From the NCBI GenBank assembly GCA_008632985.1, contig QPGO01000197.1, forward strand, positions 1 to 64,000: DNA of 64,000 nucleotides, given 5' to 3'. The notes beneath the pieces are model-generated. The model did no database searches. It was given only the letters and a program-made list of their open reading frames with translations, and had not been told where the DNA came from. The translations under genes were made by a program, and so were the position numbers. Positions 1 through 64,000 of the stretch are shown here, in pieces (within the stretch, counting starts at the first letter, position 1; every line of letters starts with the position of its first letter). This DNA comes from Psammoneis japonica. Taxonomy: Eukaryota.

Positions 1-283
1 AAAGAAGAACACAAGAAAGCTTCAAAGAAACAAGACGCAGAACATTACTTGGAGAAACGCATTGCCAAGGCCGAACCTGAAAAAAGCCATACCAGCGACT
101 CGTCACTCATTCCTCCTTGGGAGTTGGACTTGGATTGAACGACTGATGTGTGCTTGTGAAGAGGGAAATACCGACAGCCGACAGAGCGATAGTAGGTGCA
201 ACGCCTACGACACTTTCTATCCTTTCGGGCATGAATATCTCATTATCATACCTTACCACTAAAATAAAACAGCACATCGATCC

Positions 284-1431
284 CTAGGGCACGCGAGTCA
301 TGGGTTGTCGGCAAAGGGGGCATCGTCGATCCGATGACGATGATTCAAGTATTCTTGTGTAGCACTCCAAATGAATCCTGTGACCACACTGAAGGTGAGC
401 GTTTCTCTGTCTTGGAAAGAGCGGTTCCAGGCAAATGCAACATTTCTCCGGAGTAGATGAGATGCTGTCATTGTGAAAAATCGATGAAATCTTAGTCGTT
501 GGTGCAGAAAAGACCAGACTGTCAGTCTCCAGATCTGTGTAAGTCAAGAAGACTTGTAGTCTCCTACTAGAAAAAGAAAACTCCTGAAAACTGTATTCTG
601 ACGCCTTACAAACAAGAGGACGCGAGACGACTTCGTACTGCTCAGCTCGCAACAAGCTATTAGCGGCATCGGAAATGGTCACTTGCAGATTCATCTCAAT
701 GTATATATCTTTCAGAAGCATTCCAGTTTTGCACATTTCATTCAATATCTTGTTTATTCCGTGAGTGTTCAATCGACCAGACACGAGCAAGACTTTTTTG
801 GATTGCGTGCCGCCTTCTTCCGTCGTCGTTTTGAGGCTCCCTTCGAAAGAGTAGTTCGTTGCCCTTAAAACGAAGGCCACATTGTCAACATATACTTGAT
901 ACCTTGCTGCATAACTGGTAATAAGTGACCTGGAATCCACCGGGTCATTGGTTTCCTGGAGTTGCAAAAAGTATGCAGAGTCGTTATTGTTGGCTGTGGG
1001 CACCAAGGAAGATGTGCGTTTGCCCATGTTTCCGCGCTAAGCAAGATGACGAAGTGATCTGTGTTCAAGAGCTTCTCGGCTTCTTCAATAGAGAGTCCCG
1101 TATATATCCAGGAACAAGGTTTTGATGTTGGGGCGATGATCGTCCCCGAAAGAAGTTTTCTGGTTATGGTTTGGCACGTTTGTTTTGGCCGTTCAATCCG
1201 ATCTGAACTTGTCCAATTGAATGTGCACTTTCGCTTGGGTTGGAGTCTACACCTCACTTGGAGGCTGGATGAAAGCAATGGTGCCACGGACAAGACGAAC
1301 GTTGTCGATGACAGAAAACAAAAAATATGACTATGGCATTTGAGATGCAAGATTTGATGTTTGATCGAGATTTTGTGTGAACAAAAAAATGGGAGTGTTT
1401 TGTGCTTGCTGACGTGAAAGTCGGGATCCAT
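284..1431 (-). CDS. RING-H2 zinc-finger protein (putative E3 ligase)
   Basis: ORF 284-1027 ends in CCIC-x13-CGHRIHLEC-x12-CPLC. The upstream frame (865-1440 ORF, MDPDF at 1431) probably joins through a 1-nt frameshift near 1030, so the true start is uncertain. Confidence 0.75.
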
Positions 1432-1560
1432 GATGATCAAGTCGACTCTATGTACTCCCTCTCAACCGAAAGAGAGTTCTCGCTTGCCAGCCCATGAGAG
1501 CCTTTCTACTAGCTTTCCGGAACAATTGTCCAGTGAGTCCCTTCATAAGTTGATTGGCTG

Positions 1561-3360
1561 GTTGCTCAGCTGTGCCAATGGGTTGGGTGCTCTGAACTGC
1601 ATCCCAGGGGTGAACAAGCAACTTGGGCGGCTGGGTGCTCAAAAGCCTGGTGTGCAGGTCCATTGTGCAGCTTCCATGTGTGGGTTCTGGCCTCATTTTC
1701 CAGACGCACTGCCCAGATTGTAACTTGGGTTCACTGCCCTCAACTTGGGAAAGTGATGCTTGCTTGCTCAACCATCTGTGCAGGTTTGTGTTGAACTCAA
1801 CCATCTGTGCAGGTTTGTGTTGAACGCCCCAACTGTGCTCTCCGCGCGCAAAAGCCGCTCCGATGCAGCTGGCGCCTTTTGCAGGTGTGGACTCTGGCCC
1901 CAGATCCATGATCTTTTTTTCATTTCAAGTGCCTTGCCACCTCATCAATCCAAGGACAGATCATCAGTTTGTGGCCAATCACTTCCAAGAGAGGAGCTTT
2001 TGCAATTTTCACAAAAAAGGAAACTGGTGTGTGCAACAGGCCAAACTTTTTGTCCGTTCAGCACAAGACAACAAAGAGTGCACAGACAATGGGTGTCATC
2101 ATGTGTGTTGTTTGGCTCAGTGGCTGTGGACATGTCTGCAGCAAGCCAAACGTGTGCGCAACAAGCAGCTTTGGCAAAAAGCAGTGGTTTGCCAAACACA
2201 CGACAAAACAGCTGTGCTGAACCCAACAACTGGCACTTTGAGGTTGACAAGTGCACAGTTCACACAAAGGTCTAACAGCCCTGACAGGGGCTGGGCTCAC
2301 TCCACTGTGTGTCCAGGGGTGCTCAGAGGTGCCAAAAAAAGAAGCTGGCAAAGTGCAGGAAAACAGATGAGTCGGCAGCTGTTTGAGAAAAAACACCACC
2401 AAGAAACCAAAAGTCCACCCTTGATCTGTTGCATTTTCAAAAATGTTGAAAAGTGCAAAATGAGCAGCTGCCTGTGTTTCTGCAAACCACCACTTGATCT
2501 TTTTGATGTTTTCATTGTTCTCCATGCATTTTCATCTTGCACTTGCGTCACCTTTCACATGCATCTGCTTGCTGGCAGCTCCCAGTGTGCATTCTTGATG
2601 GTCGGTGTGTTCCCACAGAACTCTTTCGACCAAATTTCATTGCATCATTTGCTGGCATCTTTGCTCAGTCTTTTTTGCACATCTGCTTCCCCAGCTGTTG
2701 CTGGCACACAGCTCCTCCCTCTGGCTTGCATTTTCCCCCTTGTTTCCCAGCACTGTGTGCTCCCCCAGGAATGAGCCCTTTGCACTGGTCATCTTTTGAC
2801 TCTTCTTTGGTTTTCCATGCACGTGCACCCACTTTCTCTGGCTGTTCTCCCAGAAGACCAAAAGACCAAATGCCTTGTCACTCGCCAGTGCTGGCTTGCT
2901 CAAGCAGAGTCTTGATTCAAGCCGACAAGCTTTTGTGCAGTCTTCATCCCAACAAAAACTGGCAGCAGTGAGTGGCAGTTGCTGTGGCAGCCTTCACGTC
3001 ATCCCTCCCTTGAGCATTTCCTCCAATGATGGCATGTTGTCATTGTTTTCTGTTTGTTGGTGCATCTCTTGCCATGACCCACCCAACCCAAGTGCACGAG
3101 AGACTGGCCAGAGCTCTTTTCCAGCAGAGCATCTGTGGCAGTTTCTGTCATCAAAGACACTTGCAGAAGAACTTTTTCTTCTGTTCTCCACAAGCACCAT
3201 TCCTTTTTCTCCATCTGAGGTGTTGACAATCTGTGATGTCCAGTGTCATCTCTGCATGGCTTGGTTTTTTGTCCAACCCAAACACAAAAAAGTCCTTCCT
3301 GCTGCATCTGCCATCTCGAGATCCTCTCACTCCAGTGCTCGTGACATCACCACAGTGGCC
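1561..3360. mobile_element. Heavily decayed repeat/TE-derived block, TpA- and CpG-depleted
   Basis: Only 2 TpA found by eye in 1800 bp (1721, 2273). Many spurious Cys/His-rich ORFs. 29-bp tandem duplication at about 1768-1825. Family not recognisable. Confidence 0.55.
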
Positions 3361-3635
3361 AGCATTTAGGGATGCTTTCCCAGAATGCCTCCACAGTCTA
3401 TTGGCATCCTGTCAAAGTCTCCTCAAGTGTCGCTCATACGTTTGATTAACGGGAGCGCTGTCTTAAGCTTTCTTGTGTGTTTTCCTTGTAAACCGGCGTG
3501 TGGCACATGCGCAGCAATGACAAACTACAATGCATTGTCAGTTTTCGATGATCGCACAGCATTCTTTACTTACAAGTAACAGCATCAAAACTAAAAATAA
3601 AAAATGTGCTCTACACTCGTGCAGCGACGGGGCAA

Positions 3636-4721
3636 CTAATAGAGAAAAAGAAGACAAACCATGGAGACACCCGCCACTGCGGAAGCGACCAAGCCATCAC
3701 CCTGCAACGAACGAGCAGCCACCGATGGGTTTTCAGTATTTGTAGGCATGGCACTAGAACTCTCAGATAGAGTAGGCGGCGGAGTTGTCATGGAGGACGG
3801 TTCTGGGGTACCCTCAGACCCAGTAGGCGGTGGAGTTACCATGGAGGACGGTTCTGGGGAACTTGTTGTAACCTTAGAAGGAGCTAATGAAGGCATAGCG
3901 GAAGCGATAATTCTTGAAGGCATAGCAGAAGCAATTATGCTCGAAGGCATGGCGGAGGGCAATTCAGAAGGCGTGGGCACAACAACAGGAGATGGACTCG
4001 TTGACGGAACACTGGAAGCTGGAGTTGGTGACGTCGGTGGCGTCGTGACGGAGCCAAACTCGCACCTGCCAACTTCAAGTTGTAGGCTATCATCAGCATT
4101 TGGAAGAAAGGGTCTATATATCCCCGTACCACCTGTTCCAAGGCACTGGTCAAAGCTTCCAGGAGGATTCACATTCTCACAATTCACCGACAGTTGATTA
4201 TCTGCATCGCAGGGTTGGCAGCTGTTGCACTCGTTTCCGTTAACCTCTGCCGTGCACTGGTCAAGAACTACTCCAACTCCAACCTCTCCATACTGAAAAT
4301 CAATGCAGATCTGATCATTATCAAATCCAACCGTGTATTGGATGCACACTGTTTCGATGGGTGTAAATTCCTCGAGGTTGGATTCGACGCCTGAAATAGA
4401 ATTGATAACGCAAATGCCAAGATCCGCAACGCACGACTCGCATGATGCAGCACAGCTGTATTCAATTCGTGCCAGAGTTCCCGTGCATTCGCAGTTAACA
4501 CCAACGTCTAAGGGTGAATTAAATGAACTCTCAAAACCATCACAAACTTCCTGGACGGTCTGAAGTGAACGGTGATAGTGATCCATGGAGCGCACGAGAC
4601 GAGGAGCCCTCTTGGTCAAAAAAGAAGCAAGGCGCAAGCCGTGGTTTTCTCTGTGACTCCTGGCTCCAGCACAAAGGTTGACGCTGCACAAGCAAACAGC
4701 CGCAGCAAGACGGAACATCAT
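3636..4721 (-). CDS. Secreted Cys-rich protein with Pro/Ser/Thr stalk and probable GPI-anchor signal
   Basis: 361-aa ORF with N-terminal signal peptide, Cys-rich domain, PST repeats (PEPSSMxTPPPT, IIASAMPS) and hydrophobic C-terminus. Confidence 0.85.
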   Translation of the reverse strand: MMFRLAAAVCLCSVNLCAGARSHRENHGLRLASFLTKRAPRLVRSMDHYHRSLQTVQEVCDGFESSFNSPLDVGVNCECTGTLARIEYSCAASCESCVADLGICVINSISGVESNLEEFTPIETVCIQYTVGFDNDQICIDFQYGEVGVGVVLDQCTAEVNGNECNSCQPCDADNQLSVNCENVNPPGSFDQCLGTGGTGIYRPFLPNADDSLQLEVGRCEFGSVTTPPTSPTPASSVPSTSPSPVVVPTPSELPSAMPSSIIASAMPSRIIASAMPSLAPSKVTTSSPEPSSMVTPPPTGSEGTPEPSSMTTPPPTLSESSSAMPTNTENPSVAARSLQGDGLVASAVAGVSMVCLLFLY

Positions 4722-7281
4722 AGCAGGACGGACTCCTCGACAGTGTCGTGCGCTGCTCTTCCTACACTGTATGGGTGAATACCATAATATGAAACATCAT
4801 CTTCATCCTGTGCCGAATAGATCCGCGGAAGTGTTTAGTCGTATTGTCGATTTCAGCAAAAGTTGAAAATCGCGCGCTTACATGTCGAACATAGCCCAGC
4901 GTGTCGAAAAGTCAAGGAGTTCTGTTGGTGGTGACCGATCATTCGATGGCTTCTTCGTTTGCTTCTGCGCGCGATTTTTCAACGGAGGCTGAGGCACGTT
5001 CCCACCCCGATAATTTCGGCCGTGAAATAAATATAATTTCGTTCTACACAAAATTCCTGTAGAAACTCTCGTACAAGAAAAATCGCACGTCTGTTTTCCA
5101 TCCGCCAATTTACAGCCGTAATTATCAGCAAATTACGACGACAGGTGTCGGTCGTCGTAAATTCTCTCCCGCAAATATAATTTTCACGGTGAATTCGGCG
5201 TTTTGGGAGCTCGAACGTGCCACGTCACACAAGCCGCCCATTTTTTTTTTCTTTCTCCGCTCCGATCGCACTGGTGGAACCATGATGGCTGCTGCCATGA
5301 ACGGACCCGTTCACACACGAACAACCGTCCTGTCTACGAAGGCAAGAATGCAGAGACAGGTCAATGAGACTGCGCTCGATGCAATCAAGCTGTCACAATT
5401 TTGATTTTCATTGTTGTCATGGCTTGTGACGACCGTGTCGACCAATGGCATTTTTGATGTCTTCGTTTCTCTTGTTCAGATTTTGCACTGGGATTCTTCA
5501 CAAACCACATGTCTGCAGACTTGAGGCCGAATCCTCGCAGCAACACATTGCGATCTGATGTCACACTGAGGTGGCTCTTTGGTGCATGTGCTCAAGGTCA
5601 CTTGGTTGACGGTCAAGAGTCAAGAGTGCAACATTTTGGTCACTTCAACAACAACAAGAAGGCTTGTTGTGATGGAGTGTGACTGTGAAGAAGGCTGTGT
5701 GCACTTGTTTCATCAATCTTGTCGGAAGTTGGGACAATGGCGCCGGTGGGGGTCAATGTTTTGCACAACATCGTCGGCATTGTGCCTCACAGTGCCTTGC
5801 CCTGCTGTCTGGAGGCCTTCTCTGCAACTTGCCATTTGTCACTTTGCTCTTTGAAATGGATCCAGGCCAATGGCAAACTGCAAGAGTTGACAATGGTGCC
5901 TTTTAGCACCTCACATTCTGCAGAAATTACATTTGGCAGTTTTGCATGCTGCAGTCTCACTGCACGCCATTGTTTCGCACGTCCCCCTGATCTCTCTGCA
6001 ACTCTTGCCAGTGGATTGAATGTTGGATGCATTTCTTCTGACCTTCACTGGTGTCATCCTGAGTCTTGGGTTGCCGCAGAGCAGTCGCAAAATGGACAAC
6101 GATTGTCGCTGACAATGTCGTGGTGTCTCTCTGGCTGGCAGCTCTGGCTGCTGGTGGAGAGTGCTGCAGCAGTGCAAACAGTGCTGTGGCGTGCAGCGTC
6201 CTCACCGAGCTCGACATGAGATTTTGATCTTTTTGCCGATCAAATTCGTTCCCAGCCTGATGCCCACAAACGCGCAAATTTGGCCAAATTGTGTTTGTTT
6301 TACGGCCGAAATCATCAGGGTGGGAATGTGCCTGAAGCCAACAATGTGTGATCGCGGATCCATGGAGATCGTGGATCGTTTGGAGCACAGAAGAAATGTG
6401 TGTCGAATGTTGTGCTCCTGACTGCACTCATTGAGAGATCATGTTGCTTGTGCACCAAGATGAGTGTGCCCCTCAGGCATTGGCCAGCCACCACCTTTTG
6501 AGCTTCTCCCCGAAGCTCTTGCTGGGCTGGTGGCTTGATGCCAGTTTTTTTGTGCTTTGCTTTTTCAGCCCCAGCTGTGCTCTGCCAATCTGAGCTGTGC
6601 CTCCTGCATGCTCTTGGCAGCCTCAAGTGCAACACTTGGCTGCTTTTTGAGCACTGCCTCAATGGAGACATGGCTCAATGACAAACTGTGGGCACACCAT
6701 GCGCGACACTGCTGCACTGCTCCTGCAGTCATTTGAGCTTTGTGTGGCCATGTCCAGCCAGCACAGCACATGGCAGCTGCTGAAATTTGCTTGTGGGTGG
6801 TTGGCTGGTTGCGTGCAGGAGAAAATCACCTGATTTTGGCAAACCAAGAGTGCACATGTCCGGGTTCATTCGGTTGCTTTTGACTGCCACGCATGTTGAG
6901 TGTCATCACCATGTGTGTGAAAAGCTGGGCATTTTTGTGGCACATGACATCACAACTTGAACTTGCATCCAATGCACAACGCACAAAATGAAACAAAAAA
7001 AACAAAAAACTGCATTTCCCACTGTGAGGCTTGTTTGTTTGTGTGTTGATGGCAACATCAAAGTGAGAGCATTGTCACACAACAGCCAGACAGTGCTTGA
7101 TTTGATGGCTGTGTCAAATTTGTTGTTGACCCTTGCTGTCATGGGATGTTTGGATGTGCAAACAAACAGAGTGCTTGCTGACTTTTCTGTTGTTCTTGTG
7201 ACCACAGTGTGCACAATTCTGTGAGCACTTGGCTCATTTCCAATTTGCAGATGGCCTGGCATGCATCCAGTGAAAGCGTCT

Positions 7282-7536
7282 GGCCTGTTCCAGCTCCAGG
7301 TGATCCGCTTTTCATCACTCGAAAGGCCGATTTTCTGCGAAGTTTAGCGCAATTAACTCCTTCAATTTTGATCGTTTCGAAAATTGAAAGGTGAGTGCAC
7401 ACCCAAAAACACATGCAAAGTGTGCACTTGCCCTTTGGCAAAAAACGGATTTGGAAAAAGCCAATTGTGCCAAATGCACAAATTGCCAAATGATGGGAAT
7501 CGAACCCGCGCGGAGCACCTGGAGCTGGAACAGGCC
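7282..7536. mobile_element. MITE (family B), 255 bp, 21-bp TIR, 4-bp TSD
   Basis: Perfect TIR GGCCTGTTCCAGCTCCAGGTG...CACCTGGAGCTGGAACAGGCC, flanked by GTCT on both sides (7278-7281 and 7537-7540). A second copy is at 8624. Confidence 0.9.
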
Positions 7537-8623
7537 GTCTGCACTGTTGGCATTGTGGTCTTTTTCTTGTGACGGGCACAGAAAATGACATTTTGGTTTC
7601 CAAGTGAGGCAACAGTTTTGTTGACAACACACCGTCTGTGACTTTTGGCGATGAGCGATGGCACGTCCCAGTTCGCACATGTCTGAGATGGCAACAACAT
7701 CAGATCATCTGTCAAGTCCACAGCGCCAATGCTCATCACTTTAAAAGCCTCGTGCTTGTTGCTTTTTCAACCAACACCTCAGCTGAACTTTTTGTTCCTC
7801 TGCTGACTGCATGATGCAGCAAATGCAATGTGCTTTGTGCTTTTTGTCATGGGACAGCACGGGAACCAAACTGTGCAATGGACAGGAGCTCTGAACCATT
7901 GGCAACCAGATCTGTGATCAGCTTGTTGTGCTCATTCCAAATCCATGATCAAATGGTTTGGAGCAGCTGTCCTTCCTTGCACCTGCATGTCATCCATGCT
8001 GGAGCCAAATTTCCAACCTTTGGACACTCCAACCGGCCAACACCGCCCTTGCCCCAGCAGCTGTCTTTGTGCCTTGGCAGCACAGGACGAGACAGCTGCC
8101 CAAACACATGCCATGTCCCTCCATCTGGTTGTGCACAAATCCAAGACACGTGCTGGCATGACAAAATTTCCATTGTTGTGGCTGGCCAGTTTTGTCTCAT
8201 TTTGTCAATTGCTTGGTGCAAGCCCTGCACACCAGCGCAAAGACAGCCAATCTTGCACACTAAATTGTGGCACACTGTTGCACGTTGACTCACAAGTTAA
8301 CTTGTAAAACACAATCTTGTCAACTGCCACACGTGTTGCTGCCACCACATTGCTCATGCCAAGCATCTCCATCTCACTCCATTTGCAAAACACATGAACA
8401 ATGGTGCCTTCCTTTGCTGTGGCAAGTGAGATTGCCCCCCCCCCCCCCACGTGTGACAAACATTTCCTTCCAATGACTGCTCTTCAACATCACCTCAGAA
8501 CTTGTTTGCCCTGCAAACTCTCCTTTTCTGGCAGCATTTGTGCCATTTCAGTCAACGGGTCAAAGGACGACAATGGCAAACTGCTGCCAATGGGAGAATC
8601 CAAAGAGCTGGGCAGTGCCGCTT

Positions 8624-8882
8624 GGCCTCTTCCAGCTCCAGGTGATCTGCTTTTCATCACTCAAGAGGCCCATTTTCTGCGCAATTTAGTGTGCCAAAGT
8701 CCTTCATTTTTGATCATTTCAAAAATCGAAAGGTGAGTGCACACCCGAAAATGCGTGCAAAGTGCACATTTGCCCTTCAATTTGGCAAAAAACGGATTTT
8801 GAAAAAGTCAATTGCACTGAACCTGAAAATGGCAAATGACAGGAGTCGAGCCCATGCAGAGTGCCTGGAGCTGGAACAGGCT
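8624..8882. mobile_element. MITE (family B), second copy
   Basis: Colinear with 7282-7536. Ends GGCCTCTTCCAGCTCCAGG / CCTGGAGCTGGAACAGGCT. Flanks GCTT / GCTC (one mismatch). Confidence 0.85.
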
Positions 8883-9751
8883 GCTCCCTCTTCCATTGCT
8901 TCGCCTCCCCCCCCATTGAGTTTGTTGCAACGGGGTGTCACTCCAACACAGGGTCCACTCCACAAGTTCAATCGCAACACAATCCCTGGCTGTTGAGATC
9001 CACTCGTGCAGCGGCCCCAGAGAGAGCCACGATTTCATGGCGACACCGCCGTTGTGCCAGCTGCAGAGATGGTGTTTCTCAGAATGCCAGCAGCACCCTG
9101 ACAACGAAGATTTTGTTTCCGACTCATTTGATGATGATGCATCTCCTTTCATCAACCAGGGTGCTGCTGCCATTGTGAAGCCAGGTTGTTTTGCCACACC
9201 GGATCAAGCTGAGCACCTTTCCGCTGACAAAGATTTTGTCGAAGCACACAACAGCGAGACCACTTGTCTGTTGGTGGTTGTCGCGTGTCCCTTTCAAATT
9301 CAAAATTTGCACATGAAACTAAAAGCATTTTGTTGAAAGCACTGGTTTCAAAAACTTTCTTGTTGAAACTGTCCTCAAACTTTGGCATTTGCCAGTGTGA
9401 CTGAAATGAATGGCTCGCAATCGCCATTAGTCTACGACGTGCCGTGCGTCATTTATTCAACAACATGTTGTGCGGCAGGCTGTTCGTCGCGCCAATCAAC
9501 ATCATGTAAATGATCCGTTGCGATGTGTCCGTGTGTGAAGCTTGGGCAATGGGATGAACGTCATTCATTAACATTTTGATCACAGCATGCGTTAAAAGCG
9601 TTATTTCCGACATTTCAGTTTCAACGACTGACTCGACTCGCACTCCCTGCATGCACCTTTTTCACTTTTCCCCGTGCATGCGTGTTTCCCCACTTTTTCT
9701 TAGAATGCACATCGCAATTTCTGAACTCATAAAATAACAACGAAAAGAACA

Positions 9752-10567
9752 ATGATGAAGACAAGCAACGACAAGAACAGCACAGCCCCTGCGGCTGCTG
9801 CTGGGGCCACCACCACTTCTCCTCCCTCCTGGTCGCCTTTCTTGCAGGCGTTGACAGGTGTCCAGACCAAGCCATTGGGTGCACCAGGGGAGATTGAAGC
9901 CGCGAAGAAACTGCTGTACCAGGTCTATCACGTCGAATATGGGTGGGATCCTAATCCATCCAATCCTTCTGGATTGCACATGGCCAAAGATTCCCAGATG
10001 TGTGAAGACACCATTGACGCCGACTGGTTTGGCGTCTTTCAGAAAGGCCAACTCGTGGCCGTGGCCCGTGTCGTCGCAGGTCCCCAACTCGAATTCATGC
10101 GCTACCTGGACGATTCAGCCCAAAAGGTCTTGTGGGAATGCGTCCAAGACCGCATCTCGACTTGGGGCAGCACATTTTCCACCAGCAATGCAGTCACCGC
10201 CTCCTCCGCCGCAGCCCATCATCGCCAGCCACCGGCTGTCTGCGAGTTGAATCGCCTCGCTGTGCTCCCTCATGTTCGTGGATCCATGCTGATCTCTCTC
10301 TATATGGGTTTCGCCACGGCTTACTTTGCGCAACAGTGTGGAGCCACCATTAGTGTAGGGACGGCGTCACCAAAACTAGCCCGGGTATACGAACAACGGT
10401 ACGGCGCTGAACGGTTGGGGTTGTCCATGAAATACGATCCCTTTGATGACTGCGCGGCTGAATTTGTCTTGTACCGTCTTGACTTTTCCCCGGCGGTCCT
10501 CGTTCTACGTACTTGTTTCTTTTACTTTTCCTGGAAGCTCAAGACGTTGCTCTTTGGCAAAAGTTAA
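9752..10567 (+). CDS. GNAT-fold acyltransferase, FeeM/N-acyl amino acid synthase-like
   Basis: Intronless 271-aa ORF with EAAKKLLYQVY, WFGVFQKGQLVAVARVV and VCELNRLAVLPHVRG, the pattern of FeeM/LuxI-like GNATs. Confidence 0.65.
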   Translation: MMKTSNDKNSTAPAAAAGATTTSPPSWSPFLQALTGVQTKPLGAPGEIEAAKKLLYQVYHVEYGWDPNPSNPSGLHMAKDSQMCEDTIDADWFGVFQKGQLVAVARVVAGPQLEFMRYLDDSAQKVLWECVQDRISTWGSTFSTSNAVTASSAAAHHRQPPAVCELNRLAVLPHVRGSMLISLYMGFATAYFAQQCGATISVGTASPKLARVYEQRYGAERLGLSMKYDPFDDCAAEFVLYRLDFSPAVLVLRTCFFYFSWKLKTLLFGKS

Positions 10568-11406
10568 GTCTGTTGAAGAAGTCTTCTAATGTATGCATGC
10601 ATTTTCGTGAAAGCATCTTGGGGAGGATAGTCTTCTTTTTCGGGACTTTCATTGGCTACTACTATTATTCCGTTTTCTTGGTGGTGGGGCACCCAACTCC
10701 CATCCATCCATAGCTTTCGTGCACACATAATACACTCACAGGCATGCACACGTCGAAATGGTGGGCGAGATTTAGATCCAGCAGTGGCATTGTTAGTTCT
10801 AGAGAGTAAATGGGTTAAGATGTGTTTTGTTACATTTCTTCTCTACACTCTCTTTATACCAGAATTATTGACACGACACACACACGGGGCTACATTTGCA
10901 CTACTGTGTTTTTTTTTCTTCATCACTGAGGAGTGACATTTCTTCCACATGGGAGACGCATCGAACGAGTTTCTTCAAAAGGTCGTGAATGGCAAAGGAG
11001 CCTAAACCACCGAGTTTATGTGACTTTCGGACGGCACCTTCGTCACGAGTGCGACGGCTTCTAAGTTAGAAGCAACTGTTTTGCTGTTGTGATTCTGTAT
11101 CACTTTCAAGTACACTTTAGAAATGGTTTCGGGCACGGCGAAATGAAAAAAAAAGCATGACTGCATCTACTAGTGCTTATAACGGCAACGTACTCTACTC
11201 AAACCGAGACACACCAATGTGACTACTCCAGCGATGGAATGTGACCTTTTGTTGAGGAGCCACGTGCATCCCTTATCAATAATACAAGACACTTCACAAA
11301 CGCAAAAGAAAGCCCACGCAAATTGACTATATTCACAAGCAGCACTCTGATTGGATTCCCAGGAAGCAACACGTCGAGACAATGCATATAGCTCAAACCA
11401 CACTCT

Positions 11407-11853
11407 CTACTTCTTGTTCTGCAACAAGGACTTTTCCTTTTTTAATCGCAACGCAATGTCTCGGAGTGATTTTTGCTTCTTTTCCTGTTGGTACTTCTTT
11501 TTATCAAAGGTGGGCTCGCGGTTTCGTCTTGTCGAAACACTGTTGGTGCTGCAGCTTGCGCGACTGTTTCCAATTCCTCGAATATTGCTTTTTCGTTTTT
11601 TACTTGTTGACGACGACTTGTTGCTTGTAACCACTCGCTGCCGCGTTAAATCACGTGAGGATATGGCTCGGTCCAACTCTAGCATCCTTTCGACTTGAAC
11701 TTGAACTGGATCCAGTGGTACGATTGCATCGTTCTCGGCGTCAGCGCGTTTTCGCTTTTTCTTTGCTTTTCTTGATTGAGACAATGATTCATTACGAAAA
11801 CTGTCCGCTTCAATTGTTTCCTGTAAAAGCTTCTTGACAAGTTTCTTGGACAT
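11407..11853 (-). CDS. Small basic Lys/Arg-rich protein, probably nuclear (weakly AROS/RPS19BP1-like N-terminus)
   Basis: ORF 11407-11880 with likely start MSKKLVKKLL. NLS-like basic stretches. Normal dinucleotide composition. Confidence 0.6.
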   Translation of the reverse strand: MSKKLVKKLLQETIEADSFRNESLSQSRKAKKKRKRADAENDAIVPLDPVQVQVERMLELDRAISSRDLTRQRVVTSNKSSSTSKKRKSNIRGIGNSRASCSTNSVSTRRNREPTFDKKKYQQEKKQKSLRDIALRLKKEKSLLQNKK

Positions 11854-12970
11854 TATTATGATTCTTCTTCTCCCACTCAACTACGATTTAAAAGCGTCTG
11901 TTGTTGTTGTTGTTACTCTAGAGAGTAGATGTGGCAGTGTGGCATTGTGGATTGATGTGGCTTGTGGCTGTTGTTTTTTGTCCGGTGTGCACGCGCAGGT
12001 GGTGTGTAGAGTGTCGTGGGCGTACAACGGACAGACCGGAGTTTGTTTCAGTCTTCATGCATTCATCTACCGGTGCGTACGATGTCTTTCCTCGTTGCCA
12101 CAAATCTCTGCATCTTTCTTGTTGAAGTGTGGTGGCAAGGCTTCAACTGCAGTTTGCCTTTTGCCTGGTGCACTTCTTTTCCACATGCTGGATTGCCTTC
12201 AAGTTGATGATGTCATCTTTTGAGTTGGCAACACAGCCTGAAAGTCCTGCTCCTGTTTTGAGCTGCCGGGCTCCAGCATCATCTCTCTTTTTGCCTCAGC
12301 TCATGCCAACCCTCCAATTCATTGTCGTTGCATGCCAGTTCCTAATTGTCATTGCATTTGCTGACTGGTTTGCAATGGTCTGACTGCACAGGACAGCTGC
12401 AGTTTGCTGGCTTGTGGCCACAAGCTGGCCTTGATGAACCAGCCCAGAGAAGCGCCAATTTTCGAGTGCCTTTTTTCTCCCACATTCTGCCATGTCACCA
12501 GCCAGTGGTGTCCACAACAGTGCATCATGAAAGTGGCGCACAGCAGGTGGGTGTGGCCAGAGAGGTGTGTTCTCTTGCACATCGTGATTGTGTTGTTTGG
12601 TTGTGAGTGAGTTCTTGGAAGCGGGGGACGTGCAGACAACTTGCAATGTGTTTTGTTCAGAAATGGAGGAAAAAAGTTGAAATGTGAGGGCCCTCTAGCT
12701 GGCAGCTGCTTTGCTTCCTTTTGACTTTCTTGCACTCTTGCTTGATTGGCTCTTGCTGCTTTTCATTGTCGAGCTCTTTTTTTGGAAGCTTTTGTGCTGG
12801 ATGTTGTCGAAGCTGCGCGACGACCAGTCAATGCATCAACAGGCCATTAGGAAATCTTGGAGAAGGGAAGGGGATTGCCCATGTTCTGGAGATGTCCGTG
12901 CTCCTGCACCCCTGCACACAGAGCAGAGTGAAAGAGGACCATGATGAATGTTGGCAGGAGGATCGTCTTG

Positions 12971-13366
12971 GACGCGTTCCAGCCCTAGGTGGGAGCTCGT
13001 AGTGCTGACGTGTGACACAAATAATTTTTATCATCCGTCGTATGTTTCGCACGTAGCTTTCTACGTGTGATATTTAAAAAAAATTGTCCAGACTCGCTGT
13101 TTTGCGAAGCCCCAGACGTTTTATATAACGAATTTATAGAAACAATAATGCGCCAGTTACATTCTTCAATGTCTGAAGAATGTAACTGGCTAAGTAAAAA
13201 ATGATGTACTTCAATCATGGGCGAGTTTGTGCGTTCGCAAAATTGCCTCATTTTCTGTTGGCGATCATTGACATTTTAATTACCGTATAATTTTACTACG
13301 GAGCTCGCACGTAGAAGTCTACGGGCCCAATGTCACACGGATTCCCACCTACGTCTGGAACGCGTC
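12971..13366. mobile_element. MITE (family A), 396 bp, unmutated copy
   Basis: TIR GACGCGTTCCAGcccTAGGTGGGA...TCCCACCTAcgtCTGGAACGCGTC. 4-bp TSD CTTG. Perfect 17-bp internal stem at 13152-13190. TpA-rich. Confidence 0.9.
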
Positions 13367-16318
13367 CTTGACTGTCATTGTCGGGTGGTGCAGAGTGCGC
13401 CAAAAGTTGGATCCTTCCACAGAGGATTCATGCAGGACCATGCAAATTGGATGCCAGAGGTTGTGCAGAAAAAATGCAAAATCCCTGCACTCATCTGTGA
13501 CCAAAACTGGTGGCAAAATTTCCATTCCCAGGATGCAAAACCAGGTGTGACTTGCGGGCAATGCATGACGATGACACCCCTTTGCAAGACTCAGGAAATC
13601 ATGCATCGTCAAAAGATCATCAAGAGAAGATGCAGTTTGACACTCAAAGTGCAATTTCAACCCACGTGTCCACAGATGCCATTGTCTAAAAACCGACATG
13701 TTGCATTTTCCAATTTGGTGCAAAAATGCATTTGTTTGATGACATGAGATTCAAAACTGCACTTTGACCCCCCAAACTGTGTTCCCCTGCAGCCAGGTGC
13801 AGTGCTTGTGACGCTTTGATTCTTCTTTTGTTGTGATGCTTGGCTTTTTGATGAAAACATGGATGAATTGGCTTGGCCAAGCTGAGGGAGTCCCAGTTGA
13901 ATTTGCGCTGAAGTCTGCGGTGCCACAGAAATTGCACACAAACATTTGGCCAGCGTGCTCTGCACTTGACAGGTGTCATTCACCTGGGGGCTGAGTTTTT
14001 GAAAGAGAGAAGGAAGCATGGGAGTTGTGCACAGAGACACCCTGGTTCCTCTTGGGCATGCAAAGAAAGACCTGAGTGAGGGACAGTCAGATCATTTTCA
14101 ACAAAAACAGTTTTTGACCGCAGTGCACCCGGCTTTTGCAGAACGCACTCAGAGGGGGCAAAGAGAGATTGAAACATGAGTCTCTTGCTCAACACACCAC
14201 TGGAGCAATGGTCAGACACTTCTGCAACTGCTGCAGCAACATCAAAAAACAACAAAAACGAGAGCAGCAATGGCTGCCGCAGGTTGTCCAAAGAACAGCA
14301 AGAGCAACAAGAAGGAACATCATGCCGGTGGTGACAGGAGGTCCAAGCACTTCCTGAACAAAAAAAGAGAAAACGGGAGCTTTGTGTCCAATCTTTGATG
14401 CTGCAAAACAAAGTTGCCATTGGGGAGAGCAAGAGCCACCAGTGGATGAGAAATGACAAACATGCGCGAAGAGGCTTTGCAGCGGGCAATGCCGCCTCAC
14501 CTGAAAGCATCTTTGGAGAATCCAAGCAACCATCACTCCATTCCAGGTTTGGTGTCAGCTCTGTGTTCCCCAGAAGACAATGACAAAATCAACAAGACAC
14601 AAGATCAAGGCCAAGTCAAGCAGAAGATGCTGCAGTCCGCTGCGCACTTTCACGGCTCATGCATGCATCCATGAAACTCCCCCATTGCTGTGCATTTGAG
14701 CAAGATTCAAAAGAAAGTTCAAAAGAATGATGGTGAGTTTGTGGCAGACATGAGAAAAGGAGTGAAGTGGACACCACTTGGGTTTGTTGCCAAAGCCTGA
14801 CAAGTGGCACCTTGGGAGCTGCTGGGCATGTGTCTGACTGCCATTGATCATGTCTCCATTGCACTTGCCAGCAAAACATTGTTGTGCATTCTGTGGCAAG
14901 AACAATGCAGGGTCAAAGGGGCTTGTGTTTGGGCCAAGTGTTGAATGGATGAAAACAGCATGGATGCTTTGTCAGCGCGCAGATTTCCTTGATGCTGATT
15001 GTTGTGGGAGGGTGGATGAAGAGGGGAAAAGGGCCAAATCTTTTTGCACTGTTGACCCCTTTGTTTGTCAAGGCTTCCAGCAGTCACTGGGGTCTGGGCA
15101 TGCATGAAAGTGTGGTGTGTTGCTTGGTGCATTTGTGCAATCATTCTATTTTTTTGGGAACATTCTCATCCATGGTGAACAAGACAAGATCTTTTGATTG
15201 CTCTTGATGGCAGCAGCTGAGCTGCTGTGAGAGCCTCCTCAGCTGGGATCCAGTTGAAACCATTGGATGCCATGGACAGCCGCAAGAGTTGCAAAAAGCT
15301 TCGTTGCATTTGTGAACAATGTGTTTGAGCAGCACATGCAGGGATTTTTTTAGTTTGGCCAGGACTCGCAGATTGCAATGGATGTGACATTCAAAAACTG
15401 AAGCAAGACACAGGTGCATCTGAAGGATGGGAGCCAGGTGGTGACAAAGGACAAGATGAAATGGAGCCCTTTTTGAAGTGCATTCAGGTGGCAAGGAAGG
15501 CACAATGTGCCCCAAAGCTCAGTCAACTTGACACCGACAATGCAGGTGCCAACAGTGGCATGTTCAATTGTGTTTTCTCAGGTGTGGGTTGTTCTTGGAC
15601 AAATGCAAAGCTCCAAATGATTTTCTCAGTTGCTCAGTGTGTGCCTGCATTGTTTCTGTGTCTTGTGCAGAGCTGTTGGAAGGTGTCAGCCCACATGTCC
15701 CAAAATCCAACATGCCGGTTCTTTCATTGCCTTGTCAGCATTTTCATCATTTTCAGGATGTGGCCAATGCCAATCAGGTTTTTGAAGAGAATCATGAGGC
15801 AATGGTCAATCTCAATGCCAGCCATCATGGAAAGTGCCGTGGGCTCAACGCAGAGTGGAAGAGAGGGCATGCTGTTGACGAGGGAGCATTGGCTGCAGGT
15901 GCATTTTGAGGGGTTGCCCACAGCAGTTGTTGATGTTCATGCCATGAGGGTCTTTCCCATTTGGTTGAAGTGCATGTTGGAAGATGGGCGGCTTGTTCCA
16001 TGTGGCAGACAAATCAGTGGCAACCTGAGCAGACTTTTGAAGGGTCATGGCATCAATGTCAAAGACCGTTTGGAGACAGCAGTGATTGCAAAGATGCATG
16101 ACAACTGCGGCTCCACTCGTGCAAAGGCTCTTGCAGAGTGAATTTTGATTGTGACATGATTGCTTTGCAAAGAGAAGGGACAAAGGGCTGGTTGTGAGAG
16201 AGCGTCATCTTCCTGCCAACCCAGCTGAGAGATTCTTGCATGTGTGGCAGCCGGCGCCATTGTCCACAAGCTTCTCACAGTGCAGTTGCTGAAACTGGTC
16301 TCTTCTTAACTCCAGGGC

Positions 16319-19150
16319 TTGATTCAGCCACCTGCTGAGCTTGATGTTGCGAAGGTTGGCAGCATGGCTGGCACAATTGGTGTGGAGAACAAGTCATTGC
16401 AAGAGGTGCTGTGGTTGGAATTGGCAGTGGTTGAGCTTGATGTTGTGAAGGTTGGCAGCATGGCAGACACAGTTGGTGGAGGACAAGTCATTGAAAGAGG
16501 TGCTGTGGTTAGAATTGGCAACTGCAGAGGCATGGGAGTTTCCACAAAACATGGCAGTGAGCCAGTGGGCCAAGGAAAAGCTCTGGTCCAAATTGATGAA
16601 GTGTTGTTAGATTCACAGAAGCTGCCACTCAGATTCTCAGATGATGAAGCAGACGAGGAGCCAAACCATGCAAAGGGAAACACAATTGGAGAAGTTTGCA
16701 GAAGAGGCCACTCTGACACTGTTGTGCTCCAGACAAGCCACCTTCAAGTGCCGCCTCCAGAAAAACCCAACTCAGCATTGTCTGTTCTCTTCACTGAAAA
16801 TCATCTTGACTCCAAGGGAAGCTCTGTCTCCTCAGTGCAAAACAATGAAAAGGATTCGGTGGGTCGCACAGAGTCTTTGGCTCAAAACAACAAAACTGCT
16901 GATTTGGCACAAAACAATGAAACTGCAGCATCCGATGCGATCACCAACCCAACCAAAGTCCATGCTGATGCAACAGCATCTGACACAAGTGCAGAGTCAA
17001 ACCAAGCCAAAACAATTGCCAACACATTGGCAATGGCAACACCAAATGAAATTCCAGACATGCTTTCAGACGCATCAAAACTGGATGAAAGCGCCAAGAG
17101 TGAGCTCAGAAGCCGTGCCAAAAATGACACATTTCACATGATGGACGTGCTGCTGGTGTGTCGTGATTGTCCCGTTGTTCCACACTTGTGTGAACTTGCC
17201 CAAGAGCCAACCTTTGTTTGCAATGACAATGACTGCCTCCCACTGTGAGACATGAGAAGTGTTGAAATCAAAAGGTTTCTCTCATGAAGAAATGGAAGAG
17301 TGCAAGCACCACAACAGAGAATGCATTTGAGCACAGGCAAGGATGCCATGTCCTGTCAATGACATGCACACTTCTGATCTTTGTCTTGCACATGAATTGA
17401 TTCATGAGAGCAATGCTTTCAAACAATGCCACACCCCAGAACTTGATGCATGGTTTGTCAGCACAGCAGCAAAGGCCAAGAAAGGTTGGTTTGAACCTGT
17501 GCTGGGTGTTTCAGTTTTGTCAAGAGAAGGCTCCAACTCAGATGGCTTCCGACTGTGGTGGCGTGGCAGCAGAACCAACCAATTAGAAAATTTCACCAGA
17601 AACTTTGGGCACTTCTGGCTGGTCAAGCGACAAGTGTTGAAACAGCCCACCATCTGTTGGCACTTTGAACTTTTCATTGCAATGTCAGTGCTGGTGTGTT
17701 GTGCCATGGCAAGCCCAACCTTGGCCACCCACATCTGTGCACTCTCGATGAGCTGCAGAGTGTCATTCAAAAGTTGTTCAATGTTGTCATGCTTCCCAGT
17801 CACAAGAATCTTTTTCAGACATGAAGCCAACTTGAGCTGATTGGGTTGGTGTTGGAAAGTCCACCCAAGATCCATGATTTGTTGAAAGCTTGGATGAGCC
17901 AGATGAAAGATGAAGTGCTGACACCATCTTTGAAGTTCTTGGCAAAGAGACTTGAGCTGTGACACCTGCTGATTCCCTGCAAAACCAAAGCAGACCATCT
18001 GGTTCAAAAGCAATGGTCGGGCAGCCCAAAAGAAAAACCAAAAGAAACAGACTTTGAGCGGCTCATGATTGTGCACAAAGAGCCATCAAATGGCACAGAC
18101 ATGTTTCCCAAAACCATGTCAATGGTCAAGTTGGAATGGGAAAAGGACAAAACAAGAGACAAGTGCTCAAACATGCAAAGTTGACAATGAAAGCCAAGTG
18201 TGCTGGCATCACTCAGAGTCCATGTCAACAACAGGCTTCTTGCCAACAGAGACATTTGTTTCAGGATTGCACTGGACAATGGGGCGACACAAGTGCTGGC
18301 AGATGAAACCAACTGAACTTGCACAATTGGCAAAACTGATTTGCTGAGGCTGCCGCATGGGGTCTCTGTCAACGTGCTGACTGTGTGGGACTTGTTTCAT
18401 GCTGGTGCACTCATTGATGACAATGTTGTTCAAGGACACTTTAACTTGCTCTGACAGCAATTTTCATGACTTGGCATTTGAGTTGTCAATGCAAATTTTC
18501 ACAAAAGACTGCAGTGGTTCAACTGGGCCAACGTCAATGGATGGGCAAAAGAGCTTGATGGCAAGCGCCTGGAACATGATGGGCGACAGCAGAAGGCACT
18601 CTTGCTGACATCTTCTTGGGATCAAACATGGCCAGCCACTGGCTGAACTCATTTGTTGATTGCTCTTTCAAAGGAGAAGCTGCCACAGCTGGACAGCTTC
18701 TGGTGCATGCAGCCAGCCAGCCTCCAGCCAAATGCCATCTTGCAATGGCTCTGGCAAAAGCTGGTTGCTGTGCCACTGAGTCCAGAAAAGCCGGGTGTCG
18801 AGTGTGTCATTCCTCTGCATGCTGGGCAAGGGCCCAATGATTGTGCTGTTCATTCCTGTGTTAAAGCAGCAGCAGCACATTTAAAAGCACTGGAAAATGG
18901 GACACAGCACACTTGCTGCGATGACATTCAAAAGCCAACAGCGACACTCTCATTCTCTGAAGATTCAGCCTTGGAAGACTGGGTGTGCTTGGGTCATCAT
19001 CACATCTTGCAGAGCTTGTGCAAAGGCAAAATTGATCTTGATGACCTCATTGTCACTGAGACTTCAGCGTCTGTTTGCCTCCCAGGGATTTGGCAATTCA
19101 CGAATGACAGCTGGCTGCCGACAGACCAAGCACATCAAAAAAAGTGAAAT
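16319..19150 (+). pseudogene. Decayed DNA transposon: DxxH-type transposase remnant plus Ulp1-like protease remnant
   Basis: KND(T<I)FHMMD at about 17120, SDGFRLWWRGSRTNQLENF at about 17540, N-x3-HW at about 18625-18642 and QGPNDCAV(H<Y) at about 18830, spread over several frames. Confidence 0.35.
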
Positions 19151-21589
19151 GAGCAAAATGCACATTTTGGCAACCTTTCATGTGTCATCATGTGAAATGC
19201 ACACTTGCAAAACAACACACAAAAGCAAGCACTTTGGTCTGACCTTGTTTGTGCCCCAAACTTTGCAAGCTGCAATCCCACAACACTGCCTGTCATCAAG
19301 GCCATCTCAAGCAAGTGGCCACCAAGATGCCAAGCACAGCAAAAAAAGGGGAGCAAGCAAGATGCTTTTTTGGCACAGTTTGGTGTCACAACACGCACTT
19401 GCAGCACAGTGCAAAATGGAAAACACAACAGCACAGTCTTTCATTGCCTCCCTGTCACAATCCCAGAATCCTGCCCACCATGAGTGCAGTGCAGTGGGGC
19501 TGTCTCAACCTGCTGCCAAGGAGACTGAGCACAGCAAGAAAGGCCTTGTGAGCACAATGCACACCATTTTGGCAAGGCACACAGTGTGCTGTGCTCCATC
19601 ACTGAGTGACACTTGCACCCCCACACAAACCATGCCACACATGATTGTTGCAAAATTGTGTGGAAACTGCCAGGTGTTGCACCATGTCATTGAAAGCAGC
19701 AAGCACAAGAAAGACATGACAGTGAGCAATGAGCTGAGTTGCATGCATGAGCTGACAATCAACTCAACTCAACAAACACAACACATGAAACAGAGCACCA
19801 GTTTTTGCATTGAGTTGAGACTCATCATTTCTGTTGGCACAAAATCAAAACCATGCTGAGCACTCTTGTGCAAGCACAAAGTGCGTTTTGCATCTTCTTG
19901 AGTCAAGCAAAACAGTCCTTGTGGTGACATCTCTCATTTTTCTGGGGTCCACAGCTTGTAAGTGACATGACAGAAATTGCGCCAAACTTCAGATGCTTGT
20001 TGTTCCTGCGAATGTAAGACTCTGCAGAGCCAAGTGTTTGGAAGTTTGAGAGAGCAAGAGCAAGAGAAATGGAAACATTCCATGATCTTAAAGCTCCCAG
20101 CCCATTGCTGTCTCAACACAAACAAACAGTGCAAACAAAACACACAGTTTTTGAAAAGCAGTGACGCCATTTCAAAAAACTCTTTTCAAAAACTCTTCTC
20201 ACTGTTTTTCCTGCAATGAAGAGCGGAGAGTCTCGTGGCTCTTTGCCTCTGGTTCTTTGGAGTCTCTCTCCATTTGCCTCAAGAATCATGCAGAACCTGC
20301 ACAAAATCCTGGCAGGGCAAAGAGAGATTCTCCCCACACATGAACAACACCTGCACTTTCTTCTTTCTTTGACCTGAGAGAATGAGAAGGCAGCAATTTT
20401 CCATGTTTGCAGCCAGACAAAAGGAAATGGAAAAAAGGAGTGGATGACGATGTTTGAGCATTGAAGCAGAAAACACATCCAGGGTCAAAAATGACAATCA
20501 GATTGGGTTGGGAATCTGCTCAACTCAAGCAGCTGCAGATGCAAAGACAGAAGACCCAGTGGCTGTTGTCCACAATGCCTTTGTCCTTTCTTTCCAACAA
20601 AAGAGAAAAAGAGGCCAGTCCTGAAGCCAAAAAAGAGAACACTGCACCCAATGATCAAGAGAGATGGGTGATGATCATGAGGGTGGAGCCAGCTGGTGAG
20701 GAGGACAGCGCTGCCTCTCTGGAGAGAGAGAGCAGCAAATGGAGGGCAAAGGATGCTCAGAGGGAGTCACCATCCTGTCACAGGTTGACCCCGATGCAAC
20801 ACCCAATGACTTCAATTCAGGTGCTGAGTGGCTCATTTGTGAGGCATGTGGCAAGACATGCAAGCAAGCTGAATGCTGGCACTCATCTGGCACCTGAATG
20901 GTGAAACATTGGATGGCTGAACTTGCTGGCAAGAGCGTTGTTGGTGCCAACCAGCACCCCACCCAACACAATGACACAATGCTCTGAACGGCTCCCAAGG
21001 GAAATGATTCATTGAGCTTGGGACATTGGCAGAGCAGCTTCATGGGATCAAGACATGGAAGTGGAACTCAGTCAGGTTTGTCGCGGTGTTCCAGATTGTC
21101 ATCTAAAACAGCGGGTGGGCTGCGGTGTGAAAGGAGCAAAGAAGGACATCAGAACCCCACTCAGCGCCAGACACATGGATGATTGGGAGATGTGGGTGAA
21201 CACAAAATGCTTCTTGAGTGTCTTCCAAAATGCAACTTGCAAGTGATCTCCCCAGCCCACTCGGAAGGACATGACAGGATTTGAGCAGGATTTGGGTGCG
21301 TGCGAAATGTCGCGCTGTTTAGTTCTCTTTAGTTCCGCGTGCACGCGTGCGATGCAGTTTGCTTTCGAGCCACTCGGCTCACAAGAACAATGACAGCAGC
21401 CCGATTGTGCCGACTCACACGTCTTTCGGCTCCTGCAACGGTCTCTGAGCGGAGACTCATCTGCCATTTGGACAGCAGCAAGGAGCCATTGTTTGAGTTC
21501 TTGCCATTTGCCTTCAATTTCTGTCAGATTAACAGTCTTGCTCATTGTCAACCCATTGAGCAACCGCCATCGTCGTCGTTGATTTACCG

Positions 21590-21920
21590 CAATGGGAATC
21601 ATTCGGGTCCTGAGAGTCATCATGTAGAAATTGTGCAAGAGAGTGCCAAAAACAATTATCATCAGTCTGTCCGTCCGTCCGTATACGAATGTCAACTTCT
21701 CGGGAAATCAATTGAAATGCCATCTGATTGACGGTATTTTGATTCACATAGTGAAGGCCAATGCCGTCAACCAGATAGCATTTCAATTCAGTTCCCGAAA
21801 AGTTATTAGCTCTAATCACTTTCTCGTATGACATTGTGTACATTTCTACACGATTTTGTGTTTTTCCTTATGTAAAATATTAATTATGACCCACGCGACA
21901 TTTTCGAATGATTCCTATTG
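21590..21920. mobile_element. MITE-like element (family C) with CAATAGGAATC TIR and long internal hairpin
   Basis: Left CAATGGGAATCATTCG, right CGAATGATTCCTATTG. Imperfect stem of about 43 bp across about 21696-21802. A related element is at 51710. Confidence 0.75.
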
Positions 21921-21921
21921 C

Positions 21922-22039
21922 GACGCTATTTCAATTCTGCGTGGACCTCCGTATATATTCTACGTACATCGGCAAGTCTAGACGCTATTTCAATTCTGCG
22001 TGGACCTCCGTATATATTCTACGTACATCGGCAAGTCTA
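21922..22039 (+). repeat. Two identical 59-bp tandem monomers at the putative LINE 5' end
   Basis: GACGCTATTTCAATTCTGCGTGGACCTCCGTATATATTCTACGTACATCGGCAAGTCTA x2 (21922-21980 and 21981-22039). Confidence 0.95.
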
Positions 22040-23202
22040 CGCGCATTCAATACCAAGCATCGGCAGGAATTTAACGTCACCGTCAAGTCTCCTTTACCGC
22101 TGGATATCTGGATTGATTATACTACCTATGATCGCTTAAGACATACATTCAACGGTTATATCCAAGTCTATCCTTGATCCTCATCCCTTTTTATACCCAT
22201 TCAACGGTTAACGGTCAAGAACCCTACATATTCATAGATCTTCGTTGCTGAAGACACACATATATATGTGTCTTCACGGCCAAGAACTTGAACCCACTCT
22301 TTAGACTGCGGCTTTGCTGCCACTCTACAAGCACACCGAGTCTATTGTACCTGATCTACCCCCGACCACTGGTGCTCTACAGTTCTACTAGGTCCACGAG
22401 GATGACTGTAAGAGCAAGTGGCCGTGGTTGCAGCCTGCGTTGGGGCGAGGGTGTTTTCCCGCGTTTGTTCGTTCGTCCACAGCACCTGACGCCTGCGTCA
22501 ACTGGCCAGCCTGATCGGGAAATCCAACCGACATAAAATAAGAACGGTTCGGGGGTCTTGTCCACCTCCAGTCAGCTTGCCTGCAGGGGTTTACAACCCG
22601 CCACTCCGCTCGCAAGCAACCCAAAGCGCCGCCAGCTGCGGGCTCGGACGTGCCGGCACAACTCTACGGACCGGATGGGAAGTTTAGCACTTAACAACAA
22701 ATGGGACAGCACAACCCGACGACTTCTGATTTTAAGATGGTCCAAGATTTCAAGTCAAGTCTGGCTCAAGTCAAGTCTTTTTCAAGCCAAGTTGCAAGTC
22801 AAAACTCCGAGTCAAGACCGCGCTCTAGATTGGCTCCTGTCTTTTGTTTCTACTGCACCGTCCTCCGTCATGGTTCTCACGTGACAGCAACAAACCGAAA
22901 GCTTCAAATACATTCTAGGCACTGTGCTCAATCAAGACGATGACAGCCCTCTTTGTTCTGCTCTGTCCATCAACGGGATTGAATCGTGTGAGGAGTTGTT
23001 CACATTCTTGCCCACCCAAATTGACGCCCTCACTTGCAGAGACGGCGCCAAAGCAGCTCCTTTGCCAGGGACCTGCAGAAACCTCCTGGCAGCTTTGATC
23101 AGCTTCCACTTTGTCAAAGTTTGCAAATAATTCTGCGATTGCCAGTGTTGAACACACCCACGTGTTTTCAGTGCCAGGCTCCCCGTAGAACAGCCGACAA
23201 CC

Positions 23203-25056
23203 ATGGCGTCTCCTTCCGTCGTTGACGGCAGCCATGCCCCTCCTCCTGTCCACAACGCCACCATGGCAGATGACATTGCCGTCGATCAGACTTCTCTTAA
23301 GTCGTCTTCTAAACCAAAAGAGCGTCAGTTTGAAGAGATTGCTCTTCGCTTCAAAATTCGTGGCCCTGCAGCGACATGCAAGCCGATGACTCTTGTCACC
23401 GCCCATTTACAAGTCTTACAGCAGATTCTTTTCACGTGTCATAAAGACGTGCAAATCCTTGACAACCACAACAACCGAATCACGCAAATCAATGTGGCTG
23501 ATTGGATTTCCTCCCTTCAGCACGAATGTCACTTCGTCATCTCCACTGCTCGCAGTGGTGAAAAATGCCCGGTCACCCATCGCTTGTGTCATCGCATTCT
23601 TACAAAGTTGCCGCTTCGCGAAATTCGCTCTCATCCTCATGTTCAAAGCATTTTGGATCTGAATGACATGTGCATGAAACGACACACCTGGAATGAATCA
23701 GTGATTGACACGGCGACACTGGCCTGTTGCATTGCCACCGCTACGAAACATGCTCCAGTCGACGACGCTGCCAAAAAGTTTCTTGGAGATTTGGGTGAAT
23801 TCAAGACCAAGATGCCAAAGTTTCGTCTGGCACCTACGTCAATCCGAGCAGATAACAACAAACTTGCCACTCCCATTCGCACAACGACTTTTGCCATTGA
23901 GGTTCAAAATGATGAGTGTCGCACTGCCGGGAGAGTCTTGTTGCACGCATCTAACAAACTCCCGACCCATGTCGTGATGGCCAAGACCCGTCACCTCTCT
24001 CCCTTGGCCTTCTACAACGCTGTCAAAACTCAAGCCCGCCGCAATGAAAACACATGCATCGTCCCGCTCTTGCACACTTCCCCAGATGTGATGTTCTACT
24101 TCGAACAAAATGTTGGGGCCTTGAAAGGCGTGCAGGACATTTGCGCCTCTAACTCCGCCGACGGGAGGTGCAACATTCTCATCAATCGAGTGGCTTTCAA
24201 GACAGCACGTGCCGCAATTTCCACGTGTGTCATGAATCTCATTCCAGATCTGCCGGAAGAATCTTACCCGACTCCTCCCTTCCCAGATCATCCTCAAGTC
24301 TCAGGCGTTTTTGACAAACCGTCGGAGACCAGCAAATCCATCGTCTCTGCGAGCATTCGCAGTCTCGAATCCCCAACCTTTTTGGACGTTTCTCCTTTGA
24401 CAGACACTCATGCTCCCAGTGCGCATCATCACCCTCCATCGCAATCTCATCCTGGTCGCGGACATGCAGGACGAGGATTCCCCGGTCGAGGTCCTGCGCG
24501 AGGTTCTCCGGTTCCACCTCAGATCTTCACCCCCCTTTCCTCCCAATCTCCGTCGAAACTTGGTCACACTGGACACCCTGGCATGCCGTCTCCCCAATTG
24601 TCTCATGCTCAAGCTGCTCAATCTACGTCAAGTTCCTCTCTTGCTTCAGCTCAGATGGCGGAAGTGCAACAGACGTTATCTCAGATGCAACACAAGAACG
24701 ATCAGGCCCCAGCCGAACTCCGCCAACAGCATTCCAAGGATGTGGAAGCTTTGAATGACACATTCAACAAACAACACACTCAAGACATGGCCACACTTCA
24801 GTCACAATGCTCCCAGCAACTGGCCGCTGTGCAGGACCAAATGAACCAAATAGTTGAACTCCTTCAAGCAAGTCAACCGTCTCAGAGCTCAGCCAGAAAA
24901 CGCCCCAACCATGTGGAAACTCCCGAGCGCCCTGGGGATGACAAAGACAGGGAATCGGATTTTCAGGCAGGGGTTGGATCTCGCCGCCTCCACCCCCTCA
25001 AGAAATTGGGCGTCCTCCCAACATTGTTGCTCGGCTCCACTCACCTCTCACTTTAA
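23203..25056 (+). pseudogene. LINE ORF1 (gag-like; RG-rich segment and coiled coil)
   Basis: Lies upstream of ORF2. GRGHAGRGFPGRG segment and Q-rich coiled coil. Only 3 Tyr in 617 aa. Confidence 0.7.
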
Positions 25057-25168
25057 CTTCCATTTTTCATCGGACCTCTAGATGTCGGCCTTTCTCCTTT
25101 CAACCGAACCTCAAGTTAATGCAGTGCTCTAAGCCTCAGTCTTCTCTTCGGAGGAGCACGGCCCAACC

Positions 25169-28100
25169 ATGAGCAGTGCGATTTCGACTGATGATCCCTC
25201 TCTCACATGGCAGCAAATTCTCGACGGATGCAGCTGTCATCCTCCTGCTGATCGCCGGATCGATTTTTCTCGCCTCAAGATCAATGACCCTGTGGGCCAT
25301 GCACTTCGACCCAAGCTTCCGCATCATGCACGTCTGTGTGCCTTTGACGCCAATGGTTGCAAGTTCGACAAGCGCGGCGGGGACATAAATGAGCACTGTC
25401 AAATTGCTTCGGAAATCCAAGCCAACGTCATCGGCATCTCCGAAGTGTGTCTGGACACTGCCCAATTTGACATTCTCTCTGTTTGCCGTTCCACTGTCTC
25501 CAAATCTCTGCACCACGGGCGATCCACTTTCTCGACCAGCTCCACCACCTTCACTGCTCAACACAAACCAGGTGGTGCGGCTTTGTTGTCTTGCAATTCG
25601 ATGTCAGCACGTTTTCGGACTCAAGAATCAGACCCACTCGGTCAGTGGTCTATTCAAGTTTTCGACGGCAGGAACGGACGCCAAGTGATGTTCATCTCTT
25701 GCTGTCGAGTTTGCGCTAAAAACCAACAACACCCGGGGAAAACAACAGCTCATGCTCAGCAAATGTCTCTTCTCCGACAACAAGGCCGTCAGATCCTCGA
25801 CCCCAGGAAAGCCTTTTGCACCGACTTATCCCGTGTTTTGCAGGACTTTGTGGCAGAACCGAACAGGGAGGTGATCATCTTTGGCGATTTTAACACTGAT
25901 TTCAACTTCGACACAGACTCTTTGGCCACTGTTGCACAACGTTTTGATTTGTCCGACGTTCTGTTTAACATTGTGGGCGACAACGACTTCACTACATGCA
26001 CGAGGGGTTCTAAGCGCCTCGACCATGTGCTTGCCTCACCTGGTGCTCTCGCTGCGGCACGGTTCGGTGGATGCGAAGCTTTTGGTTACAGAGTTGCGTC
26101 TGATCATCGTGCTTGCTTTGTGGATTTTGACACGGTGGCCCTTTTTGGCAATCCCACCGTCGATCTACCCAAGGCATCGTTCCGGGATCTTCAGGCAACA
26201 TCCAAACCTCAGATCACCACTTGTCTTCAAGCCATCGGCCCTGTGATTCAGAGCCGCTCAGTGTTGGAGAGGTCGCGTCAGTCAATTGACCTCGAAACTC
26301 CGAATCATGCGTTGGCAGAATGCCTGGACCGTGATCTTACCCAGTTCTCCCTCGCTGCTGCCAAGAAATGCCGCTCTCACCGCGAACCAGACTGGTCGGC
26401 AGAACTGGCAGATTTGAGACATAGGGTGTGTATCTTTTCACGCCTCGCATCAATGATGCGGACAAAATTAGACTGTGTCTCACAGATTCGGTCGATTCGG
26501 GATAAACTCAGTGGATCCTTTTCCACTCCGGAGACTTTGCAAGAGTGCCAACAAGAGTTGCGTGCTGCTCAGGCAGACTGCAAGCGCTTGGCTGCCGACA
26601 GCGTGGTCCACCGTGAACGGGAGACATCAGAAAAGATGGCAGCACTCGATTTAGAAAACACCAAGGCTTCCCGCAAGCAGGCCACTACATTGCGTGACAT
26701 TCGCAAGGCAGAAGAAATGAAGAAATTGTTTGAGAAGATAGATTCTTGTCGCGCCCAGAAGGACACTGGCACACAGAGTGTACAAGTTCCTCGCAATCCC
26801 TCTGTTCCTCCGAAAGAATGTCAAGACTGGGTTGCCATCGATGCTCCGGAAGACGTGGCAACTGCTCTCCGTCAACGGAATCAGAAACACTTTGGTCAAG
26901 CACACGGCACACCCCCAACAGTCCCTCCACTGTCGGTGGACCTCGGTTGTGAAGGTGATGCGATTATGGCGGATCTCATTCTCAATGGCGAGTGTGACAC
27001 GTCTGCTTTGAATGAAGCAACAGCTCTTTTCATCAAACACTTACGACAACGGTCACCAGCGTCAGTGCCAAACCTCCTTTCTGCCTCAGACCTCGAAGGG
27101 AAAATAAAACGTTGGACAGAAACTGCCACTGCGTCCATGTGTTCTGGACTCCATCTCGGTCATTGGAAGGCAATGCATGCTCCTCATCGATTTTCTGAGG
27201 CTGCGGATTCAGAAGGCAGTCCCACTGTTGATCGTGAGGCCCTCGATGAAGTTCAACACACCCTCATTCAAATCAGGTTGAATTTGCTAAATTGCGCTCT
27301 CCGCTGGGGGTGTTCATTTCACCGTTGGCAAGATGTCGTAAATGTCATGACTTTCAAAGAGCCGGGCAACAACAAGATTCATCGTCTTTGAGTCATCCAC
27401 ACATGCGAAGCTGACTTTCAATTAATCTCGAGCGTCAAGTGGCGTGCTCCAGCTCAAAATGTGGAGCAACGTTGACCACACAATTCTGGGATCTACGGCA
27501 CTCACACTTTCTTAAATGCCAACACTCCCGTGTGCCTTGAAGAACTCATGCTGGAGATCAGCAGAGCTACACGCAAGTCTGCCATTCACAGTGATGACGG
27601 TTGCACTTCGTGCTGCGACAGAAATGTCCTTGCTTTGGTGGCAATTGAAAGCCGCAGCAACGGAATGCCCAAAGAAGTTGCCCAGGTTGCCAGTTCGACT
27701 CTTCACAAGGCTCGATGCTGGTTGCGTGTGGTGCTTGGCCTGTCTCAAGGTTCTCATTCCCATTCCGATGACTTTCCGATTTACGGTGCTGGACAGGGCA
27801 GTGGAAACTCCCCGTTCTACTGGAACCAAATCTGCAACAGTTTGTTTCAGATTTTCGATCAACGTGCACACGGTGCCCATTTCGAGACCCCTGACCGCTC
27901 TCTTTCTCTGCAGATGTTCAATCGTGGATGCGTGGATGACACATCCAAACAGGTGAACGCCTTTTGTGCGTCTCCTCAACCTTGCATTTTGGAGTTGGCT
28001 CTAAAGATGCAGGAGGATAATCAGCCATGGTGTGACCTTTTGAATGCAGCTGGACACGAGTTAGAACTGCCCAAGTGCTCCTTCCACGCAATCGAGTGGA

Positions 28101-31050
28101 TGTTCACAGATGACGGGGAACCACACCTACGACCATGCAATGAGGAGATCGACATTGAAATCTCTTCTGCTGACCGAACTGCGACACGGTCTAGCAAACA
28201 ACTGTCTGCTCATTCTGCTCACAAGACACTTGGTCATCACAAAGCTCCCGCAGGTGCGCAAAAGACTCAATGCACGGCCCTCAAACAGAAGAGCGATGGC
28301 ATTGCCTTGTTTCTTTGTTCTTGCCCCCTTGACAGACACGAGGCTTGGACCCATTGTTTTGCCTGCTGCCTGTCCTCGACTGCCTGCGTTCTCCCAAGTG
28401 CCCATTTCAAGGAGAAAGAGTTGTCAGAGGCACAAAGAAAGGCTGTGCGTGCGATTTTTGCCAAATGCGGATACAATCGAAATTCGAAACGAGATGTTCC
28501 ATTCGGACCACATTCCCCAGGAGGTGGCGGTTTCAGGTCCTTAGACATCGAACAAGGAGTTGCTCAAGTTCTACAGTTTCTTCGTCACTGGCGCGGGACA
28601 GGACAACCTCAAGCTCCATCTTGTGTTGCAGTGTCATGGATTCAGTTGCAGATCGGAGCGGGAGTCAGTTTTCTAAAAGACGTTCATGCCAAGTTGCCTC
28701 ATTCGGAATCACGCTGATTTGTGTCTCTCCAATCTTTCTTGGCAAGGATTGATGCTTCTGTTGACTGTGACGAGCCTGGCATCCTCCCGCTGCAGCGAGA
28801 CAACGACCAACGTGTCATGGACGTCGCACTTGAATCGGGCGCCTTCAGTGATCGGGAGATCAGGTGGGTCAACTGCTGTCGGTTGTGTCTCAACGCACTG
28901 ACACTGTCGGACATTGCTCTTCCAGATGGCCTCTCGCTTGACTCCTTTAAAGTCGACGGCCGATCGTCCCTTTTTAGCAGCCGCAGTGCTCTGAATCCCG
29001 TTGAACAACAACGCCCGTCTGCTCGAGCTTGGAAACAGTGGCGAAGAGCTTGTTCCTTGTTTTGCAAGGACGATTCCTTTGATCTCCGAGATCCCCCAGG
29101 TCAATGGCTCATGCCGGCCACGGAAATGCGAATGTCACACGTGGCATGCCATGAACCCTCCGAAGATCACTTGTGCATCCGTTCGGATGCTGGATTTCAA
29201 ATGTTTCCGGTGAAACACGGTTGTGCTGCCTCTGTTGCGGCCTTGGAAACTGTCCCAGATCTTTCCCCTGCGGCATCCCCGGTGCTTGTGGATGCCACCA
29301 GAAACGGTCATTGGCGAATTCGGTCTTCTGGTGCTCCAGTCTTCTTGCCAACTTTGCCTCCCGTCCCCAACGATTTTCTCTCTGTGCTGCAGTCTCTGTC
29401 TCATTGGGAATCGTCCCTGTTTGAGGAAATCACACTGCACCGGTCAACATTCGAAATCGCCGACATCTTTGCGACCCACCAAGCGTCAGCAGGTGGCAAC
29501 GGCTCGGTCCTTCAATTTCGAGGTGCCTTTGGTTGGATGATCACAATTGATGGGACACCTCTTGTGGATTGCGCAGGTCCGGTTTTCGGTTTTCGCCCAT
29601 CTTCTTGCCGAGCTGAAGCATGCGGCATGCTGTCCTTTCTCCGTTTCCTGATCTGATTGACAGAATGTTGTTCTTCATCTTTAAGAGGCGCTGACTTGCA
29701 TTGCGACAATTCTTCACTCATTCGCAACATCTCGAATTTCCAGGTGATTCCTTCTCCTCCCGAAGCAGAGGACACTCAAGGAGCCGATGACTTTCAATGG
29801 TGGCATCACATTGCTAACACCCTCTCACCAGACTGGGACATTGTCAATGAAATTTTTCACTCCCTACGACAAGCATCCGAGGTCAGCACTGACAAACTGC
29901 AGTGTCCTGTCGTAGAGATTCATTGGGTGAAAGGTCACCAAGATGATGCTCTTCCTGTGGAGTCTTTGTCCTTGGCGGCGAAGTTGAACATGCGGGCTGA
30001 CAGGTTGGCAGGACAATTCCAAGGCCAATTTTCTGGCCATGCTCTTGAAGCCCCCCGCGTGCCTCACTGTCGAGCAAATCTGATCCTCCAAGGAGCCACC
30101 GTCTCGTCCAAATGCAAGCCGGTCCTGCGACATCAGGCATCAAGTTCCGCGCTAGTCGACTGCATGAAAGAGAAATGCAGTTGGTCCGATGAAGTCTACG
30201 CATCGATCGATTGGGACGTTCGCGCGAAGCTGATGTCACGGAATGTTCGTCGAAAAGTTGGCACTGTCAAGCTGGTTCAAGATCTTCTGCCCACTGACAA
30301 AATCGTGCACAGATGCAATCCGACACGTCCGGACTGTTGCACACACTGTCAGGACCCCATGGAAGACAGAGACCACATTCTCCGTTGTCCTCACAACGAG
30401 GCCTGGCGCAGACAATTTTTACAAGGCCTGCGTAAGAAGTGCGACGACATTCACACGTCTCCCTCCTTACGAGACTTGATCATTTCGGCTGTTGAAGCAT
30501 GGTTTCGAGACAAGCTTCTTTGCTCTGAGCAATTTCATCACAGCGTCGTCCCCGTTTTCCATTCCCAAGGAGAAATGGGTTGGCGTCAGTTGTTCAATGG
30601 TCGTTTTTCGGTCCAATGGAGTACGACACAAACCTCATGTCTTACGTCGAGCGGCATTTGTCGGACCCTTTTGGACCAACAGAAACGTTTGGATTGGGCG
30701 GCAACCATTGGGAACTTTGTTTGGCAGTGGTGGGACCTGTGGGATGCTCACAATGACGCTGCACACGGACACGATTCGGAAACTAGAAAGTCCTCTCAAA
30801 GGAGAGACGCGGAAGCAGAGGTCAAGGCGATTTATTCTCGCACGGATGATTGCCTTGCGAGAGACAAGGCGCTCTTGTTGGATTCGGTGGAAGATCATTT
30901 GACGCATTCAACTCATCGGATTCGCAACTGGCTGGCAATGTTCAAACCAGTCTTTAAATCGAGCATGCGGGAAGCCAAACGGTTGGCTGCACGAGGCACC
31001 AGAACCATTGCAAGTTGCTTTGGCGCGGCGTCACCCTCGGGTGATGCCGA
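25169..31050 (+). pseudogene. LINE ORF2: apurinic endonuclease, reverse transcriptase, RNase H
   Basis: ORFs 25169, 27530, 28721 and 29657 share one frame, broken by TGA at 27389, 27473, 28715 and 29654. Motifs GISE, GDFN, RLDH, SDHR (APE); GAGQGSGNSP, CVDD (RT); SCRAEACG, CDN, WVKGHQD, NMRADRLA (RNase H); CTHC..HILRC. Confidence 0.9.
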
Positions 31051-31295
31051 TCTCGGCCAATTGCTGTTTGCTCCTGCCGCACTAATTGTGTGCTGGGAGT
31101 GTGGGTTGGCTTGTTGCCAGAGTTGCAGGGTGGAAGCACAGCAGCACTTAAAATGTGGAAGTTTGGTTTTGTTTTGTCAAAGTTTGCAACAGTGATGATG
31201 TGGCCAATGAACCCCAGTTGCTCACACCCAAGGAATTTCGCGACTGCCGCCTTGGTCCGGACTGCTTGACCTCTCTAGCCACTGGCACAGCACCC

Positions 31296-31691
31296 GACGT
31301 GTTCCAGCTCTAGGTGGGACCTCGCACTGCTGAACTGTGACACAATTGTTTTTTGTCATCCATCGCATGTTTCGCGCGCACATTTCTGCGTGTTCTAACA
31401 TAAAAAATTGTTCCACACTGCCTGTTTTGCGAAGCCAAAGGCTTTCTGTTCTCTGCACTTGTGTCAATAAAAATGCGCTGGGCACATTCTTTAATGTCTA
31501 AAGAACACACCCGGGCACACTGTAAAGAATGCACTTCAAGTGTGGAGGAGGAGATGCGTTCGCAAAATTGCCTCTTTTTCTGTTGGCGATCATTCATGTG
31601 TCCATTGCTTGACAATTTTACTGCGGAGCTCGCACGCAGAATTCTGCGGGCCCAATGTCACAAAAAGTCCCACCTGGGACTGGAACCCGTC
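31296..31691. mobile_element. MITE (family A), 396 bp, TpA-mutated copy
   Basis: Same length as and colinear with 12971-13366. Ends GACGTGTTCCAG / CTGGAACCCGTC. 4-bp TSD ACCC on both sides. Confidence 0.9.
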
Positions 31692-32184
31692 ACCCTCCGC
31701 ACCTGTGCCGAGTCCCTTGCCTTCCAAACCAGGTGAACCCAGCGCCATTTTGACGCCAGCCTTGCACTGTGTCGCCACTCAGGTGTCCCCAAGAAGTGGT
31801 GTCAGTCACGCCCCGCATGTCTTGACCAACCCGCCTGCAAACAAACTCGGCCCAGTGCAGGATTGCAGCCCTTGCACAGGCCCGCACTTCGAAACCAATT
31901 GGGACCACAGCCCTTGTGCAGGCCGCACTTCAAAGCCAGTTGGGACACTCCACCCATGGCTTCCAAAGCTGCAGCCTTTGCACCCCGCAAACCACGTGCT
32001 GCCAACCTCCACGTGTCAACCGCTGTCACCCTTCACAACCTTCGTTTGGGAAGTGATGGAGATGACAACTTGCTTCTTGCATCTCCTGATGGGGAGCCTC
32101 CCTTTCCCATCATTGAATCTGTTCACAACAGTTCAACCGGTTCATCAGATGGGGAGTTCAGGACATCCAAGCAGCTTTGTTGTC

Positions 32185-32660
32185 TTTGGATCCTCCAAGC
32201 ATCGCACCACGAGACGAGGCCTCCTGATTGGATGCCCCAAGTCTCGCACCTTGAGACCAGGCCTCCTGACTGGATGCCTCAAGTCTCGTGCCTCGAGACT
32301 GGGCCTCCTGGTTGGATGCCCCAAGTCTCGTACCTCAAGACCAGGCCTCCTGACTGGATGCCCCAAGTCTCGTGCCTTGAGACCAGGCCTCCAGATTGGA
32401 TCCCTCAAGTCTTGTGCCACAAGACTCGGCCTCCTGATTGGATCCCTGAAGACTCGTGTCACAAGACTGGCAAGTCCTGGATGTCCCAAGTCTCGCACCT
32501 CGAGACTGGGCCTCCGGATTGGATCCCTCAAGCCTTGCGCCACGAGACTCGGCCTCCCAATTGGATCCCCCAAGTCTCGCACCTCAAGACTTGGCCTCCT
32601 GGTTGGATCCCCGAAGACTCGTGTCACAAGACTGGCAAGTCCTTTTGGATTCCAGAAGTC
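32185..32660 (+). repeat. Tandem array of about 11 units of 42 bp (RPPDW[MI]PQVSxLET-like)
   Basis: 42-nt period with one 39-nt unit, visible in the DNA and in ORF 31863-32756. Confidence 0.9.
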
Positions 32661-33158
32661 TTGCAGCATGGGGCTGGTTGCCCCAATCAGACATCTGCAG
32701 TCTTGCACCACAAGATGTCTTGCTCCCAATCCGATCCCCAAAGGCTTGCACCTTGAGACTCGTTCCTCCAATTGGATCAGTCTCTCAGGAGATGCAGCTG
32801 AGCTTGCAATTGGATTGGTGGAACACAAGACCACCGCTTGTGCCTTTGAACTCATGCTTGCTCTGTTCCCCGAGTCGTGCAAACGCCATGCCACCCTGCT
32901 TGAGCACTGCTCTGTTTTTCTAGCAGCAGCCCAGTGTGGCAACCGTTCCAAGAACCAACAGATGGCTGTCATTCTTTGCGACCTTTGCTGAGGGAGTGAA
33001 GGTGATGTTAACTTGTTTGCACTGTCCTGCGATGTTGCCCCGCTGTTCAACATTGTCAACCAGACCAAGCTTTGCTCCTTCCATTGCAAGTGCGGATTGC
33101 GTCGCTCAGCAAAAAAGCAGAGAGGGATCAAGAGAGGAAGAAGCAATGTAATTCAGAA

Positions 33159-33947
33159 ATGAAGGAAAACAATGTTGACAAAACTTGTGGCGTGAACATC
33201 AGCACAATCCCCGATTCCATAAAAAACACGAAGTTCAAGGACAGAGAAACAGAGATCAACGTGGCGACAGCAGCAGCGACAATCCCTGCAAACCAGGTGG
33301 AGGAAGAGAGGGCCTGCAACAATGCCACAAGCCACGAGAACCAGCCTTTGCTTCTTGAGAACATGGAAGAAAACAACGACACGATCTCGCATGACCAACA
33401 TGCTGAATTTTCTGCTCCAAAACCAAAACACGAAACACCCTGCATCATGATGCATTGCCGAATGGGACACGATGACTCGATTGTCATTTTGAACGACAGC
33501 ACGGCACAAGATGAGGATGAACATTCACCACAAGTGCGGCAACTCTGGGAGGAACTGGAACAAGCAAGTCGCATCATGGTTGGTTGGTGTGCGGCAATGC
33601 ACCTTGTTGGCTTCATGATCATGTTGCGAAGTGGCGTTAGCATGCACTGCTGCACCGACAGTTGCAGCCTGAGAGGGCCCAATCTTGGCGGGTCCAACAA
33701 CAGCGACATGCTCATGACAATCTGTCGCTTGCTCCTTGTCCTTGTAGCTGCACACTGCTTTCAGTTTGCTTTGCTTTTGGTGAGGCTATGTCGAGAGCAG
33801 TCAGACTTGTTTCTGCAGCTGTCCAGACGAGTTGGATGGACTCCAATGAGGATGGATCGACATTCGACAAATGCTCTCTTGAGGAGTGTGATTTCAGATT
33901 CTGAGGAGGATTCGGAACACGAAGATTTGAATGAAAGTTTGATTTGA
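33159..33947 (+). pseudogene. TpA-mutated paralog of the adjacent membrane-protein gene
   Basis: Aligns with 34394-35294. Tyr codons changed to His/Cys, premature TGA at 33945, internal deletion, and original TAA stop changed to CAA. Confidence 0.85.
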
Positions 33948-34393
33948 CGAGAAGATCCGAGGAATGGCGCTGCACATGATCCAACAGTGCTGGAGTCAAT
34001 CTCAGAGGCACAACATTTCAGAGTGCTGCACATGCTGAAGGGATTTTTTACATGCACTTCCAAAGATTGTAATAGAGAACAGTCAAGAAACCCATGTTTC
34101 CAATCGTGAGGAATCATCACGACACCGAATGAGCGTCGCCGCCACTCTTCCTTGTGTGTGTTCGAGATCTTCCCAAAAATTGCAGAGACATGCGCAGAAG
34201 AACCAGCTCAAAAGGATCAATTTGAGCATCTTTTTTTCCCTCCCACATTGCACCGTGTATCTAGCTGTTATTGTCCACATCAGTGTGCACCACGGAAGTA
34301 GCATGTTGTGGTGGTGGGTCTGGCTATCTTCTTGCACATCCTAATTGATAAAGTCCTGTGTGCCAGTTCTCTGCTTGTTTGTGCGAAGTTCGT

Positions 34394-35294
34394 GATGACG
34401 GGAGACGTGCAGAAAAATGTTGACACAAATTGTGGCGCGAACATCAACACAAATCCGCGATTCCCAAAACGTGAAGAGGATACAAGTATAAAGAAACACA
34501 TCTTCATCAAGATGGCGACAGCAGCGGCGATAATCCTTAAAAGCCAGGAGGAAATGAGGGCCGTCAACAATGCCACAAGCCACGAGAACCAGCCTTCGTT
34601 TCTTGAAGCTATGGAAGAAAACAACGACACTCCCTCGCACGACCAACATGCTGCTCTAAACTCAAAACGCGAACCACCCTCCATCATGATGCACTGCCGA
34701 ATGGGACACGGCTACGACTCGATTGTCATCTTAAACGATAGCACGGCACAAGACGAGGATGGATATTCGCCACATGTACGGCGACTCTTGGACGAACTGG
34801 AACAAGCAAGTCGCGTCATGGCGGGTTTCTGTGCAGCAACGTACCTTGTTGGCTTTATGATAAGGTTGGGTGTTGGCATTAGCATGTACTGCTTTGGCGA
34901 TATTTGTCTAAGAGGACTCAGTCTTGGCCGGTCCAACAACAATGACTTGCTCATGATGATCTATCTCGTGCTCCTTGTCCTTGTAGCCGTGTGCTGCTTT
35001 CAGTTTGCTTTGCTTTTGGTGAGGCTTTACCGAGAGCAGCCAGACTTGTTTCCACAATTTTCCAGACGAGGTGGATGGACTCAAACAAGGATGGATCGAC
35101 ATTCCGCCAACACTCTCTTGAAGAACATGATTGCAGATTTGAACGAGTTGCGCAATTCCATTTGTTGTTTGGTAAAGTCTTCGGAGGAGGATTCGGAACA
35201 GGAAGATTTGAATGAAAGCTTGATTGAACGAGAAGATCCGAGTATTGCCGCTACACTTGAGCCCACGATACAAGAGTCGATCTCAGAGTCATAA
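34394..35294 (+). CDS. Hypothetical membrane protein with two hydrophobic segments
   Basis: Open frame 34308-35294 with normal TpA/Tyr content and two predicted TM stretches. Start uncertain. Confidence 0.65.
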
Positions 35295-35510
35295 CATTTG
35301 ACAGTACTACACATACTGAAGGTATGTTTTGCATACACACCTCCAAAAAAGTAATAGTTAACAGTTAAGAAACCTGTGTTTCCAATCGTAAGGAATCACC
35401 ACGATACCGAGCGAGTTCAAAGGTAAGAGAGTTGCCGCCGCCACTCTTCCTTGCATGCGCTCAAGATTTTCCTGAGCCTCGTATATGCGAGAGTTACTAC
35501 AACATTGTCT

Positions 35511-36944
35511 CTATTTCCAATCGTGAGGAATCATCAAGGAGCCATCGTCTCCCAAGTGACAAAACTGACCACTCCCCACAATTCCGAGAGAGTTGCCAGC
35601 CAAGAGTAGACGCCACTCGCTCTTGTGCATTCGAAATCTCCGTAGAGACTCTACAAATTGTTCGAGTTGCACCATTTTGCTTCGATGGACACGTTGTAAA
35701 CCAAACTCTTGTTGCACTTGGTTCTCTATATATTTTGCGGTTTCATTCTGACGACGTCGTTCGACCAAATCGTGTCGTGCTCTTGGCGCCAATCGAGACA
35801 GTGCCACTAAAATGGCTTGACTTGTCATGCTGGCACCCACCCGTACATGTCCCTCCTTTGTTAAAATGGCACGCCGACAAGCTTGTGGCGATTCCACCAT
35901 GGCAATGACCGGTTCCAATGCAATCGCAGTAGTCGTTGTTTCATCTTCTTGTTCATTGATGTCTATTTGTGTCTTGAGATTCATTAATAAATCAAAGTAT
36001 TCGCGTGACGAACACGAGTGTCCCTTGCAAAAGTTCACATTGAGGCTGTGCGCCACTCGAGAAACAGCGTCGTGTAGTTGAGCTTGAATTTCTTTATTTC
36101 GTTCTAAAGCGTGTGGTGTCACACTTTGAAAGGCATCCAGCCATTGCAAAGGCGTACAGGCGGGATTTAGATAGAGAATACCCCCGTACACGTCAAGACG
36201 CTCATCTTCCTTGGAGGAAAACACGAGTCGAAGTGGATAAAAGCTCTTTACCAAAAACTTGTCTTGAAACTCTTGATGCAAATCCATTAAAGACTTTAGC
36301 AATTTCGCCAACGACTCGCTGGACCATCCCAGCTTGGTCCCGTCCACGGCCAAGAATTTATAGCGTTGACGAACCACCATGGCGGCCGCCATGACGTCCA
36401 TACGAGACTGTTGTCGTTGCTTAATCTCCTTCTTGTTGAGACTATGCAAAAAGGATTGCAAATCTCGTCCCTGATTGGAATGCAAATCGTATTGATGATC
36501 AATTGTAGTATTGTTGTTTGGATCATGCGAAGCCCAATGAATGTCGGAATTTTTGCTTTCTGGAGAAGGAACACCACGTTTTCGTGGCTTTACTTTGGGC
36601 GGTGCTGGCAAGAGCACAAAACCTGTTTTCGAAAGGGCGTTTGCCATGGATTGCAACACGGCCATGACGTTCTGATTTAGATTCAAGGAATGCTCGTGAA
36701 GCGATCCATCCTTGTGTTCCAATAGATAGGATAGAGAGGGATAGTGCCGTGGTGGCATGCAGGGCTCGCCTTCGCCCAGCGTGTAGGATAGAAAATCAGG
36801 TTTTCCCATGCGATCGGAAACATGCTGCAGAAGTTCGTGTTGCTGTTGTCGAATGCGAGCTGAATGAGAACGAAATCTATCAGGATGAGTTCTTAAGAGG
36901 AACGCTCGGCGCAATCTCGACACATAGATAGATGGAGTCGACAT
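35511..36944 (-). CDS. TCAIM: TCAIM-like protein (DUF4460/DUF4461; J-like HPD motif)
   Basis: 477-aa ORF with N-terminal LRRAFLLRTHPDRF and C-terminal DGSLMIPHDWK, as in the T-cell activation inhibitor mitochondrial family. Confidence 0.7.
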   Translation of the reverse strand: MSTPSIYVSRLRRAFLLRTHPDRFRSHSARIRQQQHELLQHVSDRMGKPDFLSYTLGEGEPCMPPRHYPSLSYLLEHKDGSLHEHSLNLNQNVMAVLQSMANALSKTGFVLLPAPPKVKPRKRGVPSPESKNSDIHWASHDPNNNTTIDHQYDLHSNQGRDLQSFLHSLNKKEIKQRQQSRMDVMAAAMVVRQRYKFLAVDGTKLGWSSESLAKLLKSLMDLHQEFQDKFLVKSFYPLRLVFSSKEDERLDVYGGILYLNPACTPLQWLDAFQSVTPHALERNKEIQAQLHDAVSRVAHSLNVNFCKGHSCSSREYFDLLMNLKTQIDINEQEDETTTTAIALEPVIAMVESPQACRRAILTKEGHVRVGASMTSQAILVALSRLAPRARHDLVERRRQNETAKYIENQVQQEFGLQRVHRSKMVQLEQFVESLRRFRMHKSEWRLLLAGNSLGIVGSGQFCHLGDDGSLMIPHDWK

Positions 36945-37189
36945 GAGAACGCTTTAGAAATAACTCGCTGTTGCTGAATGCTGTCTTGATTGCTGTCTTT
37001 TCCTGCCTTTATTTTTGCAGCAAAAACGAAATCCAAAATCCGACCTCAGATAAGCAGTGAGTCGCGCGTTCGCGCGAAGCGCCACCAATAACATAAATTA
37101 TCTAAATCTCCTAAGACATTGATAAATGCGTTGAGCCTCACAAAATTTCAAGTTCTTCGCACGACTCCTTGTGAGAAAAATGTATCGTA

Positions 37190-37347
37190 AAAAGCGTTGA
37201 GATGTTCTCATCCCACTTTTTTGGCAAGTTTCAGACGCCTCGTGCCTTTAACTTTTGGTAAAGACTCTGAAAAGCGTTGAGATGTTCTCATCCCACTTTT
37301 TTGGCAAGTTTCAGACGCCTCATGCCTTTTACTTTTGGTAAAGACTC
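37190..37347. repeat. Tandem duplication, period 80 bp, in a divergent intergenic region
   Basis: 37190-37267 and 37270-37347 differ at two positions. Confidence 0.95.
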
Positions 37348-37379
37348 ATTTCTTTGACAACAAGATCGTCTTCTGAATC

Positions 37380-38486
37380 ATGGCCAGGACACACGACGAT
37401 TCCTTGCTTGATTGGTGTCTAAAGGACGACGACGAATCAGACACGGAGAGTAGTAAAGTCTCGAGTGATTGGTGTTCGCAGTACGAAGAACCGCATGAAG
37501 AGGATTCCTATCCTCCCATGGAAGTGAGTATTGTCAAGGATCACGTGAATAGTGAACCGACGGAAAAGGAAGACACACCAGAGGAAACCCCAAAGGTCCA
37601 CACGATTGAAGATCACCTTGAAACCTTCAATAATGTCGTCGACAAGGCGTTGGAATGGTCCAGCAAGAAGCCCTACCTCCAAGATCTCTTTGCCGGATGG
37701 CTCGAGGGCCATGATGTCGAGACGCAAAACAAGCTCATTCGCGAAACGAAACGCAAGTGGTGGAACGGCACTCAATCTCCCGATGTAGTGCGCAACGAGC
37801 TTAGTCAAGCCGTCTTTGGTGCCGTTGCCATTGCCGTGAATGCTCCCACGGACAAGAGGTGGACGTCGGAACGCATGCGTGAACCAACCTTTCCACTCAC
37901 GCTCTTGCTACGAAATGGCGCTGATCCTTCCGCCCTTTCAGATCCGGGTCCTGACGGAGGTACGGCTTTACACTGGTTGGCAGACATGTCGCCCCACGAT
38001 GAAAAGGATGGCCCTGAATTACGAGATCGTCACGTGACGCTGGGTCGCATCCTCTTGGAGCATGGTGCCGACGTGAATGCCCGCATGGGTGAAAACATGG
38101 ACCGTGCCACGCCACTCCACAAGGCGTGCTCGAGCCGCGCAGGGGTCAATATTCCCTTTTTGGACTTGCTTCTTCAGCACGGTGCCAATGTCAACGCGCT
38201 TACCATGGAGGGATGGACCTTTCTCATGTACTCGGTTCCATTCAACATCAACGGAGCGTGGCACATTATCAATGCCGCCGAAAAACAGCTAAACAAGCAG
38301 CTCTTTATCTATGAGATTGAAGAGGCCCTTGTAGCGGAACGCATCGATTACCTTCGGCTCAAGTACAATTTGAGCCAGGAGATTACTAGCATGCTTGTCA
38401 TGATTCTCGGCGATCTTCGAGAAGAGCTTGAAGATGAAGATAAAGTCGAGGAAGAAGACACCAATACCGCAATGATTACAGCTTGA
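37380..38486 (+). CDS. Ankyrin-repeat protein with acidic termini
   Basis: GGTALHWLA, LLEHGADVNA, ATPLHKAC, LLLQHGANVNA. Confidence 0.9.
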   Translation: MARTHDDSLLDWCLKDDDESDTESSKVSSDWCSQYEEPHEEDSYPPMEVSIVKDHVNSEPTEKEDTPEETPKVHTIEDHLETFNNVVDKALEWSSKKPYLQDLFAGWLEGHDVETQNKLIRETKRKWWNGTQSPDVVRNELSQAVFGAVAIAVNAPTDKRWTSERMREPTFPLTLLLRNGADPSALSDPGPDGGTALHWLADMSPHDEKDGPELRDRHVTLGRILLEHGADVNARMGENMDRATPLHKACSSRAGVNIPFLDLLLQHGANVNALTMEGWTFLMYSVPFNINGAWHIINAAEKQLNKQLFIYEIEEALVAERIDYLRLKYNLSQEITSMLVMILGDLREELEDEDKVEEEDTNTAMITA

Positions 38487-38706
38487 GTCGCTCTCAATCC
38501 AGGCAAGAGCTTCAGGTAGCTCAGGGAATAGAAATTATCGATCATTGACGGGCTTTGAGAACAAGGCAACGAAAGAAAAAAAAATCAATAACTACTGCAC
38601 GTAATACATGATTGAATTTTATATGAAAATCAAAGAAGTTTCTTTCAAGGACAGTACACATATCTAACATGCCACCCACCGTTGCCGGGGTTTTCTACAC
38701 GGGCGA

Positions 38707-39534
38707 TCATTCTTCTTTCTCGTTTTTGGCATTCCAAAGCTTCTGCTTTATAGATTTCCAGGCTTGCTCACATTCTAATTCTTCTGGACACAAGTCTCGA
38801 GCATGCTGCAATGCTTCATTCAAGTCGCCCGCTACCAGTTCGCTCGAAGCTAGGTCTTCCGGACACAGCTCCTTGGCGCTCTTTGTGACTTGATCCCATT
38901 TTATACTTCCCTGTTCGTCTATGAGACTTTCTGGCAATAGTCCCGAAACGCCGTCTTGAACTCCAACAATATCAGCAACCTCTTTAGCTTCCTGCTTGAC
39001 TTGCTTCCAGTCGACCTGGTCCATCCCCTCGCGAACTTGCTGGCGCACCTCCTTCCAATCCACTTCTTTCAAGCTATCCTTGACATCTCGTTGAACCTCT
39101 TTCCAATCCACCTTCTCCAGGTCATCTTTGACATCCTTTCTCACTTGTTTCCAGTCCACCTCGTCCAAGCCTTCCTTGACTTCTTTCTTTATCTTCTTCC
39201 AATCTTGCTCTTTCGACCAATGCTTGAGAGGTGTCCAGACTTGCGCTTCCCATTCAACCGATGCAGCCCACTCTTTGAGTGTGTGCATTACATTATACTC
39301 TTTCGTCCATCTTGTCAAGAACTTAAAACACTCAATTGGATGAATCTGAAAAGCCACTTGGGATTGTCCGGTTTCCTTGTTGGCAACTTCGACAACCTCA
39401 ATTCCCTTAAATTCGACAGCAGCAGGTTGAGGTGCGACAGGTACGGCGCTGGGAACTTCTGAAGCATCCTTCCTTGTTGACTTGGTTGGGTTAGCTGATG
39501 CCATGGTCCAAACAAAAGGTAGTTTCCATTGCAT
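38707..39534 (-). CDS. Hydrophilic protein with five 16-aa amphipathic DWK repeats
   Basis: 275-aa ORF with repeats DWKxVxxxVKxxLxxV. Confidence 0.8.
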   Translation of the reverse strand: MQWKLPFVWTMASANPTKSTRKDASEVPSAVPVAPQPAAVEFKGIEVVEVANKETGQSQVAFQIHPIECFKFLTRWTKEYNVMHTLKEWAASVEWEAQVWTPLKHWSKEQDWKKIKKEVKEGLDEVDWKQVRKDVKDDLEKVDWKEVQRDVKDSLKEVDWKEVRQQVREGMDQVDWKQVKQEAKEVADIVGVQDGVSGLLPESLIDEQGSIKWDQVTKSAKELCPEDLASSELVAGDLNEALQHARDLCPEELECEQAWKSIKQKLWNAKNEKEE

Positions 39535-39696
39535 TGTAATTTTGTGTGGGATTACGAACAGTCGGGAACATCAGAGATTAAATCGTGCTTCGCGCAAAAC
39601 GCGACTCACCTCGCGAGCCCTATTATTTGTATCCAAAGCGAGGGACTACTCGAATCATCCCCACTCAGCGACACCACATCGCAAGGAAGCATAGAA

Positions 39697-41521
39697 TCAC
39701 ACAATGGTTGTATCTTGGTAAAGTTCGTCGATGGTCCGATTATTCAGCAATGCAACATCACGATCCAACCGAGCTTTCGTGAGATTCAGACCGTGATAGG
39801 TCGTCATGTCCCGGAGAGATTTTCTCAGTATGTTGTTGCTGAGCGCCCTTCTGCGACCATTTTCATCTTTGGCATAGACAAAGGCGGGTGGATCTTTTGT
39901 CTTCTTGTATAGAATCAAGTTGATACCTACATGAGTATACCGTTTCAAAGGGAATTTCCCCCACGAAACCGGTGGAATGGCTGGGACCACGTCCTCTTGA
40001 TTTGAAACGCGAAGGTACCGGATCAAGTTGTTCTTCTCAAGGACAGAGAAGGCGTAGCGGAATTCCTGGGTCCCCACCCTTGGTGAGCCGAATGTGATGC
40101 AGCGCACCGGCTTGGGGATCCATGCATCGTTGGTACCCGACAGCTTGAAAGAAGCCAAGGTAGCCAACGCGCCTCCCAATGAATGACCAGCAACGTACAA
40201 ATTGTAGTTTTTGTTTTCTTTTAAAAGACTATCAAGCTTGTTCTTGAGCTTATTGTACATCTGAGATCGTCCCAACTTGTCCGTATTGTTGAACAAATAT
40301 TCTTTGGAAGGGAATCGCGATATCGTGAGTGTCATGATTATCAGGTATATCCGCTCGTCCCAGTGGCACTCACCATGAAAGCCTTGATGGACTTGAACAG
40401 TCGTTTTGTTTTTGGCATGATTTAACACCGGAGGGATTTCCATATCTGCTAGACCCACTTGGCGGTTTCGGACCCAATCCCTACCTAAGTCGGCAGGTGA
40501 TGGGAAAACTGCACGCACTTGAACATGAGGGATGAAACTGAGTGAACCTGCAGATTATTCGACGATCTCTAAGACTTACTTTTTCCGACAGAGCCCCGAA
40601 ACGTAACAATGTAACTTCGACGATTACTAAAAGCGAACCAATTATCGGTGAGTTTCCAGTCCATCATGAAACACAACGAAAGGAGGGACTTTGAGCGCAG
40701 CCACATGCACTTACTCGTCGCGAACAATCCCAGCAACGCATTCTGTTCGCTGGTACCAGCTCTCAAACATTTCAATCCAAATGCTCTCCAATTCATCCCT
40801 TCCCTTTATGTCCTCAATGAGCTTCATTTCAAATGGGTCAGCTAGTCCTTTTTTCGTCAAGAACTCTCCAAACATCGAAAGCCAAAAGACCACATCGCGA
40901 AACGAAATTGGAGGCTGTTTTTCTTCCTCTCTCAGTTTTTCAAAAACCTCTCCTAAGATGTCAGTCGATAGCTTGTCAATGATCACATTCGCCGGGTTGA
41001 GGTTGCTTCCTTTGTCGCTCGGAAGGATTGCTTCAAGGATCCCTGTCACCTCCTCGACTATCGGTTCCTTAGAAATCTCCTTTAATTTCCGTAACCCTGC
41101 CAAGATAGCCTCGTTCACATCAGATCCTGGCTCTACCATCTTTATCACCGCCTCCATCTCCTTCGAGTTATCGGATGTTTCTTGCATCAAAGACTCTTTC
41201 AGCGCTTCTTTCGCCATATCGTAGTCCGTGTAGGTAGCATTGACCAGTCTGCCAAACATGTAAACCAGTTGGGAGGCTGTGTACTAGAAAAAGTTAGCCA
41301 ACCGAGGGTATGAAAATCATAGATAAATACGAATCATACGTACCATAAAGCATACGAGTGGCCTCATTGTGCAGATCGTGCAAAGGTTGAGTCGTTTGGG
41401 GAACAGAGGGCGGGGGATCTATCAGACTGAATCCATCGAATCTGGACGATTCTTCTTCTGGCGACGACGCCGAAACGGCGGAAAGGAGGACCAAGGACAA
41501 ACCCAATGCTTTGAAGAACAT
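39697..41521 (-). CDS. Secreted class 3 lipase, multi-exon
   Basis: Signal peptide MFFKALGLSLVLLSAVSA. Intron 41343-41277 restores MLYASQLVY. Motifs IVTFRGS, VHQGF, AGHSLGGALA, TFGSPRVG, DVVP. Further introns near 40714, 40580 and 40370. Confidence 0.9.
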
Positions 41522-42804
41522 TGTTTATTGGCTGCCGGGGAGTTGGAGAAGTCAGTACGCGTGTGAAAACAGACCTTGTCATGCTCTACGTACAAAAGAG
41601 TGATGCGAGATTGCTTGATGTCATGGCTTTTTTGGAAAGATCGCCTCATGCGCATGTCGCGGGAAGCGGCCTTTCACCTTTCAGAAATATGCCGCCTCAA
41701 ACGTACCAGATCCAACGTAAGTCTACAGTAAGTAGAATGTTACGACATACATACAACAAAAGAAACCCGGATTGGCCCATACGTACTCGCCCCCAGTCAC
41801 CAGCGCGCGTGAGAAGCAAGCAGGCTCAAACGTGCCATTCTCAAATTTTCTCGGTTTGGGTTGCAACACACACTTCGCTGCTCTGCCGAACAAAAAGAAC
41901 AAATATATCGAGACGCGCACATGGTCGATCGAATCTCTTGCCATTCATAAAATCTGCTTGTGGATTGTCGTACAAAGCGCGATTGCCAAAGGTGCGTAAA
42001 ATTTCGTCCAGTCTCGCCAGATTCACGAATGATGAGACGTGTTTGTTCCGTGTTCGCGAAGCACCGCTTGTGCTGCGACGATTTCTTTCAGCTCCATGAA
42101 AAACTACACATCATACACATAACTTCCTGTTGCTTCATTTAATCTATTCGCTTTGTTGCCGATTGGATCGTTGCCTCATTCATTCACGACACGATCCTGG
42201 ATCGTTCAACACGCGGCGATTTTTTCGTGAAAATCTTCAACGCGACAAAACCGGCGCGCACCCAATCAAATCGTGACACCCACCTCCTACGTGGCGATTT
42301 TTCTCAATTTTTGAAACTTCAGACACGACTTGGACGGTGTTTCTGTGATTTTAGTCTTGTTTTTGAAAATTTGGACATATCGAAGGGGACTCTTTGTCTT
42401 TATTACATGCAAACATGTATAATGATAATTGGTTGACAACCCAAAACTTGTTAAATGCGATACGTCATCGCTTCTGCGATCTTGTTCAGCTTGCAGTTTT
42501 GATTTTTTTGGATTGGAGTTTTTGCGTGATTTCCGGAATTTCGTTTGGTTTTGCCGCCTTTTTCGACCGATTACGTCACTCGATGTGATTCGCTACTTGA
42601 CGTCATTTGTTTCCGTTCAATATATATTTTATTTATTCACTTTCTGAAAATCGTCATGCTTACTTATGGCTTTCGATGTCGCGCTTTTTTATTCTTGCAG
42701 ACCAAAACAGAACAATTTCGCCTCCACATCAGCCCAGAACAGAACGACGACACGGTGATTATTTTCTTTTCTCATCAACATTCTCATGCTACCAAGGGTT
42801 CACC

Positions 42805-45800
42805 ATGAACTCCAATCAGACCATGTCGACTCATATAACACCCGATAACAATGGTGGGAATCGGGTGAAAATGGTGGCTGGCTACGCGCTGCAACAACGT
42901 CTCGGATCAGGCTCGTTTGCAACTGTATATAAAGGTGTCAAGGTCGAAGCCCTACCATCGCCAACCGACGAAGACACGGTGGCCATAAAGGCGATTACGA
43001 GATCAAGCGAAAAACTGACAAAGAAAGTTATGGAGAATTTAGAAATGGAAATCTCCATTCTGCGGACTTATCGACATCCCAATATTGTTTGTCTGCACGA
43101 TGTACAAAAAACAGAACGGCACTTTTATTTAATTTTAGAATACTGCGGCGGAGGCGACGTGCAACGGCTTATACGCACCCGCAAAACGGGTCGATTGACG
43201 GAACGACTCACGAGGCGACTTGTACGAGATTTGGCGTCTGGTCTACAATTCCTCTGGGGCCAGGAGCTGATTCACCGAGATATCAAACCTCAGAATTTGT
43301 TGCTTTCCGGCCCACTGCCTCTGGATGAGCTGCACGACCCTGCCAAACTGGAGGCTCATGAAGATGCAAGGCGTCAAGCTAACTTTCCTTCTTCCAAGTT
43401 TGCTTTGAAAATTGCTGATTTTGGATTTGCTAGACATTTACAGACGGCTTCTCTGGCTGAAACTCTTTGCGGTTCGCCGCTGTATATGGCGCCCGAAATT
43501 CTGCAGCATCACAGGTATGTTCGCTCGGGATGAATTACATGATGTTTTTTATGTCTTTTAAATTTCTCTCACAACTTCGCGTTGCTTTGCATCGTTAGAT
43601 ACGACGCCAAGGCTGACTTGTGGAGCGTCGGGACGGTTCTGTTTGAAATGATTTCCGGTCGCCCACCCTTTCATGGTGAGAACCACATTGACTTGTTACG
43701 CAACATTCAACGCAAGGCTGTGCGTCTTCCACCTGATGTACGAGTGAGCAAGGAGTGTGTCACCATGTTACGATTGCTTCTGAATCGTAATCCTCTGAGT
43801 CGCGCTGGATTCAAGGAGTTTTTCGAAGCGGCGAATGCCTTTGTGGCGTTGGGCTGCGAGGGTGAGGGAAGTGTTGCTGTTGGGGAGAAATTACAAGAAC
43901 AACAAGGAAGCTTCCCGCAACCGAAAATGGATCTTGGTACAATACCAGAAGGCGATCCGTCTTCAGCAAATCATGGAACAGCGGCCAGCATGATGACGGT
44001 GCAAACTACTGCGAATCCTCCTGCTGCGGCAGCACCGACAAACTTTGTGACTCCTCCTCTGGGTCCGACCCCAGCTCCACCTGTTGCGCCCGCTCCAAGC
44101 TTACCGCTGGAACCGAATCAATTCCAGCAGCAGCAAGTTGCACAAGTACAAACGAGTGCTCCTCTGGCAATGATGAAGCCGTCGCCATATCATGGCTTTG
44201 CTCCTTTGGAGCCGAGTCCCCCAAGTGATGGATTGATTAGCGGCACACACGTCATTTCGAACAAATCACCTCCATTTCCGAGCTTGGAAAGTAGAATTTC
44301 CGGTCGACCGCAGTTACCGCCGGTCCCCTATCAAAAGGCAGAGTCGCCTCCACATTCGGGCAATTCAGGTACTCCACCCGGCGGAAGATCTCAGAACTCG
44401 AGTGACGACAGCGGCTTTGTCATGGTTGAGAAGAGTGCTTCGCAGTCGCCATCCACTTCAGTTGTTCGGACAACGACAACAACGCCCACCTCCTCGAGAT
44501 ACTACTCGAACGCGCAGTCTCGAGGAGACTCGTATCTTGTCGTGAACGAGAAACAGAGCAGCCCTCACGTGCCCAAGGGCATGCTGAGCACGAGTCCAGG
44601 TACTGGCGGCGCTCTTGTCGAGATGCTGGGCGCCCCTGCCCGTCTCATGAATGAAAGTGTGAGCAGTAGTCCCACTCGAATAGATTCGCAGTTGGGAAAG
44701 ATTAGTAAAACTCTAACAACAGCCGAAGATGTTGGAAGACGGGCCGTGAGCGTGGCACATTTGGGTGACACACGTGCCTACATGGCGATGCGAATGGTAA
44801 TGATGAACGAAGAGGGGTCGTCCATTTTGTCCTCCACTCCAATGGAAGGAGTAGAAGAGGCAAGTGACGAGCACAGTAGCGCCGCCGTGACAGACTGTGA
44901 AGAGAATGGGTCTTGCTCCACCGAAACAGAAAAGGCTGCCCCATCTCGTCGGGGATCGATATCGTCTGATCGAACCATGACGGAAGCAAAGCAGGAAGAG
45001 GAGGACGACGAGGAAATGCCCTTTGCAATCGCTCCTCAGGATCCTCCAAAGGCATCAGAAATCCCAGTTAGAGTAAGTGTTTCCAGCTTGCCCCAGGGCG
45101 ACAGGAGCAGAGCATCGAGCAAGTCGTCTGTACCGGTAAAACCCAGTCCCAAGGTGATCCAGTCCCATTTCAGAGAGGCGTTGTCGTGCTATTTGAAGGC
45201 TTTATCCATGTTGAAGGGTAGCGTTAGTGCCGCACAGAGAGTGAGGCTCGATCTTGACACCCTCAGCAGCGCTCCACTGACAACGGATCAACGAACTTGT
45301 CTAGATGGCATTCGTAAACGATGCGAAGTCACGTCAACTTGGCTCTCGGGTCAATTCACCGGAGTATTAGAACGTGCCGACGCAGCAAATGTCGAGGTTG
45401 GTAAGGTTCCCACATCCCAACCTGTTGCTGACCGAACTGTGGCAGTTCCGGCGCCGCTACCACCCACAGTGAGTGTGGAGGAGCTGATTTACAATCACGC
45501 CTTGGCCTGCGGTCGTGATGGAGCCGTAAAGCAATTGCTAGGCCAGAACGAAGCTGCTCGGACTTGCTATCGATCTGCTGGTTTGTTGGCAGAAGCTCTC
45601 TTGATGGAACCCAAACTTGAAAGCGATGATAGGAAGATTCTGGAAGGGTACGTCGATGGTTTTGCCGCTCGAATCACTGAATTGGATGAAATAATGCTCC
45701 AGCAAAGTCGAACAAGCAGCAGTGGTCCTGGTAGTAGTTTAGGATGGTCTCGAAGAGGGTCAGGAGTGATTGGGCTGATAGGCGGCCTTAATCCTCCAAC

Positions 45801-45840
45801 TGGTTACGGTGTTCCCGGTTCAGCTCGAAAGCTTGTTTAG
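42805..45840 (+). CDS. ATG1: Autophagy Ser/Thr kinase ATG1/ULK
   Basis: GSGSFATVY, VAIK, HRDIKPQN, DFGFAR, TLCGSPLYMAPE. GT-AG intron 43515-43598 joins HHR-YDAKADLWS. AIM-like DDSGFVMV. C-terminal MIT-like helices. Confidence 0.92.
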
Positions 45841-46021
45841 TCTAACTAGTAGCGCAAACACATGCACATACGAGACGTAGTAACAACTACATGCAAAGGT
45901 ACTTTGTACTACTAGTAGAATCCCGTCTACACTCTATGGTATTCGTTTCTGACAGTTCCACTTTCACTAAGATGACAGCACTAAGATGCAGTGTCAAACG
46001 CACCTATGCGTTTGTGGACGC

Positions 46022-49000
46022 CTACCACGTACACCGAGTGCAGCAGGAGCACGAGAGCGACGGATTTGATCCATCGCACGTTGCTTGAAAAGTGGAGAGA
46101 CTAAACGAACGCAGAGAACAAATCGAGCCTGGTACCGTTCCGGATAGATCATTCTGAAGAAGTCTGAGAGACTTGAGACTTTCTAGCCGCCCGAGTTCAT
46201 GTGGTATTTTACCAGTCAGCTGTTATCAAAGGCAAGCACACAAGGTGTTAGAAATATGGAGCAAGAGTATCATCAGGCATGCCACTCACTATTCGTACAA
46301 ACTCACATTGTTGTCATCAAGCCAAAGTTTCTCGAGCTTGTACATTTCCGACAGGACCAACGGTATGCTACCACTCAGCTTGTTGCGCTCCAGGCGCAAT
46401 TCTCGCAGGGTCGGCGTTCTCTTGGCTTCCACAATGTATGGAATCGAGCCAGTGAATTCGTTGTTATCCAAGTGAATCTCTTCCAGAACGGGGGATTTGC
46501 ACTCTGGAATGGCACCCTCCAATCTGTTTTCGTGCAAGTGAAGAATTCGTAATTTCTGGTGTTCTTCCAAAGCCACCGGCAGCGTACCTCGAATGCCATT
46601 GTTCCCCATGGTGAGAACTTCCACATTCAAAAGTCGATCAAGACTCTCGGGAAACTCACCCGACAAATTGTTATTGTTCAGACGCAAATACACCAGGTTG
46701 GTTAGTTTTTCCAAATTGGGAATGGACCCCTCCAACGAGTTGTTGCCCAGGTCCACATTGACGAGGCTCGTCAAATCGTTTAGTTCCGCAGGTATTTCTC
46801 CGTCTAGATAGTTGTAATCCATAAAGAGAGTGTGGAGATGCGACAGCTCGGAAAGCGTTGTTGGGATGTTTCCACTCAGAAAATTGTCATTCAAGTGAAG
46901 CTGCGTGAGATTGCGGAGCTTGGCGATTTCTTTTGGGATCGGTCCATGAAGATCGTTGGATCTCAAATTGATATACGTGACTTCGTGTGTCAACGTAGTG
47001 CCATCACGCGTCGGGTCACTGCCATCGTCACCGCACATGATACCAAACCACGTACACTCGTGTTGTGACGAAAGCCAATTCTCCTTGACAAACCAATCCT
47101 TGTTGTCTCCCGTCGTGGAATAGTACAGCGTCGCCAACACATAACGTTGCATGACTCGGTGTTCCGACAAGTAACTTTCCTTGTCTTGCAGCACGTCTCG
47201 ATCCAACCATGCCATGGCTTGTCCTTGGGGTGTATTGGGATCATTCAATTCGTAGAGTGGCGTCACTTGACCCAAAAGTTGCTTGAGATTCTCCAACTTC
47301 CACGGCGTCGTGACTTGATTTGGATCATCCACTCCGTCGACAAACTCGGGTGGAGTCGATGGGTTGGGACGCGTCGGTTCCGAACGAGGACCGTACCGAG
47401 ATTCCCAAGCCGATTCGGATGACGAGTCCTTGTTGTATTGTACAATCAAAACAGTCGTCAAGGCCAAAATGGTGACAAGAATGGAACCCAACAAGAGAAT
47501 AGCCAATCGTCGTTGATTGAACCACCAATCACAACGGGCGCCACGAGAAAAAATGGAATGCTCTCCAAAGTTACGAAAGACACCTGCTGGGCGATTGTGA
47601 TTTGAATAATCTCCATCAGCACCCGTCGATGCCGTTGTCCGGTCGGTGCTTTGTTGTTCCACATTGTCACGGAGATAGGCCATGGTGGCGGCCGAACTCT
47701 TGCTTCCTCCAAAGAGTAATCGACTCACAATGTTGCGACGTGGTGGTGCACAAACATCTTCTCCGGGTGGAAAATCATTTTCACAAACCACCGCCAAGGC
47801 GTGATTATTAGTATCATCATTGGCTGACGATGATGCCGCCGGTGCAATGTTGGTCGTCATGGCGACACGTTCTTCTGCAGACGAATCGTTATTATTTGTT
47901 TTCCAAACAGAATCCGTCAATCTCGATCGGATCGAATTCAAAACACCACCACCACCACCAGAGGAATTCTTGTGATTGTGATAGACTCCGCCATGATTGG
48001 TCGTGGGTGGAGTAATGCCTGTTTCTTCCATGCGAGCAAAGATATCCCGGACATGCCTCGAACGATCATCTTCTTTATCCGAGTCCCATCCATCACCAAG
48101 ACGAGGACTGCTACCGCTGCTTGTGTTGGAGGATGCCGATCGTGTTTTCGGTTTGCTGCCATTGTTGTGTTCGGCGGCATTATCACCCATTTGTCTCATG
48201 ACCCAGTCATTCATGGCCATACTGTACGACTTGGGAGTGCGTTCGGAAAACATGTACTCGTTGGCTACATCCATGTTGAGTTCTTGTGGAGGTAACTTGC
48301 CGTGAGAAATGGCCGAACGACGAGTCGTACTACCCGCACCACTGCTGCGGCGACTAATGCTTGCACGGCTGTGTTGGGATGACGCATTAGTACTTTCCTC
48401 ACGTTTTCGTGTTGGTGATGCCGCCACACCGTTTTCATCAATCCCCGAGGGTGGAACGAGGGATTCTTCGAGCGGGACCGATTCGAGATGACTGCTCTTG
48501 ATGCGTGCCAAATTACCACGAAGCAAGGTCATTTCCGACATGCTCTTGTCATTGCCCCCCGCCTCCATGGCCAAGTCATCCATGTCATTCAAAAAGTCGT
48601 TGTTTCGTTCCCTTTTCGGATACGGAGCTCGCATCATGGTCATCATTTCGGCTGAATGAGATGTGCGATTGGTGGAGGAACTCATGCTGCTTCCGAGGGA
48701 ACTAATGGAAAAGACACTTCCATCATCATCGTCATCATCGTCCAACAGATCCTCACTTGAGGCTGAGAGTCGAGTCTTTTTCGTTTTGCTTCTGCGTCGA
48801 CTCGAACGGCGACTACTCGTCTTTTTGCGACTTTTCGTCGAGGATGGACGTTTTTCTTGCTCCTTGGCATCAAACGTGGACGGTTTCGCCTGTACAGCAC
48901 TCTGTATCAAATCGGGTGGAAGTGGAGATCCCTCTGGAACAGCCGAATTATCCATGCCGCCTTTTCGGTGAGACGCTCTCGAAGACGAGGAAGACCCTGG

Positions 49001-49033
49001 TAACGATGCTGATGCGCCCGGAGGTAAGTCCAT
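46022..49033 (-). CDS. Single-pass membrane LRR protein (long disordered N-terminus, TM, C-terminal LRRs)
   Basis: TM LAILLLGSILVTILALTTVLIV; QRYVLATLYYST..ECTWFGIMC cap; LxLxxNxLxGxIP repeats. Intron 46306-46220. Last exon ends CSCCTRCTW-stop at 46022. Confidence 0.9.
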
Positions 49034-49399
49034 GTTTTTGTTGTGTTTCAATCGACGACACGCCCGTGTGTTTATGAACACTATCTCCTTTCTCACGTGT
49101 TATAACAACACAAAATGACTGTTGTAGACCAAGATGGTAGTCCTACCAAACACTAAACCGGTGCTGTTTGCATACACACTTGAAAACAGCAACAGCACCA
49201 ACAGGTTGAGAGAGAACGCCTCGAGTTTTGGAAATTTTTGCTGGGTTCTTTTGCTCTTGCGAAGATAAGAACGCGCTGTACGGTCATGCCATAAGTGTTT
49301 CTACGTAGCGATTCTACGTGAGATGACCTGTTGGATAATGACTTGTGGGCATTTATAGCGAAATGACTCGTTGAACGACATTCTGAAAAATGATGAGAT

Positions 49400-51560
49400 G
49401 GCACGTCGATCGAAAACGCTCACACTTTTTGATGATTCTTTCCGCGTCGATTTTGGGCCTCCACAAAGGCGTTTCGTGGAGCTCATGACGATTGACAAGA
49501 AGCTTAAAAAAAAAAAGAGCTGTCCTTGGTGTTGGCAAAAAGAACAAGTCCCAGCATGGATGCTTGGACAAGAACTTCTTCCTCTCATGGAGTCACACAA
49601 AAGGTCGTGGGAGGCACATGCTGGCGCGCCATTTTCGTGTGGCAAAAGCAAGAAATTCAAAATGGCTGATGTCACACCATCCAAGCAGTGGTCTCAATGG
49701 TCACATTCAAAAGCAATTGAATTGAAAATTGAGTCAGGTTGCATTTGGTCTCTGAGACCTCATTTGCTTGCTGTGAAGTGCAGCAGAGCCCCATGCTGAG
49801 CGAGCTTGGCGTGCTCTCTCTTTGCAAGTTGTTCTTGCGCCAAGTCGCTCTGCACAAGAAGATGAGCAAGTGTCGCCATTGTTGAGACTGCCAGCTCTCA
49901 CTGTCAACAAATGACATGCTGCAGATTTTAGAGCAAAGGCATGGGGGGGCATTGTGGGTTCCCCCTGGAAGAAATGCACTGTGCAGAGCACAAGAGTGCA
50001 AAAAAAAAAAACAGCAAAAAACAAGAACACCTGTGCTGTGCTTGGCTCCAAACACATTTCTTCATGAAATGTGTGGGTGTCACATTTGTTCAATCATTCA
50101 ATCCCACATGCAACACTCAGCTGTGAAAAGCATTGTTGTTTGCAGGGTCCCCACAGGGGGTCCAGAGAGGTTCAAAAGTTTGGCTCTGCGCAGCCCCTGA
50201 TGCTCTGCAAACTTCTCTTGCTGGCATCTTGCACTGCTTGGAGGGGGGTTGCAAACTTTTCATGTGGGGTCCCTGGAGCGACACAAGTTTTTGCAGGACA
50301 GTTCCTGGTTGCAGTTCTGCAAGGAGAGAGAGGCAAGGTTCCCCTCTGTCACTTCCGCTGCTGCATGCTCCAGCACTGCTGGCTGGCCAAACACCAACTG
50401 CTCCAATGCCAACCACACTCTGCAAATTTCTTGTGCTCTTGTGTTCCTCCTGTGGAGGCTGTAAACTTTCTCTTGGGGGGGCCAGGGGGGTGCAAATTTT
50501 TGCATGGTTGCTCCCCTGCCTGATGCTCTGCAAACTTCTTGTGCTTGCACTCCTTGCTGGGGGCTGCAACCTGGAGGTGCAAAAACCTGGTGCTTTGCAA
50601 ACTTCTCATTTCATGCTTGCATTCCTGACTGCACTTTTGCCAGAGATGCAAGATCCTCTGTTGCTTCCAGTGTTGTCTGGCACAGTGCCAAAACTGGCCA
50701 AACGCTGACTGCTCTCCAGTGCCGCTGCAGTCACTCCAGTGCCTCTCCAGCCCCCTGATGCCAGCTGCTGCCACACCCTGTCTGCTCTGCAGTGCTGACC
50801 AATTCAGCACCAGTTGCTTGTCCCTGTGCCATCAACTCCAAGTGGTTGCTGCTCTTGCCCTGCCTGCAGCTTGTGCTGGCAGAGCTTTGCCGGGTGTGTC
50901 AGTGGCGAGCAGCCCACAGGTTTCAAACAAACCAATTTTTTTGCCTGACTGACAAGCAGCAAGCAACAGACAAACAATTCTCAGCATTGACTGCAGCAGC
51001 AGGAGGAACAACAACCGACATTCTTCACATCAGCTTTTGCCAAGCCAAGTGCGCACTTCTTGGGGCACACCCATCCTGTGCAGTTTGCTTGCACTGCACA
51101 GATGGATTGAGTGTGGACAGTGACCTGCAAGCTGCAGCTGGGCAGCTCTGGGCATGGAGTGGTTGTTGAAATGCATTGCTGAGAGATGACCGGCACAACA
51201 TTGCAGTGTTGCACATGTTTTGTGCTGTTCTGCACACTGCACATGAAAATCATTTCCATGTGCAAGAGCCAACAGACAAAAAATCAAAAAATCAAAATGT
51301 CAACACACACTCTCGCCAAATGAGCATGGCACAGCCCATTGCAGCTCTCATGCTTGTTCATCAAAACACCTCCCAAGCAACTCTCCAATGCAAACCTTTC
51401 CACATCTGAACACATGTGGCACACACCACATCAAAACACATCATGATGTGGTGATGATGTGCACCACCAACCGGCGCCCACAACAAAAAATGACAGATCT
51501 CACTGCCCCTTTCCACAGGGTGTGACACAACAAATTCAAATGCAAGCTCGAGGATCATCA
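49400..51560. mobile_element. Decayed repeat block, TpA- and CpG-depleted, with degenerate internal repeats
   Basis: About 3 TpA in 2.1 kb (49505, 49929, 50462). Recurrent TGCTCTGCAAACTTCT-like motif near 50200, 50415, 50525 and 50590. Confidence 0.55.
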
Positions 51561-51709
51561 AACACTGGCGGACAAGACCGCCACTGCGATTCTATTTGCA
51601 AGTGGTGACACCCAAATTGAAATTTCTGTTTTTCATTTTTAATATTGGGCAACATATATATATACAGTATAAAATATAAAAATTTGGAATAATTACCCAA
51701 ACTTCCCCC

Positions 51710-52003
51710 CAATAGCAATCTTTCGCGCTGTAGAGTCATTACGTAGAAATTGTGTAGGACAATACCATGACAAGTCTGTCTGTCTGTCCTTAGTGAATTT
51801 TAACTTTGCGAAAAATGGATTTGACTGTTTTCTGATCAGGCGTACATTTGCAAAAATACGCCTGACCCGATAACAGTCAAGTCTATTTTTGCACAAATTG
51901 TGTGAACATAACAGTTTCAGTACAAAAACGTGTAGATTCTACAGGCGTCCATAATTAATTTATGGGTTATACGTCACGGGTCATTTTCAAAAGATTCCTA
52001 TTG
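51710..52003. mobile_element. MITE-like element (family C), second member
   Basis: CAATAGCAATCTTT...AAAGATTCCTATTG ends. Shares GAGTCATyAyGTAGAAATTGTG and GTCTGTC motifs with 21590. Internal stem of about 36 bp. Confidence 0.7.
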
Positions 52004-52079
52004 CAACACACAGAGTCAATGTCCACGCAGTCCATTATTATTTGTGCCTTTCCTTTTTTTCTGGGATGAACCAGAGACC

Positions 52080-54071
52080 ATGAACGGCGAAAAAGCAAAT
52101 CGCCATGTCAGTCAGAGATTTGTGCGTTTCATGGCTCTGATTGGTGTGTGTTTGACTGGAGCCGGTCTTGTTGTCTTACAAAAAGACTCCTCGTTAATGT
52201 CCGACCGCGTGCTGGAGGTGACGCTGAGAAAAAAGACAAGCAACAATGCCGAAACAGTTGAAGAACTCTTGGTGCGTGCCAATTTGGAAAGAAGCAAGGC
52301 TGTCGCTCAACTCAAGGTTGATTATGGAGAGGAATACTTCAAAACGTTGTTCCTGACACCCACTGGCGAATCCATTGGGAGGTCGGCCTTCACCTCTGCA
52401 AAGACAGCCCATCACAATGATACTTCACGTGAAGATGTTTCACGCTCTCGGTTTCTACAAAGACTCATCAAGAAAATATTGCAGCTCAGTTGAAACACGA
52501 GGCTTGCCAGTCACAACAACAACAACAAGATGCGCTCATGATAAAACACCCTTTGTTTGGGTAACGGGTGGTCATTCGATTGCGGCAGGTCACGGGAACT
52601 TTCATGATCAGTCATACACTGCCGTCATGGAACGCACTGTGAAACCCGTCTTTGCGACAGTAAACATTGATTTGAAAGGACGGAACTATGGCATTGGAGG
52701 AATGAGATCTGCGCCCCAGTTGGCGCTATGCAGTGAAGCGTTGTACGGTCTTGACGCCGACGTTATAACGTGGGATTTCGCCGCAACGGATGGTAGGAGT
52801 TATTGGGAAAGTTTGCTCTACGGTCACCGTATTGGTGTGCATAGGAATCGTCCTGCATTGTTTGGATTTGGGGTCACTGAGCCCATACACAAACCTCGAT
52901 TGGTGCACTTGGCGTCGTTGGAAGACCTTGGCATGACAGCATTGGCATCTCGTTTTGAAGTCGAAATGATTAAAGACTCTTTACCAGACATGCAAACTGT
53001 GTATGACCAAATCGAAAGCATACCTGAGGCTTTGCGACACTTTAGATGCGGCGACCAATTGGAAATGGGCGATCCTACGTGCAAAGATAACAAGTTTACA
53101 CCTTCGGATGTTCCAATCAAAGGACGCGCGAGATGGCATCCTGGATGGTGAGTTCACATACGGCTGCCTGCCTGGACCGTACTTCATGTAGCTCTACATG
53201 TCATTCTTACTCTTCCAATGCTCTTTTTAGGAGATACAATGCTCTACGGGGCAGCGTTCTTGCTCTTTTTCTTATGGATGCATTAGTGGAAGCATTAGAA
53301 GAGCTGCGCAACACGTACAAAACCAATCCAGACTATTCAGCGACAGACATTCTGGCAATGATACAAAGTCAGCAAGATCAGGAGTACGAGTTGTTTTTGA
53401 ACGACAAGGGACAGAACAAGAGCACGCTTGATGCCGCAGTATTGTCTGAAATTCCTGAACCCAGCATCGTGTTGCGTAATCGCGCTTTATGCCACACGGC
53501 GTTGTTGCCTTCCAAATCTCGCTACATGGGAATTTCCTCCAATACACCCGGCGTCTTTGACGAGGGTTCAAAATATGCGGACGACATACCCCTTACTTCC
53601 AATGATGATAGCGACTGGCGACTCGTTTACCATGAAACGGATCACGACCAGTACAAGGGAAAAATCAATCGTACCGTAAAGATTGACTACAAGGATTGGT
53701 TCCATTTCCACACAGACGATGGTGCCACGTCTCATGCGTTTCCTAATCAGGCTGAATTGGATTTTTATCTAGAAAAGACTCCTTTGAAGCAAGCATCCAT
53801 GATTCTGCTGTGCCTAGCATCAACGCGCCCCGCGAACTATATAAAATGCCCACAAGGATTGGGTATGGAAGACATCAACAGTGGCAACGTGACAATTTCC
53901 GTCAATGATAATCCAGTGTCAGAAGCGGAGATGTTTGGCGATTGCATGGTCCTGCTGAACGACAAGAAAAAGTACAACTGGCAACCCAACGAGAATGGCC
54001 AGTACAATGTGACGGTTCAAGTTCACCCACCCGATTCCATTCTCAAAGTGTCATCCATCATTGTTTTGTAA
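52080..54071 (+). CDS. Type II membrane protein with SGNH-hydrolase-like domain
   Basis: N-terminal TM. Motifs WVTGGHSIAAGHGN, RNYGIGG, DVITWDF, WHPGW. Intron 53148-53230. Apparent frameshift near 52490. Confidence 0.7.
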
Positions 54072-54264
54072 GTAAACTTAACGGCATTTGCAGCCCTTGA
54101 GTGACACAAGAGAAAATTCAGAAACGATTTGCTGAGTTGATTCATCTTTAAAATTTTAAAATCATTACTACGTGGCGTCGTCGTTCTGCATTGAAAGAGT
54201 ACGAACCATGCGGTCAGAAGCTCAGTACAAAAACGCTGTGACACAAACCGCAAAGCTCTTTGTT

Positions 54265-54982
54265 TTATAGCTCAAATTCCTGAGCATCGTCCGATTCGGC
54301 TCCTGTTGCATAACGAAGCGCTGAATACCGAACAAAGGCATCGCTCAGCTCTTCTCTCGTAATCTGTCCATCGTGATCAACATCAAGGGTTGAGTAGATG
54401 TTGTCAATAGCATTATCGCCGTATCCTTTGCTCCTCAGAAAGCCACGTAGCTCGTCATTGTCAATTATACCAGAAGCATCCGTATCAATTGAATCAAACA
54501 TGGCCGCTGCCTCTTGCCGAATGGTTCCTCATTTTTCAAGCCTTGCCGCCCCATCCCCATGCCTGGCGCTTCGCGAAGATTCTTGTATCTGACAAAGCCC
54601 ATTTGCAATTCTTCGCGTGTAATAGAACCGTCCATGTCGGCATCAAGTGCATAATACATGGCATCGACAACGTCCTGAGTGTAGCCGCAGACCTCCATCA
54701 GGTGCGTCTGGAGCTCGGAATAGGAAATAGACCCGTTCGCATCCGAATCAATCATGCTAAAAATTGCATTTGCCGATTCGTGAATCTCTTCTACGCTCGG
54801 TTCTACATTGTCACTGTCTCTGTTGTTGCCTCAATAGCAATAAAATTGGTCCTATCTCTCCACGTATTTGGACTAATGAGGGAACATAGCGGTTGAGCTA
54901 TTGGATGAGGTGGTGGTGTGATGAAGGCGTCCGCAAAAGAAGAAATCTGGATGAAAAACAAACCGAGTAGACTTTCACGCAT
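54265..54982 (-). CDS. EF-hand calcium-binding protein with bipartite plastid-targeting-like presequence
   Basis: Signal ending SSFADA-F. Four EF loops (DSDANGSISYSE, DADMDGSITREE, DTDASGIIDNDE, DVDHDGQITREE). Two apparent frameshifts (about 54830 and 54525). Confidence 0.75.
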
Positions 54983-55366
54983 GATACACGACTTCATTCT
55001 CCAAAACAACGTCGTCCAGCGTCTAGAACACCGCCTTTCCGTTCAATACCAGGAGTCAGAAGATCTCAGAATGAAGTCCAAAGTGCTGCCAAAAAGATAT
55101 CGTTCCGCCGCGCGCAACGCGCGCAACCAATGGAGCTAGGTGACTCACTCGACTAGTATTGAGTGGCTTTAGGTGCTTTCAATTTTCAAGTTTGGTGCAG
55201 ATCCCAGAACTTCCCGATCTTCAATCACAAGCTGTTCAGACTGTTCTTTTGTTCCCACGCAAAGATATAAATTGAAAATTCCATTTAAAAGGAAACTAGA
55301 GGTTATTTAGAAAAATGAAACATGAACGGATTTCCGCTTTACAACAGTTGCCCAATCGTTTCTGGA

Positions 55367-57399
55367 CTACACTACTTTGTAGTAGAACGATGAATATGCA
55401 TACAACGCATCTGGGTGCGGTTGATGGATTTTGAACTCGGCGGTGAAGCATCCATTGCCAAGGATTTTGTTCGATTCTGTGATTCTGAACAACCACTTTC
55501 CATTCGGCTTTGTGCCAGGTTGCATCGTCTCCCCCCCTACCCTGGTTTCCGTCATTGTTCCATTGCTTTCAAGTTTCAGAATGCGTACCAACTCCGGCTC
55601 AAGTCCATTTTTGGTCAGATCATCCTTGACCAAATTGCCCCTGCAGTCCTTTAGTTTAATCTTCATCCAAAGATACGAGATTTTCCTGTCAGAAAATTTG
55701 AATTTCCGTGAACCTGTGGCCGACACGGCATTTGATTCCAAATGCGAAGGACAGGTAAAGACTTTGGTGTCTTTGAAAGGTGATGTGCGCATCCTAGCCC
55801 AACCCATTGACCTCATGGGCACAATCCTGTAGGCATCCCCAACACCATCCTTGTCGCCATCAAATTGAGCTGCATTAGGAATCGCGGGGCAATTATCACA
55901 CGCATCACCAACGCCATCCCTATCACTGTCTTTTTGATCCTTGTTTGGAACCGAGATGCAATTGTCAACTCCATCGATTACACCATCACCATCGCTATCC
56001 TTGTTTCCGTCAAAGTCGTCCTCTTGGACCTCCAACACCCAAAGCTCATGACCGTGCACTCCATCGTCGGCCCGAAAGTACAATTTTCCGTCCATCGGAG
56101 TCAGATACCCGATACTTGCGCCGGCCGTTCCGGGGTTGATATCCTTGACCATCTCTAATTTTTGTGTTACGGTGTCGTAAACCCAGACCTCCATACCGTA
56201 TTCTTTAGTGGTAACAGCAAAGTATAGCCTTCCATCCATCTGCACCATGTAGAATATCCGCACGCCGGAAGGTATGTCAGCTACCATTTTAGTAGTTTTG
56301 CTTGAGGGATCATATACCCATAAGTTTCGACCGAGTGTTGCTCCACCATCAGAAGCAAAGAAGTATAACTTTCCGTTCACGGGTGGCAACAAATCCGGTG
56401 AGGAATCCCCCCTTTGGTTTACCTTGCTAGGATTGATGTCTTGTACCATTTCCGCTGTTCTGCTCGCGGTTCGTATACCCAAAGCTCTTCACCGTGTACT
56501 CCATCATTTGCCGCAAAGTACAACTTTCCATCCATTGATGTCAAATGTTTCGGATCCGATCTACCCTTGCCTGGACGAATGTCTACCAGCATTTTAGTAG
56601 AGTTAGCCACGGGGTCGTGCATCCATAATTCATAACCGTGCCTTTTGTCTTTTGCACGGAAATAAAGTTTTCCGTCCAACGGCACCAGGTATTTTGGGTC
56701 CAAATCTGTATCCCCGCGACCATCATCATAATCTCGAATCCCGGTAATAGCTGTTTTGCTCACGGGATCGTATACACCAAGCTCATTTTTAAGGCCCATG
56801 TAAACTGTGAAATATAACTTTCCGTGCATTGGTGTGTATTCTCTTGGACGAAAAATTCTAACACTGTTGGTGTTGGTTTCTATTGCCACTTCCGTTGTGT
56901 TTTTCACTGGATCAAATACCCTTAGCTCATTGTAATCGGGATAACCGTAATACAGCTTTCCGTCTAATGGCGTCGTTCGCAATGGACCATATTGTTTGGC
57001 AAAGTATACCTTTTCCGTTTTCAGGCTCACGGGATCATGAACCCATGTACTATAAAATGGGTCATCTGTTCCGTCATGAGCCAAGAAGTACAACTTTTCA
57101 TCGTATACCGTCATTTCTCGAGGACCTGATGATTCCGCTCGACCCCCAAAGGTGTTAAGGTCTTCCAGGAGAGAAACCTTGTACGACACTTTATTCTGCT
57201 GCACCATCTGTCTCTTCATCTCAGATGAAGGGATGTCCTGATCTCGTCCTACTGTTGAGTCGGGCGGAGTCGCGTCTTTTCTCAAGTAGTGGGTGGAATG
57301 GTGTTCATTGGGTGACTTGATCAACACCTCCTTGCCCTGACAAACCCATGCAGAAAGGACCAGGCAAAGTAAGAGTTTTCTATCTTGACAAAAGAGCAT
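55367..57399 (-). CDS. Secreted ELWxxDGT-like repeat beta-propeller protein with thrombospondin type 3 repeats
   Basis: Signal peptide; repeats GKLYFxAxDGxHGx[17 protein letters not shown] and [14 protein letters not shown]. Two ORFs joined by a 1-nt frameshift near 56465. Confidence 0.8.
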
Positions 57400-57863
57400 G
57401 CTCTACCGTTTTGTTTTATATTGTGTCGTTCGAATTTCCAACGACGACGCCCAGCATTGTTTGCTGTCGATGGCAGCATCTGGCAAGATCTCGAAAATAA
57501 GTCGACGAGAACAAAAACCGGCATTGCCACAAAACATTTATTAGAGAAGAGAACCTTTCAGACATTTTTATTTAGGGAGGTCGTTGCATGTTCAACGTCG
57601 CGCGGAGCTTTTCTTTTTTCTGTCGCACGTCTCTCGCCCGAATAGTCGAACAAGTCGTCAGCTCAGGACCCTTTATGCAATGTTGGATGCACGCGTTCCC
57701 ACCATGAGACGGTAGGGCCCTACTGTACGGTACCGGTAGGGGTAGGGCTTATATTTTATGCGGCATCAAACACATTGTCGCTCCGGACGCTCATAGAATA
57801 ACAACATCAAAGCAACGCTTTGTAGCTGACAAAGACCGCTCTCTTGCCATCTTTTCCTAGCAC

Positions 57864-58483
57864 ATGTCAAGTCAAAACTCGAAGGACCAGCCAAAAAGCA
57901 GACAAAAGGATTCAGCCCTTTTGCTTTACAGGATAGCCTGTTGGGAAATGGCCTTATTCTTTCTCTATTCTGCTTATGTGCAACTGAACGACCCAGACTA
58001 TTACCTGTGGTAAGATGGATCTGATAAGAGACCGTATTTTCAAAAGAACGTCAGGTCCAAACGTGAACTCATTTTGTAAAGATCTTAATAATACAGGCTA
58101 CCATTCTATTTGTGGAACAGTGCAATATCCTGGTACAGCGTACAATCCGAAGGTAGTGATGGCTGAAAAGTCGTTTTATTGGACTGAATGTGGTAGGGAC
58201 GGCCATTGCATTGAGTGTCAACAATAGGACAGCATCCTTCCAACTTTCGCAATTAGATTTGGATCCCAATTCCGAAGTGGGCCGAGAAAACATGGGGCTA
58301 CTTGTAGTGGCAGTCTGGTTCTCGCTATTGGCCATCCCTGGTGCACATGCGCAACCGTGGTACTCGACAGCAATCTTTATCGTCGCTACGAGCGTTTGCA
58401 TTGCAACCGTCCTTGTTCCGATGCTCCTGGTGAACAAGGAGGAACTCGTGGAACACTGCTCGGGGATGGGCCCCTTCCAGTGA
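57864..58483 (+). CDS. TMEM220-like membrane protein
   Basis: AYVQLNDPDYYLW and EVGRENMGL motifs. GT-AG intron 58010-58096. Apparent 1-nt frameshift near 58158. Confidence 0.7.
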
Positions 58484-59369
58484 TTCGATGGCCAACCTGC
58501 ATTGTCGCCGGGCCGTATAAAAACAAAACTGTGCAGCCTACGTTGGATTACGAAGCGTTTTTTTTTTGCCGTGGGACTTCCGTCTACGAAGAGTCATGCG
58601 TTGAACATAATTGCTATAGGTGCCTTCTTATCTGGTGTCGATTGTAAATAAACTGTATAATGATTAGGTACGCCAATGGGTAAGGCCTTCTTGCAAACCC
58701 ACATGACTACGTGAGATCGTGGATTGATCGAATTGATCTCGATCGCGCTGGACAACTAGTTTTTTTTTGTTCGAAACCATCGTATCGCGGTGCTCTTCGT
58801 ATGATGGAACCTCAATGAGCAACAAAGCTTGACACAGAAATCAATCTCATGCGCATCGTTCCCAAAGCATTCCACTCTCATTCTCCAATCCTGCGTCAGG
58901 CAGCATTGTCGACATTTACACAATGCTCACAATCTTCAACCCAAACATCGACAACCTTCTCAACACAGTTTTGAGAAGCATCGGAAAAGCTCTTGATGCA
59001 ATCACATGAAGGACATGGTTGCTTCTTTGCGAACCGGTCCAGGCAGAACTCTCCAGGTTTGCAGCCCCCAGAGAATCTCCGCACACATTGTGGCATGAGT
59101 TGTGGTGTTGCACAGGTGGGCAGAAATGTAAACCAGGAGATCCATGGGCAATAAATCAAATTGATCTGCTGGCTTCTTGTCTGGCACCATCCGGGCAGCT
59201 CTGCCACCGGCAAACAAGGACAGCCCAAAACAAGTTGAAGATTTTTGTCCAAATTGAATTTGCACATTTTTGAAACAAGGTTGTCAAGGCCAGTTCTTGT
59301 GTTGATTAATTGTCAAGGCCAGTGTTCTGCAACATGTGTGTGCGTGGAATCCTCCAGTTGAGCACAAGT

Positions 59370-59950
59370 TGAAAATTCCACTTTGAGGAAACTGCTGTGT
59401 TTGTCTGGACAAAATGAAGTGTGAGCAGACTTTCACTTTGAAGCAGTCGCCACATCATTTTGGGGCCACACCACTTTGCAACAGAATGATGACATTCATG
59501 CAATGCACATGTTTTGGTGTGGTTGATGGACTTTGAACTTGGCAGCAAAGCACCCATCCATCACCAAGTGTGTTGCTCTCTCATCCAGGACTCTGAACCA
59601 GCCACTTTCCACTTGCTCCTTTTTGTGCCAAGCTGCATTTTGCTGCCACTTGCTCTGGTTTTTGTCATTGTTCTGTTGTTTTCAAGTTTTGCACGCAGTG
59701 TGTGCCACCTCAGGCTCAAGCCTGCTTTTGGCTAGAACACCCTTTGCCAAATCAGCTGCACCTTTCTGCAGCCCTGCTTCAGTGGCAGCCAGCTCAAGCA
59801 ATCTTCTCATCACAAAACATGTGAGAGTTCCCCCTGCACGCCCTGGGAACACTCATGAGCCTGCAGCCTGTTTTGGCATTGACTCCAGATGTGAAGAGGG
59901 TGGGTGAAGACTTGAGTGTCTTCAGCCAGTGATGCACTGCATTTGGGGTC
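59370..59950 (-). pseudogene. Decayed paralog of the C-terminal part and 3' flank of the 55367-57399 gene
   Basis: Colinear with about 55274-55790, with TpA and CpG sites converted to TG/CA. Sits inside the TpA-depleted block 58810-60500. Confidence 0.8.
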
Positions 59951-60715
59951 ATGGGGCAGTTGTCTCACATGCATCACTCTCAACACCGCCCCTGTCGTCA
60001 TCTTCTTGATTCTTGTTTGGAGCCATGAGATGCAACCGTCAACTTAAAATGGAAATCAGAGGCAATGTGGCATTGGAGCAGAGTTGTTGGGGAAATGGGT
60101 GGTGGAATGGGTGTGCGAAGTGCGCTCAGCAACAGAGGGGAAAAAATGGGCATGAAGCGCAGAGCAGACGGCTGGGAAAGGGAGTTGTTGGTGATGGTTG
60201 GGTGGTGGAGAGTGGAGAAGAGGGTTTGACATGTGGAAAGGTGGGTGGAGAGGGCCCTGGCAAAGTTTAGACCAAGGATTTGGGAGGCCAAAAAAAACTG
60301 GGAAGCAGCAGTGTGGGGGAAGTGCCGAAAAGCGGCCCGTGAGATTTGTTTCCTGTGGCAGAGTGTGTTGGAGTGGGGTGAGGTGGTTGGATGGCACGAG
60401 AACGGAGGTGTTGAAGGTGGAGAAGGATGCTGTCGAGTCGGAGAGGGAGGACGGGTCAGTCCAGGGTGGTTTGGGGGGGAGAGGTGGGACGAGGAGGACG
60501 TTGTGGTCATTCACACCACACCGTGGCTACACTCAATCACACCCATCGCCATCACACGGTCTGTCGCCGCACGGTCCGTCAGGAAGTGACAGACAGACGA
60601 ATCTTGCAACGATTTTTTTTCACACAATGATAAGACGATGCCAATGACCCGCACCGGTACGGCGTTCTGAGACGGGGAGTTGTTTACATCATCGATTGTC
60701 GAGAGTGTTTCCACA

Positions 60716-62496
60716 ATGATGCATCCCAAGCATAATTTCTGCAGTATTCTCTTGATATGGTCGTTGTTAATTCATGGCGTTGTTTCTTGGGGTTGGAGCA
60801 GTAGAAGTAGCGAAAACGAAAACGATACCAACAACAACATAAATGATGAAGAAGAGACAAGTGATGACATGGCAGTCAAGCTCAACAATGGTCATTCCTT
60901 TCCCTTGATCGGTCTAGGTGTTGGTAATTTGCCTCACGATCAAATTGATAGCGTCCTTGACGAAGCCTTACGACACAATGATTATCGCCTCATTGATACC
61001 AATCAAGCAAGTCACAATGAGCGTCAGGTTGCCAATGCGATTGAAAACGCAATGCAGGACACGTCTCCTCAAGACGTGAATAACATTGTCCATGTTGTAA
61101 CAAAGGTATGTAGGGAAAAGAATTCATTTCTGAATACAAGCTCCATAATAGTGTATCTATAGTCTAACTATTTCTGCTTTTCTCTGCGTTTCAGATTTGG
61201 TACACGCACTTGGGCTACGAGAGAACAAGACTAGCAGTAGACGAGTCGCTGAAAGAACTACTGCTCCGACATTCCAACGTTGATCTTCGAGTTCACATGG
61301 TAAGATTGGACTTTCGAGCTGTTTCAGAGTCTACCTGAATACTGTACGTTTCCTTACCGTACACTTGGATCTACTTCTGTTCTTGCACTCAGCTCATTCA
61401 TTGGCCAAAATGTGACGACTCAATTGAGTGGATGAATTGCCAACAAGAAGAAGATGCCTTGCCACAATCCGTCAAGGATGCTGGTCCATCACCACTGTTG
61501 GACAAGGACAATGCTTGGAAGGAATCATGGAGGGCACTGGAAGACATGTATGACGACCGAAAGTACAGCCTTGCGAGCATTGGAGTGTCCAACTTTAAGC
61601 TCGATGAACTCAAGGAATTGACACGGATTGCAAGAATCAAACCGCAAGTACTACAAAGCTATGTATGGACAGCCATGCACGATCCACATCTCATGAAATA
61701 TATTCAAGAGCAGGGCATTGTCTTTCAGGCATACGGTATTATGAATAGCATTATTCAACGCAAGGACGTTGCTCCTAACGCGTACGCTCGGCTGGAGCAC
61801 ATTGGCGAGTACATTTCCGATGATAAAGCAGTGTTTTCGGCTGCTCAGATTGTCATGGCTTGGTTTGTACAGCACAAAATAGCCGTCATGCCTCGGGCAT
61901 CGACGTCGGAGCACCAGATTGCCAATTCACCCGAAAGCATTGGTCGCGTGCCGAGCGTAACGACGGAAAAACATGATGCGGTGATTCGTAATGCCATTTC
62001 GGCATTGTTACGTGGACAAGACATGCCGAGTCATGCTGTGAGTGTTACCTTTATCAATGACCGTAAGGACGGAAGCACGGTGCAGTTGTTTTGGCGCAAG
62101 CGAAACGGTGAAGAAATCCAGGTATCGGAAGGCTTTCAAGACCAAACGAACCATCGAACCTTTCCGGATCACATCTTTGTAGCGTACAACCAGGACAAGT
62201 CCATTCGACGAGAGTATCGCATTACGGCCGACTATGGCTCGTCTCTGGAAGTTCATGTGGATCTCTCACAACCCAAGGCGACCTTTTCCAGCAACCAATT
62301 GATTCATGTGTTTTGGAGTGGACACGACGGAAAGGAAGTCCCTGTGCGTGAAAATTTAAAGCCCGGTGAATCATTTGAGACAAACACCTTTCCTGGACAT
62401 GTTTTTGTCGCCTATGATGAACCCAAAAGGAGTCGACAAGAATTTCGAGTTAGCGCTGATTTTGGCGGTAAAGAGCACTTTCATGTTGAGCTGTAG
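60716..62496 (+). CDS. Signal-peptide aldo-keto reductase-like protein with two C-terminal VHL-beta-like domains
   Basis: LNNGHSFPLIGLG, VTK-IW, LIHWP, SIGVSNF. Introns 61106-61194 and 61300-61392. Repeated [LV]FW..GxE..TFPxHxFVAY domain. Ends HVEL. Confidence 0.85.
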
Positions 62497-63107
62497 AAAA
62501 AGCGTGACCTACAATAGTCGCGAGCACACCGCCAAGATCGAATTATCGATAACATTTTTTAACGGCATTGAAAACCAGTCTGTTTGTCCCAGAAGCTTGC
62601 TCTAAATAATGGATTGGCGTTAACAGCGCAAAGCGGCCCAATGCTCCAGTGTTCCTCTTGCGTTCGCTCGTCATACGTGTTCTAAAGTGCGAACTCATTC
62701 CACATTTGAATGTGTCGTGATCAGGATTTCAATAATCAACATCATAGTACCATGCAAACAGTACATCCGCAAGCACCACCAAGAGAATCGGAAGCCGCCG
62801 ATTTGCTACGTCATGGTGTTATTTCTCCGTAACTTACTTCATCTTCAATCTGGACCGCTACTGTACAGGTCTACTCGGTTGCAGGTTTCCAGGTTTATGC
62901 CCGGTATCCGGCATCTTTGTTTTGGGGGGGGGGGGGGGGAACGATCGGCCCCTCCCACAATCTGACGCCAGCGACGTTCGGCGAAGGCGCGAAATCCGCG
63001 CTGAATAAACGCCTGAACCGCTGTCGATCCTGGAACTCCCCGGTTTCCGCCTTAGTTTACGCTTCTGCGAAGGCGGAGAATTGATATCATCAACTGACAC
63101 CATCATC

Positions 63108-63893
63108 ATGATGGCCAGCACTTCTTATGAATTTTTAGATGCCATTCGACAGGGAAATGTGGATCGAGTTCGAAGAATCCTTCAAGAAGGACAGGACGTG
63201 AACGCCCCGCTAACATGTCTGCTTGACGAAACAGAATTTCCAATCTTTTTTGCTCTCCAGCTCCGAGACGACGACATGTTAGAGCTCCTACTGGAATGCG
63301 GTGCTCATGTGAACCAGGTTTTGACACAAGGTTCTACGCCGCTGCATGTAGTTGCTTGTTACTCTCGTCCCGACCGTGTATCCAAAGCACAATTTCTGCT
63401 GTCGCATGGTGCTGAAGTGGATTCCCGAAATGGTTTTGGCTCCACGCCTCTGCATCATGCTGCCTATTCCGGGAACGATGCTGTTGCAGAGCTCTTGATA
63501 CAAAATGGCGCTGATTTGAATGCAGTGAATAGAGCGGGGCAAACCCCGCTGCACATTGCATGCAATGGCAAGGAGAATTTGGCTCGCTTGCTGATTGAAC
63601 GAGGCGCAAATATGAATGCTGTTGACAACGGGGGGTGCATTCCGATTAATTATTGTTTAATCGGAATGGTCCATGAACCCATAAGATTGCCCTTGCTGGA
63701 AGGTCATGTGAAAGAGCTGTTGGGTGTTGACAACGCCCATCCGGGTTTATGGGCGCAGGCGTTTGCAACAGTCGGACACAAGAAAACCCCGAGAAGGCTA
63801 AGTTTGCTGTTTACTCTGTTTCAACAGAAACCCGATTTGTTTGGCTACTTACAACAAGATCAGAATCCAAGGAAGCGCAAGAGGTCCAATTGA
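63108..63893 (+). CDS. Ankyrin-repeat protein
   Basis: GSTPLHVVA, GSTPLHHAA, GQTPLHIAC repeats. C-terminal PRKRKR NLS-like motif. Confidence 0.9.
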   Translation: MMASTSYEFLDAIRQGNVDRVRRILQEGQDVNAPLTCLLDETEFPIFFALQLRDDDMLELLLECGAHVNQVLTQGSTPLHVVACYSRPDRVSKAQFLLSHGAEVDSRNGFGSTPLHHAAYSGNDAVAELLIQNGADLNAVNRAGQTPLHIACNGKENLARLLIERGANMNAVDNGGCIPINYCLIGMVHEPIRLPLLEGHVKELLGVDNAHPGLWAQAFATVGHKKTPRRLSLLFTLFQQKPDLFGYLQQDQNPRKRKRSN

Positions 63894-64000
63894 TTTCTTC
63901 CTTTCTTCCCACCCTCGTTGTTATTTCATCTACAGAAAGGTACCACGTTCTTCTTTATGTAGCATTAGTTTGATTCTGTGTCAGAGCATGATGTATACTC

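Follow-up and report, generated by a model that had tools for sequence, protein, structure and literature searches.

Our study revealed that nearly half of the window, by which we mean the whole 64 kb stretch of DNA analysed, is taken up by blocks, probably derived from transposons, that have had nearly all their TA turned into TG or CA. With a probability of roughly 60 %, we attribute this to hypermutation of transposable element (TE)-derived DNA by an adenine-deaminase-type activity recruited to domains, a process of the kind described in Bigelowiella natans. The polarized comparisons behind this reading were made in one 64 kb window, on a single LINE, one pair of MITEs, one duplicated segment and a single tandem array.

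Sliding windows and TA-free gaps delimited six TpA-depleted blocks with a combined length of 29.3 kb, recovering those outlined in a first-pass annotation of this DNA with edges about 100–200 bp from the earlier coordinates. The blocks, to which no strand is assigned, are listed with their observed/expected (o/e) ratios.

1721..3367, no strand: B1, strong block; 2 TA in 1,647 bp, TpA o/e 0.02, CpG o/e 0.23
5335..9320, no strand: B2, strong block with repeated segments inside; TpA o/e 0.04, CpG o/e 0.43
12078..21530, no strand: B3 as a whole, strong block interrupted by a TA-rich MITE at 12970–13367
12078..12969, no strand: left part of B3; TpA o/e 0.07, CpG o/e 0.30
13368..21530, no strand: main part of B3; 16 TA in 8,161 bp, TpA o/e 0.03, CpG o/e 0.24
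23128..34049, no strand: B4, composite block; TpA o/e 0.15, CpG o/e 0.76
49505..51593, no strand: B5, strong block; TpA o/e 0.02, CpG o/e 0.20
58917..60528, no strand: B6, strong block; TpA o/e 0.07, CpG o/e 0.29

The TpA depletion is genuine and vastly exceeds what chance would give. Against ~710 TA expected in their 18.4 kb, the five strongly hit blocks hold 43, and their TpA o/e of 0.02–0.07 compares with 0.54 in the remaining 34.7 kb. With the TA rate of the remaining DNA as the Poisson expectation, the probability for a single block ranges from 9e-11 to 4e-110, and mononucleotide shuffles gave at least 500 TA where 16–17 were seen. The longest TA-free run is 1,460 bp inside the blocks and 198 bp outside them, and 0.48 TA-free runs of at least 200 bp are expected in non-block DNA. 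The earlier count of two TA in 1561–3360 was exact (at 1721 and 2273). That all six blocks are strongly depleted held for five; B4 is composite and milder, with a young LINE (23152–31192) followed by a MITE copy, a tandem array and a duplicated segment, and its depletion is stronger beyond 31.5 kb. The right edge of B5 is sharp, with an intact (TA)n run beginning at 51655.

Confinement of the depletion to discrete TE or relic blocks was borne out. The description of the blocks as TE or duplicated DNA agrees with their repetitiveness in contigs from a public sequencing run, and it is on this repetitiveness that the TE nature of the strong blocks is proposed; a Pfam search, however, recognized no TE domain in the strongly depleted blocks, and B1 is single-copy at ≥90 % identity. 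This block has no Pfam domain of any kind, is covered by one contig with 0 differences at depth 32, and has TG and CA o/e values of 1.74 and 1.81. Summed contig depth in B2 reaches hundreds to thousands, and an internal pair of segments (7281–7535 and 8623–8881) is 82 % identical with both members TA-poor. The main part of B3 contains ORFs of 200–324 aa, with a Tyr content of 0 %, which are open only because TAA and TAG have been lost. For a flanking gene in the window, all five named homologues among the 120 matches listed are diatom proteins, which supports a diatom as the source of the DNA.

The depletion is not an assembly artefact. A 4,603-nt Logan contig from run X1 (word depth 32) matches 1500–5017 with 0 differences, as do four more contigs of that run at 6304–7308, 7748–8387, 8786–9857 and 11859–12759. 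Run X1 may be the source sample of the window, so the check is independent of the assembler and not of the sample. Parts of B2 and the bin 20843–21499 are TA-poor yet have very high summed contig depth at ≥90 % identity, and some TA-poor repeats may therefore have been amplified after depletion or have a TA-poor family consensus of their own. Such a consensus is conceivable for these high-copy repeats and TpA is under-represented genome-wide (0.54 in the rest of the window), as would be expected if there had been no hypermutation and the blocks were intrinsically TpA-poor, through source composition or selection against TA/UA, or were products of sequencing or assembly. We regard this as extremely unlikely, given that independent contigs are identical to the window, each informative pair of copies includes a TA-rich member, the YpR mass balance is exact and all 80 LINE relatives have normal TpA; in addition, conserved Tyr residues of the LINE, including one at the reverse transcriptase (RT) active site, have become Cys, an exchange that selection would not promote. 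In the LINE, the MITE, the duplicated segment and the tandem array, the data contradict an absence of hypermutation.

Two pairs of copies gave the direction of change.

12970..13367, + strand: MITE copy, TA-rich and unmutated, with 25-bp terminal inverted repeats; 29 TA, inside B3
31296..31691, + strand: MITE copy, depleted; 8 TA, inside B4
33168..34173, + strand: depleted copy of a duplicated segment (~1 kb, tandem duplication); 7 TA
34413..35472, + strand: TA-rich copy of the duplicated segment; 39 TA, just beyond the B4 edge

The terminal inverted repeats of the TA-rich MITE align with 23/25 matches. This copy is near-consensus, and its family has a great many members that are nearly identical; the summed contig depth of its bin (12839–13505) is 78,942, compared to 32–52 in single-copy bins, with 16 loose ends at 13366. 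At its 29 TA sites the depleted MITE has TG at ten, CA at nine and TA at four, and across the 64 TA sites of both TA-rich copies the depleted copies have TG at 22, CA at 22 and TA at eight, in agreement with the similar numbers claimed previously. Changes from TA to TG or CA outnumber the reverse by 44 to 4 (P=1.5e-9). At CpG the transition rate per base is 0.146; at TpA it is 0.351, versus 0.063–0.085 at other A/T positions (odds ratio 6.7, P=9e-15). Together with the replacement of Tyr by Cys or His in the LINE, these counts support a context-specific A>G process at TpA. Doublets of TG and CA account for 10/38, 4/32 and 7/12 of the adjacent double differences in three pairs, the last being the pair internal to B2, and point to each copy having decayed on its own in situ. 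Strand runs in the two TA-rich/depleted pairs were not clustered, and hence these pairs give no sign of processive single-strand events. The report of duplicated host genes being hit holds for the 1-kb segment as a duplicate, whereas its status as a host gene is unconfirmed, ORF 34302–35291 in the TA-rich copy having no detectable homologue.

A third comparison was provided by a repeat array.

32186..32640, + strand: 42-bp tandem array of 11 units, inside B4

This array decayed in situ and on both strands. Its first informative column reads TA in one unit, CA in four, TG in five and CG in one, its second CA in three, TG in four and other in four, and its CpG column CG in four, TG in two and CA in five. 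Among the 40 variant rows listed for public-run contigs against the window, six are TG/CA doublets. Neither the MITE copy nor the tandem array has an RNA intermediate and both were hit, which upholds the earlier proposal of action at the DNA level.

The dinucleotide composition of the blocks points the same way. The summed share of TA, CG, TG and CA is 24.22 % of all dinucleotides in the rest, compared to 24.09 % in the strong blocks and 23.43 % in B4; TA accounts for 3.78 % in the rest and 0.23 % in the strong blocks, CG for 5.53 and 1.67 %, the gain in TG+CA equals the loss in TA+CG, and TG and CA are balanced. Because the strong blocks have no recognizable ancestor, we infer their direction of change, TA to TG or CA, from two sources, this mass balance and the doublets. 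Per kb, the TA left over amounts to 0.05 in the strong blocks versus 10.3 in the rest for TAT, 0.27 versus 11.0 for TAC, 0.60 versus 7.65 for TAG, and 1.28 versus 8.82 for TAA, so that TAY is erased to 98 %. In the aligned pairs, YTAY gave TG 12 times and CA three times, and RTAR gave CA nine times and TG three times; 21/27 outcomes thus fit an A followed by Y (P=0.006). The preferred site is 5′-TAY.

CpG loss in the same blocks had gone unrecorded, although the argument that decay of 5-methylcytosine (5mC) removes CpG and not TpA still sets the TpA process apart. CpG o/e is 0.20–0.43 in the five strongly TpA-depleted blocks. The CpG loss is slower than the TpA loss and can be uncoupled from it: the LINE has lost TpA with no CpG depletion in its ORF2, which makes the two processes separable, and CpG loss alone is seen in four LINE relatives out of 80 (CpG o/e 0.40–0.56 with TpA 0.51–0.62). 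The sharing of domains by TpA and CpG loss in five of six blocks would suit error-prone repair, in which deamination of 5mC in methylated TEs leaves T:G mismatches, non-canonical mismatch repair is drawn to them and its pol-eta-like polymerase mutates A:T pairs close by at WA; most errors of pol eta are A>G at WA, and TA is a hotspot. We consider this quite unlikely, as no other dinucleotide is strongly depleted in the blocks, AG is not consistently enriched and AA stands at an o/e of 1.20–1.43 compared to 1.16 in the rest, so that the persistence of AA runs was rightly held against pol eta. Furthermore, C and G outside CpG have a transition rate similar to that of non-TpA A (0.085), the loss of 79 % of TA from the LINE came without CpG loss, and collateral repair error does not predict 98 % erasure of TAY.

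The LINE itself showed a different strand behaviour from the other affected elements.

23152..25053, + strand: LINE ORF1, by tblastn against the flanks upstream of 20 relative loci
25133..31192, + strand: LINE ORF2, with APE endonuclease, RT and an RNase H-like end

ORF2 runs for 2,020 codons in one frame, with four in-frame TGA and no frameshift. Its RT motif reads CVDD, where five homologues have F or Y, and its Tyr content is 0.3 % compared to 3.0–3.7 % in homologues. At 40 columns with Tyr in at least three of five homologues, the window copy has Cys 20 times, His four, Tyr four, Phe seven and other residues five. Five in-frame relatives (loci L049 and L063 were left out as out of frame) mostly keep Tyr at the P0122 Tyr positions, and Cys is never among their top five replacements. 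All 80 metagenomic relatives, which share only 28–43 % protein identity with the LINE and come from other hosts, have TpA o/e values of 0.39–0.85, and their longest TA-free run is 312 bp in 539,674 bp. Per 100 dinucleotides, ORF2 differs from 39 relatives by −3.46 for TA, +2.94 for TG and −0.52 for CA, and the sense strand of ORF1 differs from 15 relatives by −3.88, +2.37 (z 2.75) and +0.52. The LINE has lost 79 % of all TA and 96 % of RTAY; in this palindromic class, RTAY changes by −14.3/kb, RTGY by +8.3 (z 3.9) and RCAY by −0.3. The sense-only pattern recurs at each of the three codon positions in a comparison with those 30 of the 39 relatives whose frame is open. In both ORFs, set against the relatives, what is lost as TA reappears as TG on the sense strand alone. 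The first-pass annotation had described A>G on either strand, which is correct for the MITE, the duplicated segment and the tandem array but not for the LINE, and the LINE shows the very one-stranded TA>TG whose absence it had used to dismiss RNA editing.

Such a pattern, in both ORFs and at all codon positions, is what A-to-I editing at the RNA level only would leave, with UA sites in transposon transcripts edited and entering the genome by reverse transcription, and no DNA-level mutator. CpG is intact and the 2,020 codons contain no frameshift; the LINE could thus have been inactive from the moment it inserted, its RNA having been edited. As an account of the whole window, however, RNA editing is unlikely: the MITE copy is a DNA element, it and the duplicated segment have TG:CA at 22:22, tandem units formed in place differ in outcome, and the strong blocks are balanced in TG and CA. 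To remove 79 % of TA and 96 % of RTAY, editing would have to be extreme or to recur. ADARs, which to our knowledge are found in metazoans only, prefer a 3′ G, which differs from the 3′ Y seen here. A modified adenine at TpA, such as N6-methyladenine (6mA) in silent chromatin, which is deaminated or miscopied and takes its specificity from a methyltransferase, would explain the strict dinucleotide specificity, the domain limits and the two-strand symmetry at a palindromic site. It seems very unlikely, as a palindromic mark predicts neither the sense-only LINE nor the dependence of outcome on the 3′ neighbour, and eukaryotic 6mA is described at ApT rather than TpA. Two separate processes, and not a single one, may lie behind the sense-only pattern of the LINE and the two-strand pattern seen elsewhere.

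In both informative pairs the mutated copy is the in-block copy only, and the unmutated high-copy MITE sits within B3, the most depleted block. Targeting therefore follows the domain and not homology, and the earlier label of repeat-targeted and RIP-like had to be abandoned, whereas the separation of the process from fungal RIP was sustained.

Under domain-recruited deamination, the substrate would be discrete domains of transposon-derived, probably silenced DNA, in which the A of 5′-TA, preferably of 5′-TAY, becomes G, giving TpG, or CpA via the other strand. The process works in place on any DNA within the domain and on both strands, as in the MITE copy, the tandem array and the duplicated segment, approaches saturation and runs ~2–4 times as fast as CpG>TpG/CpA decay in the same domains. 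That decay would most simply be 5mC deamination of methylated TEs, and TpA loss can proceed without it. The most likely agent would be a nucleic-acid adenine deaminase acting on a single-stranded substrate (A to inosine, read as G), presumably brought in by the domain's chromatin or RNA state and not by sequence homology, and possibly serving in defence. In the LINE, either the RNA may have been edited before reverse transcription or the non-template strand may have been edited during sense transcription.

Like RIP, the process is an irreversible transition hypermutation that inactivates transposons and leaves a strong dinucleotide signature with sharp domain edges. RIP, however, changes C to T mainly at CpA and creates TpA, whereas here A>G destroys it, and RIP is triggered by homology and hits both copies, whereas here the in-domain copy only is hit and a high-copy MITE is spared. 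ADAR RNA hyperediting, ADAT2/3 and TadA share the change of A to G with U/T at −1; the natural TadA site, U-A-C, is compatible with TAY, and ADAR hyperediting of retroelements leaves a one-stranded signature like that of the LINE. They differ in that DNA elements and tandem copies were hit here in place and on both strands, and ADAR also in its 3′ preference. Decay of 5mC resembles the CpG>TpG/CpA loss in five of six blocks, and diatom TEs are described as CpG-methylated by DNMT5a (PMC9998398), but such decay cannot remove TpA, and the LINE has TpA loss without CpG loss.

The first-pass annotation knew of no description of such a process in diatoms; a full-text literature search found no report of TpA hypermutation in diatoms, but the same TpA>TpG/CpA hypermutation of foreign DNA is described in mutation-accumulation lines of the chlorarachniophyte B. 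natans (Mettrop et al. 2026, bioRxiv 10.64898/2026.01.13.699255). In two viral inserts, A>G or T>C changes, all of them at TpA, made up 230/231 de novo mutations; TpA-depleted coding sequences (CDS) were enriched in TE Pfam domains, and an ADAT2-like candidate was named (bioRxiv 10.64898/2026.01.13.699255). The two systems share near-exclusive A>G/T>C at TpA giving TpG and CpA, discrete regions of foreign origin with a lasting TpA deficit and CpA+TpG excess, TE domains (RT, endonuclease-RT and DDE) among the affected sequences, and an adenine deaminase that is proposed in both. They differ in host (a rhizarian there, a diatom here), in evidence (de novo mutations measured there, sequence inference here) and in extent, the reported depletion being partial (NCLDV rho 0.45; 324 CDS with TpA frequency 0.0018) whereas kilobase blocks are saturated here. 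Going by the preprint, the TpA-erasing signature has so far been shown experimentally only in this unrelated alga, and its occurrence there suggests that the diatom case is the same kind of process. The main text of the preprint is silent on CpG co-depletion, 3′ neighbour preference, one-copy-only targeting and retroelement sense-strand bias, although its supplementary tables may hold context and strand data. Relative to that text, our study adds a slower and separable CpG decay, the TAY site, domain targeting in which one copy only is hit, and the sense-strand bias of the LINE.

Across the whole window TpA was under-represented (observed/expected ratio, o/e, 0.34) and TpG/CpA over-represented (o/e 1.40). 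The TpA deficit was concentrated in six discrete blocks, the limits of which were set from TA-free gaps:

1721-3367, TpA-depleted block, single-copy at at least 90 % identity
5335-9320, TpA-depleted block
12078-21530, TpA-depleted block, broken at 12970-13367 by a MITE copy
23128-34049, TpA-depleted block, composite and milder (TpA o/e 0.15, 97 TA in 10,922 bp)
49505-51593, TpA-depleted block
58917-60528, TpA-depleted block

The first-pass annotation had drawn six blocks from the sequence alone, all of which were recovered to within approximately 100-200 bp, and its count of two TA in 1561-3360 was exact. The five strong blocks, i.e. all except 23128-34049, had a TpA o/e of 0.02-0.07, with 43 TA in 18,378 bp compared to approximately 710 expected at the rate of the remaining 34.7 kb (0.0388 per bp; TpA o/e 0.54), hereafter the rest. 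The longest TA-free run in the blocks was 1,460 bp, and no TA-free run of at least 200 bp was seen outside them, where 0.48 such runs were expected. Poisson probabilities per block ranged from 9e-11 to 4e-110, and mononucleotide shuffles always contained at least 500 TA, versus the 16-17 observed.

The depletion was no artefact. Logan contigs from a public run (X1, word depth of approximately 32) were compared with the window over 1500-21499, and a 4,603-nt contig matched 1500-5017 with 0 differences, spanning the entire block 1721-3367; four further contigs also showed 0 differences (6304-7308, 7748-8387, 8786-9857 and 11859-12759). As this run may be the assembly's own sample, the check is independent of the assembler and not of the sample, and it leaves the evolutionary evidence from the polarity tests unaffected. 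In the same comparison, single-copy DNA left of the largest block (11291-11888) was covered by a second contig, at a depth of 62 versus 32 and with nine differences, which is probably the other allele; three of the eight differences listed exchange TA with TG or CA (11384, 11443 and 11458).

The block ends lacked terminal repeats, whether inverted or direct (best local scores 21-26). The edge of 49505-51593 was sharp, an intact (TA)n run (51655-51677) starting 62 bp beyond it. Some edges showed an apparent TA-free overshoot of 150-300 bp past the CpG-poor zone, which may represent separate short CpG-rich repeats, e.g. near 21270-21485. The bin containing that sequence (20843-21499) had the highest summed contig depth within 1500-21499 (87,161), and approximately 21270-21485 is CpG-dense, has two TA and carries many loose contig ends at 21315, 21418 and 21485; it is possibly a further short element of high copy number, lying at the right edge of 12078-21530, and might give the false impression that TpA depletion overshoots. 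Outside the listed blocks, a minus-strand ORF of 287 aa (38707-39570) had 0.3 % Tyr and 5.2 % Trp, lacked a Pfam match and contained a 48-bp tandem repeat (39047-39188); with a local TpA o/e of 0.28 and CpG o/e of 0.6 at 39001-39500, this may be a small, mildly affected segment.

The strongly depleted dinucleotides were TA and, in five blocks, CG (o/e 0.20-0.43), with no others, and TG and CA alone were strongly enriched (o/e 1.5-2.0). Comparing the rest with the strong blocks, TA fell 16-fold, from 3.78 to 0.23 %, and CG from 5.53 to 1.67 %, while the four YpR dinucleotides together made up 24.22 % of the rest, 24.09 % of the strong blocks and 23.43 % of 23128-34049. The gain of TG and CA equals the loss of TA and CG, which means that only transitions occurred. 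AA, AT and GA were not depleted in the blocks. Error-prone repair of the pol eta type, which mutates WA motifs, generates A>G at both AA and TA. This explanation fails, because AA o/e was 1.20-1.43 in the blocks versus 1.16 in the rest, bearing out the first-pass argument from persisting AA, and because the CpG of the LINE described below is intact.

The direction of change was read from two pairs of repeat copies, and its occurrence in place from a tandem array:

12970-13367, MITE copy with 25-bp terminal inverted repeats (23/25 complementary), 29 TA
31296-31691, depleted MITE copy within block 23128-34049, 8 TA
33168-34173, in-block copy of a duplicated segment of approximately 1 kb, 7 TA
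34413-35472, copy of the duplicated segment just beyond the block, 39 TA
32186-32640, 42-bp tandem array of 11 units

At the 29 TA sites of the first MITE copy, the depleted copy had TG at 10, CA at 9 and TA at 4; for the duplicated segment, 35 TA sites could be aligned, and here the in-block copy had CA at 13, TG at 12 and TA at 4. Pooled, TA>TG/CA was seen 44 times compared to 4 in reverse (P=1.5e-9), upholding the first-pass view of TA>TG/CA hypermutation of mobile DNA, and the products were evenly divided (TG 22, CA 22). In the two pairs, the transition rate per base was 0.351 at TpA versus 0.063-0.085 at other A/T (odds ratio 6.7, P=9e-15). The TpA transversion rate was 0.099, and transition rates were 0.146 at CpG and 0.072-0.085 at other C/G. 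TG<->CA doublets were the commonest adjacent double difference in these pairs and in the internal repeat 7281-7535/8623-8881, both copies of which are TA-poor (10/38, 4/32 and 7/12 across the three pairs), and 6 were among the 40 variant rows listed in the Logan comparison; such doublets are expected if an ancestral TA or CG decays independently, to TG in one copy and to CA in another.

The surviving TA in the strong blocks were a non-random sample. With both strands pooled, their density relative to the rest was 0.5 % for TAT, 2.4 % for TAC, 7.8 % for TAG and 14.5 % for TAA. In the pairs, YTAY gave TG 12 times and CA 3 times and RTAR gave CA 9 times and TG 3 times, so that a rule by which the A with a 3' pyrimidine is changed was obeyed in 21/27 cases (P=0.006, two pairs). 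The change is thus A>G and the preferred site is 5'-TAY. Outside the LINE, TG and CA were balanced. Windowed TG-CA skew revealed no strand bias at the scale of domains within the depleted blocks (SD of z 1.43 vs 1.26), and neither pair gave a significant runs test for strand-coordinated clusters (P 0.49 and 0.83). In 33168-34173, the first 13 conversions of TA comprised CA 10 and TG 3, and 9 of the last 12 were TG, a split (P=0.017, post hoc, with the choice of split uncorrected) that could reflect a strand switch near 33665.

One column of the tandem array read TA in 1 unit, CA in 4, TG in 5 and CG in 1, a second read CA in 3, TG in 4 and other dinucleotides in 4, and a CpG column read CG in 4, TG in 2 and CA in 5. 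As tandem units arise in place as DNA, the array is direct evidence of in situ decay on two strands, and in non-retroelement DNA the TpA change occurred in place, at the DNA level and on both strands. For the duplicated segment, a search of proteins of 181-578 aa with the ORF at 34302-35291 gave no match at E<=0.001, which leaves the segment with no outgroup for polarisation and no grounds for calling it a host gene.

The composite block also contains a LINE (non-LTR retrotransposon), for which related metagenomic DNA loci were available for comparison:

23152-25053, LINE ORF1, with relatives upstream of ORF2 in 20 loci
25133-31192, LINE ORF2, with an endonuclease domain and the RT motif 'CVDD'

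ORF2 comprised 2,020 codons in a single frame, with four TGA and zero frameshifts. Tyr made up 0.3 % of its residues versus 3.0-3.7 % in five full-length or near-full-length homologues (28-40 % identity). At the 40 columns with Tyr in at least three of these five, the window LINE had Cys (TGY) at 20, His (CAY) at 4, Tyr at 4, Phe at 7 and other residues at 5, while conserved Trp was retained at 28/31 columns. Five related loci in frame retained Tyr, with Cys never among the five commonest replacements; two further loci were out of frame and uninformative. All 80 metagenomic loci had a TpA o/e of 0.39-0.85, and their longest TA-free run was 312 bp in 539,674 bp. The LINE family is therefore not TpA-poor, and the window copy became so. 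An explanation by intrinsic composition or selection is contradicted by these TpA-normal relatives, by the Tyr>Cys change at an RT active-site position and by the YpR mass balance. One relative (L049, TpA o/e 0.39) was considered as a mild case in another organism and rejected, its frame being broken and the Tyr test having failed.

On the sense strand, ORF2 differed from 39 near-full-length relatives by -3.46 TA, +2.94 TG (approximately 3 SD) and -0.52 CA per 100 dinucleotides, and ORF1 differed from 15 relatives by -3.88, +2.37 and +0.52, respectively. RTAY, which is its own reverse complement, fell by 14.3 per kb in ORF2, with RTGY at +8.3 (z 3.9) and RCAY at -0.3. Against the 30 of the 39 relatives with an uninterrupted frame, the changes in TA/TG/CA per 100 codons were -3.09/+2.62/+0.45, -3.64/+1.58/-1.32 and -3.50/+4.22/-0.22 at the three codon positions; the sense bias was present at every position, and protein selection is therefore not its cause. 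Eleven of the 20 Tyr>Cys codons have a preceding purine and are still TGY rather than CAY. The edited adenines of the LINE lie entirely on the sense strand, which departs from the first-pass expectation of an always two-stranded process and excludes deamination of minus-strand cDNA. ADAR-type hyperediting of RNA, fixed by retrotransposition, would produce the one-strand A>G seen in ORF1 and ORF2; as the sole explanation it fails, as this one-strand pattern is absent from the MITE, the tandem array and the duplicated segment. If modification of the adenine at TpA, a palindromic site, were the cause, neither the sense-only LINE nor the effect of the 3' neighbour would be expected. Two readings remain for the LINE: editing acted on its RNA ahead of reverse transcription, or it acted in place on the non-template strand during sense transcription.

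In both informative pairs the mutated copy was the in-block copy only. The bin of the unmutated MITE (12970-13367) had a summed contig depth of 78,942, whereas single-copy bins had 32-52, and the end of the element is a breakpoint for 16 contigs. The MITE therefore has many near-identical copies; in this diatom its family is probably very abundant and has probably been active recently. This copy sits in the middle of the most depleted block (12078-21530). The process is targeted to domains rather than to homologous sequences. Some TA-poor repeats, in parts of 5335-9320 and in bin 20843-21499, had very high summed contig depth; these repeats may have been amplified after depletion, or may have TA-poor consensuses.

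CpG decay was a second process, separable from TpA loss, and the domain-limited TpA change was independent of it. LINE CG stood at 5.56 per 100 dinucleotides versus 5.40 in the 39 relatives, and four relatives from other hosts (L062, L069, L077 and L080) showed methylation-type decay without TpA loss (CpG o/e 0.40-0.56, TG/CA 1.31-1.45, TpA an ordinary 0.51-0.62). In diatoms, transposable elements (TEs) carry CpG methylation set by DNMT5a, and DNMT4 enzymes, which are related to RID and of unknown function, occur commonly (PMC9998398). The CpG part is therefore most simply read as ordinary 5mC deamination, which would explain CpG loss alone. Retention was graded: the MITE at 12970 was untouched; in the LINE 79 % of TA had gone but CpG was intact; the depleted MITE and duplicated segment had kept TA at 11-14 % of its sites and CpG at 54-59 % of its own; and in the strong blocks TA was down to 6 % and CpG to 30 % of their levels in the rest. 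This gradation suggests a continuing or repeated process that acts on any resident of the domain, and by arithmetic from these figures TpA was lost roughly 2-4 times faster than CpG.

Mobile origin was demonstrated for the LINE and the MITE; the remaining blocks are without a recognizable domain and only some are repetitive. Tyr was absent (0 %) from the long ORFs of the strong blocks, and TAA and TAG stops fell from 615 and 532 in the rest to 127 and 78 in the blocks, with TGA steady at approximately 1,300, so that the blocks contain long yet meaningless ORFs. Among 145 block ORFs of at least 90 aa, Pfam (E<=0.05) returned only the LINE endonuclease and chance-level matches, the read-through translations of the largest block look non-coding, and an exact look-up of eight ORF products in a sequence collection gave no match. 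For annotation, TA-free relics that lack TAA/TAG stops and Tyr codons thus yield spurious ORFs and escape homology-based TE detection. Elsewhere in the window, an ATG1/ULK-like kinase on the plus strand (42601-45840) was split over two adjacent ORFs, the N-lobe at 42601-43533 and the C-lobe with an ATG1-like MIT domain at 43543-45840, which suggests a short intron or a frameshift at approximately 43533-43543.

To our knowledge, no enzyme is known for targeted genomic A>G hypermutation at TpA. A deaminase-type enzyme acting on single-stranded nucleic acid would convert A to inosine and thence to G, and the state of the domain, in its silent chromatin or its transcripts, could recruit such an enzyme. 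ADAT/TadA enzymes require U at -1 and the natural site of TadA is U-A-C, which makes an enzyme of this kind an attractive candidate agent by analogy; none of the 31 window ORFs of at least 200 aa showed a deaminase domain. The boldest reading, to which we assign a probability of roughly 40 %, is that diatoms possess a genome defence in which an adenine deaminase, guided by chromatin or RNA, removes TpA (5'-TAY) from mobile DNA that is silenced and, in transcribed retroelements, from the sense strand, by a mechanism shared with the TpA hypermutation of viral inserts in the rhizarian Bigelowiella. If true, this would be an ancient, SAR-wide, adenine-directed counterpart of RIP and APOBEC, working alongside, yet independently of, cytosine methylation, and a possible lead to natural DNA adenine deaminases.

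Fungal RIP causes C>T, turning CpA into TpA and raising TpA; it needs duplication and mutates both copies. Unlike fungal RIP, the window blocks have had TpA erased rather than created, one copy was mutated in each of two pairs, and the high-copy MITE was left unmutated. The first-pass interpretation of a repeat-guided, RIP-like process was therefore not sustained, as only in-block copies were mutated and the high-copy MITE was spared. Our full-text literature search found no report of TpA hypermutation in diatoms, and no paper on TpA-depleted transposons besides one 2026 preprint on a chlorarachniophyte, B. natans, the one experimental report of targeted genomic A>G hypermutation at TpA (bioRxiv 10.64898/2026.01.13.699255). 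This precedent overturns the first-pass belief that such a process was undescribed. In that preprint, TpA>TpG/CpA hypermutation was measured in mutation-accumulation lines. Of the 231 mutations in two viral inserts, 230 were A>G or T>C, every one at TpA, and the rate was elevated approximately 1000-fold; TpA-depleted CDS were enriched in RT, endonuclease-RT and DDE domains, and an ADAT2 homologue was named by its authors (bioRxiv 10.64898/2026.01.13.699255).

As in B. natans, the changes in the window were almost exclusively A:T>G:C transitions (TA down 16-fold with a constant YpR sum), were limited to the TpA dinucleotide (other A/T rates 0.063-0.085) and gave both TpG and CpA products (22/22 in the pairs, and in the tandem array), the LINE, with TG only, being the exception. 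At the sequence level the window thus matches the B. natans process in these three respects, and its blocks are discrete, with mobile origin demonstrated for the LINE and the MITE. Among the 120 matches listed for the flanking DUF4461 gene, the five named were all diatom proteins (Nitzschia, Cylindrotheca, Pseudo-nitzschia, Fistulifera and Conticribra; 37-40 % identity), which identifies the host as a diatom, and the best unnamed match had 58 % identity. The signature is of the same recently described kind, in a second SAR lineage, one that is ecologically dominant and genetically tractable. It is saturated over nearly half of the window, and its occurrence in a diatom suggests that the process is old or recurrent within SAR. 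A preference at +1 is not mentioned in the portion of the preprint available (bioRxiv 10.64898/2026.01.13.699255), whereas the window has 5'-TAY. Compared to B. natans, the window adds saturation, the TAY motif, targeting by domain and not homology, a co-located yet separable CpG decay and a sense-strand mode in a retroelement, the last four of which place new constraints on the mechanism.

What the first reader, a model, noticed from the sequence alone, without database searches (positions are those of the whole stretch)
12090..21580. Surviving TpA sites are almost all YTAR, implying a 5'-TAY target preference
Survivors found by eye in this block (approximate positions): CTAA 12343, CTAG 12696, TTAG 12848, CTAA 13687, CTAT 15147, TTAG 15351, TTAA 16307, TTAG 16510, 16608, 17584, TTAA 18863, 18882, GTAA 19959, 20014, TTAA 20089, CTAA 21104, TTAG 21320, 21330, TTAA 21530. 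I saw no RTAY. YTAR is the only context in which neither strand presents TAY, so the edited A prefers a 5' T and a 3' pyrimidine. Established: TadA acts on UACG and TadA-derived editors favour TA/YAC contexts. The resemblance is suggestive only.
Basis: partly seen in the sequence, partly recalled or inferred. Interest (0 to 1): 0.78.

Follow-up and report, generated by a model that had tools for sequence, protein, structure and literature searches.

The report
Context-dependent TpA hypermutation in diatom repeats
Old mobile-element DNA in this diatom-like genome has lost nearly all its TA dinucleotides to TG or CA, and the few that remain show that the mutating process prefers TA followed by T or C, a signature that could help to find the unknown enzyme.

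Summary
Outside a 408-bp unmutated MITE (12965-13372), the block keeps 20 TpA, of which 17 are YTAR and none RTAY. Normal DNA of the window has 16% YTAR and 29% RTAY. The bias recurs in the other depleted blocks (15 of 25) and in a half-mutated LINE at 23152-31192, judged against 80 related unmutated loci.

Survival fits a two-strand model in which the rate depends on the base 3' of the A, roughly T 9-13: C 5-7: G 2-3: A 1, in two independent data sets. YTAR is protected about four- to six-fold, not spared.

Survivors alone cannot give polarity. Products can: paralogue pairs 21:6, conserved Tyr codons mostly turned to Cys and tetramer gains all favour A>G at TAY, which equals T>C at RTA.

A hypermutated MITE carrying both TG and CA products points to a DNA-level process. 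LINE ORF2 shows a suggestive sense-strand bias.

The TadA likeness stops at the 5' T: TAT beats TAC, and TACG is not favoured. TpA-only hypermutation is already described in Bigelowiella natans (2026 preprint), so this is a new lineage plus a flanking-base signature.

The parts
12079..12985 (.). Strongly TpA-depleted segment, left part of the finding's block
   Evidence: HMM segmentation: 3 TA (o/e 0.06), CG o/e 0.34; all 3 survivors are YTAR. A contig of run X1 matches 12000-12759 with 0 differences.
12965..13372 (.). Unmutated MITE-like insertion: 30-nt terminal inverted repeats, very deep in run X1, normal TpA content
   Evidence: Inverted repeat I2, 87% complementary. TA o/e 0.86 and CG 1.49 for 12986-13350. 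Summed contig depth about 57,000 against about 35 beside it.
13351..21529 (.). Main strongly TpA-depleted block, origin not recognisable
   Evidence: 16 TA in 8179 bp (o/e 0.03), CG o/e 0.24, TG 1.83, CA 1.76. 13 YTAR, 1 CTAT, 2 GTAA. No Pfam, Rfam, Atlas or LINE-profile match. Contigs 2-3% diverged lie on it.
1547..3366 (.). Further strongly depleted segment
   Evidence: 2 TA, o/e 0.02, CG 0.22.
5179..9427 (.). Further strongly depleted segment
   Evidence: 12 TA, o/e 0.04, CG 0.47; 8 of 12 survivors YTAR.
49357..51592 (.). Further strongly depleted segment
   Evidence: 3 TA, o/e 0.02, CG 0.28.
58801..60630 (.). Further strongly depleted segment
   Evidence: 8 TA, o/e 0.07, CG 0.36.
22917..34257 (+). 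Partly depleted domain (TA o/e 0.15, CG 0.76) that holds a LINE and nested or adjacent repeats
   Evidence: Survivors: 39 YTAR, 34 YTAY, 22 RTAR, 5 RTAY of 100.
23152..25053 (+). LINE ORF1-like open frame
   Evidence: 634 codons without a stop.
25133..31192 (+). LINE ORF2 (endonuclease; family profile matched over positions 23-1920), 4 in-frame TGA, Tyr codons nearly all changed
   Evidence: Exo_endo_phos match; translation; profile of 35 full-length homologues matches throughout. Tyr 0.35% against 3.16%, Cys 4.41% against 1.76%. Of 19 conserved Tyr columns: 14 Cys, 3 His, 1 Trp, 1 Tyr.
31296..31691 (.). Hypermutated copy of the same MITE, just 3' of ORF2
   Evidence: 74.5% identical to 12971-13366; 25-nt inverted repeats. 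TA sites of the normal copy read TG or CA here on both strands.
33168..34173 (.). Hypermutated paralogue of the adjacent normal stretch 34413-35472
   Evidence: 75.7% identity over 1079 columns; products by context.
34413..35472 (.). Unmutated paralogue used as stand-in for the ancestral state
   Evidence: Lies in a normal segment; aligned.

Best explanation
The block is old repeat DNA of a diatom-like alga. A localised mutational process has turned nearly every TpA into TpG or CpA, alongside slower CpG decay. The process acts on genomic DNA and on both strands. Its rate at each TpA depends on the flanks. Read on the strand carrying the mutated A, the target is 5'-T-A-N, with N = T > C > G > A (about 9-13 : 5-7 : 2-3 : 1), and an A at +2 also protects. 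A site is lost when either strand is hit, so RTAY (good on both strands) vanishes first, YTAY/RTAR next, and YTAR (poor on both) lasts longest. That is why the survivors are YTAR.

Shown here: the depletion, the mass balance TA + CG lost = TG/CA gained, the context hierarchy in two independent data sets, the polarity at purine/pyrimidine resolution, and the hit on a DNA transposon on both strands.

Inferred: the chemistry is deamination of adenine to inosine in transiently single-stranded DNA by a still unidentified deaminase aimed at mobile or foreign DNA. The non-template strand would be hit more in a transcribed element. This would be the process reported for Bigelowiella natans.

Confidence that a context-dependent TA>TG/CA DNA mutation process explains the survivors is about 0.9. 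Confidence that it is adenine deamination is about 0.5. The figure given for the whole statement lies between the two.
For: Depletion and mass balance: TA + CG lost about 73.5 per kb against TG gained 72.2 per kb, both strands counted.

Context: 31 of 44 survivors are YTAR and 0 RTAY, against 16% and 29% in normal DNA.

Model: the two-strand Poisson model with a +1-base rate fits with deviance 6.8 and 6.9 on 6 df. It gives A 0.46, C 2.34, G 1.00, T 4.08 for the strong blocks and A 0.15, C 0.99, G 0.44, T 1.89 for the LINE. The likelihood-ratio test against no context gives p = 8e-18 and 5e-11.

Family-matched control: 80 related LINE loci have TA o/e 0.39-0.92 and 16% YTAR; the window's LINE has 0.15 and 39%.

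Polarity: paralogue pairs 21:6; Tyr to Cys 14 against His 3 while other conserved residues (Ile and Val aside) are 70-100% kept; LINE YTGY +13.8 per kb against RTGR -0.6; strong blocks YTGY+RCAR 1324 against RTGR+YCAY 860, normal DNA 1332 against 1223.

TA specificity: A>G at 48 of 130 TA-context A sites against 18 of 236 AA, 20 of 201 CA and 8 of 182 GA.

DNA level: the MITE copy at 31296-31691 has both TG and CA products.

Precedent: de novo A>G/T>C changes only at TpA in integrated viral DNA of B. natans (10.64898/2026.01.13.699255, Results and Discussion read).
Against: Ancestral TA contexts are assumed from normal DNA or from relatives at 30-48% protein identity; no true ancestor of the block is known.

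The polarity rests on 38 discriminating sites at R/Y resolution only. Survival data cannot separate a +1 effect on one strand from a -2 effect on the other.

CpG decay also feeds TG/CA and confounds the tetramer gains in the strong blocks.

In LINE ORF2 the gains are almost all TG on the sense strand: TG 83.7 per kb against 52.7 +/- 9.0 in controls, CA 87.0 against 90.5 +/- 10.7. Tyr codons preceded by a purine went 8 Cys: 1 His. An equal two-strand model does not predict this.

Class-level bookkeeping in the LINE is imperfect: the RTAR loss has no matching gain.

No enzyme was looked for, because no genome is held. The block's origin is unknown. An unmutated MITE sits inside the block, so the process is not acting there now, or the insertion is very recent.
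Confidence: 0.65

Rival explanations
1. The mutated base is the thymine, not the adenine. T>C at 5'-R-T-A arises from an enzymatic thymine modification or a T:G mispair-prone lesion in marked repeat chromatin. On duplex DNA this gives exactly the same changes.
For: A>G at TAY and T>C at RTA are the same event seen from the two strands. Every count fits both. TpA, like CpG, is self-complementary, which would suit a maintained mark, and both decay in the same blocks.
Against: No such T>C pathway tied to TpA is known to me (recalled, not searched). In ORF2 the change sits on the sense strand as A>G. If the LINE is transcribed, that is the exposed non-template strand, as for single-strand deaminases. 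This is an inference.
Confidence: 0.15
2. Retroelement RNA is edited A-to-I at UAY before reverse transcription, so copies are born mutated. The pattern would be RNA-level editing recorded in DNA.
For: In LINE ORF2 nearly all gain is TG on the sense strand with no CA gain. Tyr became Cys 14 and His 3. The depleted domain starts near the LINE's 5' end.
Against: The MITE copy (a DNA transposon derivative) at 31296-31691 and the paralogue at 33168-34173 carry both TG and CA products with the strand chosen by context (Fisher p = 0.007). All strong blocks show both YTGY and RCAR excess. In B. natans the mutations arise in integrated single-copy DNA during culture. For ADAR-type editing, the 3' G preference that I recall is opposite to what is seen here.
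Confidence: 0.08
3. Error-prone patch repair: T:G mismatches from 5-methylcytosine deamination in methylated repeats recruit a pol-eta-like polymerase that miscopies T in TA.
For: CpG decay and TA decay share the same blocks. Pol eta is error-prone on template TW, and in immunoglobulin genes A mutations are two-fold more frequent than T on the coding strand (PMC6423074, passages), which recalls the ORF2 bias.
Against: The pol eta hotspot is WA, but AA/TT is not depleted (o/e 1.17 normal, 1.28 strong). A>G at AA is 8% against 37% at TA. In the young LINE the TA loss is far ahead of the CpG loss (TA o/e 0.15, CG 0.76), so it cannot depend on CpG deamination events. Differences to sister copies are 531 transitions to 75 transversions.
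Confidence: 0.04
4. No hypermutation: either a compositional oddity kept by selection, or a systematic base-calling or assembly error at modified TA sites.
For: A base-caller error at a modified TA would also depend on context. Whether the assembly and run X1 are independent is unknown.
Against: A contig of run X1 matches the depleted stretch 12000-12759 with 0 differences, and contigs diverged by 2-3.5% cover the block and the LINE. CpG decay, four in-frame stops and loss of conserved Tyr in an otherwise conserved ORF2 show a decayed element. The blocks have no recognisable coding function on which selection could act.
Confidence: 0.03

Closest known systems
TpA-restricted hypermutation of integrated NCLDV/virophage DNA in Bigelowiella natans (Mettrop et al., bioRxiv 10.64898/2026.01.13.699255; abstract, Results and Discussion read)
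   Same: Only A:T>G:C transitions, only at TpA, giving TpG/CpA. Confined to blocks of foreign or mobile DNA. Long-term trace is TpA depletion with CpA+TpG enrichment, with reverse-transcriptase and endonuclease ORFs among the depleted genes.
   Different: The organism here is diatom-like (Stramenopila), not a chlorarachniophyte. The targets seen are a LINE, a MITE and unidentifiable relics, not viral inserts. Depletion is far deeper (o/e 0.02-0.07 against 0.45 for their NCLDV region). The preprint's main text gives no flanking-base analysis ('flank', 'trinucleotide', 'logo' and 'downstream' occur 0 times; 'motif' 4 times and 'upstream' once, none on the bases flanking TpA). Its supplements could not be read. 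No de novo mutations are observed here, only the long-term trace.
TadA / ADAT2-type adenosine deaminases and TadA-derived base editors
   Same: A>I (read as G) with a 5' U/T before the target A. Evolved TadA works on single-stranded DNA. ADAT2 is the candidate proposed in the B. natans preprint.
   Different: Wild-type TadA depends on UACG, and TadA-8e shows 'UA' with no downstream preference (PMC12296453, passages). Here +1 T > C, G and A are 2-10 times slower, and surviving TAC sites are TACA/TACG (41 of 47, both strands counted). No enzyme was identified or tested.
Repeat-induced point mutation (RIP) of fungi
   Same: Dinucleotide-specific transition hypermutation that inactivates mobile DNA in sharply bounded blocks.
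   Different: As I recall, RIP is C>T mostly at CpA and creates TpA, the opposite direction. It is duplication-triggered and premeiotic. Here a very deeply covered MITE copy is unmutated while another copy, nested by a LINE, is mutated, so copy number alone does not set the target.
ADAR hyper-editing of retroelement RNA fixed by retrotransposition
   Same: Clustered A>G on the sense strand of a retroelement, as in ORF2.
   Different: Both strands and a DNA transposon are hit. The TA requirement is strict. The 3' preference is T/C, not the G that I recall for ADARs.
Pol eta WA-motif mutagenesis in somatic hypermutation
   Same: A:T mutations at TA with more A than T changes on the coding strand (PMC6423074, passages).
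   Different: AA is not targeted, transversions are few, and TA loss is not tied to CpG loss.

Membership tests
TpA-specific hypermutation as described in B. natans | Changes are A:T>G:C transitions restricted to TpA | tested here: met
   TA + CG loss equals TG/CA gain. A>G at 37% of TA-context A sites against 4-10% in AA, CA and GA contexts. Only Tyr is lost among conserved residues of ORF2.
TpA-specific hypermutation as described in B. natans | Confined to blocks of foreign or mobile DNA with TpA depletion and CpA+TpG enrichment | tested here: met
   Seven sharply bounded segments. A LINE and a MITE are identified in one. The strong blocks are unidentified but covered by diverged sister contigs.
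TpA-specific hypermutation as described in B. natans | Arises de novo in genomic DNA during vegetative growth, at about 1000 times the background rate | not testable with these tools
   Needs mutation-accumulation lines or population resequencing of this organism.
TpA-specific hypermutation as described in B. natans | Same flanking-base signature | not testable with these tools
The main text gives no flank analysis.
TadA-like substrate signature (UACG) | 5' U/T before the target A | tested here: met
TadA-like substrate signature (UACG) | C at +1 as the best context | tested here: not met
   Fitted rates: T 4.08 > C 2.34 (strong blocks) and T 1.89 > C 0.99 (LINE).
TadA-like substrate signature (UACG) | G at +2 favoured | tested here: not met
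   Surviving TAC sites have +2 = A 23, C 3, G 18, T 3, against control 242, 167, 180, 173 (both strands counted). TACG is over-represented among survivors, not under-represented.
Fungal RIP | C>T at CpA creating TpA; all copies of a duplication are hit | tested here: not met
   The direction is TA>TG/CA. One of two adjacent paralogues and one of two MITE copies is unmutated.
RNA-level A-to-I editing fixed by retrotransposition | Sense-strand-only A>G, confined to retroelements | tested here: not met
   A MITE copy and a paralogue show both TG and CA products. ORF2 alone looks sense-biased.
Pol eta WA signature | AA as well as TA mutated, with transversions | tested here: not met
   AA o/e 1.17 in normal DNA and 1.28 in strong blocks; A>G at AA 8%. 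531 transitions to 75 transversions against sister contigs.

The most novel reading that the evidence does not exclude
Diatoms (Stramenopila) and chlorarachniophytes (Rhizaria) share an uncharacterised genome defence. A DNA adenine deaminase is aimed at mobile and viral DNA and writes a fixed signature: strict 5' T, +1 T > C > G > A, +2 A protective, both strands, with a lean to the non-template strand of transcribed elements. It is not TadA-like in its downstream preference. It works several times faster than CpG methyl-decay. It is guided by element or chromatin identity rather than copy number, since a very deeply covered MITE escapes unless it is nested by a targeted LINE.
Probability: 0.35. 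Interest if true: 0.88.

Novelty: new member of a known kind. Interest (0 to 1): 0.7.

Why it matters
TpA-only hypermutation has so far been reported once, in a 2026 preprint on a rhizarian alga, with no enzyme and no flanking signature in its text. Finding the same trace far more deeply written in a diatom-like genome suggests that the process is widespread among SAR algae and shapes their repeat landscape.

The quantitative signature (TAT > TAC > TAG > TAA, with A at +2 protective) and the hint of a strand bias give a direct biochemical test for candidate deaminases. They also give a yardstick for the preprint's de novo mutations.

There are practical consequences too. Such blocks carry few TAA/TAG stops, are rich in TGCA and CATG, and escape homology-based repeat annotation.

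Tried and rejected
No whole genome is held for this window, so no repeat-family consensus analysis and no search for a deaminase gene were possible.

Identity of the main block: Pfam on 29 stop-to-stop ORFs at E up to 0.1 gave only chance-level rows. Rfam gave no match in the window. ESM Atlas on the 324-aa ORF gave a best score of 0.77, with nothing usable. A profile of 35 full-length LINE homologues found only the one LINE, and tblastn of the LINE proteins found no other copy in the window.

Read laying on run X1 printed only 40 of 606 differing places, too few for a context analysis. Most printed ones in the block are CpG-related or TG-versus-CA doublets. X1 may be the source sample and is not independent.

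The idea that the two GTAAG survivors are kept splice donors was dropped. All six GTAA survivors read TGTAA. They are better explained as leftovers of TATAA, where editing of the first TA changed the context of the second.

Equal TG and CA counts in the strong blocks were first read as proof of equal strand hits. This was rejected, because LINE-like ancestors have CA well above TG on the sense strand.

Searching the scan's earlier notes gave nothing. Cluster look-up gave no organism names.

Literature searches found no report of TpA hypermutation in diatoms. This covers only the held library.
Full report
WHAT THE WINDOW IS. The window is eukaryotic and gene-dense, with long ORFs: RING finger, ankyrin, LRR, class-3 lipase and an ATG1/ULK kinase. 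The kinase domain at 42607-43533 is 78% identical to a protein labelled Amphora coffeaeformis and 84-85% identical to unnamed environmental proteins. The DUF4461 protein at 35511-36944 has only diatoms among its named relatives, at 37-40% identity. No hit reaches 100%, so this is a diatom-like stramenopile whose proteins are not in the searched collection. It is not Bigelowiella natans. No whole genome is held.

THE OBSERVATION. A two-state HMM on TpA density cuts the window into sharply bounded segments. There are six strongly depleted segments: 1547-3366, 5179-9427, 12079-12985, 13351-21529, 49357-51592 and 58801-60630. They have TA obs/exp 0.02-0.07, CG 0.22-0.47 and TG and CA 1.5-1.9. One partly depleted domain, 22917-34257, has TA 0.15 and CG 0.76. 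Normal DNA has TA 0.48-0.86 and CG about 1.

In 12090-21580 there are 49 TpA. It is a MITE-like element with 30-nt terminal inverted repeats (12965-13372). The other 20 are 17 YTAR, 1 CTAT and 2 GTAA, with no RTAY.

Normal DNA of the window has 213 of 1307 YTAR (16%) and 380 of 1307 RTAY (29%). Fisher tests give p = 5e-11 for the block and p = 1e-14 for all strong segments (31 of 44 YTAR, 0 RTAY). For the four strong segments outside the finding (15 of 25) p = 1.4e-6.

IT IS MUTATIONAL. Taking normal DNA as the starting composition, the strong segments lost about 36.6 TA and 36.9 CG sites per kb and gained 72.2 TG (both strands counted). This is a near-perfect mass balance.

The partly depleted domain holds a LINE. 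ORF1 is 23152-25053. ORF2 is 25133-31192, has an Exo_endo_phos endonuclease domain and four in-frame TGA, and is matched along its whole length by a profile of 35 full-length homologues.

Against 183 homologues (33, 150), ORF2 has Tyr 0.35% against 3.16%, Cys 4.41% against 1.76% and His 4.06% against 4.11%. In columns where at least 60% of at least 10 homologues agree, most residue types are 70-100% kept (Ile 10 of 16, Val 3 of 4). Tyr is the exception: of 19 columns, 14 are Cys, 3 His, 1 Trp and 1 Tyr. The same test on two normal homologues keeps 17 of 20 and 14 of 19 Tyr.

80 related LINE loci from metagenomes have TA o/e 0.39-0.92, and none approaches 0.15. A>G changes between paralogues occur at 48 of 130 A sites preceded by T. 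The figures are 18 of 236 after A, 20 of 201 after C and 8 of 182 after G. AA/TT is not depleted (o/e 1.17 in normal DNA, 1.28 in strong blocks). So the process is TA-specific transition hypermutation. It runs much faster than CpG decay, since the young LINE has TA 0.15 while CG is still 0.76.

THE CONTEXT RULE. Relative to normal density, survival in the strong blocks is about 0% for RTAY, 3% for YTAY, 4% for RTAR and 25% for YTAR. This is what a two-strand model predicts if each strand's rate depends on the base 3' of its A.

A Poisson fit over the 10 strand-symmetric tetramer classes gives gY/gR = 4.3 for the strong blocks, 6.0 for the finding's block and 5.1 for the LINE against the family control. 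It gives 3.9 for the strong blocks against the family control. The likelihood-ratio test against no context gives p = 8e-18, 3e-12, 5e-11 and 4e-18 respectively.

A four-base model fits better and well (deviance 6.8 and 6.9 on 6 df). It gives the same order in two independent data sets with different controls. The strong blocks give A 0.46, C 2.34, G 1.00, T 4.08. The LINE gives A 0.15, C 0.99, G 0.44, T 1.89. That is roughly T 9-13 : C 5-7 : G 2-3 : A 1.

Survivors are also rich in A (47% against 31%) and poor in T (14% against 27%) at +2 (both strands counted, so the p value is optimistic). Typical survivors sit in T-run/TA/A-run settings.

All six surviving GTAA read TGTAA. My reading, not tested, is that they are the rest of TATAA, where editing of the first TA changed the context of the second.

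POLARITY. Three product-based tests decide it at purine/pyrimidine resolution.

(i) Two paralogue pairs have one copy in depleted DNA and one in normal DNA: 33168-34173 against 34413-35472, and the MITE copies 31296-31691 against 12971-13366. Taking the normal copy as reference, YTAY gave TG 12 and CA 3, and RTAR gave CA 9 and TG 3. That is 21:6 for A>G at TAY (binomial p = 0.006, Fisher p = 0.007).

(ii) Conserved Tyr codons (columns at least 50% Tyr) preceded by a pyrimidine became Cys 9 and His 2.

(iii) In the LINE, where CpG decay is minor, YTGY rose by 13.8 per kb and RTGR by -0.6 against the sense-oriented family control. In the strong blocks YTGY+RCAR is 1324 against RTGR+YCAY 860, while normal DNA gives 1332 against 1223.

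Together the discriminating sites are 30:8 (p = 5e-4). A>G at TAY and T>C at RTA on the partner strand remain the same event on duplex DNA.

DNA LEVEL, AND A STRAND BIAS. The MITE is a DNA-transposon derivative. Its copy next to the LINE carries both TG and CA products, with the strand chosen by context. All strong blocks show both YTGY and RCAR excess. That argues for a process on genomic DNA and against editing of a retroelement transcript.

LINE ORF2 looks one-sided. TG is 83.7 per kb against 52.7 +/- 9.0 in 51 control loci, while CA is 87.0 against 90.5 +/- 10.7. The gains sit in NTGC and NTGT. Tyr codons preceded by a purine, where both strands offer TAY, went 8 Cys: 1 His (p = 0.04). I take this as a suggestive bias towards the sense, presumably non-template, strand. 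It is worth about two standard deviations and is not established.

The other MITE copy lies unmutated inside the strongly mutated block, and the family is very deep in run X1. So copy number alone does not make a target. Either the process has stopped on the old block or that insertion is very recent.

RUN X1. A public run holds 41% of the sampled words of 22000-31999. One of its contigs matches 12000-12759, which runs into the depleted DNA, without a difference. Other contigs on the block and the LINE differ by 2-3.5%. Over all laid contigs the differing places are 531 transitions and 75 transversions. The printed examples include TG-against-CA doublets, as expected for independent hits on one ancestral TA or CG. 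This speaks against an assembly artefact, but the run may be the source sample.

COMPARISON WITH WHAT IS KNOWN. A 2026 preprint reports a 1000-fold local hypermutation in integrated NCLDV and virophage DNA of B. natans mutation-accumulation lines. It involves 230 of 231 A>G/T>C changes, all at TpA, together with TpA-depleted ORFs enriched in reverse transcriptase, endonuclease and DDE domains. It proposes an ADAT2-like DNA adenine deaminase (10.64898/2026.01.13.699255; abstract, Results and Discussion read). Five full-text searches found no such report for diatoms.

The present case therefore fits that kind in a second, distant lineage. It adds much deeper depletion, a flanking-base hierarchy and a possible strand bias.

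Here TAT outruns TAC, and TACG is over-represented among surviving TAC sites.

Pol eta's WA hotspot (PMC6423074, passages) is not met, because AA is untouched. RIP runs the opposite way (recalled). ADAR-type editing is excluded for the MITE and does not fit the 3' preference that I recall for ADARs.

VERDICT. The best explanation is a DNA-level, TpA-specific A:T>G:C mutator aimed at mobile DNA, most likely an adenine deaminase acting on exposed single strands. Its sequence preference is now quantified. The main limits are assumed ancestral compositions, few polarity sites, an unidentified main block and no access to the genome or to an enzyme.

Noticed in passing
window 12965-13372 and 31296-31691: A roughly 400-bp MITE-like element with 25-30-nt terminal inverted repeats. 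One copy is unmutated inside the strongest depleted block. The other is hypermutated beside the LINE. Summed contig depth in run X1 is in the tens of thousands, against about 35 on unique DNA.
   Followed up: partly
window 21530-22916: A stretch with normal TpA content between two depleted domains. It has the highest summed depth in run X1 (about 129,000), a perfect 59-bp tandem duplication at 21922-22039, and several alternative joints (21588/21589 to 21921-21989) in the run's contigs. It is probably another very abundant repeat.
   Followed up: no
window 33168-34173 and 34413-35472: Adjacent paralogous stretches, 76% identical. The upstream one lies inside the hypermutated domain and the downstream one (ORF 34308-35294, no Pfam match) in normal DNA. 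The domain boundary at about 34257 falls between them.
   Followed up: partly
window 32186-32643: An array of about 10 copies of a 42-bp unit (higher-order periods 84, 126 and 165) inside the partly depleted domain, overlapping ORFs on both strands.
   Followed up: no
window 1721, 8305, 19959, 20015, 50462, 59129: All six surviving GTAA sites in the strong blocks read TGTAA. Nine of eleven surviving TAC (either strand) are TACA. This is compatible with leftovers of TATA(A), where the first edit changed the neighbour's context.
   Followed up: partly
protein P0351: One of the 183 database homologues of the LINE ORF2 has Tyr 0.19% and Cys 3.26%, and has lost 5 of 6 conserved Tyr (2 Cys, 2 His, 1 Trp). 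It is possibly another hypermutated copy in public data; its organism is unknown.
   Followed up: partly
window 42607-43533 and 43582-45840: The ATG1/ULK kinase domain is split over two adjacent + strand ORFs separated by about 50 bp, probably by a short intron.
   Followed up: no
whole window, normal segments: Even 'normal' DNA has TA obs/exp of only 0.48-0.62 in the long segments. In the strong blocks AT falls to 0.79 and GC rises to 1.28, as expected if ATA, TAT and TATA are converted (TATA to TGCA).
   Followed up: partly

Follow-up and report, generated by a model that had tools for sequence, protein, structure and literature searches.

The question raised by this locus is how the second open reading frame of a LINE could lose nearly all of its tyrosines and die while remaining in a single unbroken frame. 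It lies in a 64-kb stretch of DNA, all of which was analysed and is called the window below; its features are listed in Table 1. Our best explanation, which we consider likely as a whole, is that a full-length but dead LINE, made of ORF1 and ORF2 and residing in a diatom-like nuclear genome, was rewritten together with repeats by targeted TpA-specific transitions, probably through adenine deamination, ahead of 5-methylcytosine decay.

Table 1. Features of the window
Feature	Coordinates	Strand	Remarks
LINE ORF1	23152..25053	+	634 codons, open; TpA-poor, 9.5 TA per kb; 3 Tyr
LINE ORF2	25169..31048	+	1960 codons, one frame; hypermutated, dead; 7 Tyr; 55 TA left
AP-endonuclease (Exo_endo_phos) domain	25391..26107	+	Pfam PF03372, E 4.7e-8, residues 79-313; also mapped from relative P0056
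Reverse-transcriptase region	27386..28105	+	RVT_1 of relatives aligns here: P0009, P0056 (pass cutoff), P0002 (does not)
RNase H region	29483..30016	+	by alignment: PF00075 of relative P0056, 23.2 bits, just below cutoff 25.8
zf-RVT region	30239..30400	+	by alignment: PF13966 of relative P0002, 26.9 bits, cutoff 27.5
In-frame TGA, codon 741	27389..27391	+	Arg in 45/45 relatives; CGA>TGA
In-frame TGA, codon 769	27473..27475	+	column variable across relatives
In-frame TGA, codon 1183	28715..28717	+	Trp in 40/45 relatives; TGG>TGA
In-frame TGA, codon 1496	29654..29656	+	Arg in 22/45, His in 16/45 relatives
Copy A, hypermutated paralogue of 34413-35472	33168..34173		76% identity over 1079 bp; adjoins LINE region
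Copy B, TA-normal paralogue	34413..35472		beside host DUF4461 gene
Hypermutated copy of 400-bp repeat	31296..31691		abuts LINE 3' end; 8 TA; 74.5% identical to 12971-13366
TA-rich copy of 400-bp repeat	12971..13366		29 TA; taken as unmutated comparator
Largest TA-free, CpG-poor block, old relic	13688..21104		1.6 TA, 11 CG per kb
TA-free block, intermediate CpG	5336..9320		2.5 TA, 26 CG per kb
TA-free, CpG-poor block	1722..3367		dinucleotide composition
TA-free, CpG-poor block	49506..51593		dinucleotide composition
TA-poor, CpG-poor block	59000..60600		dinucleotide composition

The identification of the element as a LINE with an ORF2 of the APE-RT-RNase H type is supported, since the copy itself matches Exo_endo_phos and its relatives carry RVT_1, RNase_H and zf-RVT domains at aligned positions. 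No Pfam match to RVT_1 was obtained in the copy itself at E ≤ 1. ORF2 contains no frameshift, because its tblastn alignment with intact relatives is single and continuous over 1944 aa, and no indel was detected over the 1960 codons. Judging by this unbroken frame alone, the copy may be young. The single frame and scarcity of tyrosine reported in the preliminary description are borne out: ORF2 contains 7 Tyr, together with 82 Cys and 80 His, and all four of its in-frame stops are TGA. Its TpA observed/expected ratio (o/e) is 0.16 and its CpG o/e is 0.85. ORF1 matches reading frames located upstream of ORF2 at relatives' loci L066, L077, L006, L071 and L074 (tblastn, E 4e-14 to 2e-6), and gave no Pfam match. 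His gain apparently exceeds Cys gain in ORF1, with a baseline of 11 relatives' ORF1 pieces that is too poor to judge.

Across 74 relatives, tyrosine represents 2.6–4.7% of residues and cysteine about 1.8%; the probability of observing 7 Tyr or fewer among 1960 residues at 2.6% is 9e-15. At the loci of 44 relatives with an ORF longer than 1500 aa, the median Tyr content is 3.44% (minimum 2.38), the median TpA o/e is 0.68 (0.44–0.86) and the median CpG o/e is 0.99. Per 1000 codons, the LINE harbours 28 TA versus a median of 133, and about 76% of its expected TpA is gone; TG is up by about 95 and CA down by about 14 relative to the medians of these relatives, which are only about 40% identical to the copy. 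CpG is still abundant, as had been stated, with 169 per 1000 codons versus 163.

Alignment of the copy with 45 relatives, a check that the preliminary description had proposed, revealed 31 columns with Tyr in at least 60% of them. The copy carries Cys at 21 of these columns, His at 3, Phe at 3, Tyr at 3 and Val at 1. Retention is thus 10% for Tyr, as compared to 43–91% for the other conserved residues, only Ile (43%) and Thr (57%) being kept below 68%. Among 622 conserved columns, 180 are changed in the copy and 78 of these can be explained by a single transition: A>G in 37 cases (32 with a 5' T), T>C in 11 (9 with a 3' A), G>A in 14 (8 at CpG) and C>T in 16 (6 at CpG). The other 102 are not single transitions; the copy is, besides, plainly divergent from all known relatives.

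The direction of change, TA to TG or CA, had been deduced by reverting individual motifs, and it is confirmed both by the 45 intact relatives and by two paralogue pairs within the window. The motifs themselves fared unequally. In the endonuclease domain, TCTRGSKRLDH derives as proposed from TYTRGSKRLDY (codon 277, Y in 31/45 relatives, is now C; codon 286, Y in 30/45, is now H), whereas the case for SDHRAY at codon 316 is weak, with Y in 5/45. The derivation of IHTCEAD from IHIYEAD holds at codon 746 (Y in 44/45, now C) and is plausible at codon 745 (I in 18/45, ATA>ACA), and that of the RNase H motif from SSYRAEAYG holds at codon 1485 (Y in 31/45, now C) and is plausible at codon 1480 (Y in 17 and F in 21 of 45). 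The RT motif, CVDD in the copy, had been traced to YVDD, but the latter is not the family norm: codon 921 is F in 41/45 relatives and Y in 4/45, including P0003 and the closest relative, P0001. Loss of an active-site Tyr is therefore plausible but unproven. A CGA>TGA origin of the stops can be retained for codon 741 and may apply to codon 1496, where about half of the relatives bear Arg, but not to codon 1183. The frame would stay open, with TGA as its only stop, because TAA and TAG can neither survive nor arise under loss of TpA.

In each of the two duplicated pairs, one copy is mutated and the other spared. The 36 TA of copy B correspond in copy A to 13 CA, 13 TG, 4 TA and 6 other dinucleotides; in the reverse comparison, 7 TA correspond to 4 TA, 1 CA, 1 TG and 1 TT. 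The 400-bp repeat, which is present in very high copy number (summed contig depth of 50,000–125,000 in run X1), gave a similar picture, its 29 TA being replaced by 10 TG, 9 CA and 7 others, with 3 retained, and the 8 TA in reverse matching 3 TA, 2 CA, 1 TG and 2 AA. Conversions of TA to TG or CA therefore number 26 forward versus 2 in reverse for the first pair and 19 versus 3 for the second (binomial p = 3e-6 and 9e-4). Losses of TpA exceed those of CpG in both, with 26/36 (72%) versus 16/53 (30%; p = 2e-4) in the first pair and 19/29 (66%) versus 3/27 (11%; p = 3e-5) in the second.

Taken as a whole, the window alternates between repeat blocks free of TA and host genes with normal TA, the named relatives of the latter being diatoms. 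TA-free blocks contain 0–3 TA per kb versus 34–56 in host DNA, and the borders between them are sharp, within about 200 bp. TA o/e is inversely correlated with (TG+CA) o/e (Spearman −0.83). Host-gene regions have a TpA o/e of 0.50–0.60, under the median found for the LINE relatives, which come from other organisms, and segment 21200–22400, which holds no recognised gene and separates a TA-free relic from the LINE, has a TA o/e of 0.74. Older blocks devoid of both TpA and CpG had been described, and the largest block is one; CpG o/e in the old relics is 0.20–0.43, and no credible Pfam domain was found in the six read-through frames of 13688–21104. Cut into 128 bins of 500 bp, the window shows low TpA at normal CpG in 14 and the opposite combination in none. 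The LINE, the two pairs and these 500-bp bins agree with the earlier claim that loss of TpA can be separated from that of CpG, and show it to be the more complete of the two.

The outcome of conversion depends on flanking bases. In the two pairs, RTAR sites gave CA in 9 cases versus TG in 3, whereas YTAY sites gave TG in 12 versus CA in 3 (p = 0.007); RTAY and YTAR sites were split 7 to 5 and 3 to 3. Counted per strand, conversions affected 21/37 TAC, 12/34 TAT, 8/36 TAA and 4/21 TAG. The edited A thus favours a 3' pyrimidine on either strand (TAC > TAT > TAA, TAG), a rule drawn from 45 TA>TG/CA conversions (64 scored TA sites) in two pairs. Tyr codons, being TAY, are the preferred context, explaining why Tyr has nearly disappeared from ORF2, mostly in favour of Cys. 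The T>C events of ORF2 occur mostly at CTA (T-A-G on the antisense strand), a non-preferred context, and count against our explanation.

TG and CA had been treated as equivalent outcomes, and this is not the case in ORF2, which shows an additional sense-strand A>G excess. Tyr became Cys in 21 of 24 cases, whereas a strand-symmetric simulation on 44 relatives predicts a share of 0.55–0.66 (p = 0.0035 for 0.60 and 0.017 for 0.66), and in the R-TAY context Cys outnumbers His by 13 to 1, the corresponding ratio for the two pairs being 5 to 7 (p = 0.009). A TG/CA skew at least equal to that of the copy occurs in 1 of the 44 relatives. The excess is no longer significant once every NTAY context is taken together (23 to 4 versus 17 to 10, p = 0.12).

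We propose that A of 5'-TA-3' is changed to G on either DNA strand, read as TA>TG or TA>CA, and that such transitions were probably the main cause of LINE inactivation. The process would work in place, at the DNA level, on whole repeat-derived chromosome segments; its targets include the LINE, the abutting short repeat, the neighbouring duplicated segment and several older relics, adjacent host genes and unique DNA being spared. Within the same segments, TpA conversion runs well ahead of the decay of CpG to TpG or CpA. The data above establish the specificity and direction of the changes, the rule on flanking bases, the confinement to certain regions and the order with respect to CpG loss. The chemistry may be enzymatic deamination of adenine to inosine, read as G, with a TadA/ADAT2-type polynucleotide adenosine deaminase, as proposed for Bigelowiella natans, as candidate agent. 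This enzyme might be brought to the silenced chromatin of repeats and act there as a genome defence. The sense-strand excess of ORF2 could reflect LINE sense transcription, which would leave the non-template strand exposed or supply RNA that is edited before being reverse-transcribed.

Alternatively, an RNA adenosine deaminase could have hyper-edited the LINE transcript (A to I at UpA) before reverse transcription, so that the copy was born dead and the DNA was never touched in place. The preponderance of Cys over His at Tyr codons (21 versus 3), its 13 to 1 ratio at R-TAY and the gain of TG with no gain of CA all fit such a scenario. However, non-LINE neighbours are equally TpA-depleted with even strands (13 to 13 in segment A, 10 to 9 in the 400-bp repeat), nine T>C changes at TpA lie in ORF2 itself, and 3' G is the least favoured base here, whereas ADAR enzymes favour it. 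We consider RNA editing unlikely as the sole cause; it would be at most an addition to the in-place process. Attack on the thymine side would produce T>C, with A>G as the other strand; it could stem from a modified T at TpA (such as 5-hydroxymethyluracil or a J-like base, the product of a TET/JBP-type dioxygenase) or from error-prone repair of that base. The palindromic target and two-strand outcome suit T and A equally, and modified thymines in TpA context are known from dinoflagellates; we know of no such modification in diatoms. Since the outcome is predicted by the base lying 3' of the converted A, that is 5' of the partner T and not next to the converted T, recognition of T-A-Y around A is the simpler reading, and a thymine-side origin appears quite improbable.

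A slow, untargeted drift of TpA to TpG and CpA across the genome, leaving old neutral DNA TA-free and genes protected by selection, would account for the lowish TpA of host genes, but is hard to reconcile with the sharp borders, with the TA kept by 21200–22400, where no gene is recognised, or with pairs in which only one of the two copies has been depleted. In the LINE, moreover, some three quarters of the TpA disappeared without one indel and with the CpG count intact, making such a drift very unlikely. Modification-dependent systematic miscalls do occur in nanopore data, and dense TpA modification in heterochromatin might have been miscalled as TG or CA by a long-read base-caller. Nevertheless, contigs from run X1, a public run that is possibly from the same sample as the assembly of the window and so maybe not independent, differ little over the LINE (11 differences over 521 nt, 10 over 494 nt), whereas native TA would require about 16 or more differences per 500 nt. 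Of the 1454 differing places, the 40 best supported include 2 at which run X1 regains a TA and 3 at which it loses one. The mutated copies also bear ordinary divergence and indels, and we give hardly any credence to an artefact.

Targeted TpA editing of DNA recalls several known systems. As in RIP of ascomycete fungi, context-bound transitions riddle repeats and transposons, kill ORFs and leave sharp-edged compositional blocks. RIP, however, is C>T at CpA and thereby creates TpA and stop codons, whereas the present process removes TpA and does not close frames; moreover, RIP mutates both copies of a duplication, whereas one copy per pair is untouched here. APOBEC3 (C>U on cDNA) and ADAR (A>I on dsRNA) likewise kill retroelements by enzymatic deamination through clustered, context-specific transitions. 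APOBEC gives G>A/C>T, unlike the TpA process. ADAR, to our knowledge restricted to animals, acts on RNA only and gives A>G on one strand, whereas both DNA strands are affected in the non-LINE neighbours. Decay of 5-methylcytosine is also at work in the same blocks, with CpG>TG/CA changes in the pairs and the LINE, but it concerns another dinucleotide and is slower. TadA and ADAT2 target A34, which always follows U33, and in tRNA-Arg(ACG) C35 comes next. This T-A-C-like context matches the best context here; activity on chromosomal repeat DNA is not established for any diatom enzyme.

The closest parallel is B. natans, in which, according to the sections consulted of a recent preprint (bioRxiv 10.64898/2026.01.13.699255, April 2026), de novo A>G/T>C changes occur only at TpA, at about 1000 times background, in integrated giant-virus and virophage DNA. 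RT and endonuclease-RT domains are over-represented among the low-TpA coding sequences of that species, and the candidate enzyme is an ADAT2 homologue; the same source refers to reports that ADAT2 of amphioxus and of trypanosomes edits DNA and mentions in its Discussion that ADAR shares the 5' U preference. Both cases involve A>G/T>C only, at TpA only, on both strands and in particular foreign-derived regions. B. natans is a chlorarachniophyte (Rhizaria), whereas the named relatives of the window are diatoms (Stramenopiles), a group for which our literature searches found no report of TpA-only hypermutation. Its events arose de novo in mutation-accumulation lines, whereas our evidence, with no de novo events, consists of the fossil trace left in a single stretch of 64 kb. 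Depletion is deeper here (TpA o/e of 0.01–0.17 versus 0.45 for the B. natans NCLDV region). Relative to those sections and to term searches of the preprint, the 3'-pyrimidine preference, the order with respect to CpG decay, the mutation of one copy of a duplicate and the LINE sense-strand excess appear to be new. As far as that source shows, the footprint described here matches a targeted DNA-editing defence reported so far once, in an unrelated alga.

The LINE under study is a dead copy whose ORF2 extends over 1960 codons in a single frame containing four in-frame stops, all of them TGA. The translation holds 7 Tyr, 82 Cys and 80 His, and the observed/expected ratios (o/e) of TpA and CpG are 0.16 and 0.85, respectively. 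A tblastn search of the window with two relatives returned one segment of about 1950 residues, so that no frameshift is present, as the preliminary description had claimed, and no second copy of the family was detected within the window. The native ORF2 stop was not located, the reading frame continuing to 31195, and the ends of the LINE are obscured by adjoining repeats. The AP-endonuclease (Exo_endo_phos, PF03372; residues 79-313, E 4.7e-8, 33.5 bits for a cutoff of 24.5) was the sole Pfam domain found in this ORF2, and RVT_1 gave no Pfam match even at E<=1. Intact ORF2 proteins with RVT_1 above cutoff at the same place (P0009, 32.4 bits; P0056, 29.9 bits) align with the whole length of the copy (E 0), and the VDD triplet at codons 922-924, invariant among relatives, is kept. 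RNase H was seen by alignment to P0056 alone, where PF00075 scores 23.2 bits, under the cutoff of 25.8. Upstream, an ORF of 634 codons weakly matches (20-24% identity) the ORFs preceding ORF2 in the loci of five relatives and was therefore assigned as ORF1. By its AP-endonuclease domain and separate upstream ORF1, the copy is an APE-type LINE. Ambal, the clade name that appears in the preliminary description, is in use in a diatom genome paper. Between 22400 and 23150, TA dinucleotides number about 4 per 200 bp, a gradual step between normal DNA (7-9) and the LINE (0-4). The segment 23000-23333, with high depth in run X1 (a public sequencing run), is probably another repeat fragment at the 5' edge of the LINE.

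A search of the protein collection with residues 600-1250 retrieved 74 relatives, most of them intact and 1900-2100 aa long, the best at 47% identity; the few that are named come from diatoms (Epithemia, Cylindrotheca). Tyr makes up 2.6-4.7% of these proteins and Cys about 1.8%. DNA of 80 relatives, kept out of 413 confirmed, was taken from metagenome contigs, and the 44 with an ORF above 1500 aa served as baseline. These intact relatives have a TpA o/e of 0.44-0.86 (median 0.68), a median CpG o/e of 0.99 and at least 2.38% Tyr; at the lowest frequency found among relatives, the probability of 7 Tyr in 1960 codons is 9e-15. Per 1000 codons, the copy departs from the medians of the relatives by about -105 TA, +95 TG and -14 CA. 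No further Tyr-erased copy was found among the 80 metagenome relatives, a search biased against such copies, since one of the two query peptides contains Tyr.

Tyr is present in at least 60% of 45 relatives at 31 alignment columns, where the copy has Cys 21 times, His, Phe and Tyr three times each and Val once. At positions 179, 746, 816 and 1063, Tyr is invariant or nearly so among relatives and the copy has Cys. The remaining conserved residues are kept in 43-91% of their columns, with Ile (43%) and Thr (57%) as the two that lie below 68%. A native low-Tyr composition, or adaptive avoidance of TpA by an active element, was rejected on the basis of the four stops and of these near-invariant Tyr positions that are now Cys. 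Over 622 conserved columns the copy differs at 180, and a single transition away from the consensus residue suffices to account for 78 of these: 37 A>G (32 with a 5' T), 11 T>C (9 with a 3' A), 14 G>A (8 at CpG) and 16 C>T (6 at CpG). Hence 41 of the 48 A>G and T>C changes sit at TpA. The other 102 changed columns, which are not single transitions, reflect ordinary divergence from all known relatives.

The motifs that the preliminary description had restored by reverting TG or CA to TA were recovered in part. The alignment confirmed Y277>C, Y286>H, Y746>C and Y1485>C, and made reversion plausible at codon 745 (Ile in 18 of 45 relatives, ATA>ACA) and at codon 1480 (Tyr in 17 and Phe in 21 of 45). 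The SDHRAY reconstruction is weak, with Tyr in 5 of 45 relatives. As for the CVDD motif of the RT, read as a former YVDD, 41 of 45 relatives have FVDD and four YVDD, and a Tyr origin of the Cys is unproven; the one-transition route points to Tyr, and two of the four with YVDD are P0001, the closest relative, and P0003. Two stops fit the suggestion of CGA>TGA changes, at codon 741 (Arg in 45 of 45) and codon 1496 (Arg in 22 of 45). The TGA at codon 1183 faces Trp in 40 of 45 relatives (TGG>TGA), and that at codon 769 lies in a column that varies among relatives.

Examined in steps of 200 bp, the window alternates sharply between TA-free and TA-normal segments, and the older blocks do lack both TpA and CpG, as had been noticed from the sequence. 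TA o/e is inversely related to (TG+CA) o/e (Spearman -0.83), and host genes are spared.

Position and dinucleotide content of the LINE, its domains and the surrounding segments
Feature	Position	Strand	TA per kb	CG per kb	Basis
ORF1	23152-25053	+
ORF2	25169-31048	+
RVT_1 region	codons 740-979 of the copy	+			mapped from intact relatives
RNase_H region	codons 1439-1616 of the copy	+			mapped from intact relatives
zf-RVT region	codons 1691-1744 of the copy	+			mapped from intact relatives
LINE			9.8	55.8
LINE 3' neighbours	31.05-34.2 kb		7.0	37
TA-free, CpG-poor blocks	1.7-3.4, 5.3-9.3, 12.2-12.8, 13.7-21.1, 49.5-51.6, 59.0-60.6 kb		0.6-4.4	11-26
Host regions			34-44	51-59
Host DUF4461 gene	35514-36953	-

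Among 128 windows of 500 bp, 14 are low in TpA with normal CpG (11 of them in the LINE), 35 are low in both, and none is low in CpG with normal TpA. The same segments are thus struck by both processes, TpA loss always coming first. Long stop-to-stop ORFs occur in all frames of the TA-free blocks because TAA and TAG are absent; those of 150-330 codons found in several frames and on both strands at 13688-21104 and in similar blocks are composition artefacts and not genes. Scanning 63 ORFs of at least 150 aa detected no Pfam domain in the old TA-free blocks, matches being restricted to host genes (RING, FeeM-like, DUF4461, ankyrin, lipase, ATG1-like kinase, LRR, Kelch and aldo-keto-reductase). 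The six read-through frames of 13688-21104 gave only a zf-C4 match below cutoff, which was taken as spurious and presumably arises from Cys enrichment. The DUF4461 protein has its best match at 58% identity, and its named relatives are solely diatoms (Amphora, Conticribra); the genome was accordingly taken to be that of a diatom or of something closely related. The host regions at 34300-49400, 51700-58900 and 60700-64000 have a TpA o/e of 0.50-0.60, under the median of 0.68 for intact LINE relatives, which belong to other organisms, with CpG at about 1.0; this may be a weak genome-wide leak of the TpA process or ordinary UpA avoidance. Short tandem duplications are present in TA-normal DNA at 21922-22039 (59 bp, 100% identity) and 37190-37347 (78 bp, 97%). 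In the TpA-poor zone 3' of the LINE, 32187-32760 is internally repetitive, with overlapping self-matches offset by about 84-290 bp at 72-84% identity.

Self-comparison of the window yielded two useful pairs of paralogous sequences. In pair 1 (76% identity), the 36 TA of the normal copy (34413-35472) read CA 13 times, TG 13 times and TA four times in the poor copy (33168-34173), with six other outcomes; reading the 7 TA of the poor copy in the normal one gave TA 4, CA 1, TG 1 and TT 1. Pair 2, a 400-bp repeat, has 29 TA at 12971-13366 and 8 at 31296-31691. The 29 read TG 10, CA 9, TA 3 and other 7, and three of the 8 were converted in the reverse sense. Conversions of TA to TG or CA therefore number 26 against 2 reverse ones in pair 1 (p=3e-6) and 19 against 3 in pair 2 (p=9e-4), which agrees with the direction that the preliminary description had proposed and that the Tyr columns of the relatives bear out. 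Out of 53 CG of the normal copy in pair 1, 27 are kept and 16 are now TG or CA (5 in the reverse count); of 27 in pair 2, 16 are kept and 3 are now TG or CA. More TpA than CpG has been lost in both pairs (p=2e-4 and p=3e-5), and with the 500-bp windows this supports the central inference of the preliminary description, that TpA loss outpaces CpG decay, just as its observation of an ORF2 stripped of Tyr is confirmed. Products are strand-balanced, with TG and CA at 13 to 13 in pair 1 and 10 to 9 in pair 2. Since one copy only is mutated in each pair, duplication alone is not the trigger. Summed contig depth of run X1 over the 400-bp repeat is 50,000-125,000, compared with 250-1000 over the LINE; the repeat is likely to be a short non-autonomous element present in very many copies.

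The pairs also allowed us to read flanking bases from the unmutated copies. RTAR sites became CA 9 times and TG 3 times, whereas YTAY sites became TG 12 times and CA 3 times (Fisher p=0.007); RTAY sites gave 7 CA to 5 TG and YTAR sites 3 to 3. Conversion per strand depends on the base 3' of the A (C 21/37, T 12/34, A 8/36, G 4/21), with p=8e-4 for TAC versus TAR. These counts define the target as 5'-T-A-Y-3' on either strand. In agreement with this rule, TAA and a 5' pyrimidine are over-represented among the 55 TA that survive in ORF2.

Tyr codons being TAY, the T-A-Y rule alone accounts for much of the preference for Tyr>Cys. We simulated a strand-symmetric T-A-Y process on the 44 intact relatives until 76% of TA were lost; under this process, the expected share of Tyr conversions that yield Cys is 0.55-0.66, and the TG/CA skew ends at about -0.20. 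The observed share was 21 of 24 (p=0.0035 against 0.60, p=0.017 against 0.66), and the skew of the copy, -0.026, was reached by 1 of 44 relatives, before and after simulation alike. In the R-TAY context, ORF2 has 13 Cys and 1 His where the pairs have TG 5 and CA 7 (p=0.009), a contrast that weakens when all NTAY contexts are pooled (p=0.12). Detectable ORF2 changes include both products, TG and CA at 32 to 9 overall and 21 to 3 at Tyr. The extra A>G on the LINE sense strand was taken as real, with moderate support. A regional replication-strand effect was considered as its source and is unlikely, as the adjoining sequences at 31.3-34.2 kb are strand-symmetric. Transcription of the LINE would account for it most simply, either because the non-template strand is exposed or because the RNA is edited before reverse transcription. 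For ORF1, pieces from 33 relatives were aligned and gave three Tyr-rich columns, none informative for strand bias. ORF1 contains 5.4% His and 2.2% Cys, against about 0.4-3.8% and 0-1.1% in the ORF1 pieces of 11 relatives, a poor baseline; this hints that TA>CA is commoner in the 5' part of the LINE than in ORF2.

Run X1, which contains 43% of sampled words, was compared with the window by placing its contigs at 80% likeness. The 4894 contigs placed were distributed as 760, 1274, 1703 and 1157 at 99% or more, 95-99%, 90-95% and under 90% identity, a spread indicating multi-copy sequence in the region. Among the 40 best-supported of 1454 differences, examined over 23000-31000, 12 of the 17 with A in the window and G in the run are CpA in the window and CpG in the run, and in two places TpG in the window faces CpG in the run. 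The CpA-versus-CpG excess may have arisen by strand-skewed CpG decay that is private to this copy or this haplotype, or else during assembly, at methylated CpG.

The process observed here is specific for TpA and directional, acts on both strands with a preference for T-A-Y, is confined to particular regions and precedes CpG decay. Its probable cause is deamination of adenine, for which the candidate enzyme would be of the TadA/ADAT2 type and would be drawn to silenced repeats; the tRNA substrate of TadA/ADAT2 presents its target in the context U33-A34-C35, which matches T-A-C. Editing of RNA before insertion could by itself produce A>G on a sense strand and is an unlikely sole cause, since it explains neither the T>C events nor the neighbouring sequences outside the LINE. 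A modification chemistry acting on the thymine side of TpA appears still less probable. We give very little weight to an untargeted genomic TpA bias, which is contradicted by the sharp block borders, by adjoining TA-normal DNA without a recognised gene and by the pairs in which one copy only is mutated. A base-calling artefact is the most improbable of these explanations: X1 contigs match the TA-poor LINE sequence to about 98%, although the run may be the sample behind the assembly itself and thus not independent of it.

A process of this kind has been described in the chlorarachniophyte Bigelowiella natans. According to the accessible text of a preprint (bioRxiv 10.64898/2026.01.13.699255, April 2026), two integrated viral regions mutate about 1000x faster than the remaining genome in mutation-accumulation lines, nearly all changes are A>G/T>C and every one falls at TpA, CDS with low TpA show an excess of RT, endonuclease-RT and DDE domains, and an ADAT2-like adenosine deaminase is proposed; that text contains no mention of diatoms, and nothing was found in it on preferred flanking bases or on CpG decay. 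Our literature search, which covered papers other than subscription-only ones, found no other report of TpA-targeted hypermutation, and none for diatoms. The window shares with B. natans the A>G/T>C changes at TpA, both products, the confinement to repeats or foreign regions and the clusters low in TpA and high in CpA and TpG. It differs in concerning another eukaryotic lineage and ordinary transposons, in its much deeper footprint and in being known from that footprint alone. The case in the window is the same kind of process, with new mechanistic detail.

Fungal RIP changes C>T at CpA and enriches TpA, whereas here TpA is destroyed and CpA and TpG are enriched; RIP also mutates both copies of a duplication, whereas the pairs of the window keep TA in one copy (36 versus 7, 29 versus 8). 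ADAR-type RNA hyper-editing would give A>G on the transcript strand only, in contrast to the strand-symmetric neighbours and the nine T>C at TpA in ORF2; a contribution to the ORF2 skew is possible. Decay by 5mC deamination (CpG>TpG/CpA, with CpG depletion) is minor in the LINE (14 conserved-column events and two or three of the four stops) and strong in the old blocks of the window.

We tentatively propose, as a serious possibility that falls short of being probable, that diatoms, and perhaps SAR protists generally, own an adenine-deaminase genome defence that would be the mirror image of fungal RIP. It would be aimed at silenced repeat chromatin and not at duplication as such. T-A-Y would be its target on either DNA strand, transcribed elements would be edited further on their sense strand, whether exposed or as RNA, and a newly inserted transposon would be sterilised well before 5mC decay could do so; an optimum at T-A-C would suggest that the enzyme is a TadA/ADAT2 paralogue with a new function. 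Such an enzyme would be a DNA adenine base editor of natural origin, of interest to base-editing technology, and four features offer ways to look for it: the T-A-Y rule, the lead of TpA loss over CpG loss, the sparing of one copy in each pair and the strand skew. Transposon annotation would be confounded, by Tyr-less, stop-less pseudo-ORFs in six frames and by RT domains that Pfam does not recognise. If the proposal is true, the system would have a wide distribution within a group with a large share of ocean primary production, whose repeat landscapes would be shaped by TpA editing.

What the first reader, a model, noticed from the sequence alone, without database searches (positions are those of the whole stretch)
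33140..35480. Tandem host-gene duplicate: one copy TpA-mutated, the other spared
Upstream copy A (about 33140-34180) compared with downstream copy B (about 34400-35480): ttaaacgatagc to ttgaacgacagc; catgtacgg to caagtgcgg; cgtacctt to tgcacctt; atgtactgc to atgcactgc; ctaagagg to ctgagagg; atctatc to atctgtc; cataacattt to cacaacattt (stop lost); agtactacacatactgaa to agtgctgcacatgctgaa; gttaagaa to gtcaagaa. TTAG and GTAG sites survive. So the process affects non-TE sequence. Unlike RIP, which mutates both partners, only the copy adjoining the TE block is hit. That suggests spreading from silenced chromatin, or selection preserving copy B.
Basis: seen in the sequence. Interest (0 to 1): 0.8.

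Follow-up and report, generated by a model that had tools for sequence, protein, structure and literature searches.

The report
TpA-erasing hypermutation hits one duplicate
In a diatom genome, one of two neighbouring copies of a small gene has had nearly all its T-A steps rewritten to C-A or T-G, like the transposon-rich DNA beside it, which points to a position-guided DNA-mutating process so far described only in one unrelated alga.

Summary
Copies at 33165-34173 (U) and 34412-35472 (D) align over 983 columns at 83.7% identity. U has 7 TpA and D has 39. Of D's 34 aligned TpA, 30 are changed in U, against 255 of 929 other dinucleotides (p=6e-13). Twenty-four are CpA/TpG (12+12), with one in reverse. 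All 5 aligned Tyr codons of D are His/Cys in U.

The damaged copy is the upstream one, next to the TE block.

This is the reverse of RIP. About half the window is kb-scale blocks with TpA O/E 0.00-0.2 and CpA/TpG excess. U is the last kilobase of one such block, which starts with a LINE-like element. The block ends within about 150 bp of U's 3' end. D keeps the genome-typical TpA density (3.7%), including in non-coding DNA.

The host is a diatom. TpA-to-TpG/CpA hypermutation of integrated foreign DNA was reported in 2026 for the chlorarachniophyte Bigelowiella natans (bioRxiv 10.64898/2026.01.13.699255). Seven literature searches found no diatom report.

"Host gene" is unproven, because U/D is an orphan ORF. 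No outgroup was available, so polarity is inferred (about 0.8).

The parts
33165..34173 (+).
   Evidence: It aligns with 34412-35472 over 983 columns at 83.7% identity. It has 7 TpA, O/E 0.106.
33159..33947 (+). ORF in U, 262 aa, zero tyrosine, ends at TGA
   Evidence: Other frames here are also open (195 and 123 aa on the minus strand), as expected where TAA and TAG cannot occur.
34174..34411 (.). Spacer between the copies, with near-normal TpA density
   Evidence: It has 7 TpA in 238 bp (2.9%, O/E 0.42).
34105..34258 (.). Interval that contains the right-hand edge of the TpA-poor domain
   Evidence: The last TpA of D that is lost in U maps to about 34105 (D 35405). TpA are dense again from 34258.
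34412..35472 (+).
   Evidence: It has 39 TpA (3.68%, O/E 0.52). The normal regions have 3.74%.
34395..35294 (+). ORF in D, 299 aa, 6 Tyr, TAA stop; an orphan
   Evidence: No homologue was found and no Pfam family.
22401..34200 (.). TpA-poor, CpG-normal domain 'L', of which U is the last kilobase
   Evidence: 200-bp bins hold 0-5 TpA. 1-kb TpA O/E is 0.04-0.24 and CpG O/E mostly 0.75-1.0.
25133..27388 (+). Open frame with an AP-endonuclease domain, part of a LINE-like element (open frames 23152-31192)
   Evidence: Pfam Exo_endo_phos E=4.9e-8, with weak Exo_endo_phos_2 (0.0076). A weak zf-RVT hit (0.039) lies in 29657-31192. Summed read depth is 220-600 against about 52 for single copy. No RVT_1 hit.
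31296..31691 (.). Copy of a very high-copy repeat inside L, TpA-depleted relative to its paralogue at 12971-13366
   Evidence: 384 aligned columns at 78.6% identity. TA in the 12971 copy is CA/TG here at 17 sites, with 3 in reverse. Summed depth is about 86,000.
32186..32633 (.). 42-bp (84/126-bp) tandem array between the LINE-like element and U
   Evidence: TRF gives period 42, 10.5 copies, 77% matches.
35511..36944 (-). DUF4461 gene, a conserved diatom host gene just downstream of D in normal-composition DNA
   Evidence: Pfam DUF4461 E=1.3e-22. 144 homologues were found, and the named ones are all diatoms.
13401..21400 (.). Largest block nearly free of TpA and poor in CpG (Z3). Similar blocks lie at 1601-3400, 5201-9400, 49401-51400 and 58801-60600.
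   Evidence: It has 16 TpA in 8000 bp. CpG O/E is 0.11-0.28 and CA/TG O/E 1.5-2.2. Depth is 126-235.

Best explanation
U and D are an old tandem duplicate (dS about 0.4) of an orphan ORF in a diatom nuclear genome. After the duplication, U came to lie inside a domain subject to TpA-targeted A:T-to-G:C hypermutation. In this process TpA becomes TpG on one strand or CpA on the other. It acts on both DNA strands, works by position within a kb-scale domain, and nearly saturates: 88% of TpA sites in U are gone. The domain starts with a LINE-like element and ends within about 150 bp of U's 3' end. D, 240 bp further on and next to a conserved host gene, lies outside the domain and is untouched. The process is not triggered by the duplication itself, since one partner is spared. 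It prefers TpA with a 5' purine (ATA > GTA > CTA > TTA, equivalently TAT > TAC > TAG > TAA).

Shown here: the signature, its strand symmetry, its block structure, its edge, and its sequence context.

Inferred:
- Polarity, that U lost TpA (about 0.8).
- That it is the same kind of process as in Bigelowiella natans, where mutation-accumulation lines showed the direction directly.
- The chemistry. The most likely route is deamination of adenine to inosine in DNA by a TadA/ADAT-like enzyme guided by a chromatin or RNA signal (about 0.4). Modification of the thymine at TpA would leave the same footprint.
For: (1) 30 of 34 aligned TpA of D are changed in U, against 255 of 929 other dinucleotides (p=6e-13). 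Twenty-four go to CA/TG, split 12:12, with 1 in reverse.

(2) All 5 aligned Tyr codons of D are His (3) or Cys (2) in U, and U's ORF has 0 Tyr in 262 aa. ORFs in the depleted blocks have 0-0.3% Tyr, against 2.27% elsewhere.

(3) D's TpA density is 3.68%, against 3.74% for the window's normal regions. It also falls in the O/E range of 170 1-kb windows from 28 diatom-like metagenome loci (0.39-1.05, none below 0.2). U's O/E of 0.106 matches the depleted blocks. In this window 16 of 64 1-kb windows have TpA O/E of 0.1 or less.

(4) If D had instead gained its TpA neutrally, about 8 CA/TG-to-TA changes are expected and 24 are seen (Poisson 4e-6). Even if all divergence is put on D, 16 are expected (p=0.037).

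(5) D keeps TpA in non-coding DNA: 12 in 178 bp, against 3 in U's homologous 184 bp.

(6) CpG differences point the same way: 15 sites with D=CG and U=CA/TG, against 5 in reverse (p=0.04).

(7) An independent repeat pair shows the same asymmetry. The copy inside the domain has CA/TG where its paralogue has TA at 17 sites, against 3 in reverse.

(8) Of the 40 differences to other genomic copies that read laying displayed (out of 1181), 6 are window CA/TG against TA in the other copy, 1 is window TT against TA in the other copy, and 1 is window TA against CA in the other copy.

(9) The graded context is seen in two independent block classes. Relative to normal DNA, ATA is 0.106 in L and 0.006 in Z, GTA 0.187 and 0.028, CTA 0.36 and 0.086, TTA 0.42 and 0.157.

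(10) The B. natans preprint reports 230 of 231 de novo mutations in two integrated viral regions as A-to-G or T-to-C, all on TpA. It also reports 124 genomic clusters depleted in TpA and enriched in CpA+TpG, with RT and endonuclease domains enriched among low-TpA CDS (Results read).
Against: No outgroup exists for the ORF. In the only stretch with a third sequence, a 22-nt block shared with the 3' end of the DUF4461 gene, U equals the gene at 22 of 22 positions. There D carries the derived TG-to-TA change, so at least one of the 24 sites is a gain in D.

The LINE-like element's TpA poverty appears to be shared by its other genomic copies. Only 2 of the 12 displayed differences in L involve TpA. 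Part of the 'domain' may therefore have arrived already TpA-poor, and local action is demonstrated only for about 31296-34105.

L is not CpG-depleted, so a link to cytosine-methylated chromatin is not evident.

Four TpA survive in U in contexts (TTAG, GTAG, GTAA, ATAG) where one strand should be susceptible.

The baseline for the context analysis is mostly coding DNA.

The runs laid on the window come from one sample, which may be the source of the assembly. They are not independent confirmation.
Confidence: 0.72

Rival explanations
1. Reverse polarity. The common ancestor was already TpA-poor (for example, part of a hypermutated element). D later regained TpA, either by ordinary C-to-T mutation at CpA/TpG or by a RIP-like CpA-to-TpA process. 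U merely stayed as it was.
For: Seen from U, 24 of 186 CA/TG sites (12.9%) are TA in D. That is only about 1.5 times the 8.6% baseline C/T difference. At one site with a third sequence, D is the derived state (TG to TA).
Against: Expected neutral gains are about 8, against 24 seen (P=4e-6). D sits at the genome-typical TpA density (3.68% against 3.74%) rather than part-way towards it. No window in the 64 kb shows TpA excess: the highest TpA/ApT is 0.94 and typical values are 0.5, so no RIP-like signature exists here. CpG asymmetry (15 against 5) marks U as the decayed copy. A zero-Tyr ancestral protein would be required.
Confidence: 0.08
2. Both copies are, or were, exposed to the TpA process, and purifying selection on a functional D removed mutated alleles. 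U was free to decay. The asymmetry would then reflect selection, not targeting by position.
For: dN/dS between the copies is 0.5, so some constraint has acted on at least one lineage. D has the longer ORF.
Against: D retains TpA at normal or higher density where protein selection cannot act. Its 3' non-coding 178 bp holds 12 TpA (O/E 0.83) and the U-D spacer holds 7 in 238 bp. Differences are spread almost evenly over codon positions (41, 52, 62). The edge of depletion coincides with the edge of a 12-kb TpA-poor domain.
Confidence: 0.07
3. U is not a resident duplicate hit in place. It belongs to a mobile unit (for example, sequence carried along with the LINE-like element or the high-copy repeat), acquired its TpA-poor state elsewhere, and then landed beside D.
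For: U directly follows a LINE-like element, a high-copy repeat fragment and a tandem array. The LINE family seems TpA-poor in all copies.
Against: Summed read depth over U (78-86) is like that over D (90). It is far below the LINE-like part (220-600) or the repeat (about 86,000). U and D are collinear, in the same orientation and 240 bp apart. Both carry the same tail with the 22-nt block also found at the adjacent DUF4461 gene's 3' end. That fits a local tandem duplication.
Confidence: 0.05
4. Technical artefact. A base modification at TpA in repeat DNA made the basecaller or assembler write CA or TG, so the TpA are really there.
For: The effect is block-wise and context-specific, as modification-driven miscalls can be. 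The library types of the runs are not on record.
Against: Contigs built from the reads of run X1, at k-mer depth about 50-150, lie on the depleted blocks at 96-98% identity. Examples are 389 nt on 17761-18146 with 6 differences, and 521 nt on 26858-27378 with 11. Of the 12 displayed differences in L, only 2 involve TpA. An artefact would make TpA the main class of difference. The same signature was measured as real de novo mutation in another alga with Illumina data.
Confidence: 0.04

Closest known systems
TpA-specific hypermutation of integrated NCLDV and virophage DNA in Bigelowiella natans (Mettrop et al., bioRxiv 10.64898/2026.01.13.699255; abstract, Results and Discussion read, supplements closed)
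   Same: The footprint is the same: TpA to TpG or CpA on either strand. The kb-scale clusters of TpA depletion with CpA+TpG enrichment are the same. So is the association with TE and viral sequences (endonuclease/RT domains) and with unannotated ORFs. The process is regional rather than repeat-triggered (their NCLDV region is single copy).
   Different: The host here is a diatom (Stramenopila), not a chlorarachniophyte (Rhizaria). Depletion here is far deeper: 0-4 TpA per kb, against 3.3% TpA in their NCLDV region. Here a low-copy, non-viral ORF with an undamaged twin 240 bp away gives an internal control and a mapped edge. A 5' neighbour hierarchy and a partial decoupling from CpG decay are seen here and are not discussed there (0 occurrences of 'CpG' and 'trinucleotide'). 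No mutation-rate measurement exists here.
Repeat-induced point mutation (RIP) of fungi
   Same: It is a transition-only, dinucleotide-specific mutational scar on repeated or TE DNA that ruins coding capacity, and it can leak into neighbouring sequence.
   Different: RIP changes CpA to TpA, creating TpA and lowering GC. Here TpA is destroyed and GC is unchanged (0.48-0.50 in blocks). RIP hits both members of a duplication, and here one is spared. RIP is fungal and premeiotic, and the host here is a diatom.
Deaminase editing of retroelements and viruses in animals (APOBEC3 C-to-U on cDNA; ADAR A-to-I on dsRNA)
   Same: It is a hypermutation with a nearest-neighbour preference directed at selfish elements. 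ADAR and TadA/ADAT act on A preceded by U (recalled, and noted in the preprint's Discussion).
   Different: Those footprints are strand-asymmetric and enter the genome only through reverse transcription. Here CA and TG products are equal (12:12 in U; 972 against 867 in L), and a DNA-level tandem duplicate is affected.
CpG decay of cytosine-methylated transposons (diatom TE methylation; PMC9998398, seen only as a search listing with the start of its abstract)
   Same: The Z blocks have CpG O/E of 0.1-0.3 with CA/TG excess. U shows a weak CpG loss (15 against 5).
   Different: CpG decay cannot remove TpA. The 12-kb domain holding U is TpA-poor while its CpG O/E is about normal, so the two processes are separable.

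Membership tests
TpA-targeted A:T-to-G:C hypermutation of foreign or silent DNA (Bigelowiella natans type) | Changes fall on TpA and yield TpG or CpA, on both strands | tested here: met
   24 of the 30 changed TpA sites are CA (12) or TG (12), with 1 in reverse. Outside TA and CG contexts, AT/GC differences are symmetric at 22 against 23.
TpA-targeted A:T-to-G:C hypermutation of foreign or silent DNA (Bigelowiella natans type) | Clusters of at least 3 consecutive 1-kb windows with rho(TpA) of 0.43 or less and rho(CpA+TpG) of 1.52 or more (the preprint's cut-offs) | tested here: met
   Windows 14001-21000 have TpA O/E 0.00-0.05 and CA and TG O/E 1.5-2.2. The same holds for 6001-9000. 16 of 64 windows have TpA O/E of 0.1 or less. 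My O/E was computed per dinucleotide, not as their pooled rho.
TpA-targeted A:T-to-G:C hypermutation of foreign or silent DNA (Bigelowiella natans type) | Targets are integrated viruses, transposons or other foreign DNA | tested here: inconclusive
   The L block holds an AP-endonuclease domain (E=4.9e-8) with weak endonuclease-RT and zf-RVT hits. Blocks are multi-copy by depth. However, none of the 16 ORFs tested from the Z blocks (proteins 7-21, plus 16364-17248) gave a significant Pfam hit; the best was E=0.08. U itself is a low-copy orphan ORF.
TpA-targeted A:T-to-G:C hypermutation of foreign or silent DNA (Bigelowiella natans type) | Directly measured, roughly 1000-fold raised de novo mutation rate in the region | not testable with these tools
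   This needs mutation-accumulation lines or population resequencing of this diatom.
TpA-targeted A:T-to-G:C hypermutation of foreign or silent DNA (Bigelowiella natans type) | Candidate DNA adenine deaminase (ADAT2-like) in the genome | not tested
   No whole genome is held for this window.
Fungal RIP | CpA-to-TpA transitions giving TpA excess (high TpA/ApT, low (CpA+TpG)/(ApC+GpT); index definitions recalled) | tested here: not met
   In the blocks, TpA/ApT is 0.00-0.3 and (CA+TG)/(AC+GT) is 1.5-2.25. This is the opposite direction.
Fungal RIP | Both copies of a duplication are mutated | tested here: not met
   U has 7 TpA and D has 39. D is at the genome-typical density.
RNA-level A-to-I hyperediting fixed by retrotransposition | A-to-G on the transcribed strand only, and only in retro-copied sequence | tested here: not met
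   CA and TG products are 12:12 in U, and CA is 972 against TG 867 in L. U/D is a collinear tandem DNA duplicate.
GC-biased gene conversion | All weak-to-strong changes favoured regardless of neighbour, with raised GC | tested here: not met
   The asymmetry is confined to TA (and, in the opposite sense, CG). Other contexts give 22 against 23. Block GC is 0.476-0.503, like the rest of the window.

The most novel reading that the evidence does not exclude
Diatoms have a chromatin- or RNA-guided enzyme that edits adenine (or thymine) at TpA directly in double-stranded nuclear DNA. It prefers purine-T-A. It erases every TpA, and hence every Tyr codon and every TAA/TAG stop, from whatever lies inside a marked domain. 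It acts by position, not by repeat homology, and its edges are sharper than 150 bp. If it shares ancestry with the Bigelowiella process, this would be an ancient SAR-wide genome defence and a natural dsDNA A-to-G base editor.
Probability: 0.3. Interest if true: 0.85.

Novelty: new member of a known kind. Interest (0 to 1): 0.62.

Why it matters
Diatoms are major primary producers with tractable model species. If TpA-erasing hypermutation works in diatoms as well as in a chlorarachniophyte, it is not a one-species curiosity. It would be a second eukaryotic mutational genome defence alongside fungal RIP, with the opposite chemistry (A:T to G:C).

The U/D pair is a rare internal control. It offers the same sequence 240 bp apart, one copy erased and one intact. 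This shows that the process follows position rather than duplication, and it places a domain edge within about 150 bp. That edge could be compared directly with chromatin, small-RNA and methylation maps.

There are practical consequences too. Such blocks produce long spurious ORFs in all frames and tyrosine-free 'proteins', which will mislead gene finders. TE annotation by homology fails in them: none of the 16 ORFs tested from the Z blocks gave a significant Pfam hit. The enzyme behind the process would also be of interest as a natural DNA adenine editor.

Tried and rejected
- Whole genome: none is held. The genome-wide paralogue test and a deaminase search were therefore impossible.
- Outgroup or orthologue for U/D: no hit in the word-indexed search (164-524 aa only), none among 1.84 billion representatives, and no Atlas hit. 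tblastn of U and D against 28 metagenome loci around DUF4461 relatives gave nothing below E=1.
- Homologues of the LINE-like ORF, wanted to polarise Tyr positions: none at E<=1e-5 (413-1316 aa only).
- Three-way alignment of the U and D tails with the DUF4461 3' end. Only a 22-nt block and some short patches align. There is one informative TpA site in each direction, too few to decide polarity.
- Rfam on the whole window: 0 matches.
- Relaxed Pfam on 22 open frames: no RVT_1, and nothing significant for any of the 15 frames taken from the Z blocks.
- Sequencing runs: no RNA holder is listed, so expression of U against D could not be assessed. Run X2 covers D far more deeply than its neighbours, but its kind is only guessed ('DNA?'). 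I draw no conclusion from it.
The 1023-nt U-like contig of X2 could not be read out.
- Relatives' loci: 0 of 170 1-kb windows had TpA O/E below 0.2. These are gene-rich neighbourhoods, so this gives a baseline only. It is not a test of whether other diatoms have the process.
- Earlier findings of this scan: nothing on this genome or on look-alike sequence. The word search returned only unrelated phage cases.
- Literature: seven searches found no report of TpA hypermutation in diatoms. PMC9258296 was checked (passages) and is irrelevant. PMC6604790, the diatom mutation-rate paper, has 0 occurrences of 'TpA' in the listing and was not read.
- Considered and rejected: RIP, gBGC, and ADAR-type editing fixed through retrotransposition (see membership tests).
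Full report
**1. The observation.**
The two copies exist. That is 83.7% identity, with 97 transitions and 63 transversions. In the window's self-BLAST this is the longest of 6 repeat pairs of at least 150 bp.

Both copies carry an open frame: 33159-33947 (262 aa) and 34395-35294 (299 aa). In each pair the TA-containing string lies in the downstream copy and the CA/TG string in the upstream copy.

U has 7 TpA in 1009 bp and D has 39 in 1061 bp. Of the 34 aligned TpA of D, 30 are not TpA in U, against 255 of 929 for all other dinucleotides (Fisher p=6e-13). Twenty-four are CpA (12) or TpG (12), and the reverse configuration occurs once (p=1.5e-6). Outside TA and CG contexts, A/T versus G/C differences are symmetric, 22 against 23. 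The effect is thus specific to this dinucleotide and far above background divergence.

**2. The phenomenon is window-wide and is the reverse of RIP.**
TpA O/E is 0.34 for the whole window. The 1-kb values fall into three classes:
- Ordinary DNA, with TpA O/E about 0.45-0.85 and CpG about 0.85-1.1.
- Blocks almost free of TpA (0-4 per kb, O/E 0.00-0.06). These are also CpG-poor (0.1-0.4) and rich in CpA/TpG (1.5-2.2).
- A 12-kb stretch (about 22401-34200) that is TpA-poor (0.04-0.24) but has near-normal CpG.

At 200-bp resolution the blocks have sharp edges. They lie at 1601-3400, 5201-9400, 13401-21400, 49401-51400 and 58801-60600, plus 22401-34200.

Sixteen of 64 1-kb windows have TpA O/E of 0.1 or less. 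For comparison, 0 of 170 1-kb windows from 28 metagenome loci around homologues of the neighbouring DUF4461 gene fall below 0.2 (range 0.39-1.05). No part of the window has a TpA excess (TpA/ApT at most 0.94), so nothing resembles RIP.

Because Tyr is encoded only by TAT and TAC, open frames in the blocks hold 0-0.3% Tyr. Elsewhere the figure is 2.27%. His and Cys are raised in the blocks.

**3. Where U sits.**
U is the last kilobase of the 22401-34200 stretch. That stretch contains, in order:
- a run of long open frames on the + strand (23152-31192). One has an AP-endonuclease domain (E=4.9e-8). There are weak endonuclease-RT and zf-RVT hits but no RVT_1 hit, so 'LINE-like' is a partly supported label;
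- a fragment of a very high-copy repeat (31296-31691);
- a 42-bp tandem array (32186-32633);
- U.

The last TpA of D that is lost in U maps to about 34105. From 34258 onward TpA are dense again. The 238-bp spacer holds 7 TpA, and D has 3.68% TpA against 3.74% for the window's normal regions.

Summed read depth is 78-90 over U and D and about 52 over single-copy flanks. It is 220-600 over the LINE-like part and about 86,000 over the repeat fragment. U is therefore not part of an amplified element.

**4. Polarity.**
No outgroup could be found. The D protein has no homologue and no Pfam family. The inference that U lost its TpA rests on six points:
- (a) All 5 aligned Tyr codons of D are His (3) or Cys (2) in U, and U encodes no Tyr at all.
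- (b) D's TpA density equals the genomic norm and U's equals that of the blocks.
- (c) If D had gained TpA by ordinary C-to-T change, about 8 events are expected from the 8.6% baseline, and 24 are seen (P=4e-6). Even with all divergence placed on D, 16 are expected (P=0.037).
- (d) CpG sites, whose direction of decay is known, are also preferentially lost in U, 15 against 5 (p=0.04).
- (e) An independent pair behaves the same way. The repeat copy inside the stretch (31296-31691) has CA/TG at 17 sites where its paralogue at 12971-13366 has TA, against 3 in reverse.
- (f) Among the 40 differences to other genomic copies that read laying displayed (of 1181), 6 are window CA/TG against TA in the other copy, 1 is window TT against TA in the other copy, and 1 is window TA against CA in the other copy.

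Evidence on the other side is as follows. In the only segment with a third sequence, a 22-nt block shared by both tails and the 3' end of the DUF4461 gene, U is identical to the gene and D carries a TG-to-TA change. Nearby, one site shows the opposite: U=C while D and the gene have T. Some of the 24 sites must therefore be ordinary gains in D, as the neutral expectation of about 8 also implies.

I put loss in U at about 0.8.

**5. Selection versus position.**
dN/dS between the copies is 0.5 (dS 0.40, dN 0.20). Differences are spread 41, 52 and 62 over codon positions, so constraint is weak. D retains TpA where protein selection cannot act: 12 in its 178-bp 3' non-coding part, against 3 in U's homologous 184 bp. 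This favours a positional (regional) process over 'selection preserving B'.

Openness of U's frame is not evidence of function, because other frames there are open too.

**6. Properties of the process.**
It is strand-symmetric: 12 CA against 12 TG in U, and 972 CA against 867 TG in the 10.7-kb block. This argues for action on DNA, or on both strands, rather than editing of one transcript.

It has a 5' neighbour hierarchy, seen independently in the moderately and the extremely depleted blocks. Relative to normal DNA:

| Trinucleotide | Moderately depleted (L) | Extremely depleted (Z) |
|---|---|---|
| ATA | 0.106 | 0.006 |
| GTA | 0.187 | 0.028 |
| CTA | 0.36 | 0.086 |
| TTA | 0.42 | 0.157 |

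At tetranucleotide level ATAT, ATAC, GTAC and ATAG vanish, while TTAA, CTAA and CTAG persist longest.

The process is separable from CpG decay, because the block holding U is TpA-poor with normal CpG.

It is not instantaneous. TpA-rich islands made of the very high-copy element (21400-22400 and 13000-13400) sit between depleted blocks.

One caveat applies to the LINE-like element. Few of the displayed differences to its other copies involve TpA (2 of 12). The family may be TpA-poor as a whole, and in-place action is demonstrated only for about 31296-34105.

**7. Host and prior knowledge.**
The adjacent DUF4461 protein has 144 homologues. All the named ones are diatoms (Nitzschia, Cylindrotheca, Pseudo-nitzschia, Fistulifera, Conticribra; 37-40% identity), and the best unnamed hit is 58% identical. 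The Atlas agrees. The window is therefore from a diatom without a close sequenced relative in these libraries.

A 2026 preprint on Bigelowiella natans (bioRxiv 10.64898/2026.01.13.699255; I read the abstract, Results and Discussion, and its supplements are closed) reports the following:
- In mutation-accumulation lines, 231 of 302 nuclear point mutations fall in two integrated viral regions.
- 230 of those are A-to-G or T-to-C, all on TpA, at about 6e-7 per site per generation.
- There are 124 genomic clusters depleted in TpA and enriched in CpA+TpG.
- RT and endonuclease domains are enriched among low-TpA CDS.
- An ADAT2-like deaminase is proposed.

That is the same footprint. It supplies direct evidence for the direction TA to CA/TG in that species. 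The preprint does not mention diatoms, CpG or trinucleotide context.

Seven full-text searches found no diatom report.

**8. Mechanism, with its status.**
- Shown: the TpA-to-CpA/TpG footprint, its symmetry, its context, its block structure, and an edge between U and D.
- Inferred: a targeted enzymatic process acting on nuclear DNA within marked domains (TE, foreign or silent DNA), which reached U because of where U lies.
- Most likely chemistry (about 0.4): adenine deamination to inosine by a TadA/ADAT-like enzyme. From recall, the natural substrate of these enzymes is A34 preceded by the invariant U33, which would fit a T-A requirement. Oxidation or other modification of the T of TpA would give the same footprint and cannot be excluded.
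- What marks the domain is unknown. Cytosine methylation is not an obvious candidate for the block that holds U.

**9. Verdict.**
This is a new member of a recently described kind of system, in a different major lineage. It comes with an unusually clean internal control and added detail on context and boundaries. Interest 0.62.

Noticed in passing
window 21300-22400, 31296-31691, 12971-13366: These are parts of a very high-copy element. Summed contig depth is about 86,000-136,000, against about 52 for single copy, and read contigs join 31523 to 21270. The copies at 21400-22400 and 13000-13400 are TpA-rich islands between depleted blocks. The fragment at 31296-31691 is depleted. No Rfam or Pfam identity was found.
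   Followed up: partly
window 34097-34118, 35378-35399, 35514-35535: A 22-nt block at the 3' end of the DUF4461 gene (its last codons, minus strand) recurs in the tails of both U (22/22) and D (20/22), with further patchy similarity. The duplicated unit seems to include a piece of the neighbouring host gene's end.
   Followed up: partly
window 33111-34091 (run X2, record 10): A 1023-nt contig of run X2 lies on U with 68 differences, at depth 14.5. X2 covers D at depth 200-345 and most of the rest of the stretch not at all. It may be a second haplotype or a third paralogue of U. Its letters could not be read out.
   Followed up: no
window 34487, 35243, 35323 (D) versus the homologous U sites: Three GTAT sites of D are GGA(C/A/T) in U. 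These are T-to-G transversions at TpA rather than the usual transition. This may be a minor second outcome of the same lesion, or chance.
   Followed up: no
window 22401-33100 versus 13401-21400: TpA loss and CpG loss are decoupled. The LINE-like block has CpG O/E 0.75-1.0 with TpA O/E 0.07-0.24. The Z blocks have both near zero. Yet 8 of the 12 displayed differences between this LINE-like copy and other copies are window CA/TG against CG in the other copy.
   Followed up: partly
window 31956-33053: Three overlapping open frames of 266-311 aa on both strands cross the 42-bp tandem array. This is an example of the spurious long ORFs produced where TAA and TAG cannot occur.
   Followed up: partly
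window 42676-45840: Two adjacent open frames lie here, and the second has an ATG1-like MIT domain (E=5e-6, just under Pfam's cut-off). This is probably one gene with a short intron, and an ordinary host gene in normal-composition DNA.
   Followed up: no
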